Positions 1 through 32,000 of a DNA stretch of 32,000 nucleotides are shown one piece after another. Within the stretch, counting starts at the first letter, position 1; every line of letters starts with the position of its first letter. This DNA comes from Crocosphaera subtropica ATCC 51142 (GTDB lineage: Bacteria; Cyanobacteriota; Cyanobacteriia; Cyanobacteriales; Microcystaceae), in assembly GCF_000017845.1 (NCBI RefSeq), contig NC_010546.1:2280001-2312000 (forward strand), given 5' to 3'. The notes under the pieces are model-generated. The model searched no databases, was not told the origin of the DNA, and saw nothing but the letters and a program-made list of their open reading frames with translations. The position numbers and the translations under genes are program-made.

Positions 1-1844
1 TCATTAAACCCCTCGACGGCAATCATGGCCGAGGTATCACCATCGATATCAATAGTTGGAAAGAAGCAGAAGAAGCCTACGATCTCGCCTCAGAAGAGTC
101 AAAAACCCGTACCGTCATTGTGGAACGGTTCTACAAAGGAAGTGATCACCGTCTTCTGGTGATTAACGGAAAATTGGTGGCCGTGGCCGAGAGGGTTCCG
201 GCTCATGTGATAGGAGATGATAAACATACCATCGAAGAACTCATCGACATCACTAACGAAGACCCTAGACGGGGAGAAGGTCATGATAACGTTTTAACCC
301 GAATTAAAGTGGATAAGACAGTGTTAGGAATGCTCGATAAGCAAGGGTTACGCCTTGACAGCATTCTTGACAAAGGGGAGATCGTCTATTTACGAGCAAC
401 AGCAAACCTTAGCACCGGGGGAAGTGCTATCGATCGCACCGACGATATTCACCCCGAAAACCTCTGGATGGCCGAACGGGTGGCTAAAATTATTGGCCTT
501 GACATAATGGGTATCGATGTGGTGACACCCGATATTACCAAACCCCTCCGAGACGTGGATGGGGTGATCGTTGAGGTCAACGCAGCCCCAGGGTTTCGGA
601 TGCACGTCGCCCCCTCTCAAGGGTTATCCCGTAACGTGGCTGCGCCGGTGATGGATATGCTCTTTCCCCCAGAAAGTCCCAGTCGCGTCCCCATCGTCGC
701 CATTACCGGTACCAATGGGAAGACAACGACCACCCGCTTAACTGCCCATATTTATCGTCAAACGGGGAAAGTGGTGGGTTACACCAGTACGGACGGGGTT
801 TATATTGGGGAATATTTAGTGGAAAAAGGAGACAATACCGGGCCCTTTAGTGCCGGGATGATCCTCAAAGATCCCACCGTGGAAGTGGCCGTATTAGAAA
901 GTGCAAGAGGAGGCATTTTGCGATCGGGTCTGGCCTTTGATACCTGTGATGTGGGTATTGTCCTCAACGTGGCCGCTGATCACCTGGGGTTAGGAGACAT
1001 TAATACCATCGAACAAATGGCCAGGGTGAAAGGGGTGGTCGCAGAAGTGGTTCACGCCGATGGTTACGCAGTGCTTAACGCCGATGATCCCCTGGTGGCT
1101 GCTATGGCTGAACAGGTCAAAGGAAAAGTGGCTTACTTTTCGATGAACCCTGATAACGAAATCATCCACAACCATACCCGACGAGATGGCATGGCTGCCG
1201 TCTACGAAAACGGTTATATTTCTATCTTAGAAGGACAATTTACCCTGAGAATTGAAGAAGCAGTTAATGTCCCGATGACGATGGGGGGAATGGCTCCGTT
1301 TATGATCGCCAACGCCTTAGCTGCTTGTTTGGCCGCCTTCTGTCAAGGGGTCGATATCGAAGACATTCGCCAAGGGGTGAGAACTTTTAAAGCCTCTGCC
1401 AATCAAACCCCAGGGCGGATGAATCTCTTTAATTTAGGGGATTATCACGCTTTGGTCGATTACGCTCATAACCCCGCCGGTTACGAAGCCGTTGGGGAGT
1501 TTGTGAAGAACTGGAAAGGACAACGGTTAGGAGTTGTCGGTGGACCCGGCGATCGCAGGGATGAAGATTTGATTCTGCTTGGTAAAATTGCTGCCAGGGT
1601 GTTTGATCGCATCCTTGTTAAAGAAGATGACGACAAACGTGGACGGGCCCGAGGAGAAGCTGCTGATTTAATTATTGACGGCATTCTCAGCGAAAATGAT
1701 AAAGCAGACTACGAAGCCATTTTAGATGAGACAGAAGCTATCGAATACGGCTTAGATAAGGTGGATAAAGGAGGGTTAGTGGTGATTTTCCCCGAAAGCG
1801 TTACTCGGGCCATTTCACTCATTAATCGACGTAACCCCATCTAA
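1..1844 (+). CDS. cphA: cyanophycin synthetase, 3' portion (5' end lies upstream of the window)
   Basis: The reading frame is open from base 3 (IKPLDGNHGRGITIDI...) and continuous with the 120..1844 ORF. An ATP-grasp-like segment is followed by a Mur-ligase-like module with the P-loop ITGTNGKTTT. Organisation and sequence are typical of CphA. Confidence 0.93.
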   Translation, partial: IKPLDGNHGRGITIDINSWKEAEEAYDLASEESKTRTVIVERFYKGSDHRLLVINGKLVAVAERVPAHVIGDDKHTIEELIDITNEDPRRGEGHDNVLTRIKVDKTVLGMLDKQGLRLDSILDKGEIVYLRATANLSTGGSAIDRTDDIHPENLWMAERVAKIIGLDIMGIDVVTPDITKPLRDVDGVIVEVNAAPGFRMHVAPSQGLSRNVAAPVMDMLFPPESPSRVPIVAITGTNGKTTTTRLTAHIYRQTGKVVGYTSTDGVYIGEYLVEKGDNTGPFSAGMILKDPTVEVAVLESARGGILRSGLAFDTCDVGIVLNVAADHLGLGDINTIEQMARVKGVVAEVVHADGYAVLNADDPLVAAMAEQVKGKVAYFSMNPDNEIIHNHTRRDGMAAVYENGYISILEGQFTLRIEEAVNVPMTMGGMAPFMIANALAACLAAFCQGVDIEDIRQGVRTFKASANQTPGRMNLFNLGDYHALVDYAHNPAGYEAVGEFVKNWKGQRLGVVGGPGDRRDEDLILLGKIAARVFDRILVKEDDDKRGRARGEAADLIIDGILSENDKADYEAILDETEAIEYGLDKVDKGGLVVIFPESVTRAISLINRRNPI

Positions 1845-1870
1845 ACAATAAACTAAACATCATCATCATC

Positions 1871-1910
1871 GGGAAGTGGGATCAGCGATCGCACTTCCTC
1901 TAATTTTGTC
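1871..1910 (+). terminator. candidate intrinsic terminator after cphA
   Basis: Stem GGAAGTG (1872-1878) pairs with CACTTCC (1892-1898). The 13-nt loop overlaps a HIP1 octamer. A T-rich TCTAATTTTGT follows, and the hairpin starts 27 nt after the cphA stop. Confidence 0.4.
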
Positions 1911-2290
1911 TAATATTGAGCTTATTGATAAGTAAACATTATTAAATAATCGATAATAGTTTTAAGATTCAATATATCAAGGATCGATAACATTGATAAT
2001 AAGTCTCAATAAGTAACGAGTTTCCGCCTTTGTGGTATGATAGTTAAGAATGAAAATCTACAGTACGTTTGTCTGCTTTCAAAAAAATAGTCTCTAACCT
2101 CGATAACTTCGTAATCCTATTATCTTTGTGCTTGTGTTAACTCCCTTTTTTTTAATTACTTTGAGCTAATGTACTACTTTTTTGATCAGTACAAATGATT
2201 TTATGTTGACAAAAGTGACACTTTATGATTTCGATCAGAGAAATAATTTTTTTGGTAACATAATGCAAAACAAGGAGGATAACTAGAGCT

Positions 2291-2584
2291 ATGACAACAG
2301 AAGTAATCGAAAAACGGTCTTCGTCCACCTCTACGGTTCGTAAACCAGCCCCTCGGTATCGGGTTTTACTCCATAATGACGACTTCAACTCTATGGAATA
2401 TGTGGTTCAAACCTTGATGCAAACCGTATCGGGAATGACCCAACCCCAAGCCGTTGATATTATGATGGAAGCTCATACCAATGGAACTGCTTTGGTGATT
2501 ACTTGTGCTTTAGAACCAGCAGAATTTTATTGTGAAACATTAAAAAATCACGGTTTAACCAGCACCATTGAACCAGACGAGTAA
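2291..2584 (+). CDS. clpS: ATP-dependent Clp protease adaptor ClpS
   Basis: The 97-aa product carries the ClpS core YRVLLHNDDFNSMEYVVQTL...QAVDIMMEAHTNGTALV. A strong SD (AAGGAGG, 2272-2278) precedes the ATG. Confidence 0.9.
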   Translation: MTTEVIEKRSSSTSTVRKPAPRYRVLLHNDDFNSMEYVVQTLMQTVSGMTQPQAVDIMMEAHTNGTALVITCALEPAEFYCETLKNHGLTSTIEPDE

Positions 2585-2677
2585 GATTGATCACAATATC
2601 AAAAACTCGAAATAATGGTTTAGATATTTATTTCCTAATAATATTATTACTTGAAACCTTAGCATAAATTAAAATCC

Positions 2678-3511
2678 TTGAAACTTAATTTCACCATAAT
2701 TGCTAATTACCCAGCACCTTTTAGGCTGGGAATTTTTATAATTTTCCTCTTGCTTTTATGGCTTCCTCTAGCTATTCCTCTTTATTTTTTATTTAAAAAT
2801 GATCCTAATTTAACTACGATAATAACGATGGCAATACTTTATTTAGAGTTTGTTGCTTTGTTATTTATTTGGAACAAAAAAGTTTATAAAATTAATTATT
2901 GGTGGCGAGACTATGGATTAGTATTTACTCGAAAAAATGGGATTGAGTTGCTCAATGGTTTAAGTTTAGGTTTATTTTTTACCTTTGGATTGTTTATTAT
3001 AGAAGCAATTTTAGGGTGGATTGAATTTGTTCCACCTGCTGATAATTTTACCTTGATTCTTTTTGAAGGTTTATTAAGTGCTTTAGGGATTGGGTTAGCA
3101 GAAGAATTATTTTTTAGAGGTTGGTTATTAGAAGAACTAAAAAAAGATTATCGTCCGAAACTTTTTATTCTTTTAAACGGAATTATTTTTGCAACGTTAC
3201 ACTTTTTAAAGCCGATAGAAGAAATTATTAGGACGTTTCCGCAATTTCCGGCCCTATTTTTATTAGGAATTACATTAGTTTGGGCGAAAATGGGTCATGG
3301 TAACCGTATAGGTGTTTGTATTGGACTACATGGGGGTTTAGTGTGGGGATACTATATATTAAATGTAGGAAAATTAGTGAATTATACAAATAAAGTTTCT
3401 CCCTTAATAACAGGAATTGATAATAATCCCATTGCCGGCATTATGGGATTAATTGGATTAAGCTTGTTAAGTTTTTTGATGAAACAAAAAGTTCAAAAAT
3501 CACGAATATAG
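2678..3511 (+). CDS. CPBP family (CAAX/Abi-type) intramembrane glutamic endopeptidase
   Basis: Multi-pass hydrophobic protein with CPBP motif 1 AEELFFRGW (EExxxR) and motif 2 FATLHF (FxxxH). The start shown is TTG as in the ORF track. The first ATG is about 50 codons downstream, so the 5' end is uncertain. Confidence 0.75.
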   Translation: MKLNFTIIANYPAPFRLGIFIIFLLLLWLPLAIPLYFLFKNDPNLTTIITMAILYLEFVALLFIWNKKVYKINYWWRDYGLVFTRKNGIELLNGLSLGLFFTFGLFIIEAILGWIEFVPPADNFTLILFEGLLSALGIGLAEELFFRGWLLEELKKDYRPKLFILLNGIIFATLHFLKPIEEIIRTFPQFPALFLLGITLVWAKMGHGNRIGVCIGLHGGLVWGYYILNVGKLVNYTNKVSPLITGIDNNPIAGIMGLIGLSLLSFLMKQKVQKSRI

Positions 3512-3582
3512 ATGATATCAAAAGTATTTAATCTGGGTATCTTTATTTTATATTGTTTCACTGAACTCTCCTGTAATAGATT

Positions 3583-4149
3583 ATGATTGACCACAATTCA
3601 AAACGAATACTCAGGTTATTGAGTAATCAATCTAAGTCACGAGGATTTACCCTATTAGAATTATTAATTACTGTGATTATTGTCGGTGTCCTTGCTGCTA
3701 TAGCAATACCCAGTTTAGTTGGTCAAGTAGCTCGTTCTAGGGAAACAGAAGCGATGACAACCATCGGTGCGCTTAATCGCGCTCAAGTTGCTTACCGTTA
3801 TGAATACGGAACCTTTGCATTAATCGGAGAAACGGCAGGGACAATAGTCATACAACCCTCTCAACTGGAAGTTCCCATAACTTCAAAATACTATTCTTAT
3901 CGAGATATTCCCCTTCCAGGAACTGATGAAGAAAGAGCAAAGTATGGTGCAACAGCTTTACCTGAGTATACTAACAGTTTAAAAAATTATAGTGGGGGTA
4001 TCAGATACATCGCTAGTACCAATACTTTTAACACCGTTCTTTGTCGAGGAAATGATCATACAGAAGACAACATCAATAATATTCGTCCTATCTTAAACAT
4101 AGGATCAGGAGGATGGACTTGTTTTGGCAATAGTACAGAACTTAAATAA
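3583..4149 (+). CDS. type IV pilin-like protein (prepilin with class III signal peptide)
   Basis: The leader ends in the canonical prepilin peptidase site SRG|FTLLELLITVIIVGVLAAIAIP, with Glu at +5. A hydrophobic alpha1-N helix follows. Two C-terminal Cys residues (CRGND...WTCFG) fit a D-region disulfide. Confidence 0.8.
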   Translation: MIDHNSKRILRLLSNQSKSRGFTLLELLITVIIVGVLAAIAIPSLVGQVARSRETEAMTTIGALNRAQVAYRYEYGTFALIGETAGTIVIQPSQLEVPITSKYYSYRDIPLPGTDEERAKYGATALPEYTNSLKNYSGGIRYIASTNTFNTVLCRGNDHTEDNINNIRPILNIGSGGWTCFGNSTELK

Positions 4150-4226
4150 CCTCAGTTCGGGGTTAGAAGTTCGGAGGTCGAAGCTTATTCCAAATTAAAT
4201 TTAGGTTAAATAGTAAATTATTAATC

Positions 4227-7200
4227 CTACCAAGGACTACCAATTAAAGTAAACCCACTCCAAAAATAAGGATGTTCTAAAGATTGATCTCCTAATGCTG
4301 CTAGTTGGGGAGGTAAAGATAGACGATTATCAGGAGTGACTAATTGACCCTTTTTTATGTAAACGTCTCCTCTTAATAAGCTTAATTGTGCTTCTCGTAT
4401 GGCTTTAGTTTTTAAGGGAATTTGATTTAATTGTTCATAAAAGCGAGTCATTAAGGCAAGGGTTCCTTCGTCACTCACTTCCCAAAGACTTCCTAACACC
4501 GTTTTAACTTGCGCTAACACTGCAGCACCAGCAAAGCCTAATTCTGCTTCACGATCGCCTAAAGCGGTGCGACAAGCACTTAATACCAGTAATTCAATTT
4601 GTGGATCGCCAAAATTAAATTCTTTGAACTGATCTAATGTCAGTTGATTTTGCCAAAATTGAATATAAGAATTGTCCAATGTTCCCGTTTCAAAATTAGC
4701 ATGGGTGGCTAAATGAATAATCCCAAATTTTCCCGATTGATGAGCTTGCTGTAACTGTTTAAGGGTAAAATTTTCATTGAGAAATGAGTCTCCTTGCCAT
4801 AAGCGATCGGCAATGACCGATAACTCTAAAGGAACCGCCGGTAAAGGATTTTGTTGAGTAAATTCTGATGCACCCATCGCTAAAACTTGTTGCTGCGTCA
4901 TATCTTGATAGCGAGTATCACTCAAGGCTAAACTGGGCATGATACCCATATTATATTGTTCGATTAAAAATTCTGAACCATCATAAAGCGCGGCCAGAGG
5001 AACAGAACGCAATCCTCCCTCTACAATAAAAATAAGGGTGTCAATCTTAGCTGTGTCTAATGCTGTTTTGAGGGGTTGGATAAACCATTGATACAATTGT
5101 TGAGCCGGTTGACCATAAGCACTAGGACGGCGAGGATTAGTAATGGTGCTTTGAAAGTCAGCAACCGTGGAGAGGACTTGCTCACGGGTAACGTCTGTTA
5201 TGGGTTGGCGAATAACTTTACCCGATGCTGTTACTAGCATCAATTCTAATTGATCCTCTGGAGAGCTTTGATTGTTTGGTTGTTGAGGTTGTGCTGCTTG
5301 AGGAGAAGATTGAAACCTCCAGAGGGTTTGAGTGTCAGGGTTTTGAATAGAGGGTGATTGAGGTCGAAAAAAGATATAAATCAAGCCAGGTTTTAAACCG
5401 GTTAAGGTTTGACCTTCTTGTAAAATAGTCTGAGTTTGTTCAAGATTTAAAGGGGATACGGGTTCAATGCCTAAATGGTTGGCAAATTCTATGGTAAACC
5501 CTTGCTCAATATTTCTCAGCATAGCGCGATCGCTGTCTAAATTCGTCGTTAAACCGGTTTCGTTGGGTGATTGTCCTAACTCTGAGGTTTCAGTGTAAGC
5601 ATTATTTAAGTTAACGACAAATTCCAACCCAGGAGGTTTCGGGGTTGTAGGGGAAGCAGAGGGAGCAGAGGGAGCAGAGGAAGCAGAGGAAGCAGAGGAA
5701 GCAGGGGGAACAGAGGAAGCAGAGGGAGCAGGGGGAACAGAGGAAGCAGGGGGAGCAGAGGGAGCAGGGGGAACAGAGGAAGCAGGGGGAGCAGAGGGAA
5801 CAGGGGGTACTGGAGGTTCTGGGGTCATAAACTCAATGGCAACCCCATTAATGGTAATGGTTGAATTATTATCAGTTCCTGCGCTATTAAGGATATCTGG
5901 GGTCAACTGGTCGATTTGATCGGGGTCAAAAGGAATACCACCAATGATCACCTCTCCTCTTATCTCTCCATTGGTAGCTAAGGTTTCGAGATTAATCATC
6001 CCACCAGTGCCATTAGTGGATGAAGTATTAATGGTTTCTACTTCAATGATGGGAACGTTATCATTCGTATTTCCCTGGGCCGTAAGAGTAACTGAACCAC
6101 CACCGTCAGCAAAGGAAGTGTCAATATGACCGACAGTAACCTGACAACTATTCATTTGACGACAGCCATTTCCGAGCCGTTCAATGGTTAAGTCTCGTCC
6201 TGGAGCAATAATTGCGTCATCAGAATTCATTCTGAAACTGCCTACAGCCACTGCATCTGCATTAGCTCGAAAAATAATACTTCCTGAACCGGGTTGAAAG
6301 GTCAGTGCATCATCTGATAAATCTTCGATAGTGATATCGTTTTCGGCTTCGAGGATAATATTAGTGTTTCCAGATAATCCTTCTAATTCTGACTCAAAAA
6401 TTATCGTATTATTGGGAGGATCATTCCTTAAGATTTGTCCAATTTGACCGTTATTGTTCCCTGCAAAGGTATCGATGCCATCGGTTCCACTATCTCCCTC
6501 ACCGTCTTTGATAAGAATATTTTCAGGATCTAAAAGTAGGGTTCCAAAATCACCATTAACAGCACTGGTGTCGACAGTTCCTCGAAAAATTAGCTGTTGT
6601 TTGCCCGAAACTTCTACGAACCCCCCATTTCCTGCAATATTGCCCCCTCGACTGCTAATATTTCCATAAAATCCTGTGATCTCCTCTGACCAAACCGTGA
6701 CTTGACCCCCGTTACCCTGATTCATACTATCGCTGCGAAGGGTTGAACCTGAGTTAATTAAAGTACGTTGAGCAGTGGGAATGGTTGTTTGTCCTCGATA
6801 ATCTCCTCCCACTCTGATGGTTCCCCCTCCGGTGTTTCCTGACCCATCAATTTGAGCATTGATGACTGCAATGCGATCGCCGATCAAGGTTACGTTACCC
6901 CCGACTCCACTGGGTGAAGATGCGTCTAAAGTTCCTGATGTAACTAGGGTTGCTGGTGTGTTGGGAAGGTTAGCATTGTTTTCGGTTAATTGAATGCTTT
7001 GCTCGTTATTGGTACTAATATTTAAGTCTAAAGTTTGACTGCCTTCTGTTAGTAACGTCGGTAAATCTTGGGGTTTAATGTTTAATAATTCGGCATTGGT
7101 TTCTCTCGGTGCAGTAATTTCTAAACTGATGAGACTGCCGGGTTGAGAAATTCTAATGCGGTTGGTTCCTGGAATAGCTGAAATGGTAATATTTCCCCCT

Positions 7201-7829
7201 GGTGCTTTGAGAGTTCCCGTATTAACAATAGTGTTTCCTATTAGGGTAAGGTTATGACCCTCTGCAACGGTTAAATTCCCTGTATTAATAATATGACCGG
7301 ACTGCGTTAAATCAAAGGCAAATTGAGAGGGATCACCGATTAGTAATTGATAATTATTCGTTCCTACAGCATTAAACCAATAATTATTATCAAATCCCAT
7401 CCCTGTAGCAGTTATAGCGGTAAAATCAGCCGGTAAATTAAGCTGAACATTAGGACCAAAAACAATCCCTGCAGGATTCATTAAAAATAGGTTAGGGTTG
7501 CCACCAGTTATGGTAATCAGACCATTAATAATCGAAGCATCACCCCCAACGATTCGGGTTAAAATATTACGAATTTGAGGATTAGCTAAAAAGTTAGCAA
7601 TTTGCTCCCTATTCAGTCCAAATTTTTCTAAACTATGGAAAAGATTTGTCCCGTCTCCTGATAAACTTCCCCCTTCTATATTGAATTGATTTCCTTCTTG
7701 ATTAACAATGGTTCCTGTGCCATCATTTGCAGGGGTAATGGACTGACTTAAGGTAGGATTAATATGATTAATTTCTGTTAACCCTATCAACATAAAAACT
7801 AAATATTTTGTTATTTTTATTAACTTCAT
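4227..7829 (-). CDS. two-partner-secretion exoprotein (TpsA) with filamentous-haemagglutinin-type N-terminus and C-terminal CHAT protease domain
   Basis: Signal-like N-terminus. TPS domain motifs NLFHSLEKF and NPNLFLMNPAGIVFG. G/N/T-rich beta-helix-type repeats include GNGGFVEVSGKQ...GTLLLDPENILI. A Pro/Ser linker follows. The C-terminal CHAT-type region (QLYQWFIQPL...LRSVPLAAL) carries HLATHA (His1043, nt 4701-4703) and LVLSAC (Cys1086, nt 4572-4574). An SD (GAGGAG) lies upstream of the ATG. Confidence 0.85.
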   Translation of the reverse strand: MKLIKITKYLVFMLIGLTEINHINPTLSQSITPANDGTGTIVNQEGNQFNIEGGSLSGDGTNLFHSLEKFGLNREQIANFLANPQIRNILTRIVGGDASIINGLITITGGNPNLFLMNPAGIVFGPNVQLNLPADFTAITATGMGFDNNYWFNAVGTNNYQLLIGDPSQFAFDLTQSGHIINTGNLTVAEGHNLTLIGNTIVNTGTLKAPGGNITISAIPGTNRIRISQPGSLISLEITAPRETNAELLNIKPQDLPTLLTEGSQTLDLNISTNNEQSIQLTENNANLPNTPATLVTSGTLDASSPSGVGGNVTLIGDRIAVINAQIDGSGNTGGGTIRVGGDYRGQTTIPTAQRTLINSGSTLRSDSMNQGNGGQVTVWSEEITGFYGNISSRGGNIAGNGGFVEVSGKQQLIFRGTVDTSAVNGDFGTLLLDPENILIKDGEGDSGTDGIDTFAGNNNGQIGQILRNDPPNNTIIFESELEGLSGNTNIILEAENDITIEDLSDDALTFQPGSGSIIFRANADAVAVGSFRMNSDDAIIAPGRDLTIERLGNGCRQMNSCQVTVGHIDTSFADGGGSVTLTAQGNTNDNVPIIEVETINTSSTNGTGGMINLETLATNGEIRGEVIIGGIPFDPDQIDQLTPDILNSAGTDNNSTITINGVAIEFMTPEPPVPPVPSAPPASSVPPAPSAPPASSVPPAPSASSVPPASSASSASSAPSAPSASPTTPKPPGLEFVVNLNNAYTETSELGQSPNETGLTTNLDSDRAMLRNIEQGFTIEFANHLGIEPVSPLNLEQTQTILQEGQTLTGLKPGLIYIFFRPQSPSIQNPDTQTLWRFQSSPQAAQPQQPNNQSSPEDQLELMLVTASGKVIRQPITDVTREQVLSTVADFQSTITNPRRPSAYGQPAQQLYQWFIQPLKTALDTAKIDTLIFIVEGGLRSVPLAALYDGSEFLIEQYNMGIMPSLALSDTRYQDMTQQQVLAMGASEFTQQNPLPAVPLELSVIADRLWQGDSFLNENFTLKQLQQAHQSGKFGIIHLATHANFETGTLDNSYIQFWQNQLTLDQFKEFNFGDPQIELLVLSACRTALGDREAELGFAGAAVLAQVKTVLGSLWEVSDEGTLALMTRFYEQLNQIPLKTKAIREAQLSLLRGDVYIKKGQLVTPDNRLSLPPQLAALGDQSLEHPYFWSGFTLIGSPW
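5655..5825 (-). repeat. in-frame tandem array of about 19 copies of a 9-bp unit (plus strand AGCAGAGGR / AACAGAGGA) encoding the Pro/Ser/Ala linker of TpsA
   Basis: Read directly from the sequence. There are 17 near-identical 9-mers from 5655 to 5807 plus two degenerate units. They translate on the minus strand to PPVPSAPPASSVPPAPSAPPASSVPPAPSASSVPPASSASSASSAPSAPSA. Confidence 0.9.
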
Positions 7830-7877
7830 TTTCTCTTAACTCCTCGTTTCATAGTCATTTTACTTTTCTTCTAAAAC

Positions 7878-9611
7878 CTAAGGAGAATAATTAATTTGAA
7901 AATATAAGCCTTTTTCTTGAAGATTGTTACCGAAATGGGGTAAAGAAATTAAAGGAATTCCATAATCTAAACGTAGGGTTAATCCTTCAATGGTAGCAGC
8001 ATCATTCCAAATTAATCCTAATCCAGTTCCCATGATAAACTTTTTATTTTGTGAATTATCATTGTCTGTTGCAAACCAGACTGTTCCCATATCAATAAAA
8101 GGAGCAATTTCCAGAGTTGATTCATTTACACTATTATCCAGAATGTTAATTCTATTTTCTACAGATAATCTAAAGCCATTGTCCCCAAATCTAATATTTT
8201 GTCGATACCCTCTAACAGATTCTGCTCCTCCTATAATAAACCATTGATCCGGTAATAAAGGATCAGGAGTTAACTGTAATTCTCCTCGAATAATCATCAA
8301 ATGATTGTCATCCCATCGCTGTACTCTCTGTCCTTGAAATAACCAACTAAAAAAGCGACTATCAGGGGTTGAACCTGAGCGAATGGTCGCATCAAATAAA
8401 TCAACTCCCCAATTAAATTGAGAGCGTAAGAACCAAAATCCTTGTTCATCTCGACTTAAATAATCTTGTCCCAATTGAACAATGGTAGAGCGATTTCTAG
8501 CGTTTTCAATGGGTGCAATTTCTCCATTAATTAAGGTTTGTCCATTTTGATAACGAAACCCCACAGATAAGGCAAATTCATCGGATAAATTACGCCATAA
8601 TGGTTGACGAAAACTCATTTCATAAACTTGTTTGTTTCCTGTAATATTAAAATCATCTAAAGGCTCTTGTGTAATTCTTGTCCAAGTCGGAATTACTCGA
8701 ATTTGTAGGGTTCCTTCTTGGGGATTTAAAGGGAGTTGATAAATCGCATCGAGGGTATTTCCTCCATCAGTAGTTGAGCGATAATAAGACAAAGAAATAT
8801 TATCTCCCCATCCTGTTAAATTGTTGTTTTGTAAAAAAGTTCCAGTCCTATCTGAGCCAATACTGGGAGGCGAAAAGTTATCAATTCCTAGACCAAATTG
8901 CCATCTTTCACTTTCTTTTACTGTCACAACGATAATACTTAATCCCGGTTTTCCTGATGCTTTAAGGTTAGCATCAACTGTGTCTAACAGTGGATTTAAA
9001 GAGAGTCGTCTTAACTGTTTTTCTAATTGGGTAATATTAAGGGGTGAAGTAATTCCTAAAAGAAGGCGATCGCAAAGATAACCTAGGTGTAAATTTTTTC
9101 TACCGATTAAGTTTAATTCAGAAAGATTTCCCTCAATAATAGTGATTTTAGCCTCTGTATTTTTTGTTATGCTAGATAAAGGCTGGATAGTGGCTTTTGA
9201 AGTAATATAACCTTCTGTTAAATAATAGTTAGTAATTGTATCCGCTAAGATTTGATAAACTTGGTTGAATGTTTCTAAATTTAAGTTTTTTCCTTGATAA
9301 GTTTGAATAATATTATTGACTTCTGGAAAATCCATAATTTGCTGTGTGGTGAAGGCAGTATTTCCTGTTACTATAATCTCAATTGTTTTTTTCTCAACTA
9401 TCAAAGAGAATAAAAAATTGTTGTCAACTAAATCAGTTTTAGATTGAAAAATTAGAGGACAATTTTCTATGGTTTTTATCTCTTCAGCATTGGTTTTAAT
9501 AATAGAATTACTACTATCTTTTTCTGGTATAGATTCCATTTCATTTAGAGAGTTAGCAAATACTTCAATCTGTATGATCACTAATAATAAGCATAAACCC
9601 AGAAAAACCAT
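7878..9611 (-). CDS. ShlB/FhaC/HecB-family outer-membrane transporter (TpsB) with POTRA region
   Basis: Signal-like N-terminus MVFLGLCLLLVIIQIEVFANS. POTRA-type segment IEIIVTGNTAFTTQQI...YYLTEGYITSKATIQP...ITIIEGNLSELNLIGRKNL. A long beta-rich C-terminal barrel-like region follows. The gene ends 48 nt upstream of tpsA and is co-oriented with it. Confidence 0.85.
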   Translation of the reverse strand: MVFLGLCLLLVIIQIEVFANSLNEMESIPEKDSSNSIIKTNAEEIKTIENCPLIFQSKTDLVDNNFLFSLIVEKKTIEIIVTGNTAFTTQQIMDFPEVNNIIQTYQGKNLNLETFNQVYQILADTITNYYLTEGYITSKATIQPLSSITKNTEAKITIIEGNLSELNLIGRKNLHLGYLCDRLLLGITSPLNITQLEKQLRRLSLNPLLDTVDANLKASGKPGLSIIVVTVKESERWQFGLGIDNFSPPSIGSDRTGTFLQNNNLTGWGDNISLSYYRSTTDGGNTLDAIYQLPLNPQEGTLQIRVIPTWTRITQEPLDDFNITGNKQVYEMSFRQPLWRNLSDEFALSVGFRYQNGQTLINGEIAPIENARNRSTIVQLGQDYLSRDEQGFWFLRSQFNWGVDLFDATIRSGSTPDSRFFSWLFQGQRVQRWDDNHLMIIRGELQLTPDPLLPDQWFIIGGAESVRGYRQNIRFGDNGFRLSVENRINILDNSVNESTLEIAPFIDMGTVWFATDNDNSQNKKFIMGTGLGLIWNDAATIEGLTLRLDYGIPLISLPHFGNNLQEKGLYFQINYSP

Positions 9612-9779
9612 ATTATAACCTGTTATTAACCAATGAAGTATTATTTATCATAGATTTTTGAGCAAATTGAGGTACATTTTAGCACTGAACTGTTAAAAAT
9701 ATAACAAATTTTATACTCCTATAAGTAGTCGGACATAAATATAATTAACTGTCCTAAGAAATGTAAATTAAAACCTTCC

Positions 9780-9810
9780 CCCTCTGCCTCCTCTGCTTTT
9801 CTGCTTACTC
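9780..9810. repeat. short dispersed spacer repeat, copy 1 (CCCTCTGCCTCCTCTGCTT core)
   Basis: The 19-nt core at 9780-9798 is identical to 19321-19339. The continuation CTGCTTAC is also shared (9801-9808 versus 19334-19341). Confidence 0.6.
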
Positions 9811-9906
9811 TACAGTAACGTTTATTTTTGTCCAGGTACTTAGATAAGGATACTTCCAAGAGAAAAATTTTTAAGAATAAACTGAATAAATATACTTGAA
9901 AAAAGA

Positions 9907-12510
9907 TTAAAAGGATAAAGGAATGGGTCTTTCAATACCATACCCTTGAGCATAATCAACCCCTATTTCTTCTAAAATTTGTAAAATTTCTTGGTCTTCA
10001 ACCCATTCTGCAACGGTTTCCATATTCATAACATGACCAATACGATGAAAACAATCAATAAGACCATAATTAACTGAATCTTTTGTCAAATTTTTAACAA
10101 AACTGCCATCAATTTTTAAATAATCAACGGGTAAATGTTTAAGATAAGACAAAGAACTCATACCACTTCCAAAATCATCGAGAGCAAAGTAACAACCTAG
10201 CCGTTTGATCGCTTCAATCAGTTGAACAGCTTCAGTAAGATTAGTAATAGCAGTGGTTTCTGTAATTTCAAAACATAGATGTTGTGGATTAACTTTATAG
10301 GAGGATAACTGTTCTTCTATAAAATGACAAAGTTGGCTATTTTTTAAACTAATGGCAGATAAATTAATAGTATATAAACTCTTAAACTCTGTTGTATCTA
10401 GATCAGGTTGTGTCTGATAAGCTTCACTATAAACTTTGAAAAAGTTACTAATTACCCATTGATCAATGTCTGCCATTAAATTATAGCGTTCAGCAGCTGG
10501 AATAAAAGCGAATGGAGAAACTAAATTGCCCGACTCATCCAATAATCTTAATAAAATTTCATGGTGAACTTTCTCAGGAGATTGGATAGAAATAATTTTC
10601 TGAGAATAAAGACGAAAACGGTTGTCAGTCAGTGCATTATTTAACCGAACAATCCATTGACTTTGACCAATTTGTTGAGTAACTTCATAATCACTATCTT
10701 GATAAACATAAACACAGTTTCTTCCCCTTTCTTTGGCTGCATAACAAGCAGCATCTGCTGCATTTAAGAAAGACGTAATGGTTTTAATGTCTTGATTAAT
10801 GGCAACAATTCCGATGCTAACACCGATGGAAAAAACTTGGTTATCCCAAGTAAATCGAAAGTTTTTAACTAATTGCCTCAAGTTATTGGCGATGGCCTCT
10901 GCTTTTTTAAGAGAACATCCTTTAAGTAATAAACCAAATTCGTCTCCTCCTAATCGTGCTAAAATATCACTACTACGAACCCTGGCCTGTAATAAATGAG
11001 TCACTTCTTTTAATAATTCATCCCCTGCCACATGACCACAAGTATCATTAATGACTTTAAATTGATCTAAATCTAAATAACATAAAATATGTTCGATGTT
11101 TTCGGATTTATAAGCCTCTAAAGCTAGGGTTAATTGCTTTTCTAATTCCCTACGATTAACTAATCCCGTTAAAGGGTCATGACTAGCTTCCCATGATAAT
11201 TGATGGGCTAATTGTGAGGCTTGAGTAATATCCCTAAAGATCAAAACAGTCCCTAATATTTGATAATTTTGTCCTCGAATGGGGGTAATAACCATATCGA
11301 TTTCATATTGCTCTCTATTTTTTGCCTGTAAAATACCTGTTCTTCTTTCTCTTTGATTTTGACTGCTTCTTAGCACTTCATAAATGGGATTATCTAGGGA
11401 ATTTCCTCCGTTATCTATGAGTTTAAAAATTTTAGAAATGGGTTGATAGATAGCTTCCTTAGTAGTCCATCCTGTTAGTTGCTGAGCAATGGGATTAAAG
11501 TCTTGAATAATGCCTTGGGAATCAGTGGTAATGACAGCTTCACCAATAGAGTTTAGGGTAACTTTTGCTAATTCTTTTTCTTCAAATAAAGCTCGTTCTA
11601 CTAATTTTCGTTCGGTAATATTTTCAATGGTTCCTAAAACCCCTACAATATTACCCTTACTATCTTTTATGGGAATTTTGTTGGTATTGTACCAAACCTC
11701 TTGTCCTTCTGGATTCCGTTTTTGCTCGACAAAATTTAATTGAGGTTTCCCTGTATTAATAACACGAAGATCCTGTTCTCGATAATAATTAAGATTATTA
11801 TTTGGGGGATCTAAATGTTTATTATTAGGGTCATTATAAATATCATAATCCGTCTTCCCTCTTACTTGTTCTGGGTCTACAATTCCAGCAGCTTTTGCCC
11901 ATAAACGATTACATCCTAAAAAAATGGAATTTGTATCTTTCCAAAAAATTAGTTGAGGAATATTATCTAAAACTAATTGTAAAAAGGCTTTTTTTTCTTT
12001 CAACTCTTGTTCGACTTGGTAGCGAATTGTAATATCACACCAAGATACCATTAGTAAGTTTTGGTTCCATTCTAAAGGTTGTAAGAATATACTAGCATAG
12101 AGATAATTATTATCTTGTTTTTTGAGTTTTACTTCATAGTTACCCTTTGATTTTTGTGTTTTTAATTGCTGAATTAATAATTCTTTTTGAGGACTTTCCT
12201 CACACAAATCTAGAAAGGAGAAGGTTAACAAACTTTCTAAAGAAAACCCTAATAAAGAAAGAGCTTTTGGGTTAGCATAATTGATGCTTCCGTTGATACT
12301 TTGTATTAAAAGAATCGGCACAGGAATGGTGTTAGAAAATTCCTGAAATTGTTGAATTGGATTAGAATTTTCTAAAATTGAAGGTTTATCAAGTAAAGAA
12401 ATTAATTCTTCTAAAACTGCTGATTCAATTTTTCCCGATGCTTGGCAATATTGATCTAACTTTTGCCAAGTTTTTCGGTTAATATTAATGCTGACAGATT
12501 TCTCATTCAT
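9907..12510 (-). CDS. multi-PAS diguanylate cyclase/phosphodiesterase (GGDEF + EAL) signalling protein
   Basis: GGDEF motif LARLGGDEFGLLL (nt 10936-10950) with an RxxD I-site (RSSD) five residues upstream. EAL-domain motifs HHEILLRL, FEITETTAI, ALDDFGSGMSSLSYL, KIDGSFV, AEWVEDQE and AQGYGIERP. About three PAS-like segments precede the GGDEF domain. Confidence 0.9.
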   Translation of the reverse strand: MNEKSVSININRKTWQKLDQYCQASGKIESAVLEELISLLDKPSILENSNPIQQFQEFSNTIPVPILLIQSINGSINYANPKALSLLGFSLESLLTFSFLDLCEESPQKELLIQQLKTQKSKGNYEVKLKKQDNNYLYASIFLQPLEWNQNLLMVSWCDITIRYQVEQELKEKKAFLQLVLDNIPQLIFWKDTNSIFLGCNRLWAKAAGIVDPEQVRGKTDYDIYNDPNNKHLDPPNNNLNYYREQDLRVINTGKPQLNFVEQKRNPEGQEVWYNTNKIPIKDSKGNIVGVLGTIENITERKLVERALFEEKELAKVTLNSIGEAVITTDSQGIIQDFNPIAQQLTGWTTKEAIYQPISKIFKLIDNGGNSLDNPIYEVLRSSQNQRERRTGILQAKNREQYEIDMVITPIRGQNYQILGTVLIFRDITQASQLAHQLSWEASHDPLTGLVNRRELEKQLTLALEAYKSENIEHILCYLDLDQFKVINDTCGHVAGDELLKEVTHLLQARVRSSDILARLGGDEFGLLLKGCSLKKAEAIANNLRQLVKNFRFTWDNQVFSIGVSIGIVAINQDIKTITSFLNAADAACYAAKERGRNCVYVYQDSDYEVTQQIGQSQWIVRLNNALTDNRFRLYSQKIISIQSPEKVHHEILLRLLDESGNLVSPFAFIPAAERYNLMADIDQWVISNFFKVYSEAYQTQPDLDTTEFKSLYTINLSAISLKNSQLCHFIEEQLSSYKVNPQHLCFEITETTAITNLTEAVQLIEAIKRLGCYFALDDFGSGMSSLSYLKHLPVDYLKIDGSFVKNLTKDSVNYGLIDCFHRIGHVMNMETVAEWVEDQEILQILEEIGVDYAQGYGIERPIPLSF

Positions 12511-12879
12511 AACTAGATTTTAACATTTAGAAAATCAGCAGTTGTTTGCCAATTCGTCTATTCAAATGATAACTATTTATCGGATTATAGGCGAATAAAT
12601 TAACTCTGTTATAACTTACCGTAACTGTATTGTCACTGTTTATGTTCTCAAAGAGAATTATTTACAGTCTTATTTTACTGAGGCAGACAGAAGACATAAG
12701 ATAAATGTTCCGTCTCCCGTCATAACTTGCAAAGTGTAGGGAGTTCGTTTACAAATATTTATATATTAAATTCATGAAACCTATAATTGTTTCTTGTTAA
12801 GCTTTATGGAAACGTTGTACCTTATGTTAAACCGCCTAATCTAACCTTAGTTAAGTATGAGGAGATAGAAGAGAAGTCT

Positions 12880-14742
12880 ATGAATTATCACACCTTTGAT
12901 CCTCTCAACACTAATACAATATCCCCTATTTTAACCTGTCTTACGGATATTTATAAACGCTATCAACCCATCAATGAAGGCAATGTTGCTACTTATATCC
13001 CAGAACTAGCGAAAGCGAATCCTGATCTGTTTGGCATTTGTATTACCACCCCAGATGGACAAATTTATCAAGTGGGTGAATCTCAACATTCCTTTACCAT
13101 TCAATCCATTTCTAAACCCTTTGTCTATGGGTTAGCTTTAGGGGATCATGGAGTCGAGAAAATCATGAGTAAAGTAGGAGTAGAACCCACCGGAGAAGCG
13201 TTTAACTCCATCGTTTTTGATGAAGAAAATAACCGTCCTTATAATCCGATGGTCAATGCAGGGGCGATCGCTACTACGGCTTTAATTAAAGGAGAAGGGT
13301 ATGAACAACGGTTTAACCGTATTTTATCCATGTTTGAAGGGTTCGCAGGACGTTCTTTAACCGTTGATGAAGCCGTGTTTGAGTCCGAAAGGTCAACGGG
13401 CCACCGCAATCGGGCCATCGCCTATTTAGAGTTAAATGCAGGGATGTTAGAAGGCAACCTAGAGGAACATCTTGACCTCTATTTTCGCCAATGTTCTATT
13501 TTAGTGACAGCCAAAGATTTAGCGGTAATGGCCGCAACCTTAGCCAATAATGGTATTAACCCCATTACCCAACAACAAGCGGTTAACCCAGAGGAAGTCC
13601 GTGCCATTCTCAGCGTCATGGCCAGTTGTGGAATGTACGATTTTTCGGGAGAATGGCTCTATCGCATCGGTTTACCGGCTAAAAGTGGGGTAGGAGGCGG
13701 TATTATTGCCGTTTTACCGGGTCAGTTTGGCATTGGAACGTTTTCACCCCTTTTAGATCCTAGGGGTAATAGTGTCCGAGGAATTAAAGTGTGTGAGGAA
13801 CTGTCCCAACGGTTTAAGTTTCATTTATTTGATAGTCATCCTGTTTCCCAAACTTGCGTCAGTCGCACCTATACTGGGGCGATGGTATCTTCAAGACGAC
13901 AAAGACGAGCATTTCAAAGGGATTTTTTAGATCAAGCAGGGGAGAAAATTTTAGTTTACGAACTCAAAGGGGATCTTTATTTTGCCACCCTAGAAAAGTT
14001 AACCCGTCAGCTACAAAGTAACCAACAAACCGCTAAATTTATTGTTCTAGATGGTCGTCGGGTGGGTAATGTGAATAGTAGTGCCATTACCTTACTTTCG
14101 GAAATTAAACAATGGTGTTTAAGTCAAGAAATTACCTTGATGTTGACAGGATTTGAGCCAAAAACAACGGTAAGACTTAAAGCTAATGGTTGGACAGATG
14201 AAGGGTTTGTGGACAATATTGATACAGCCTTAGAATGGTGTGAAAATTGTTTATTAGCGGAGCAAGATTACCAAGATATAACGGTTAAAGATCAGTTGTC
14301 ATTAGAAGAGATGGATATCTTTAAAGCATTTACAGCCGAAGAAATGACAGCGATCGCTCCTTTATTTTCTGAGGTTTCCTATCAACCTAAGGACTTTATT
14401 ATTCGGGAAGGAGAAAAAAGCGATCGTTTATTTTTGTTAGCTAAAGGAATGACAACGGTTTCGTTACAACTGTCTCAAACAGAACAAAGAAAACGCTTAA
14501 CTACCTATATTCCTGGGATTGCTTTTGGAGAATTAGCCCTTTTTGATATTAACGTGAGTCAAAGAACGGCTGATATTGTGGCAGATACTGAAGTCATTTG
14601 TTATGTTTTAGAATTCGATAGATTAAAGACTTTACTGAAGACAAAACCTGAAGTTTATATCAAGCTACTGCAAACCTTTGGAAAAACCCTTGTTAATACC
14701 ATTAAACGGGCAACCTTAGAAATTCGTAGTTTATCTGTTTAA
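12880..14742 (+). CDS. glsA: glutaminase A fused to a STAS domain and a cyclic-nucleotide-binding (CAP/CNB) domain
   Basis: Glutaminase core with the Ser-x-x-Lys motif TIQSISKPF, plus NPMVNAGAI and GLPAKSGVGGGI. STAS-like segment at about 13945-14245 (KILVYELKGDLYFAT...VLDGRRV...). CNB domain at about 14302-14700 with phosphate-binding cassette FGELAL...QRTA (14524-14571). I prefer ATG 12880 (GGAG 15-20 nt upstream) over the TTG at 12787 given in the ORF track. Confidence 0.88.
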   Translation: MNYHTFDPLNTNTISPILTCLTDIYKRYQPINEGNVATYIPELAKANPDLFGICITTPDGQIYQVGESQHSFTIQSISKPFVYGLALGDHGVEKIMSKVGVEPTGEAFNSIVFDEENNRPYNPMVNAGAIATTALIKGEGYEQRFNRILSMFEGFAGRSLTVDEAVFESERSTGHRNRAIAYLELNAGMLEGNLEEHLDLYFRQCSILVTAKDLAVMAATLANNGINPITQQQAVNPEEVRAILSVMASCGMYDFSGEWLYRIGLPAKSGVGGGIIAVLPGQFGIGTFSPLLDPRGNSVRGIKVCEELSQRFKFHLFDSHPVSQTCVSRTYTGAMVSSRRQRRAFQRDFLDQAGEKILVYELKGDLYFATLEKLTRQLQSNQQTAKFIVLDGRRVGNVNSSAITLLSEIKQWCLSQEITLMLTGFEPKTTVRLKANGWTDEGFVDNIDTALEWCENCLLAEQDYQDITVKDQLSLEEMDIFKAFTAEEMTAIAPLFSEVSYQPKDFIIREGEKSDRLFLLAKGMTTVSLQLSQTEQRKRLTTYIPGIAFGELALFDINVSQRTADIVADTEVICYVLEFDRLKTLLKTKPEVYIKLLQTFGKTLVNTIKRATLEIRSLSV

Positions 14743-14978
14743 TTATTATTGATGAGAGAACGAGTTAGAAAATTATTTTATTATTACCCTGTAAACCTTG
14801 GGCATTAATTTAAGTTCTCTTTTCTTTAAACTAAACCGTTTACCAACTTCCTTGGTTTCAAAATAATTGAATTTTTGTTAAGATAATTGACTTTTTAAAT
14901 TAATCTGCTTATCTTATAGGGAGTAATTATTATTTTAAAATTAGACATATTCTAGTTGTTGTTCACCCCATTCAACTT

Positions 14979-15731
14979 ATGAAAAAAAGCTCAACTTTAA
15001 ACCCTTGGCAAAAACTTAGTTTGTTCCTTTCTCTTCTCGTTTTAGGCGTTTCTTTTCCCTTATTACCGACCCTATCTTCTCCCTTATTAAATCGTTCTAT
15101 TCTTAGCTTAAATTTTCCCGATACCGGTGATAGAGGGGCTCCGAAAAAAAGCGCAGGAGGAGGAACCCGTAGTGACGATGAAACCTGTTTAACGAATGAA
15201 GAGAATGAACCCCCCTTAGTTGTTTTGATGCCAAACCGAGAAAATAAAGGAAAAACTGCCAGCGATACCCCAACCTTTTATGGCTATATCCCTACCACAA
15301 CTGCAACCCAAGGGGAATTTGTTTTAGTTGATGCAGATAATAATGAAGTGTATTATACTCAATTTCCTTTACCTTCAACCCCAGGGATTATTAAGCTAGA
15401 AATTCCCAAAACAGTAGCCTTAAAACCCGGTAGTTATAATTGGTCATTGATGGTTATTTGTGATTCTCGTTATCGAAATCGAGATAAATATGTAGAGGGT
15501 TCTTTGGAATATGTTGATCTCGCCCAAGGATTGGAAAATGAAAATCAAGCGCAACCTTCCTTAGAAAAAGCCCAAGTTTATGCTGATGCGAGTCTCTGGT
15601 TTGAAACCCTTGACACCTTAGCTCAAATAAAAGAAGAAAATCCCCAAGAATGGCAAGAACTTTTAACCTCAGTGGGGTTAGAAATGTTAGCAGAAGTTCC
15701 TATGGTTGATTGTTGTCAATCTGATAATTAA
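14979..15731 (+). CDS. secreted DUF928-family protein (cyanobacterial)
   Basis: The N-terminal hydrophobic signal-like segment is followed by the DUF928-like pattern GDRGAPKKSAGGGTRSD..C...LVVLMP...TPTFYGYIP...GEFVLVD...PGSYNWSLMVICD...YADASLWFETLDTLA...WQELLTSVGL. The assignment is from remembered family consensus. Confidence 0.75.
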   Translation: MKKSSTLNPWQKLSLFLSLLVLGVSFPLLPTLSSPLLNRSILSLNFPDTGDRGAPKKSAGGGTRSDDETCLTNEENEPPLVVLMPNRENKGKTASDTPTFYGYIPTTTATQGEFVLVDADNNEVYYTQFPLPSTPGIIKLEIPKTVALKPGSYNWSLMVICDSRYRNRDKYVEGSLEYVDLAQGLENENQAQPSLEKAQVYADASLWFETLDTLAQIKEENPQEWQELLTSVGLEMLAEVPMVDCCQSDN

Positions 15732-16174
15732 TAAGAATAAGTTGGGTTTCTTAATAAAACCAGAGAGGATTTTTGAAAGATAAACTCACCATAGTCTGCT
15801 AAATCATCAAGACCAAGAAAATTAAGTACAATTTCGGTGATTAAAGTCATGAATATATATAGAAGTAACTTTTTCCATTTAACTTGCATTGTTTTAATCT
15901 CCGCACTCTTATCAGATGTTTTTGGGGGTTCATTATATTCATAGGTTTGACTGCGGGGATCTTATGCACAAAAAAATAACTCTGAGAATGAGGACAGTTG
16001 GCAACTTTGTCAGCTACAAAAAGTGATCCTTTGAAGCAATCGGTAATGGGGAACAGATAATTAAACTAGGGTATAGTTTAACGACTTGCAAAGTGCTGTA
16101 TGAAGAATTAACAGAAATTTCGGTAAAGATCGGTTTAAAATAAGCTAACGATCATTAAGTTTTCTTCAATCTTT

Positions 16175-18418
16175 ATGTGGGAAGGGTTAAAACATTTTTT
16201 CTGGCAAACCCGTGGGGTGTGGATTACAATACCAACTGTCGCAGGATTGGTTATCCTGTTACGGTTAGGAGGAGTATTACAAGGATGGGAATGGGACTTA
16301 TTTGATTTTTATATGAAATCTCGCCCCCCAGAAACGAAAGATGATCGCATTGCTATTGTTGGCATTAATGAAAATGACTTACACCGACGCAACGAGTCCA
16401 TTATTAGTGATCAAGTCTTAGGGGAATTACTCAATAAATTAAAAGCCCAAAACCCTCGTGCTATTGGCTTAGATATTTATCGAGATTTACCCGTTCCTCC
16501 AGGCCATGACACATTAGTGGAGGTCTTCGAGACAACCCCCAATCTTGTCGGTATCCAAAAAGTCGCCGGGGAAGTGGGATGGGAAACCGTTGCACCGCCC
16601 CCCATTTTAAAAGAAAAAGGTCAAGTGGGGGCTAATGACTTAATTTTTGATGGAGATAACCGAGTGAGACGGGGGTTAATTTCCTTAGATACCGAAGACG
16701 GAGAAACGGTTTATAGTTTTGGCCTTCATCTCGCTTTACATTACCTCGATCAAGAAGGCATTGGCCCGGAAATGATCCCAGGAACCGATCAATGGAAACT
16801 CGGAAAAACCCTGTTTTCTCCCCTCAACCCCAACGATGGGGGTTACGTTCGCACCGATGCAGGAGGTTATCAACTATTAATTAATTATCGGGGAGGGGAT
16901 GGCACCTTTGAAACCGTGTCTATGACCGATATTCTCGATAATAAGGTTCCTGCGGATTGGGCCAGCGATCGCATTATTATTATCGGTAAAGTAGGAGAAA
17001 GCTTCAAAGACCTTTTTTTTACTCCTTATAGTAGTGGTTTAATTGGCTTACCTGAACCCGTGGCCGGGGCTGAAATTCACGCTAATTTAGTCAGTCAAAT
17101 TCTAAGCGCATCCTTAGAAGATCGTCCCTTGTTTAAAACCTGGTCAGACCCTCTAGAATGGCTGTGGATCGTCTTTTGGGCAGGGATGGGGGCTACTTTA
17201 ACCTGGACGTTTCGCTACCAGCAGGGGTCAAAAAACGCCTCGCTGAAGCGATGGATTGGTATTTTCGGGGTAGGCATGATTTTAATCGGTAGTACCTATG
17301 TTGCCTTCCTTGAAGGGTGGTGGCTTCCCGTTGTTCCGCCATTTTTGGCCTTTTTGGGGTCAACCATGGCCATCACTGCCTATATTGCCCGTACTGCGGC
17401 CGATATTCGCAAAACCTTTGGTCGCTATCTAACGGATCAAGTGGTAGCTAATTTGTTAGAAAATCCTCAAGGCTTATCCTTGGGAGGAGAACGAAGAAAG
17501 ATCACGATTTTAACCTCAGATTTGCGAGGATTTACTGCAACCTCTGAACGATTACCCCCTGAAGAAGTGGTGAAAATTCTTAACTTTTATTTGGGGAAAA
17601 TGGCTGATGTTATCACTGAATATGAAGGGACGATTGATGAGTTTATGGGGGATGGTATCTTAGTATTATTTGGTGCGCCTACTGCCCAAGATAATGACGC
17701 TCAACGGGCGATCGCTTGTGCCGTTGCCATGCAGTTAGCCATGAAATCTGTTAACGAACAGATGAAACAATGGGATTTACCTAAACTAGAGATGGGAATT
17801 GGTATTAATACAGGGGAGGTGGTTGTGGGTAATATTGGTTCAGAAAAACGGACAAAATATGGGGTAGTCGGTTCTCAAGTTAATTTAACCTATCGCGTGG
17901 AATCTTATACCCTCGGAGGACAAATTTTGATAGCTGAGGCCACGTTAAAGGAAGCAGGATCAATGGTTGTCATTGAATCAGAAAAACAGGTACAACCCAA
18001 AGGGGTTCAAGAACCCATTTCGATTTACGAAGTGGGAGGAATTAAGGGAAATTATAATTTATTTTTAGCAAAACAAGAAGAAATTTTTGTCAAAATACCT
18101 CAACCTTTATCGCTTCAATATAGTATTTTGGATGGAAAAAATGTTGCTGATATTAAGTATCATGGTAAGTTAGTAGAATTATCAGCAAATGGGGGGATAA
18201 TTGATTATGATCACGATGATGCTCAAGGTTTGATCTCAGGAATGACTAACATTAAGTGTAATTTATTCAGTTCCGAAACCTCTGAATTAATTAGTGACGA
18301 TATTTATGCTAAGGTTCTAGATAAATCTAATAAAAATGGAGGGTTTTATATTCGTTTTACGGCTAAACCTCCTAACATTACTAAACAATTAGAAGAAATT
18401 TATCAAAGTCTCATCTAA
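16175..18418 (+). CDS. CHASE2 sensor-domain class III nucleotide cyclase (Cya2-like; specificity residues suggest guanylate cyclase)
   Basis: N-terminal TM segment. CHASE2-type region (DDRIAIVGINENDL...PRAIGLDIYRDLP). Three TM segments at about aa 327-405. Cyclase homology domain with metal Asp residues in ILTSDLRGFT and FMGDGILVLFGAP, and transition-state Asn/Arg in VNLTYRVES. A roughly 125-aa C-terminal extension follows. Confidence 0.9.
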   Translation: MWEGLKHFFWQTRGVWITIPTVAGLVILLRLGGVLQGWEWDLFDFYMKSRPPETKDDRIAIVGINENDLHRRNESIISDQVLGELLNKLKAQNPRAIGLDIYRDLPVPPGHDTLVEVFETTPNLVGIQKVAGEVGWETVAPPPILKEKGQVGANDLIFDGDNRVRRGLISLDTEDGETVYSFGLHLALHYLDQEGIGPEMIPGTDQWKLGKTLFSPLNPNDGGYVRTDAGGYQLLINYRGGDGTFETVSMTDILDNKVPADWASDRIIIIGKVGESFKDLFFTPYSSGLIGLPEPVAGAEIHANLVSQILSASLEDRPLFKTWSDPLEWLWIVFWAGMGATLTWTFRYQQGSKNASLKRWIGIFGVGMILIGSTYVAFLEGWWLPVVPPFLAFLGSTMAITAYIARTAADIRKTFGRYLTDQVVANLLENPQGLSLGGERRKITILTSDLRGFTATSERLPPEEVVKILNFYLGKMADVITEYEGTIDEFMGDGILVLFGAPTAQDNDAQRAIACAVAMQLAMKSVNEQMKQWDLPKLEMGIGINTGEVVVGNIGSEKRTKYGVVGSQVNLTYRVESYTLGGQILIAEATLKEAGSMVVIESEKQVQPKGVQEPISIYEVGGIKGNYNLFLAKQEEIFVKIPQPLSLQYSILDGKNVADIKYHGKLVELSANGGIIDYDHDDAQGLISGMTNIKCNLFSSETSELISDDIYAKVLDKSNKNGGFYIRFTAKPPNITKQLEEIYQSLI

Positions 18419-18464
18419 AATTGTAGATTATTCTTTTTATCATTTACGAATTATTATATATATT

Positions 18465-19238
18465 ATGTATCAGCTACTTTTTTTAGGTTCAGGTTCAGCA
18501 TTTACCGTCGGGACTGATAATTTTCATTCTAATATATTTCTTATCACTGAAACAGGGAAAAAATTATTAATTGATTGTGGGTCTGATCTTCGTTTTTCTT
18601 TGCATAAAGAAGGGTTTTCCCATCGAGATATTACAGATATTTATATTAGTCACTTACATTCTGATCATGCTGGAGGGTTAGAATATGTTGGATTAACCAC
18701 TAAATTTGATCCTCGATGTGATAAACCTAATTTATATTTAAGTCATGATATTGCTAGTAAAATTTGGGAAAATACCCTATCAGGAGGAATGGGATCGATT
18801 GAAGGAACAATTACCAGTTTAGAGAGTTTTTTTAACGTTCATGCTGTTGATAATAACCGATGCTTTAGTTGGCAAAATATTAACTTTGAATTAGTGAAAA
18901 CGATTCATATCAATAACGGAACTTATGTGATGCCAACTTATGGTTTATTTTTTGAAGTTAATCATCAGAAAATTTTTATCACCAGTGATACCCAATTATG
19001 TTATCAAGAACTTGAAACTTACTATCAGAAAGCTGATATTATTTTTCATGATTGTGAAACCTCAAAATATCCTACCCCTGTTCATTCACATTATCAAGAA
19101 TTGGTTAAGTTACCCAATCAGATAAAAGGAAAAATATGGTTATATGGGTATCAACCAGGAGAACTTCCGAATGCAGAAAAAGATGGTTTTTTAGGGTTTG
19201 TTAACAGAGGAGATAAATTTGTAATTCAAGATATTTAG
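18465..19238 (+). CDS. MBL-fold metallo-hydrolase
   Basis: N-terminal LLFLGSGSAF and the HxHxDH motif SHLHSDHAGG (nt 18651-18668). It starts 46 nt after the cyclase stop on the same strand. Confidence 0.8.
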   Translation: MYQLLFLGSGSAFTVGTDNFHSNIFLITETGKKLLIDCGSDLRFSLHKEGFSHRDITDIYISHLHSDHAGGLEYVGLTTKFDPRCDKPNLYLSHDIASKIWENTLSGGMGSIEGTITSLESFFNVHAVDNNRCFSWQNINFELVKTIHINNGTYVMPTYGLFFEVNHQKIFITSDTQLCYQELETYYQKADIIFHDCETSKYPTPVHSHYQELVKLPNQIKGKIWLYGYQPGELPNAEKDGFLGFVNRGDKFVIQDI

Positions 19239-19320
19239 ATTATCTAATGGGTAAGCTGTTGTACATTTAAACAGGGTATTTGATTGTTTAGTACAAAGCC
19301 TTAAACATCTTCTCCCTACT

Positions 19321-19344
19321 CCCTCTGCCTCCTCTGCTTACCTC
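19321..19344. repeat. short dispersed spacer repeat, copy 2 (CCCTCTGCCTCCTCTGCTT core)
   Basis: Identical 19-mer to 9780-9798. It lies in the convergent spacer between the MBL hydrolase gene and glgB. Confidence 0.6.
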
Positions 19345-19411
19345 AACTAATAATCTCTATTGTTAATCAAGAGAATTGGTATAAGTTTTCCCGTACTGGT
19401 GCAAGATGTCA

Positions 19412-19439
19412 GTAGAGACATTTTCGGAAACGTCTCTAC
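19412..19439. repeat. 28-nt near-palindromic element GTAGAGAC-N12-GTCTCTAC (hairpin; possible bidirectional terminator or dispersed palindromic repeat)
   Basis: An 8-bp perfect stem (19412-19419 / 19432-19439) plus inner TTT/AAA pairing around TCGG. It sits between two convergent genes. The GTAGAGAC...GTCTCTAC arms resemble a palindromic repeat family I recall as common in Chroococcales genomes. Confidence 0.5.
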
Positions 19440-19467
19440 AACAAGGGGTATTAACCCAATATCCAGC

Positions 19468-21789
19468 TTACTCTTCTTCGTCGGCAGCTATTTCTTTAAT
19501 GGTTGTGCCTTCTGGGACTTTAGTGGGATCTAACTTCAGAATTAAAACAGCCAACGGTGGTAAACATAAATCCAGAGAGTAAGGTTTATTATGGAATGAC
19601 CATTCATCGGCCCATTTACCCCCTAAGTTGCCCATATTACTACCCCCATATTGTTTGGCATCACTGTTGAATAATTCAACATAATATCCCGCTTCAGGAA
19701 CCCCAATACGATAATGACTATGGGGTTGAGGGGTGAAGTTACAAACCACCACTAAAGAATCGTTGGGATCATCACTTCGACGAAGAAAAGAAACTACACT
19801 ATGGGTATTATCATTACAATCGATCCATTCAAACCCATGATACTCAAAATCGTGGGTATATAAAGCTGGTTCTTGTTGATAAAGGGCGTTGAGATCGGTA
19901 AAAAATTGTTTCAGTTGTTGATGGGGTTCATACTGTAATAAATGCCATTCTAAGTCCCCCCAAACATTCCACTCACTCCATTGACCAAACTCCATACTCA
20001 TAAACATGGTTTTTTTGCCAGGGTGGGTGTACATATAGGTAAATAAAGCCCGAACATTGGCGTATTTTTGCCATTCGTCCCCTGGCATTTTACCCAACAT
20101 ATTACTCTTACCATGGACGATTTCATCATGGGATAAGGCCAGCATAAAGTTTTCGTTGTAGTAGTACAACATACTAAACGTGACGTTATTTTGATGGTAT
20201 TGACGGAAATAGGGATCAATGTTGAAATAATCCAACATATCGTGCATCCAACCCATATCCCACTTTAGGTTAAATCCTAACCCACCATCATAAACAGGAC
20301 GAGACACTTTTTCCCATTCGGTGGACTCTTCGGCAATAGAAAGAATACCAGGGAAATACTCGAATAACAAAGTATTCACTTCACGGATAAAACTCACCGC
20401 TTCAATATGTTCATCCCCCCCATATTCGTTGGCGATCCATTCTCCCTCTTTCCTTAGATAGTTGCGGTATAACATCGAAGCTACTGCATCAACCCGAATA
20501 CCATCAACATGATATTTATCGAACCAAAAGAGAACATTAGCCACTAAGAAGTTACGCACTTCATGACGACCATAATTAAAGACTAAGGTTCCCCATTCCT
20601 TATGTTCTCCAATACGAGGATCGGCGTGTTCGTAAAGATGAGTGCCATCAAAATAAGCTAACCCGTGGGAGTCTTTGGGAAAATGACCCGGAACCCAGTC
20701 CAAAATCACTCCGATACCGTTTTCATGGCATTTATCCACAAAATACATAAAATCTTCCGGACGGCCAAAGCGAGAGGTAGGAGAATAAAATCCCGTGACT
20801 TGATAACCCCACGATCCGTCAAAGGGATGTTCAGCAATGGGTAATAGTTCGATATGAGTGTAACCCATGTCTTTGACGTAGGGGATCAGTTTTTCGGCTA
20901 ATTCGTAGTAACTGAGAAACCGGGCCCCTGGGTTCCATTCTGAGACGATGACGGGATCAGCCTCTCCATTGAGTAAGGGCATTTTTTCGGCTGAAGAACC
21001 GTGTAACCAAGACCCTAGATGAACCTCATAAACCGATACCGGTTGCTTGAGGGGATCGCTATTCCGTCGTTTTTCTAACCATTCCTCATCATGCCATTGA
21101 TAAATATTATCGATATCTACCACAATAGAAGCCGTATTCGGTCGAACTTCTCGATAAAAACCATAGGGGTCAGATTTTTCATAGATATGACCTTCACTAT
21201 TTTTGATCTCATACTTATAGACAGTCCCTGATCCGATTTCCGGCACAAATAGTTCCCAGATGGTATAGTTGCGTTTACGCATCTGGTGTTCTCGGCCATC
21301 CCAGTTGTTAAAATCTCCAATAACCGAAACATTTCGAGCATTCGGCGCCCACACAGCAAAATAAACCCCTTTAACTCCGTTTATTTCACCCACATGGGCC
21401 CCTAATTTCTCATAAATCCGATGGTGGTTCCCTTCGGAAAATAAATAGATATCTTCGTCTGTTAAGTAGGGGGAACTGAACGCATAGGGATCATAGATCA
21501 CCTTCTCGTGTTCCCCTTCTTTGACTTTGAGTTGATAGTGATTGAGTTCTGGGGTTTCAATAATACATTCAAAAAAGTTGGGATGATGAACCGAGTTCAT
21601 GGGGTCTTCTTTACGTTCGGTGGGACGGATCACCCATGCTGCTTCTGCTTTCGGTAAATAAGCCCTGACTACCCATTTTTTGGTGTTTTTACCCTCTTCT
21701 AGAAGGTGACACCCTAAAATTTCAAAGGGATCATGATGTAAGTTATAAATAATTTGATTAACTTGATCGGCGGAAATGGTGGTGGTCAT
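19468..21789 (-). CDS. glgB: 1,4-alpha-glucan branching enzyme
   Basis: The 773-aa product has GH13 branching-enzyme motifs: GVILDWVPGHF, GIRVDAVASMLY, AEESTEW, LSHDEIVHGK, and an N-terminal CBM48-like region (FAVWAPNARNVSVIGDFNNW). Confidence 0.95.
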   Translation of the reverse strand: MTTTISADQVNQIIYNLHHDPFEILGCHLLEEGKNTKKWVVRAYLPKAEAAWVIRPTERKEDPMNSVHHPNFFECIIETPELNHYQLKVKEGEHEKVIYDPYAFSSPYLTDEDIYLFSEGNHHRIYEKLGAHVGEINGVKGVYFAVWAPNARNVSVIGDFNNWDGREHQMRKRNYTIWELFVPEIGSGTVYKYEIKNSEGHIYEKSDPYGFYREVRPNTASIVVDIDNIYQWHDEEWLEKRRNSDPLKQPVSVYEVHLGSWLHGSSAEKMPLLNGEADPVIVSEWNPGARFLSYYELAEKLIPYVKDMGYTHIELLPIAEHPFDGSWGYQVTGFYSPTSRFGRPEDFMYFVDKCHENGIGVILDWVPGHFPKDSHGLAYFDGTHLYEHADPRIGEHKEWGTLVFNYGRHEVRNFLVANVLFWFDKYHVDGIRVDAVASMLYRNYLRKEGEWIANEYGGDEHIEAVSFIREVNTLLFEYFPGILSIAEESTEWEKVSRPVYDGGLGFNLKWDMGWMHDMLDYFNIDPYFRQYHQNNVTFSMLYYYNENFMLALSHDEIVHGKSNMLGKMPGDEWQKYANVRALFTYMYTHPGKKTMFMSMEFGQWSEWNVWGDLEWHLLQYEPHQQLKQFFTDLNALYQQEPALYTHDFEYHGFEWIDCNDNTHSVVSFLRRSDDPNDSLVVVCNFTPQPHSHYRIGVPEAGYYVELFNSDAKQYGGSNMGNLGGKWADEWSFHNKPYSLDLCLPPLAVLILKLDPTKVPEGTTIKEIAADEEE

Positions 21790-22034
21790 GGGACTTGCTA
21801 TGGTAACAAACTGAAGAAAGAGACTTGTTATCTATTATTGCCAGAACTCAGTAGTCAGAAGTATGCTCGGTTTATAGAAAAATAACGACTATTTTGAGCG
21901 AAGGCTAGGGCAAAAAGCGCAAAGCCAGACTTCGACCACTGTATCTGTTCTAGTGCATCTTACAACAGTTTTGCCCCAACCATCCGAATTTGGGGATCAC
22001 TGATTCAGCGACCAGTTATGAGTTATGGATTCGG

Positions 22035-22733
22035 TTAGGATATAACTGGTTTTAGGACTTGGCCTAACCATTTCATCACTTTTTGCTGATACCGATCGCC
22101 TTGGGGTAAATAGGAGAGGGCCCGACGATAATCGGCGATCGCATAATTCCAATCTCCGATGAGATAATGAGTATAGCCTCTTTCTGCATAAATCCGTCCC
22201 AGGTAGCGATCCCCGATAATTTTTGCCAGTTCTAAGGTTTCAATCGCTAAGGGATAGTTGCCTAGTTCTCTAAGGGTAATACCGTGATTAATCCACACTT
22301 TTTGGTTATAAGGGTTAATATCTAAGGCTTGTTCGTAGTTTTCTATGGCTTTATTTAAGTTACCTTGATGAGCATAACAGTTACCTCGATTATTGTAAGC
22401 CCGATCTAACTGAGGATTAAGGGCGATCGCCTGATTAAAGTCAGTCATGGCCTGGTCATAGTTGGCTGTTTTGAGGTACATTAAACCTCGGTTATTATAA
22501 TCGATGGCACTGTGGGGACGACGAGCAATCAACTGATCGAGAAAACCGATCGCACTGTCATAGTTTCCTTGATTCGCTTCTTGTTTTATGATGATTCTTA
22601 ACTGTAGATCAGAAAGGGCTTTTTTTTGCAGTTGCGTGGCGATGGCCGCCTTGATATAGTCTTTTTGGGAAACCGAAGGGATCGGAGTCGGCGATCGCCC
22701 TGAGTTTTTATAATTAAGTATATTATCATTCAT
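22035..22733 (-). CDS. tetratricopeptide (TPR) repeat protein
   Basis: Five to six consecutive 34-aa TPR units (e.g. AIDYNNRGLMYLKTANYDQAMTDFNQAIALNPQL, DRAYNNRGNCYAHQGNLNKAIENYEQALDINPYN). Co-oriented upstream of glgB. Confidence 0.8.
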   Translation of the reverse strand: MNDNILNYKNSGRSPTPIPSVSQKDYIKAAIATQLQKKALSDLQLRIIIKQEANQGNYDSAIGFLDQLIARRPHSAIDYNNRGLMYLKTANYDQAMTDFNQAIALNPQLDRAYNNRGNCYAHQGNLNKAIENYEQALDINPYNQKVWINHGITLRELGNYPLAIETLELAKIIGDRYLGRIYAERGYTHYLIGDWNYAIADYRRALSYLPQGDRYQQKVMKWLGQVLKPVIS

Positions 22734-23156
22734 AGTAATATCTAGGTGTTTATAAAAAATACTGTACTTAATAGTTTGATTGTTAACGGTAAAAAATGTG
22801 TCACTCTTGTAACTGTCTTGAAACTTAAATGATGATCATCAGTCTTCAAAACGCCTTACTGTGTAGAGTTCCAGCATTCCATAAAATTTTCCTTAAGTTT
22901 TTAATTTTCACAAGATTTGTTAAGTAATTCTAAGTAATTGAAACAGAAGGCCATACTTCCCCAAGTTCACTCACAAGGCAACAGTTAACGTTGAGAATGG
23001 GTTACAGAGACATCGGGGGTAGCAGACTGAACATTAATAGTTCTTAATAAAAAGGTGTGTATTTGTGTCTTATTACCGAATAGATAAGACCATCACTGAT
23101 AAAATTAGCTAAATACCGTCCGATGCTGATACAAGATTACGGAGATAAAATTACCA

Positions 23157-23621
23157 ATGTCCACTACAACATTATTACCCAATGATACTGATATTTCTAT
23201 GGACGATTACTGTGTCTTTGGGTTAGCCACCTGCTTTTTAAAAGATGATGGAGAATTTCATCAAGTTCGTGTCATTGAACCCATTCCCTCTGCTGCATTA
23301 GAAGCCATTTGTAAGGGAATTCCTACTTCTTATGAGTTAGCTTGTGCGAAGTCTATCGGGGACATTTTAACGGGGGAAACCTTAACCAAAACGGCAGAGT
23401 TTACGGAAGATGCTCAGTTTTGTGATAACTTTACTGAACGGACTTTAGCTGCTGTTAGAACCTATAAAACTCGTCCTGATGCTATGTCTTTAATTCCTTT
23501 AGGAACAGCGAAAGAAGATTTGAATTTTTCCTTAGAAAAGAAACGAGTTTTAAATGCAGTAAATGTGGTTAAAACAGAAGATAATGTTAAGCAACATTCT
23601 CATACTCATCAGGTGCTTTAA
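23157..23621 (+). CDS. hypothetical protein (154 aa), family not recognised
   Basis: A clean ORF in an otherwise gene-free stretch with codon usage like its neighbours. I could not assign a diagnostic motif. Confidence 0.55.
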   Translation: MSTTTLLPNDTDISMDDYCVFGLATCFLKDDGEFHQVRVIEPIPSAALEAICKGIPTSYELACAKSIGDILTGETLTKTAEFTEDAQFCDNFTERTLAAVRTYKTRPDAMSLIPLGTAKEDLNFSLEKKRVLNAVNVVKTEDNVKQHSHTHQVL

Positions 23622-23934
23622 TTATTATTTTTTGCAATAGAAAGCATATCGCAATGAACTTGGAAGTCTCACCCATGATCTATGATTGTGGGTGAAGTAT
23701 GGCAAGGCAACGGTCAAAAAGCAAAATTAAAATAAGTCTCTACGGATTTTTGTGAGTACCTGCTTCATGCTTCTTCTATTTCTAATAGTAGCTCTAATAA
23801 TAAAGAGCGATCATACATAGATAACATCCCTATCAATTCGTGCTTTAAGATAAGGATTCATTGAATTACGATATCGAATGACACCTACTTTTTTTCCGAA
23901 TAAGTTTTCAATCATCTTACAACAGCAATTGCTT

Positions 23935-24117
23935 TTAGAATTGGGGTTGACATTTTCCGGCACGAATTAAGCCGACACGACGAGCGATCGCTTCTTCTTT
24001 AGATGAAAAAGGACCCCAATAATCTTTAGTTTCTGGTACTTGATTAGGATCAAGTTCAACAATTTCACATTGTTCATTTTCTATTTTAATAATGTACCAA
24101 CAATTAGCATTATTCAT
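23935..24117 (-). CDS. small hypothetical protein (60 aa)
   Basis: The ORF starts 34 nt downstream of the ABC1 kinase stop on the same strand. The Cys-containing sequence (CWYIIK...QCEIV...AIARRVGLIRAGKCQP) looks protein-like. Family not recognised. Confidence 0.5.
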   Translation of the reverse strand: MNNANCWYIIKIENEQCEIVELDPNQVPETKDYWGPFSSKEEAIARRVGLIRAGKCQPQF

Positions 24118-24151
24118 GATATTTCCTGACTTTTCTTCAAAATTAGCACAA

Positions 24152-25801
24152 TTATTTTAATCTTCCCGATCGCAAAATACTAATAATTAACCAAACCCCC
24201 AATAAACTAGCAGCAGCAAATAAAACACTACTAATTAAGGATAATTCTTGAGTAGACGAACCAATCGAAATAATAGCAGCCCCCATAATTAATGAACCCA
24301 AAACAATACTAAAGGAAAGACGATTAGCAGAGGCATCAACACTCCGTCTTAAAGGTTCTAATTCCTTTAACCTAAAATTCCATTGTAGGGTTTCTGAGGA
24401 CAATCTATCCAGTAATATGTCGATTTGTCGGGGGGTTTTTAGATAAATTGATTTCAGGTCTAAAACCGTTCTTAAACTGGTTTGTAACGGGGTATCTCCG
24501 ATTAATTGACGGCGGAACAAATCCGTCATTAAGGGTTTAATTTCATCGAATAAATTAATCTCAGGATTAAACTGTCTAGCAGCCCCTTCTAAATTAGCTA
24601 AACATTTAGCATAAAGCCCTAAATTTCCAGGAACTTTTAACCGATTTTTACGGGCAATTTGTAGAATTTCATAAACCACTTCACTAAAATTAAATTGAGA
24701 TAAACTCAAATCATAATATTTCCGTAGTATTTGTTCATAATCATTGCGTAATTTTTCTAAACTTTCAACTTTTCCAGATTCCGATAATTCGATGGTTAAT
24801 TGAGTACATCCTTGAGCATCTAAATCAAAAATTGCTAATAATAATTCTGTTAAAATTTGTTGGGTTCTGGGGTCAAGTTTTCCTACCATACCACAGTCGA
24901 TAATGGCAATTCTTCCATCATCTAAATAGAAAATATTACCAGGGTGGGGATCTGCATGAAAAAAGCCATCTAAATATAATTGTTGAAAAAATGCCCTAAA
25001 TAATAAAGTGGTAATTTCTTGTTTCTTTTTCTCGATAGATTTACGACTTTCGGGAATAGTTAAATCTGCTTGTAAAATGGGTTTACCGTATAACCATTCT
25101 AAGACCAAAATTTTATCTGTGGTTAAGTCCCAATAGACTTTAGGAATAACTAATTGTTGTGGATCAAACCAACGACTTTCTGATAAATTTTGTCTAATTT
25201 TATCGGTATAATTCGCTTCTTTAGTAAACTTTAATTCTGCTTTAATAGCTTGAGAAAATTCATCAGCTAGTTTAACAATATCATAGTTTTGTCCAAATTC
25301 TGTTAAGGCGACTAATTCAGCAATTCCCTTAATTAAGTTAATATCTTGCTCAACAATTTTATCAATTCCTGGCCGTTGAACTTTGATAGCAACTTCTTCT
25401 CCACTGGTTAAAGTGGCGCGGTGAATTTGTCCAATGGAACCAGCAGCAACAGGGTCTTGATTAATATTACTAAAAACCGATTCTATGGGTTGTTGTAATT
25501 CTTGCCGTAGTAGTCTTTCAATCGCTTCCCAAGACACAGGAGGAACATTGGCTTGTAGGGCGGTTAAAGCCTTAATATAATTAGGGGGTAAAATGTCAGG
25601 ACGAGTGCTTAAAATTTGTCCTAATTTAACATAAAAAGGACCTAATTCTACTAAAATATTGCGTAAAACTTCAGGGGGCGGAACTTGAGGATTTTCGGCT
25701 TTTCCCAAGGTTAATAAACCCCGCATATAGTCCCAACCATTACTTAGGACAACCTCAATAATTTCTCGTTGACGCGCACTGGTTTGAGTTAGGGAAAACA
25801 T
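24152..25801 (-). CDS. ABC1/UbiB/AarF-family atypical protein kinase
   Basis: ABC1-family motifs LGPFYVKLGQILSTRPDILP, AAGSIGQIHRATL, VAIKVQRPGI and FFHADPHPGNIF. Hydrophobic C-terminal segments are also present. Confidence 0.9.
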   Translation of the reverse strand: MFSLTQTSARQREIIEVVLSNGWDYMRGLLTLGKAENPQVPPPEVLRNILVELGPFYVKLGQILSTRPDILPPNYIKALTALQANVPPVSWEAIERLLRQELQQPIESVFSNINQDPVAAGSIGQIHRATLTSGEEVAIKVQRPGIDKIVEQDINLIKGIAELVALTEFGQNYDIVKLADEFSQAIKAELKFTKEANYTDKIRQNLSESRWFDPQQLVIPKVYWDLTTDKILVLEWLYGKPILQADLTIPESRKSIEKKKQEITTLLFRAFFQQLYLDGFFHADPHPGNIFYLDDGRIAIIDCGMVGKLDPRTQQILTELLLAIFDLDAQGCTQLTIELSESGKVESLEKLRNDYEQILRKYYDLSLSQFNFSEVVYEILQIARKNRLKVPGNLGLYAKCLANLEGAARQFNPEINLFDEIKPLMTDLFRRQLIGDTPLQTSLRTVLDLKSIYLKTPRQIDILLDRLSSETLQWNFRLKELEPLRRSVDASANRLSFSIVLGSLIMGAAIISIGSSTQELSLISSVLFAAASLLGVWLIISILRSGRLK

Positions 25802-25939
25802 ATAAAAATTCTCTGTCCTTGATTAAAACGAATTTTAATAACTGTTTTAATCATTATAGAGGCTTGACCGATAAAATGTTAACGAATCAACAATCTAACT
25901 GAGAATAGTTTTTCTGGTTGTATTATTGATTACATAATA

Positions 25940-27001
25940 TTAGAGTAATTTATTCAATGTAGAATCATTTTGTAATTCTTTAAGTAATTTTTTGATGTCT
26001 TGTGTTCTATTCTTATTAACCACTAGAGTCACATTTTTATCCCGAACAATAACTACATCTTCTAGACCAATGGTAGCAATTACCTCTTGTTGATCACTGC
26101 TATAAATAATTGCGCCTTTGGTATCTAAAGTCACATGATTTCCTAATTCAACATTATCCCCATCGCTATCAATTAAACGTTCTAAAGAATTCCAGTCGCC
26201 TAAATCATCCCAACCAAAATTAGCCGGTAACACATAAGTTAATTCGGTCTTTTCCATTAAAGCATAATCAATGCTCGTTTTTTCTAATTCTTCATAAGCA
26301 GCTTGACCTTTTTCTTGTAGGGGTTTTAAAACTTGGGGGGCGTGTTTTTCTAACTCTTCTAATACCACACCGACACGAAAAATAAACATTCCACTATTCC
26401 AACTAAACTGACCCGTTTCTAGAAAAGATTTAGCGGTTTCAAGATCAGGTTTTTCAGTAAAACGATTAACTTTGTAAACAGGTAAATTATCAAAATGATC
26501 GGTTAATTCTCCCTGTTCAATATAACCGTAACCAGTAGAAGGATAAGTCGGTTTAATTCCTAACGTAACGATCGCTTTTTCTGCTGAAGCGAGTTGAGAA
26601 GCAGCGTTGAGTGTCTTTTCAAAATCATCGGTATTTTTAATCCAATGGTCCGCTGGAAAAAAGCCAATGACCGCATCTTTTCCGTAGCGTTTAGCAATTT
26701 CTAAGGTCGTCCAAGCAACTGCCGGGGCTGTATCTTTTCCCTGGGGTTCCACTAAGAGATTATGATTCGCTAAACTAGGTAATTGTTCCCTAACCCCATC
26801 TGCAATAGGTCCGGCTGTAATTACCCACAGATTATTCCAGTTGTCTGCTAAGGGTAAGAGACGCTGGGCCGTTGCTTGTAATAAACTTTCTCCACTCCCA
26901 TCTAAGGATAAAAACTGTTTGGGACGTTGACGACGGGACAGTGGCCAAAAGCGTTCTCCTTTACCACCAGCAAGAATGACAGGAATTAAAGGTTGAGTCA
27001 T
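25940..27001 (-). CDS. manC: mannose-1-phosphate guanylyltransferase (nucleotidyltransferase domain only, no PMI domain)
   Basis: N-terminal VILAGGKGERFWPLSRRQRPKQFL signature. Size and downstream motifs (GYGYIE, FTEKPD, WNSGMFIF) are typical of GDP-mannose pyrophosphorylases. Confidence 0.82.
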   Translation of the reverse strand: MTQPLIPVILAGGKGERFWPLSRRQRPKQFLSLDGSGESLLQATAQRLLPLADNWNNLWVITAGPIADGVREQLPSLANHNLLVEPQGKDTAPAVAWTTLEIAKRYGKDAVIGFFPADHWIKNTDDFEKTLNAASQLASAEKAIVTLGIKPTYPSTGYGYIEQGELTDHFDNLPVYKVNRFTEKPDLETAKSFLETGQFSWNSGMFIFRVGVVLEELEKHAPQVLKPLQEKGQAAYEELEKTSIDYALMEKTELTYVLPANFGWDDLGDWNSLERLIDSDGDNVELGNHVTLDTKGAIIYSSDQQEVIATIGLEDVVIVRDKNVTLVVNKNRTQDIKKLLKELQNDSTLNKLL

Positions 27002-27043
27002 ATTTCTCTTCGTTAATCAGGTTTCTCACTGATTGTATCCTGT

Positions 27044-27205
27044 TTAGAGAGTGTCTTTGGAGTCTGAGGAAATTTTTTGTCCTTGGGAGGAATGCAAATG
27101 AGGGGTTGTCTCGGAAACCGAAACGACTACCCATAAACCTGTTTTGGGGTCACGGTAGGTACGAAAAGGGTTGGGTTGTAGGGGTTGTTCAGACGCTTTA
27201 GCCAT
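27044..27205 (-). CDS. candidate unlisted small ORF (53 aa): MAKASEQPLQPNPFRTYRDPKTGLWVVVSVSETTPHLHSSQGQKISSDSKDTL
   Basis: Hand-translated from the minus strand, below the 60-aa cutoff of the supplied track. It has an ATG start and an in-frame upstream TAG. It ends 42 nt before the manC-like start. The stretch is visibly more GC-rich than the surrounding spacer. No clear SD. Confidence 0.4.
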   Translation of the reverse strand: MAKASEQPLQPNPFRTYRDPKTGLWVVVSVSETTPHLHSSQGQKISSDSKDTL

Positions 27206-27469
27206 AATGTTGTCGTCAATAACCGATTTACATTCATTGTAGGTCTAAGAAAGAATACGCAAAGTGACCGAAATATCGCTAATATGGTGATTGTGATCAC
27301 ATTCGTTTCTCCTCGTTAATATTACAGGGTGTCAACCCCATAAACTCCCATACTGTTTGTAAAGATAGAATAAATACGGGTTCAGAGTTCGGGGTTCAGA
27401 GTTATGATTCTTTCGATAGTAACTGGTCACTGTATAATATAGTACATATATATGTAAAAAATTTGACTT

Positions 27470-30382
27470 ATGTCTGATCAGTCTAATTTACCGCTTTTAA
27501 TGCTTATTGATGGTCATTCTTTGGCATTTCGGGCCTATTATGCGTTTGCGAAAGCAAGAAAGGGGCCGTTAAGAACATCAACGGGTATTCCTACCAGTGT
27601 TTGTTTTGGTTTTCTTAATTCTTTAATTCAGGCAATTAAGTTAGAAAATCCCCAATATATAGCCATTGCTTTTGATAGTAAAGAACCCACCTTTCGTCAT
27701 GAAGCGGATGTTAATTACAAAGCGGATAGAAAAGAAACCCCAGAGGATTTTATACCTGATATTCTCAACTTACAACGGTTACTAGAAGCGTTAAATATAA
27801 CGATTATAACTGCCCCTGGATATGAAGCCGATGATGTGTTAGGAACGGTAGCAACCAAAGGGAGTCAAGAAGGTTATCGGGTCAAAATTGTGAGTGGCGA
27901 TCGTGATCTTTTTCAATTGGTTAATGATGATAATCATCTCAGTGTTTTATATTTAGAAAGAAATGCGGTCAAAAGTTCATCAGGAGAAGGGTATACGGAG
28001 TTTAATGTTGAGGCTGTGACGGAAAAAATGGGCATTAAACCGACACAAGTGATTGATTATAAAGCGTTATGTGGGGATAAGTCGGATAATATTCCTGGGG
28101 TTAGGGGAATTGGGGAAAAAACAGCCGTTAAGTTATTAAGTGAATATGGAACGTTAGAAGCTGTTTATAACAATATTGAAGAAATTAAAGGAGCAAATCA
28201 GAAGAAATTAAAGGAAGGAAAAAAAGAAGCAGAGCATTCTCAATATTTAGCTGAAATTGTTACCGATGCACCTTTAGAATTTCAGATAGAAAGGTGTGAA
28301 CTGAAAGGCTTTAATTTTGATGCAGTGAAACCCATCTTAGAAGAATTAGAACTAAAGAAGTTTATCAAAGAAATTAATCAATTACAAGAACATTTCGGCG
28401 GTAATATTACGTTAGAAGTTCATGAAAAAATTAATAAAAATGAAACCCATCAACTTTCTATATTTGATGATGTCCCAGAAAAAGTTGAACCTGTTAATAA
28501 TATAAAGGAAGAAACAAAAGAATCTTTAATTAACCCTCAAATTATCACAGAGATAGAACAATTACATGAATTGGTTGATAAACTTTCAACCTTTACTAAT
28601 GCTAATATTCCTGTTGCTTGGGATACAGAAACAACAGATTTAAACCCCAGACAAGCCAACTTAGTGGGGATAGGTTGTTGTTGGGGAAATAACCCGACAG
28701 ATATTGCTTATATTCCCATTGGACATAAACAAGGAAAACAACTGAAAAAAGAGCAGGTTTTAGATAGCTTACGGACTATTTTAGAAAGTAGTGATTATCC
28801 TAAAGTTTTTCAGAATACTAAATTTGATCGTCTCATTTTCAAACATCAGGCAATTAACCTGGATGGAGTGGTTTTTGATACTATGTTAGCGAGTTATGTC
28901 TTACACCCTGAGAAAAGTCATAAATTAAGTGAGTTATGCGAACAATATCTAGAGGGTATTACTTGCCAAAATTATGACGAGTTAGGCATTAGTAAAAAAC
29001 AGACAATTGCTGATTTAGATATAGAAAAAGTTGCTGAATATTGTGGCATGGATGCTTATGGAACATTCTTGTTAGTAGAACCTTTGAAAAATGAATTGCA
29101 GCAAGTTCCTACCTTAGAACAACTATTATTAGAAGTCGAACAACCCTTAGAAGCTGTATTATCCATTATGGAAGATACAGGAATTTTAATTGATACCGAA
29201 TATTTAGGAAAATTATCTAAGGAACTTGAACAAGAGTTATCGAGTTTAGAAAAAAAAGCTTATGACGCAGCCGAAGAAAAGTTTAATTTAGGATCACCGA
29301 AACAATTAGGAGAAATATTGTTTGAAAAACTAGAACTCAATCGTAAAAAATCAAGAAAAACAAAAACAGGTTATTCAACGGATCATGCTACCTTAGAAAA
29401 ATTAAAAGGGGATCATCCGATTATTGATTATATTTTAGAATACCGTACTTTATCTAAACTAAAATCTACCTATATTGATGCGTTACCCGAATTAGTTAAT
29501 AAAAAAACAAAAAGAATCCATACGAATTTTAATCAGTCTGTAACCGCCACGGGAAGACTATCATCTTCTAACCCTAATTTACAAAATATTCCCATTAGAA
29601 CCGAATTTTCTCGTCAAATAAGACAAGCATTTATTCCTCAAAAAGATTGGTTATTAGTGTCAGCAGATTACTCTCAAATTGAACTGAGAATATTAGCCCA
29701 TCTAAGTCAAGAATCGGTTTTATTAAACGCTTATCAAAATGCAGAAGATGTTCATACTGTCACAGCAAAACTATTATTTGAAAAAGAAGAAATTACACCC
29801 CAAGAAAGAAATTTAGGTAAAACCATTAACTTTGGTGTTATTTATGGAATGGGTTCTCAACGGTTTGCGAGAGAAGCAGGAGTTTCTGCAACAGAAGGAA
29901 AAGAATTTATCAATAAATATCGTCAACGGTATGCCAAAGTATTCGAGTATTTAGAGAATATGAAAAAAGAAGCGATCGCTAATGGATATGTCACCACAAT
30001 TTTAGGAAGACGGCGTTATTTTAACTTTTTTGATGATAACTTATATCGTTTTCGTGGTCATGATCCTCAAACCATTGATCTAAATAAATTAAATATAAAC
30101 TATAATGACTCTCAGTTATTAAGGGCTGCTGCTAATGCACCTATACAGGGATCGAGTGCCGATATTATTAAAATTGCTATGGTGAAAATACAAGAAATAT
30201 TAAACTATTATCAAGCCAATTTATTACTACAAGTTCATGACGAATTAGTATTTGAAATACCAGAAAAAGAATGGGAAGAATTAAATCATAAAATTAAAGA
30301 AACTATGGAAAATGCAGTCAAATTAACTATTCCTTTAGTGGTAGAAATTCATGCCGGTAAAAATTGGATGGAAGCTAAGTAA
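27470..30382 (+). CDS. polA: DNA polymerase I
   Basis: 5'-nuclease domain (LIDGHSLAFRAYYA, GDKSDNIPGVRGIGEKTA). 3'-5' exonuclease motifs (VAWDTETTDL, FQNTKFDRLIF, YCGMDAY). Polymerase motifs (DYSQIELRILAH, RNLGKTINFGVIYGM, LQVHDELVFE). Confidence 0.96.
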   Translation: MSDQSNLPLLMLIDGHSLAFRAYYAFAKARKGPLRTSTGIPTSVCFGFLNSLIQAIKLENPQYIAIAFDSKEPTFRHEADVNYKADRKETPEDFIPDILNLQRLLEALNITIITAPGYEADDVLGTVATKGSQEGYRVKIVSGDRDLFQLVNDDNHLSVLYLERNAVKSSSGEGYTEFNVEAVTEKMGIKPTQVIDYKALCGDKSDNIPGVRGIGEKTAVKLLSEYGTLEAVYNNIEEIKGANQKKLKEGKKEAEHSQYLAEIVTDAPLEFQIERCELKGFNFDAVKPILEELELKKFIKEINQLQEHFGGNITLEVHEKINKNETHQLSIFDDVPEKVEPVNNIKEETKESLINPQIITEIEQLHELVDKLSTFTNANIPVAWDTETTDLNPRQANLVGIGCCWGNNPTDIAYIPIGHKQGKQLKKEQVLDSLRTILESSDYPKVFQNTKFDRLIFKHQAINLDGVVFDTMLASYVLHPEKSHKLSELCEQYLEGITCQNYDELGISKKQTIADLDIEKVAEYCGMDAYGTFLLVEPLKNELQQVPTLEQLLLEVEQPLEAVLSIMEDTGILIDTEYLGKLSKELEQELSSLEKKAYDAAEEKFNLGSPKQLGEILFEKLELNRKKSRKTKTGYSTDHATLEKLKGDHPIIDYILEYRTLSKLKSTYIDALPELVNKKTKRIHTNFNQSVTATGRLSSSNPNLQNIPIRTEFSRQIRQAFIPQKDWLLVSADYSQIELRILAHLSQESVLLNAYQNAEDVHTVTAKLLFEKEEITPQERNLGKTINFGVIYGMGSQRFAREAGVSATEGKEFINKYRQRYAKVFEYLENMKKEAIANGYVTTILGRRRYFNFFDDNLYRFRGHDPQTIDLNKLNINYNDSQLLRAAANAPIQGSSADIIKIAMVKIQEILNYYQANLLLQVHDELVFEIPEKEWEELNHKIKETMENAVKLTIPLVVEIHAGKNWMEAK

Positions 30383-30528
30383 TGTAGAATTTACAATTGT
30401 CATTCCGAGGAAACGAGGAATTTCATTGACATCTTAATCATAAGACCTAATGTTATATTTACTAAAATCAATAATTATGAAATAATAGAATCAATAAACA
30501 TCCCGAAAGAATAAGACATAAATAAAAA

Positions 30529-31659
30529 ATGGTTAATACAACAATACAACCGTCTCGCCACCCCCTTGCAGAATATATTCATCGCTTAGAAAATGGACAA
30601 GCATTATTAAAAGATTCCCCTCAAAACGTTATAGAAGTGGTGGGTATTCTCAAAAGTTATGGTATTATTTTAGATCAGTATTCTCGTAACTTAATTTATA
30701 TTGCTGAACATCAATTTTTAATTTTATTTCCCTTCTTTAAATACTTCAATGGAGAATTTTCTATTGATAAATTACTTCGTCATTGGAACCATAACCGCAC
30801 TAATTTTGAATATGCAGAATATTGTATGAAAGCAATGCTTTGGCATGGCGGTGGTGGGTTAGATAATTATTTAGATACTCCTGAATTTAGGGATAATGTA
30901 GAGAAGGTTATTCAAGCCAAATTTAAAAATAACTTTTTTATGTTAACCCTACATAAAATATTTCCCGAATTTCTCCCTGAACACATGAGAATGATGTCAT
31001 ATTATAGCGGTTTAGGACAATTTTGGCGAGTGATGGCTGATATATTTTTAGACCTTTCTGATCGCTATGATAACGGTGAAATTAAATCAATTCGTGATGT
31101 CGTTCAACACATATTAGATGGCTTAGTTAAAGATGCCGCAAGACCAATAACTTATCAAGTAAAAATAAAAGGAGAAGTTTATGAAGTGTTACCCAAAACA
31201 GCAGGATTAACCTTTTTAATGGACACAGCCGTCCCTTATGTAGAAGCGATCTTTTTTAGAGGAACTCCCTTTCCTGGTACTATTTCTTATAATGCTCAAT
31301 CCTATCAAATTCCTTCAGAGCAAGCCATTTTTACCTACGGTGCATTATACGCTGATCCCTTGCCTGTTGGGGGTGCTGGTATTCCACCTACTTTATTAAT
31401 GCAAGATATGAGTCATCATTTACCCGACTATCTTCATGATCTTTACCGTCAAACTTTTCGGGAAGAAGATGACTTATTGGTACAAATTTGTCAGACTTTT
31501 CAAAAATCCATGTTTTGTGTAACAACGGCTGCCATTCAAGGGTTAGCCCCCCACCCTTTAGACACAACAAATAGTGAAGAACAAAAAGAAAATCGAGCTT
31601 ATTTAGAAGGGTGGATGGATCGATTTAAAACCTCACAAATTCTCATCGTTAATAACTAA
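30529..31659 (+). CDS. cupB: CO2 hydration protein of the NDH-1 CO2-uptake complex (ChpX/CupB type, by size)
   Basis: ChpXY-family sequence (HPLAEYIHRLENGQALLKDSPQNVIEVVGILKSYG...HQFLILFPFFKYFNGE...WHGGGGLDNYLDT). The 376-aa length fits CupB/ChpX rather than the longer CupA/ChpY. Confidence 0.82.
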   Translation: MVNTTIQPSRHPLAEYIHRLENGQALLKDSPQNVIEVVGILKSYGIILDQYSRNLIYIAEHQFLILFPFFKYFNGEFSIDKLLRHWNHNRTNFEYAEYCMKAMLWHGGGGLDNYLDTPEFRDNVEKVIQAKFKNNFFMLTLHKIFPEFLPEHMRMMSYYSGLGQFWRVMADIFLDLSDRYDNGEIKSIRDVVQHILDGLVKDAARPITYQVKIKGEVYEVLPKTAGLTFLMDTAVPYVEAIFFRGTPFPGTISYNAQSYQIPSEQAIFTYGALYADPLPVGGAGIPPTLLMQDMSHHLPDYLHDLYRQTFREEDDLLVQICQTFQKSMFCVTTAAIQGLAPHPLDTTNSEEQKENRAYLEGWMDRFKTSQILIVNN

Positions 31660-31667
31660 AAATGTAA

Positions 31668-31690
31668 GGTGAGCAATGCCCACCCTACGG
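31668..31690. repeat. imperfect palindromic element GGTGAGCAATGCCCACC(CTACGG) downstream of cupB (hairpin; possible terminator or dispersed repeat)
   Basis: GGTGAGC / GCCCACC arms with one mismatch around a 3-nt loop, 9 nt after the cupB stop. It resembles the GGTGGGCAATGCCCACCCTAC-type palindromic repeat I recall from Chroococcales genomes. Confidence 0.45.
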
Positions 31691-31832
31691 ATAAGAATAA
31701 TAAATTTGTGTAATAAAAACTTATGAATTAGTTACAGAAATTCAATAAAACCCTCTATACAAAATAACCAATTTACGGGATAATTAGGCACAGATGAAAG
31801 TCTAAACTAAGTCGAAATCCCTATCTTTCCCC

Positions 31833-32000
31833 ATGAAAAAATTAATTGAAGGACTACAAAAATTCCAGACAGGTTATTTTAGTTCTCATCGCGAACTATT
31901 TGAAGAATTATCTCACGGACAACACCCTCGTATTCTATTTATCACCTGTTCTGACTCTCGCGTTGATCCTAATTTAATCACACAAGCAGAAGTTGGGGAA
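31833..32000 (+). CDS. beta-class carbonic anhydrase, 5' portion (runs off the window)
   Basis: Hand-translated; not in the ORF track because it is truncated: MKKLIEGLQKFQTGYFSSHRELFEELSHGQHPRILFITCSDSRVDPNLITQAEVGE. It contains the beta-CA signature GQxP..L.I.CSDSRV.P. Confidence 0.85.
   Translation, partial: MKKLIEGLQKFQTGYFSSHRELFEELSHGQHPRILFITCSDSRVDPNLITQAEVGE

Follow-up and report, generated by a model that had tools for sequence, protein, structure and literature searches.

The locus analysed here raises the question whether a 15-kb block of seven genes in Crocosphaera subtropica ATCC 51142 encodes a single envelope signalling system, as an earlier note on this DNA had proposed. The block lies within a stretch of 32,000 nucleotides, referred to below as the window. 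Its gene organization was borne out by ORF calling and Pfam searches, with all seven ORFs recovered and every named domain above its Pfam gathering score. Both edges are convergent junctions: on the left, a pilin-like gene ends at 4149 (plus strand) opposite the end of tpsA at 4227 (minus strand), and on the right, the gene for a metallo-beta-lactamase (MBL)-fold enzyme ends at 19238 (plus strand) opposite glgB, which ends at 19468 (minus strand). The divergent spacer between the two arms (12511-12879) measures the described 369 bp, provided that the ATG at 12880, corresponding to residue 32 in the longest ORF, is the start of the glutaminase gene. The proposal that the whole 15 kb acts as one system did not hold. 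Rather than one seven-gene machine, the block is layered, with further genes added loosely to a cGMP signalling cassette that is widely conserved among cyanobacteria. As judged from gene neighbourhoods, its invariant core is DUF928 and CHASE2 only, and the MBL gene is added in the Cya2 subfamily.

The CHASE2 sensor gene (16175-18418, plus strand) encodes a 747-residue protein consisting of a first transmembrane segment, a periplasmic CHASE2 domain, a transmembrane bundle, a class III cyclase domain and a C-terminal extension. Pfam assigned CHASE2 with 218 bits (residues 23-340) and Guanylate_cyc with 85.6 bits, and the transmembrane segments, at about residues 14-37 and 360-404, flank CHASE2. 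The same architecture, with about 750 residues, is found in Cya2 of Synechocystis sp. PCC 6803 (sll0646, PDB ID: 2w01), which the catalytic domain matches with 291 bits and 68.7% identity over 201 residues. The guanine-specifying pair, Glu489/Gly563, is identical to the Glu and Gly pair of Cya2, the TIDEFMGDG motif is the same as in 2w01, and the metal-binding residues D449 and D493 as well as the transition-state residues N570 and R574 are present; the metal Asp pair, the Asn and the Arg are conserved in all 51 DUF928-linked cyclases. In Cya2 itself, the substitution E488K (PDB ID: 6fht) converts the guanylate cyclase to an adenylate cyclase (PMC5995499). By sequence, the CHASE2 protein of the window is thus orthologous to the guanylate cyclase Cya2, and none of the catalytic residues is missing. 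Because of this orthology, the messenger is most likely cGMP, which refines the earlier claim of an unspecified cyclic nucleotide as output of the CHASE2 cyclase. Reviews treat the signal and the cGMP targets of Cya2 as unknown, and a literature search found no link of Cya2 to DUF928, an Apyc1-like phosphodiesterase, cyclic-nucleotide-binding (CNB) effectors or CHAT/TPS proteins.

A gap of 46 bp separates the cyclase gene from the MBL gene that comes after it (18465-19238, plus strand). The MBL protein matches Pfam PF23023 (Anti-Pycsar_Apyc1) with 82.6 bits against a cut-off of 50, and its best relatives in the Protein Data Bank are Apyc1/class II MBL enzymes (7u2r, 7t28 and 7u2s at 95-82 bits, 7u2r being best at 95.5). 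The HxHxDH-type metal motif, HLHSDH at residues 63-68, is shared with phage SBSphiJ Apyc1 and B. subtilis YhfI, class II MBL phosphodiesterases of the same Pfam family. The protein thus belongs to a cyclic-mononucleotide phosphodiesterase family, in line with the earlier suggestion that it removes the cyclic nucleotide, although it scored only 27 bits against the cut-off of 400 for NCBIfam NF041851 and is not that equivalog. The Apyc1 family hydrolyses cyclic mononucleotides, and related bacterial MBL phosphodiesterases favour cAMP and cGMP (PMC9117128). In contrast to phage Apyc1, the window gene is chromosomal and operonic with a housekeeping-type receptor guanylate cyclase, outside a phage or defence context. 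An MBL gene lies directly after the cyclase gene in 12 survey loci and in loci L075-L077, in at least four orders.

DUF928 and CHASE2 had been named as recurring neighbours, and this was supported very strongly. In a survey of phylogenetically clustered genomes, many of them from Nostoc and Crocosphaera, CHASE2 was present in 56 of 66 DUF928 loci from many orders, and in 47/53 of those loci that extended for 3 kb or more in both directions from DUF928. The two genes were within 300 bp of each other in 51 of the 56 paired loci and on the same strand in 55. When CHASE2 loci were instead picked from homolog lists, independently of DUF928, a DUF928 gene adjoined CHASE2 in 9/10. The output domain of the CHASE2 protein beside DUF928 can be a cyclase, GGDEF, GGDEF-EAL, CHAT or trypsin-like domain, or be missing altogether; because the output varies while DUF928 stays, the shared function is placed on the periplasmic side. 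DUF928 co-diverges with the CHASE2 ectodomain (r = 0.956) and with the cyclase domain (r = 0.853), and the partial r with the ectodomain given the cyclase is 0.905, values which rest on non-independent pairwise distances between adjacent genes that share history anyway. The trio DUF928, cyclase and MBL is kept in that order in PCC 7424, Anabaena cylindrica PCC 7122, Pantanalinema, Dolichospermum, Microcystaceae and Crocosphaera. In the present strain, the DUF928 gene (14979-15731, plus strand) is parted from the cyclase gene by a 443-bp spacer holding a small convergent ORF, so the two genes are probably not co-transcribed here. This ORF (15728-15889, minus strand) encodes 53 residues with one hydrophobic segment, and its counterpart at the same position in locus L002 is 83% identical.

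The DUF928 protein has 250 residues and matches Pfam PF06051 with 171.7 bits (cut-off 26), covering profile positions 2-184 of 184. An N-terminal export signal, which is its only hydrophobic segment, is followed by a disordered but highly conserved motif, DRGAPxxTxGGGTR64-S, a 7-strand beta-sandwich and a 4-helix bundle; R64 is kept in 60 of 69 sequences. An AF2 model of the protein (pLDDT 80.8) was compared with known structures using Foldseek, and the best fold match was the C-terminal Ig-like and TPR domain of MtxA (PDB ID: 4z29, E 4e-4). The fit is moderate (TMt 0.48-0.51 over 171 aligned columns, rmsd 5.1 Å), and a profile search of the Protein Data Bank at E <= 1 did not find 4z29; no sequence similarity to MtxA was detected. 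The DUF928 protein is predicted to be exported, and from its gene linkage and its model we read it as a putative periplasmic partner of the CHASE2 sensor. A literature search found no experiment on any DUF928 protein.

The leftward arm ends in a tpsB/tpsA pair. The TpsA-CHAT gene (4227-7829, minus strand) encodes 1200 residues comprising a signal sequence, a TPS domain, a beta-helix-like Gly/Asn-rich region, a Pro/Ser/Ala-rich linker at about residues 665-735, which is encoded by a tandem 18/27-nt repeat (5649-5807, minus strand; detected by TRF), and a CHAT domain. The TPS domain (PF05860, 127.7 bits; TIGR01901, 62.7 bits) contains the motifs NPNL...NPAGI in a stretch that reads GGNPNLFLMNPAGIVFG. 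The CHAT domain (224.3 bits) has its catalytic dyad at His1043/Cys1086, which is kept in 23-24 of 24 aligned CHAT sequences and is the same as in the CHAT proteases HetF and Csx29. The tpsB gene (7878-9611, minus strand), 48 bp upstream of tpsA-CHAT, encodes a 577-residue ShlB/FhaC-type Omp85 transporter with a signal peptide and hydrophobic N-terminus, matches to ShlB (129 bits), Omp85 and POTRA_2 (32 bits), and an L6 VRGY motif in ESVRGYRQN. The gene pair, the TPS domain with its NPNL/NPxGI motifs, the POTRA domain and VRGY are all shared with the FhaB/FhaC and ShlA/ShlB systems; tpsB and tpsA-CHAT would thus form a two-partner secretion pair, with TpsB-driven export of TpsA predicted. Stand-alone TPR-CHAT proteins carry only an N-terminal export signal. 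The predicted locations of DUF928, the CHAT proteins and the CHASE2 ectodomain in the envelope agree with those proposed earlier. In the literature searched, neither a TpsA passenger ending in a CHAT protease nor a TpsA-CHAT recurrently linked to DUF928/CHASE2 sensors was found described.

Two further genes flank the divergent spacer. The rightward one (12787/12880-14742, plus strand) encodes a glutaminase A with C-terminal STAS and CNB domains (Pfam Glutaminase 414 bits, STAS, and cNMP_binding 53 bits; NCBIfam TIGR03814 367 bits, above cut-off). Its phosphate-binding cassette has the motif GELAL...RTA, and an RTA cassette is common to both main types of CNB protein near the module. The glutaminase gene adjoins the module in five loci of the Crocosphaera clade, and relatives of Crocosphaera have an MscS-CNB channel beside it. 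Among 77 loci, 10 have a CNB protein of one of three architectures, and these all come from the Crocosphaera/Microcystaceae clade, which makes this linkage a feature of one clade of related genomes. We regard the glutaminase as a candidate for reading cGMP locally that is peculiar to the Crocosphaera clade; of the earlier idea of a CNB reader next to the system, the local linkage of cNMP-binding proteins was recovered, whereas the link of the glutaminase is confined to one clade. The leftward gene (9907-12510, minus strand) encodes a cytoplasmic protein with three PAS domains, GGDEF and EAL. Apart from L003, which shares the gene order and is the closest relative to do so, no locus has a homolog at this position; it is absent there from L007 and L008 and from the other lineages. 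Since the gene adjoins the module in no more than the window and this close relative, the proposed c-di-GMP control of the secretion arm is without comparative support, and the gene is probably a passenger outside the system.

The earlier description of the circuit as a candidate undescribed system needs to be qualified, since partial precedents exist. The nearest of them in function comes from Sinorhizobium meliloti, where NsrA is needed for signal perception via CyaK, an experimentally supported pairing of an outer-membrane co-receptor with a CHASE2 cyclase (PMC7529298). The genes abut on pSymB, with the nsrA stop overlapping the cyaK start (checked in L067). As in the window, NsrA-CyaK (and CyaD1/D2) combines a CHASE2 class III cyclase with an envelope-protein gene directly upstream, and NsrA spans the same compartments by a periplasmic domain, TPR repeats and an outer-membrane barrel. 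Unlike the window proteins, NsrA combines FecR, TPR and barrel parts in a single polypeptide; CyaK signals through cAMP, with Clr as its reader, instead of the predicted cGMP, and a CHAT protease, TPS protein and adjacent MBL phosphodiesterase are lacking. Pfam identified no FecR domain in the window proteins, and neither the DUF928 nor the ShlB profile matched NsrA, so the link to NsrA is one of analogy only. At most, then, the window system works like the NsrA-CyaK family, of which it is not a member. In magnetotactic bacteria, mtxA is followed by a CHASE2 adenylate cyclase gene, and its deletion gave no phenotype under the conditions tested (PMC4439547). MtxA resembles DUF928 in this gene context and in being a periplasmic protein with a signal peptide, and its Ig-like beta-sandwich, after which comes a TPR-like helical domain, may have a counterpart in the DUF928 model; it has an extra N-terminal domain, however, and lacks the GGGTR motif. 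A third pair, a LysM-FecR protein with a CHASE2 histidine kinase, is kept across genera in Burkholderia and Pseudomonas (PA4035/PA4036 type; PMC5192318). There too, the gene of a secreted periplasmic protein adjoins that of a CHASE2 sensor, but the fold is LysM plus FecR, the signal leaves through a histidine kinase and a response regulator, and there is no cyclase, phosphodiesterase or protease arm.

Taken together, the explanation we prefer, and hold with somewhat better than even confidence, is a conserved DUF928-Cya2-MBL cGMP cassette equipped with an accessory CHAT arm and local CNB readers. By analogy with NsrA for CyaK and with MtxA, DUF928 would assist the CHASE2 ectodomain from the periplasm, either as a co-receptor or by presenting a ligand to it, and thereby control cGMP synthesis. 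The MBL enzyme would likely hydrolyse cGMP and reset the signal, which could be read locally by the glutaminase CNB domain in Crocosphaera and by the MscS-CNB channel in its relatives. The TpsA-CHAT protease, with its predicted export through TpsB, probably acts on the sensor from its envelope side, and our most specific guess is that it cuts DUF928 at the conserved disordered GGGTR|S motif. The CHAT protease HetF cuts PatU3 after an Arg, between R117 and S118 (PMC9457339). Carried further, this would give a proteolysis-gated trans-envelope receptor, in which cleavage after the GGGTR Arg converts or releases DUF928 as an activating or inhibiting CHASE2 ligand. The CHAT protease would be supplied as a TpsB-exported TpsA fusion in Crocosphaera and Nostoc and as a signal-peptide TPR-CHAT protein elsewhere, and cell-surface events would be relayed to cGMP (or c-di-GMP, or cytoplasmic protease activity). 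Such gating is a speculative and rather unlikely extension.

Whether the arm belongs to the module at all can be questioned. Only DUF928-Cya2-MBL might be a functional unit, with tpsB/tpsA-CHAT an independent secretion system, for instance of a surface or competition exoprotease, the glutaminase a mere neighbour, and the nearness due to shared envelope-gene islands or co-regulation. No TPS, CHAT or ShlB genes were found within 10 kb of the trio in PCC 7424, Anabaena cylindrica PCC 7122 and Pantanalinema (L075-L077), nor within 10 kb in the Crocosphaera relatives L004, L010 and L014, and in the window the arm lies about 7 kb from the module, behind the non-conserved GGDEF-EAL gene and the glutaminase gene. 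Filamentous cyanobacteria also have many CHAT genes, and loci L056 and L057 hold several each. Yet in 15/22 loci a CHAT gene directly adjoins the module, where random placement would predict 1.6, and none of 200,000 simulations reached this count; by architecture class the count is 6/9 (binomial P = 1e-5), and at least six gene orders are involved. Orthologs of the window TpsA-CHAT, with 50-58% identity, directly precede DUF928 by 22-297 bp in nine Nostoc genomes, and TPS-only, TPR-CHAT and ShlB genes also turn up beside CHASE2 loci that had been picked independently (L068, L069, L070, L073 and L074). Some proteins are CHASE2-CHAT fusions, and the TPS-CHAT/TpsB arm occurs within 7 kb in three Crocosphaera gene orders. 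A fully independent arm is a serious alternative that we nevertheless hold to be doubtful; on gene placement, the arm is a patchy but non-random accessory of the module, and the recurrence earlier attributed to CHAT, TPS and ShlB neighbours is significant without being general.

The flow could also be reversed, CHASE2 and DUF928 forming a periplasmic platform or regulator that controls a secreted or periplasmic CHAT protease, with DUF928 as, for example, its inhibitor, immunity protein or chaperone. What emerges in the cytoplasm, be it cGMP, c-di-GMP or the activity of a protease domain, would then report the status of envelope proteolysis or secretion and not an external ligand. This would suit the position of CHAT directly beside DUF928 rather than CHASE2 in 6 of 8 arrangement types, the output-less CHASE2-only proteins that adjoin DUF928, TPR-CHAT and ShlB (L052 and L063), and the nature of DUF928 as a small beta-sandwich and helical protein with a conserved exposed loop. 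It is nonetheless improbable, as DUF928 has CHASE2 for a companion in about 85-90% of loci but CHAT in only about a third, co-varies in sequence with the CHASE2 ectodomain, and occurs in Cya2-type trios lacking a nearby CHAT gene. Finally, a cyclase, CNB proteins and an Apyc1-like MBL enzyme might suggest a Pycsar-like anti-phage defence or counter-defence locus, all the more as PADLOC PycC models match the cyclase domain (81.5 bits), PycTIR models match the glutaminase CNB domain, and the Apyc1 family was first found as a phage anti-Pycsar enzyme (PMC9117128). These PADLOC matches are, however, limited to generic class III cyclase and CNB domains, and neither a TIR nor a PycTM effector was detected in the window by Pfam or PADLOC. 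A cyclase with a CHASE2 membrane sensor and the Cya2 Glu/Gly pair, the stable synteny of a conserved chromosomal locus across cyanobacterial orders, and the preference of related bacterial MBL phosphodiesterases for cAMP and cGMP likewise make a defence role very hard to credit.

Co-receptor-assisted CHASE2 signalling was known before, and the locus would add a new form of it, with cGMP as the predicted output and a mechanism that we infer. If the proteolysis-gated receptor were true, bacteria would have their own equivalent of protease-activated receptors, and a class of CHASE2 ligands would be defined for the first time. The block as a whole offers testable candidates for the switch and the readers of bacterial cGMP signalling.

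The earlier note had described positions 4227-19238 as a single candidate envelope signalling block of seven genes. The window comes from Crocosphaera subtropica ATCC 51142, and its DUF928 and cyclase proteins are 100% identical to database entries of that strain. Its gene coordinates agree with the ORF map of the window, every domain assignment scores above the Pfam gathering score, and the ORF map confirms convergent junctions at both edges. On the reverse strand lie the genes for a two-partner secretion (TPS) protein with a CHAT protease domain (TpsA-CHAT, 4227-7829), for TpsB with ShlB/Omp85 and POTRA_2 domains (7878-9611), and for a protein with three PAS, a GGDEF and an EAL domain (9907-12510). 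The forward strand encodes a glutaminase with STAS and cNMP-binding domains (12880-14742), DUF928 (14979-15731), a CHASE2 sensor with a class III cyclase domain (16175-18418) and an MBL-fold protein (18465-19238). The block is flanked by unrelated housekeeping genes, namely a pilin-like gene, glgB, polA, chpXY and a cyanophycin-synthetase-like gene. An Rfam scan of the window gave no match, and promoter and terminator scans returned counts equal to those of shuffled sequences, and are thus uninformative on operon structure. The finding is real but needs re-scoping. Its core is formed by DUF928, a Cya2-type CHASE2 guanylate cyclase and an Apyc1-like phosphodiesterase, whereas the TpsB/TpsA-CHAT arm is accessory, the glutaminase gene clade-specific and the GGDEF-EAL gene probably a passenger.

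The recurrence of DUF928 and CHASE2 as neighbours, to which the earlier note had pointed, was borne out in both directions. A scan of a one-genome-per-species collection with an eight-sequence DUF928 alignment yielded 66 DUF928-encoding loci, spanning Crocosphaera, Microcystaceae, Nostoc, Dolichospermum, Anabaena, Tychonema/Microcoleus, Oculatellaceae, Symploca, Limnospira and others, and up to 10 kb of flanking sequence was screened with profiles seeded from the domains of the window. Of the 66 loci, 56 carry a CHASE2 gene, which lies at most 300 bp from DUF928 in 51 and shares its strand in 55; when only loci with at least 3 kb on each side are counted, it is found in 47 of 53. One exception carries a histidine kinase gene after DUF928 (L026). 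In another exception, a Crocosphaera-clade locus that looks like a disrupted module, an IS110-family transposase gene directly follows DUF928 in the expected place of the CHASE2 cyclase gene (L009, 2211-3428, reverse strand). Unbiased clustering of the flanking ORFs gave DUF928 in 66 loci, CHASE2 in 57, CHAT/TPS in 26 and MBL in 12; the other flanking families are lineage-specific synteny. For the reverse test, ten CHASE2 proteins were picked from homolog lists blind to DUF928, and a DUF928 gene adjoins nine of the ten CHASE2 genes (L068-L073 and L075-L077). The tenth (L074) has TPR-CHAT and TPS genes upstream of CHASE2 instead.

On the cytoplasmic side, CHASE2 proteins linked to DUF928 carry a cyclase, GGDEF, GGDEF-EAL, an N-terminal CHAT domain, a trypsin-like domain or no output domain at all, so that what stays constant is the periplasmic side. 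Four CHASE2 proteins lacking a cyclase carry a cytoplasmic N-terminal CHAT domain (three proteins) or a trypsin-like domain (one), and each adjoins DUF928 and a second, exported TPR-CHAT protein (L056, 11447-13861, reverse strand; L061, 7261-9660, L065, 7581-9893, and L064, 6324-8537, all forward strand). The divergence of DUF928 correlates more strongly with that of the CHASE2 ectodomain (r = 0.956; partial r = 0.905 given cyclase distance) than with that of the cyclase domain to which the ectodomain is joined (r = 0.853), a co-divergence that is only suggestive because pairwise distances are non-independent. In paralogous modules within one Nostoc genome, both DUF928 and CHASE2 have diverged. 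The second Nostoc paralogue group, whose specificity pair is E/T, also has a highly conserved ORF of about 109 residues without a Pfam match, about 250 bp downstream of the CHASE2 cyclase gene (L027, 3463-3789, and 17 other Nostoc loci).

The DUF928 protein has an export signal and no further hydrophobic segment. The most conserved motif of the family, DRGAPxxTxGGGTR-S/G, lies in a disordered stretch, and its R64 is kept in 60 of 69 sequences. After the motif, the model predicts a seven-strand beta-sandwich followed by four helices. Among PDB folds, the model best resembles the C-terminal portion of MtxA (4z29), where an Ig-like domain precedes a TPR-like one. MtxA resides in the periplasm of magnetotactic bacteria, and a CHASE2 adenylate-cyclase gene comes after mtxA (PMC4439547). 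The match is moderate and the DUF928 profile found nothing meaningful among PDB sequences; it is thus read as a shared layout in a shared genomic context and not as established homology. A literature search for DUF928, PF06051 and sll1891 yielded only a passing mention of DUF928, in connection with a single cluster of Nostoc punctiforme. For the CHASE2 sensor, the AF2 model is confident (pLDDT 87.8) but has no significant neighbour in the PDB (best E 0.29) and therefore offers no clue to the ligand.

Against the Synechocystis Cya2 crystal structure (2w01), the catalytic domain of the window cyclase scores 291 bits, with 68.7% identity over 201 residues. Cya2 is a verified, CHASE2-regulated guanylate cyclase. 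Synechocystis Cya2 itself was not among the 120 matches listed in either homolog search. Both proteins share the motif TIDEFMGDG, whose Glu is Cya2 E488, and the substitution E488K makes Cya2 an adenylate cyclase (PMC5995499). The window cyclase has Gly at the second specificity position, and all four catalytic residues are present. Of the cyclases linked to DUF928, 23 have the specificity pair E/G, 19 have E/T, five D/T and four K/G, so that lineages differ in the nucleotide to which the sensor module is coupled. The MBL protein scores 82.6 bits against the Pfam Apyc1 family (cut-off 50), contains the HxHxDH motif, and has the Apyc1 proteins 7u2r, 7u2s and 7t28 as its best solved relatives. 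Cyclic mononucleotides, cAMP and cGMP among them, are hydrolysed by Apyc1 and by bacterial MBL phosphodiesterases related to it, and it was suggested that host copies may serve "other cNMP-based signalling systems" (PMC9117128). The same-strand order of DUF928, Cya2-type cyclase and Apyc1-like MBL gene is shared by Gloeothece PCC 7424, Anabaena cylindrica PCC 7122, Pantanalinema, Dolichospermum, one Microcystaceae genome and the Crocosphaera clade.

In the window, DUF928 and the cyclase gene are separated by 443 bp. This spacer holds an ORF of 53 residues with one hydrophobic segment (15728-15889, reverse strand), which is convergent with DUF928 and overlaps its stop codon; a Crocosphaera MAG has a counterpart with 83% identity in the corresponding place (L002, 10757-10915). 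Given this spacer, DUF928 and the cyclase gene are probably transcribed apart in this strain. In some Crocosphaera genomes the spacer is enlarged to 1.7-1.8 kb with extra ORFs (L001, 10793-12475, reverse strand; L004, 10908-12231), so DUF928 and the cyclase gene are becoming separated in this clade.

TpsA-CHAT contains the TPS motifs NPNL and NPAGI, a Gly/Asn-rich region, a Pro/Ser/Ala-rich linker and a CHAT domain with a His1043/Cys1086 dyad. The linker is encoded by a tandem repeat of 18/27-nt units in 5.5-8.5 copies (5649-5807), which is probably why GC skew is high in the 5001-6000 bin. TpsB comprises POTRA_2 and a ShlB barrel with a VRGY motif, and its gene ends 48 bp upstream of tpsA. 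Whether these families recur at the module was assessed against random placement inside the screened flanks and by comparing near and far densities. Among the 66 loci, CHAT occurs in 22, TPS in 14 and ShlB in 10. A CHAT gene lies within 300 bp of the DUF928-CHASE2 module in 15 of the 22 loci, whereas random placement predicts 1.6 and reached 15 in none of 200,000 simulations. CHAT abuts the module in six of nine architecture classes (binomial P = 1e-5), and there are 5.3 CHAT genes per 100 kb within 3 kb of the module compared with 1.3 farther out.

The gene order varies. In Nostoc, TPS-CHAT precedes DUF928 and the cyclase gene. Elsewhere, TPR-CHAT follows DUF928 and the cyclase, stands between ShlB and DUF928, or precedes a CHAT-CHASE2 gene and DUF928; in another arrangement CHASE2 and DUF928 converge with ShlB and TPR-CHAT, the latter next to DUF928. 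Coleofasciculus PCC 7420 has TPS, cyclase and DUF928 genes converging with TPR-CHAT, followed by ShlB; TPS and CHAT are separate proteins there and fused in the window. The stand-alone CHAT proteins, of about 920 residues, consist of a signal peptide, TPR repeats and CHAT, and their signal peptides suggest that they are also exported. The window TpsA-CHAT is orthologous to the Nostoc proteins encoded directly before DUF928 and an E/G cyclase. Its C-terminal 437 residues are 50% identical to theirs and its N-terminal part 56-58%, whereas identity to TPR-CHATs is only 27-34%. In the Crocosphaera clade the arm lies within 7 kb in three gene orders (the window and L003, L007, L008). On the other hand, it was not found within 10 kb in L004, L010, L014 and L075-L077, and is therefore rated a recurrent accessory rather than part of the core. 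In the literature searched, no publication names both "CHAT domain" and "CHASE2".

Of 77 loci, 10 contain ORFs with cNMP-binding domains (CNB), none of them outside the Crocosphaera/Microcystaceae clade. Each of these ORFs directly adjoins the module, and they show three architectures: glutaminase-STAS-CNB, MscS-CNB and a CNB-only protein. In seven Crocosphaera-clade genomes an MscS-type channel with a C-terminal cNMP-binding domain adjoins the DUF928-cyclase-MBL cassette (L002, 8273-9802; L003, 14557-16041; L004, 15624-17072; L007, 13815-15302; L008, 8024-9586; L009, 11-1189; L011, 361-1911); the window has no MscS-CNB gene at that cassette-side position. The CNB-only protein, of 145 residues, is encoded divergently from the adjoining DUF928 in a Microcystaceae MAG (L014, 9496-9930, reverse strand). 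Both the glutaminase and the MscS-CNB protein have an RTA phosphate-binding cassette, which in PKG and CNG channels is compatible with cGMP binding and may weakly hint at it here. It is plausible that the CNB proteins are readers of the messenger of the module, a link limited to this clade, with the channel as a candidate second cGMP effector. In Gloeothece PCC 7424, three successive MscS-family genes with no recorded CNB domain lie 1.5-6 kb downstream of the trio (L075, 14504-18422). A PAS-GGDEF-EAL homolog between arm and module is found in the window and L003 only, not in L007, L008 or other lineages, and the control of the secretion arm that the earlier note had assigned to it thus finds no comparative support.

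Other CHASE2 sensors also have partners in the envelope. In Sinorhizobium meliloti, the CHASE2 cyclases CyaK and CyaD1/D2 are reported to need the outer-membrane protein NsrA to perceive plant-derived protein signals (PMC7529298). On pSymB, nsrA directly adjoins cyaK, and a Pfam scan shows NsrA to consist of FecR, TPR and a C-terminal barrel. In Burkholderia/Pseudomonas, a periplasmic LysM-FecR protein is paired with a CHASE2 histidine kinase (PMC5192318). Having a dedicated co-receptor in the envelope thus seems typical of CHASE2 sensors in general. Since neither the DUF928 nor the ShlB profile shows similarity to NsrA, homology between the cyanobacterial and rhizobial systems was rejected; the cyanobacterial version employs unrelated proteins. 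Reading the locus as a Pycsar or other defence system was likewise rejected. Divergently upstream of nsrA-cyaK on pSymB is a DUF5706 gene with a 44-bit match to the Pycsar effector family PycTM (L067, 3621-4166, reverse strand).

We infer that the locus represents co-receptor-assisted CHASE2 signalling in a form not described before. DUF928 would bind the CHASE2 ectodomain or present a signal to it, setting the activity of the Cya2-type cyclase; local CNB proteins would read the cGMP, the Apyc1-like enzyme would remove it, and the CHAT protease would work on the envelope side. HetF, the founding CHAT protease, cuts PatU3 between Arg117 and Ser118 (PMC9457339). Because this cut falls after Arg and before Ser, the near-invariant, disordered GGGTR↓S of DUF928 is an attractive candidate cleavage site, and cleavage by CHAT there may be guessed from this analogy.

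Cya2 is a long-standing reference for bacterial guanylate cyclases, yet reviews still call the signal of its CHASE2 domain and the targets of cyanobacterial cGMP unknown or poorly known, and name just one cGMP phosphodiesterase, slr2100. CHASE2 in general is not known to have a defined ligand. The locus and its relatives give candidates for each signalling step. DUF928, a domain of unknown function, gains a specific functional context as a candidate periplasmic partner that looks obligate. The candidate dedicated phosphodiesterase would exemplify a host Apyc1-like enzyme in ordinary cNMP signalling, as the Apyc1 authors speculated. Two kinds of candidate cNMP-binding effector are offered, the glutaminase and the MscS-type channel, and the former, if true, would tie cGMP to nitrogen metabolism in a diazotroph. 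The secreted CHAT protease arm is unusual. The locus thereby offers direct experimental handles on cyanobacterial cGMP signalling, including in genetically tractable strains.

Follow-up and report, generated by a model that had tools for sequence, protein, structure and literature searches.

Among characterized two-partner secretion (TPS, type Vb) passengers, the surface-retained TpsA proteins FhaB (prodomain), CdiA, CdrA and HMW1 keep their C-terminus in the periplasm. In FhaB, the prototype TPS adhesin of Bordetella, this periplasmic C-terminal region controls maturation, and the C-terminal half of CdiA is periplasmic until it is triggered. The cytolysins ShlA and ExlA are passengers that are fully exported. 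So is LepA of the LepA/LepB pair of Pseudomonas aeruginosa, the sole TpsA given as a protease in a 2017 review of TPS systems, in which the terms CHAT and caspase are absent; the review also describes proteolytic maturation of TPS proteins, CdrA being freed when its C-terminal tail is cut in the periplasm (CdrA/LapG) (PMC5422565). On the protease side, Csx29/TPR-CHAT (Craspase, type III-E CRISPR), SAVED-CHAT, separase and HetF share the CHAT fold and a His-Cys dyad, are cytoplasmic, and have as triggers RNA-guided complexes, cyclic nucleotides or cell-cycle factors. An earlier note on the DNA described here had taken the known CHAT proteases to act inside the cell. That view is outdated, since the TPR-CHAT protein DdvA, an anti-sigma factor of Myxococcus xanthus, is periplasmic and has a long flexible linker for which signal-induced self-cleavage has been proposed (PMC11506125).

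A window of 32,000 nt (the whole stretch of DNA analysed) from Crocosphaera subtropica ATCC 51142 (Cyanothece) contains a TPS gene pair whose passenger ends in a CHAT module. tpsB (7878..9611, - strand) encodes a 577-aa TpsB transporter of the Omp85 family. It has a signal peptide at its N-terminus as well as POTRA domains and a ShlB-type barrel, and its L6 motif reads VRGY; GGAESVRGYRQN is present in the translation. The best solved relative of TpsB is CdiB (6wim, E 2e-12), and an ortholog 77% identical to it holds the same position in a Crocosphaera MAG locus (L001). tpsA (4227..7829, -) encodes a 1200-aa protein that is 100% identical to cce_2241 of this strain. The 48-nt spacer between the genes (7830..7877, -) holds a GAGGAG Shine-Dalgarno/ribosome-binding-like motif, no terminator-like site was called within it, and the two genes probably form one operon. 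The earlier note had placed a ShlB/FhaC-type tpsB 48 nt upstream of a 1200-aa tpsA, and both the ORF coordinates and the gap proved exact. In Pfam searches ShlB (PF03865, E 2.5e-37), POTRA_2 (E 9.3e-8) and Omp85 (E 5.8e-15) matched TpsB, while TPS (PF05860, residues 37-238, E 9.7e-37) and CHAT (PF12770, residues 908-1198, E 2.8e-66) matched TpsA. We conclude that tpsB and tpsA are a genuine type Vb gene pair.

TpsA is ordered as signal peptide, TPS domain, beta-helix, Pro/Ser/Ala spacer and CHAT module, and a full-length AlphaFold model was available. Residues 1-29 (7743..7829, -) form a Sec signal peptide, with a helix at residues 3-18 in the model. Its cleavage site is predicted between LSQ and SITPANDGTGT, and across TpsA homologs AQ followed by (S/P)I(T/A)PA.DGTGT is kept after hydrophobic N-termini. 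The TPS secretion domain (7116..7721, -; residues 37-238) carries NPNL and NPAGI motifs, matches adhes_NPXG/TIGR01901 (NCBIfam, E 2.3e-17) and aligns with the secretion domains of EtpA and HMW1; the motifs from which the domain had originally been recognized, NLFHSLEKF and NPNLFLMNPAGIVFG, were found in TpsA. The domain is included in a right-handed beta-helix shaft (5835..7739, -; residues 31-665), which is all-beta in the model with a pLDDT mostly of 80-94. The best Foldseek match of the beta-helix was EtpA (8vbb, E 6e-17), with HMW1, HxuA and HpmA also matched. Sequence matches to EtpA (8cpk, E 4e-24; 8vba over residues 36-570, E 1e-20) and HMW1 (2odl, E 2.5e-14), together with the all-beta model, bear out the proposed shaft. 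The TPS domain and shaft have their closest solved relatives in EtpA/EtpB of ETEC and HMW1/HMW1B of Haemophilus, which are, however, glycosylated adhesins of pathogens in which a C-terminal protease domain is absent. C556 and C562, both in the shaft, are the sole non-catalytic cysteines of TpsA. The suggested Pro/Ser linker corresponds to a disordered 94-aa spacer (5541..5822, -; residues 670-763; pLDDT <50) containing 25 P, 20 S and 14 A and encoded by a tandem repeat (5649-5807, period 18/27 nt). Pro-rich segments upstream of the CHAT module are common, the median best 40-aa window in 118 homologs being 23% Pro. The pair thus resembles FhaB/FhaC in having a TpsB-dependent beta-helix, a Pro-rich region and a conserved C-terminal region; the FhaB prodomain, however, is non-enzymatic and falls to separate proteases (SphB1 and others), whereas the C-terminal region of cce_2241 is a CHAT protease in its own right, its dyad intact.

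The CHAT module (4230..5540, -; residues 764-1200, 437 aa) comprises an N-terminal alpha/beta subdomain and a caspase-like catalytic subdomain, and was modelled with a pLDDT of 88.9 and a pTM of 0.87. Its best Foldseek match was Csx29 (8eex_B, E 4e-14, TM about 0.52); SAVED-CHAT, separase, DdvA (8rw5 and 8rot, E about 3e-7) and gingipain were matched as well. Sequence identity to the group of Csx29, SAVED-CHAT, separase and HetF is only 9-18%, with no sequence-level match to them in the PDB, and no cas genes lie in the window. The predicted catalytic residues are His1043 (codon CAT, 4701..4703, -; in HLATHA), which directly follows a beta-strand in the model, and Cys1086 (codon TGT, 4572..4574, -; in LVLSACRTALG), the single Cys of the module. 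H1039, H1043 and C1086 were invariant among 88 homologous CHAT modules and nearly so among 50 full-length homologs. Regular expressions for the dyad motifs matched 117 (His) and 116 (Cys) of 120 homologs; the non-matches were two module-less fragments, P0096, whose variant His motif keeps the His, and P0061, a real loss of the Cys. The claim of a C-terminal CHAT with an intact dyad is upheld by this invariance and by the Pfam match. As judged from sequence, the module is bona fide, with a predicted His-Cys dyad conserved family-wide, and the CHAT of TpsA is apparently an active caspase-like protease. DdvA, in contrast, is anchored by an inner-membrane TM helix, binds an ECF sigma factor, has TPR repeats and an incomplete active site, and contains neither a TPS domain nor a beta-helix.

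The TPS-CHAT design is neither unusual nor rare in sequence space. Both domains occurred in all of the best 120 clusters at 90% identity and in all of the best 150 at 50% identity, nearly all of them cyanobacterial, under the automatic names 'CHAT domain-containing protein' or 'filamentous hemagglutinin family protein'. TPS-CHAT is therefore a very large and very common cyanobacterial family, yet an unstudied one; a literature search found no paper discussing TPS and CHAT in combination. Conservation within the family lies in the CHAT module (about 45-55% identity between genera), while shaft length among homologs runs from 893 to 4880 aa. Cysteine makes up 0.14% of 197,643 residues of family proteins, CHAT module included. 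Other fusions join the module to DUF11, Big_1, cadherin-like and HAF repeats, elements characteristic of surface or extracellular proteins. Thirteen complete CHAT ORFs (436-528 aa) had no TPS domain, and all 11 of the N-termini inspected among them carried a Sec signal peptide (L039, L043, L051, L060, L061, L065, L066, L076 twice, L082 and L085); P0172 is a TPR-CHAT with a signal peptide. The existence of these signal-peptide-only proteins indicates that the CHAT module functions outside the cytoplasm without an outer-membrane export domain.

Two possible partners are encoded in the window. A DUF928 gene (14979..15731, +; Pfam E 1.9e-50) specifies a product bearing a signal peptide, with GGG[ST]R..C as a conserved motif and CC at the C-terminus, and a second gene (16175..18418, +) a fusion of CHASE2 (Pfam E 1.9e-64) with a class III nucleotide cyclase (Guanylate_cyc, E 4e-24). 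Two unrelated genes lie between them and tpsA, and the link of the DUF928 gene to tpsA in the window is weak. No CHAT gene was present within 10 kb of the orthologous DUF928-CHASE2-MBL operons of Gloeothece and Aphanothece; on a Crocosphaera-like contig (L009), the CHASE2-cyclase ortholog is at most about 2.5 kb from the end of the CHAT gene, with an MBL gene alone between. DUF928 was found in 12 and CHASE2 in 14 of 88 CHAT loci; counted by gene, 11 of the 84 CHAT-module genes in these loci had DUF928 nearby and 13 had CHASE2, figures that cover CHAT loci only, without a genome-wide background. Where a CHAT-module gene was flanked by 5 kb or more in each direction (29 genes), one or both partners were present in 8 cases. 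DUF928 was within 500 nt of the CHAT gene in 3 of 11 cases (adjacency test, binomial p 0.015). The partner genes often follow one another directly, and DUF928 adjoins the CHAT gene in L023 (DUF928, about 30 nt, TPS-CHAT, TpsB), L027 (Pkinase-CHASE2, 12 nt, DUF928, 91 nt, TPS-CHAT) and L060 (SP-CHAT, DUF928, CHASE2, SpoIIE). L033 has the order TIR-CHASE2, 10 nt, DUF928, TPS-CHAT and convergent TpsB, and CHAT-CHASE2 fusion proteins occur within such loci (L050, L065). DUF928 (secreted) and CHASE2 (a periplasmic sensor) are recurrent neighbours, periplasmic or anchored in the inner membrane.

Beyond tpsA the next gene, which is pilin-like (3583..4149, +), is convergent and 77 nt away; as had been noted before, no plausible small immunity-like ORF was found between the two genes or after. 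Because an immunity gene is absent and the family conserves, rather than varies, its C-terminus, TpsA is not a CDI-type toxin. A CHAT toxin delivered into neighbouring cells could be imagined from the TPS architecture shared with CdiA/CdiB, from CdiB being the closest solved relative of TpsB, and from the Tox-Caspase domains known in other secretion contexts. The latter, however, are listed for T2SS, T6SS, T7SS and PVC and not for T5SS (Zhang et al. 2012, PMC3482391); the variable toxin tip and immunity gene of CdiA are missing here, a conserved C-terminal domain with a variable shaft is the opposite of polymorphic toxins, a VENN-like demarcation motif was not seen and PADLOC gave zero matches, so we rejected this reading as barely credible. 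It is very unlikely that the CHAT is catalytically dead and serves as a plug, anchor or binding domain: the Cys is lost in rare homologs (P0061) and the DdvA active site is incomplete (PMC11506125), but both the invariant residues and the motif counts given above speak for catalysis. A purely cis-acting CHAT would cut the spacer of its own protein once, on one side of the membrane or the other, thereby freeing the beta-helix adhesin, and would have no further substrate; it would resemble the caspase-like 'releasing peptidases' known from polymorphic toxins or the MARTX CPD. Caspase-like domains are releasing peptidases in secreted multidomain proteins (Zhang et al. 2012, PMC3482391), linker self-cleavage is proposed for DdvA (PMC11506125), and the order of variable extracytoplasmic N-terminal part, Pro-rich spacer and C-terminal CHAT is constant. 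Releasing peptidases normally stand upstream of the cargo domain, however, not at the extreme C-terminus, signal-peptide-only CHAT proteins hold almost nothing to free, and the DUF928/CHASE2 neighbourhood is left unexplained; we regard this reading as improbable, although less so than the previous two.

From the architecture the earlier note had predicted that the protease is delivered across the outer membrane. Such delivery is one of two topologies only, and export of the CHAT end is not established, given that the module also occurs in proteins with a Sec signal peptide only and beside DUF928/CHASE2. That the whole of TpsA crosses, leaving the protease either displayed by a beta-helical stalk or set free, and cutting targets outside the cell, for example foreign surface proteins or those of the cell itself, matrix, or components of grazers or phages, is a serious possibility, if somewhat short of an even chance. 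Full export is what TPS secretion leads to by default, and with a target outside the cell an immunity gene would be unnecessary. One protease TpsA, LepA, is known (PMC5422565), but it is a host-directed virulence factor and was not retrieved as a relative in any of the searches. Secreted clan CD proteases such as gingipain RgpB (a weaker structural match; 4ief, E 3e-6) provide a precedent for caspase folds outside the cytoplasm, although RgpB belongs to family C25, is secreted by the T9SS and has broad degradative roles. Full export is also favoured, and a periplasmic CHAT disfavoured, by the extreme Cys poverty of TpsA, in whose CHAT module the catalytic Cys is the only one, which suits passage through TpsB, and by the fusions of CHAT to surface-type repeats. 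Fully exported TPS passengers with functional C-terminal domains in other systems likewise count against a periplasmic CHAT, as do the association with DUF928/CHASE2 in only about a quarter of CHAT loci, their distance of 5-9 kb from tpsA in the window, the CHAT-free surroundings of the Gloeothece and Aphanothece operons, and the presence of TpsB in the available flanking DNA of only 12 of 84 CHAT-module genes. On the other side, characterized CHAT proteases (separase, Csx29, SAVED-CHAT, HetF) are tightly regulated and substrate-specific (PMC9457339). The signal-peptide-only paralogs have no outer-membrane export device, the CHASE2 and DUF928 partners are located in the periplasm or inner membrane, a 437-aa alpha/beta module would have to remain unfolded in the periplasm while a shaft of 630-4000 aa is threaded, and a literature search found no exoproteome evidence for export.

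We therefore lean, tentatively and only slightly in preference to full export, towards a CHAT that stays on the periplasmic side as a signalling or self-releasing protease. TpsA would be exported from the cytoplasm by Sec, and TpsB would bind the TPS domain and thread the beta-helix onto the cell surface. The globular CHAT module, last to arrive, would be held on the periplasmic side of TpsB, tethered by the long spacer through the TpsB pore in the manner of the FhaB prodomain and the CdiA, CdrA and HMW1 C-termini. There it may act as a regulated, site-specific cysteine protease rather than as a bulk degradative enzyme or a toxin. Its likely substrates would be its own spacer, so that the surface filament is shed, and/or the secreted DUF928 protein and the periplasmic ectodomain of CHASE2 receptors, whose cytoplasmic outputs vary (cyclase in the window; kinase, TIR, GGDEF or CHAT elsewhere). 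On the periplasmic view, the variable surface shaft would be the sensing or adhesive part and the constant CHAT end the output, reversing the logic of polymorphic toxins.

The tpsA reading frame (4227-7829, minus strand, 1200 aa) showed 100% identity to cce_2241 of Crocosphaera subtropica (formerly Cyanothece sp.) ATCC 51142, and tpsB (7878-9611, minus strand, 577 aa) lay 48 nt upstream of it on the same strand; a GAGGAG motif precedes the tpsA start. This is the arrangement that the earlier note had described, and its motifs and residue numbers were likewise all correct when read against the translation. TpsB gave significant Pfam matches to ShlB (E 2.5e-37) and POTRA_2 (E 9.3e-8), the two families which that note had named, and to Omp85 (E 5.8e-15). 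The L6 motif VRGY was present in the translation, and the nearest solved relative was CdiB (6wim, E 2e-12). An Omp85-type TpsB with POTRA domain, ShlB barrel and VRGY motif adjoins tpsA, as is expected of a cognate transporter, and this type Vb architecture predicts that TpsA would depend on TpsB for passage, at least of its shaft, through the outer membrane. A scan for promoters and terminators gave counts not above shuffled expectation, leaving the 48-nt gap as the sole evidence for an operon.

The N-terminal part of TpsA had the features of a TPS passenger. A TPS domain (PF05860) was matched at aa 37-238 (E 9.7e-37; score 127.7, cut-off 33.5), TIGR01901 matched as well (E 2.3e-17), and NPNL and NPAGI motifs were read in the domain. 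TpsA bears a predicted Sec signal peptide, as judged from a hydrophobic N-terminus, helical in the model over aa 3-18, and from the context AQ/SITPA.DGTGT, conserved across homologs, in which the slash marks the predicted cleavage. An AlphaFold model of full-length TpsA, built on 50 homologs, was all-beta from aa 31 to 665. By sequence this region matched EtpA (8cpk, E 4e-24; 8vba, over aa 36-570) and HMW1 (2odl), and by Foldseek it matched EtpA (8vbb, E 6e-17), HMW1, HxuA and HpmA, bearing out the proposed beta-helix shaft. The Pro/Ser linker was also found where it had been placed, as a disordered stretch at aa 670-763 whose 94 residues include 25 Pro, 20 Ser and 14 Ala. The spacer DNA is an 18/27-nt tandem repeat (5649-5807; 8.5 or 5.5 copies, 86% matches), which gives rise to a local increase in GC and a spike in GC skew (0.28, bin 5001-6000). 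The three closest orthologs likewise have Pro-rich repeats as spacers, but of other sequence; rapid change in spacer length is therefore probable. In 13 of 120 homologs, a Coleofasciculus-like TPS-CHAT subgroup, a CPP[YFD]C mini-motif stands just before the CHAT module (carriers include P0012, P0023, P0026, P0029, P0032, P0034, P0038, P0060, P0062 and P0066), and may form a small disulfide loop reminiscent of the C-terminal anchoring loop of HMW1; the TpsA of the window has instead C556-x5-C562 in its shaft.

The C-terminal part matched CHAT (PF12770) at aa 908-1198 with an E-value of 2.8e-66 (224 bits, cut-off 24), spanning model positions 3-289 of 289, so that both of the domains claimed for TpsA were recovered by their profiles. 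In the full-length model aa 764-1200 formed a well-predicted alpha/beta module, and the module modelled alone on 88 homologs reached a pLDDT of 88.9 and a pTM of 0.87. The conserved unit of about 430 aa begins some 140 residues ahead of the Pfam CHAT boundary. Its best fold match in the PDB was Csx29/TPR-CHAT (8eex_B, E 4e-14), ahead of SAVED-CHAT, separase, the anti-sigma factor DdvA and gingipain; CHAT-containing ciliary central-apparatus proteins were also among the top 45 matches, and caspases stood further down the list at E about 1e-3. The caspase-like fold that had been proposed is thus supported by both the model and the PDB matches. Sequence and profile searches of the PDB with the CHAT part gave no match; Csx29, separase and DdvA were found by the fold search only. 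H1039, H1043 and C1086 were invariant across the 88 modules and nearly so in 50 full-length relatives, and C1086 is the sole cysteine of the module. The predicted dyad falls at or just after strands (E301-307 and H309; E346-349 and C352, in module numbering), which together with the invariance places His1043 and Cys1086 at the conserved catalytic positions, as had been suggested. The CHAT module is a predicted cysteine peptidase with a conserved dyad. We conclude that the locus is very probably a bona fide TPS pair whose passenger ends in a catalytically competent-looking CHAT domain.

This architecture proved to be common. The 120 best 90%-identity clusters were all cyanobacterial wherever the source names them, and 118 contained PF05860 and PF12770 together, the other two being partial N-terminal fragments. 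When 1.84 billion 50%-identity representatives were searched exhaustively, 6041 proteins reached E<=1e-30. Among the best 150 of these, all of them high-scoring, 149 matched in at least two stretches over the TPS/shaft and CHAT parts and the closest matched end to end; their lengths ranged from 661 to 4880 aa, the shortest being a partial N-terminal fragment. The conserved part of the family is the C-terminal CHAT module, which ends in HPYYW.aFt.iGsPW, while the shaft varies from 893 to 4880 aa. A Pro-rich spacer is frequent ahead of the module, cysteine is extremely depleted (0.14%), and elsewhere the module is fused to DUF11, Big_1, cadherin-like or HAF repeats.

The TPS-CHAT architecture is therefore not new: it is widespread and already machine-annotated, as 'CHAT domain-containing protein' or 'filamentous hemagglutinin family protein'. 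A literature search found no paper on cce_2241, none treating the combination of CHAT and TPS beyond one passing mention in Trichodesmium, and nothing relevant as exoproteome evidence. A 2017 review of TPS systems lists one protease TpsA, LepA, and none that is caspase-like (PMC5422565), and a survey of polymorphic toxins assigns Tox-Caspase to T2SS, T6SS, T7SS and PVC, T5SS not being among them (PMC3482391). What is new is a class of TPS passengers and a clade of extracytoplasmic CHAT modules for which we found no functional study, together with a possible tie of this clade to CHASE2 and DUF928.

Neighbouring genes were compared across 88 contig loci carrying CHAT-module genes. TpsA alone retrieved one locus, in a Crocosphaera MAG (L001), the others coming from homolog-encoding contigs and a metagenome scan. 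A TpsB homolog was present in the available flank of only 12 of 84 CHAT-module genes, and in 8 of these 12 it lay within 500 nt (binomial p 1.6e-8); most TPS-CHAT genes outside Crocosphaera are orphans without an adjoining tpsB. As tpsB is seldom near but usually contiguous when present, the window holds one of the complete pairs. Two loci from large filamentous-cyanobacterial genomes (L004, 1-13928; L007, 2505-14497) carry TPR-CHAT, TPS-CHAT and TPS-CHAT genes in tandem with no nearby tpsB, implying that a few TpsB transporters serve many TpsA paralogs. Upstream of tpsB, 295 nt away and also on the minus strand, is a PAS x3-GGDEF-EAL gene (9907-12510), and its order with tpsB and tpsA is retained in the Crocosphaera MAG. 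Control by c-di-GMP through this gene, by analogy with CdrA/LapG, was rejected as a family feature, a homolog being found in 2 of 88 loci and syntenic only in Crocosphaera. On the other side of tpsA, within 120-4149, are a Mur-ligase/RimK-type (cyanophycin-synthetase-like) reading frame, ClpS, a CAAX/Rce1-like membrane protease and a type IV pilin-like gene (Pilin_GH, N-methylation motif) convergent with tpsA. Elsewhere in the window, the reading frame at 23157-23621 had no Pfam match.

DUF928 was found near 11 of 84 CHAT-module genes and CHASE2 near 13 of 84, counts that apply within the 88 loci only; where at least 5 kb was available on both sides, 8 of 29 genes had one or both. The CHAT gene was adjacent or nearly adjacent to such genes in L008, L023, L025, L027, L033, L049, L060 and L065. 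Four arrangements were verified with Pfam: TIR-CHASE2, a 10-nt gap, DUF928, TPS-CHAT (2512 aa) and a convergent TpsB in L033; Pkinase-CHASE2, 12 nt, DUF928, 91 nt and TPS-CHAT in L027; DUF928, about 30 nt, TPS-CHAT and TpsB in L023; and a signal-peptide CHAT protein (482 aa), DUF928, CHASE2 and a SpoIIE phosphatase in L060. CHASE2 receptors lie beside CHAT-module genes at L033 5996-7951, L027 1318-3411, L038 16253-18430 and L077 7664-9373, and two others carry an N-terminally fused, cytoplasmic second CHAT domain (L050 6638-8995; L065 1112-3559). The outputs of the receptors near CHAT genes are GGDEF, cyclase, Ser/Thr kinase, TIR, a second CHAT, or none. Features of the DUF928 proteins are a signal peptide, C-terminal cysteines and a conserved motif, GGG[ST]R..C. 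An alignment of the window protein with those of 12 loci gave P..G.P....GGG[ST]RG..C a short way past the signal peptide and PL(T)AL(I)P...GLT...PTFWFY(V)P after it, many of the proteins ending in PL..CC; speculatively, processing could take place at the Arg-containing motif.

In the window, genes for DUF928 (14979-15731), a CHASE2-class III nucleotide cyclase (16175-18418) and an MBL-fold, Apyc1-like protein, probably a cyclic-nucleotide phosphodiesterase (18465-19238), form an operon on the plus strand (14979-19238). Between tpsB and the DUF928 and CHASE2 genes lie 5-9 kb and two unrelated genes. The order of the three genes is kept in Gloeothece verrucosa (L089) and Aphanothece sacrum (L090), and neither has a CHAT gene within 10 kb of the operon, which weakens the link for the window locus. 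On a closely related metagenome contig (L009), MBL and then CHASE2-cyclase genes occur within about 2.5 kb of the end of the CHAT gene. Directly upstream of the window operon is a 651-aa fusion of glutaminase, STAS and cyclic-nucleotide-binding domains (12787-14742, plus strand), whose position beside cyclase and phosphodiesterase genes suggests a local cNMP-signalling neighbourhood.

The earlier note had assumed that the CHAT end is exported; the evidence leans slightly, but not decisively, to the periplasm side instead. Thirteen complete reading frames of 436-528 aa had a CHAT module without a TPS domain, and each of the 11 TPS-less reading frames that were read at the N-terminus had a Sec signal peptide and lacked any device for export across the outer membrane. 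Such stand-alone proteins, of 436-496 aa, occur in L039, L043, L051, L060, L061, L065, L066, L076 (two), L082 and L085, and presumably make up a periplasmic protease family, apparently undescribed; a signal-peptide TPR-CHAT protein also exists (P0172). Separate clades of TPS-fused and signal-peptide-only modules, which might point to different compartments, were not clearly marked off by identity: it was 0.52-0.63 between the classes, as compared with 0.54-0.72 within class, one near-identical pair excluded. The two kinds are about equally similar and have the same partner genes. These partners, a Sec-exported small protein and a receptor with a periplasmic sensor domain, favour the periplasm side, and with the signal-peptide-only paralogs they suggest that the C-terminus of TpsA may be retained there. 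The C-termini of FhaB, CdiA, CdrA and HMW1 stay in the periplasm. The CdrA/LapG case is covered by the TPS review (PMC5422565), and DdvA offers a solved periplasmic TPR-CHAT with a flexible linker proposed as its self-cleavage site (PMC11506125). The long Pro-rich spacer would be suited to passing the TpsB pore and a thick cyanobacterial wall. We therefore tentatively prefer, at somewhat less than even chances, a regulated protease on the periplasm side. Export of the whole protease across the outer membrane is only slightly less likely. In its favour, export is the default of TPS secretion, TpsA is Cys-poor, the CHAT module is elsewhere fused to repeats of extracellular type, and clan CD proteases are known in secreted form.

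Characterised CHAT enzymes are gated and site-specific, so signalling or release would be expected rather than bulk proteolysis. It is unlikely that the domain acts for self-release only, and a pseudo-enzyme, in a module whose dyad is invariant, is very unlikely. A CDI-like toxin appears more improbable still. Polymorphic toxins have variable tips, whereas in TpsA the C-terminus is conserved and the shaft variable, and there is no immunity gene. The next gene, 77 nt off, is the convergent pilin-like gene, and the tpsA strand downstream held only reading frames of at most 34 aa, in agreement with the first reading of the locus. TpsA does not belong with Craspase, whose type III-E TPR-CHAT is encoded with gRAMP/Cas7-11 and a CRISPR array: TpsA has no TPR repeats, and no cas genes were found among the window reading frames; the likeness of the two is at the level of fold only. 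PADLOC gave no match for TpsA, TpsB or DUF928, and for the CHASE2 protein only generic cyclase similarity.

With the protease placed in the periplasm, the TPS-CHAT protein might conceivably serve as the outward-facing arm of a pathway that carries signals inwards across the cyanobacterial envelope by proteolysis, a proposal we consider improbable as it stands. The variable surface beta-helix, displayed by TpsB, would sense contact, damage or a foreign agent, and the tethered CHAT protease would then be activated. It would cut the secreted DUF928 protein, which has its conserved GGG[ST]R just after the signal peptide, or the CHASE2 ectodomain, and the CHASE2 receptor would turn on its cytoplasmic effector, the nucleotide cyclase in the window and a TIR domain, Ser/Thr kinase, GGDEF or second CHAT domain elsewhere. 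In its logic such a cascade would be a bacterial counterpart, on a type V scaffold, of the Toll/Spaetzle-type order of protease, pro-ligand and receptor.

Type Vb secretion is known almost wholly from pathogen adhesins, cytolysins and CDI toxins, and CHAT proteases from cytoplasmic, tightly gated enzymes such as separase, Craspase, SAVED-CHAT and HetF. The window locus is a compact, fully paired member of a very large cyanobacterial family that unites the two, with both parts present in at least 150 clusters at 50% identity, and a culturable strain with a TpsA among the shortest of the family makes it suited to experiments. An exported CHAT end would make this the first CHAT protease active outside a cell; with a retained one, TpsA would have a protease of the periplasm built in, which might be coupled to CHASE2, a sensor domain for which no ligand is known to us. 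Either topology would represent a new functional class for TPS systems, and would provide a handle on DUF928 and CHASE2, both of which are widespread in cyanobacteria.
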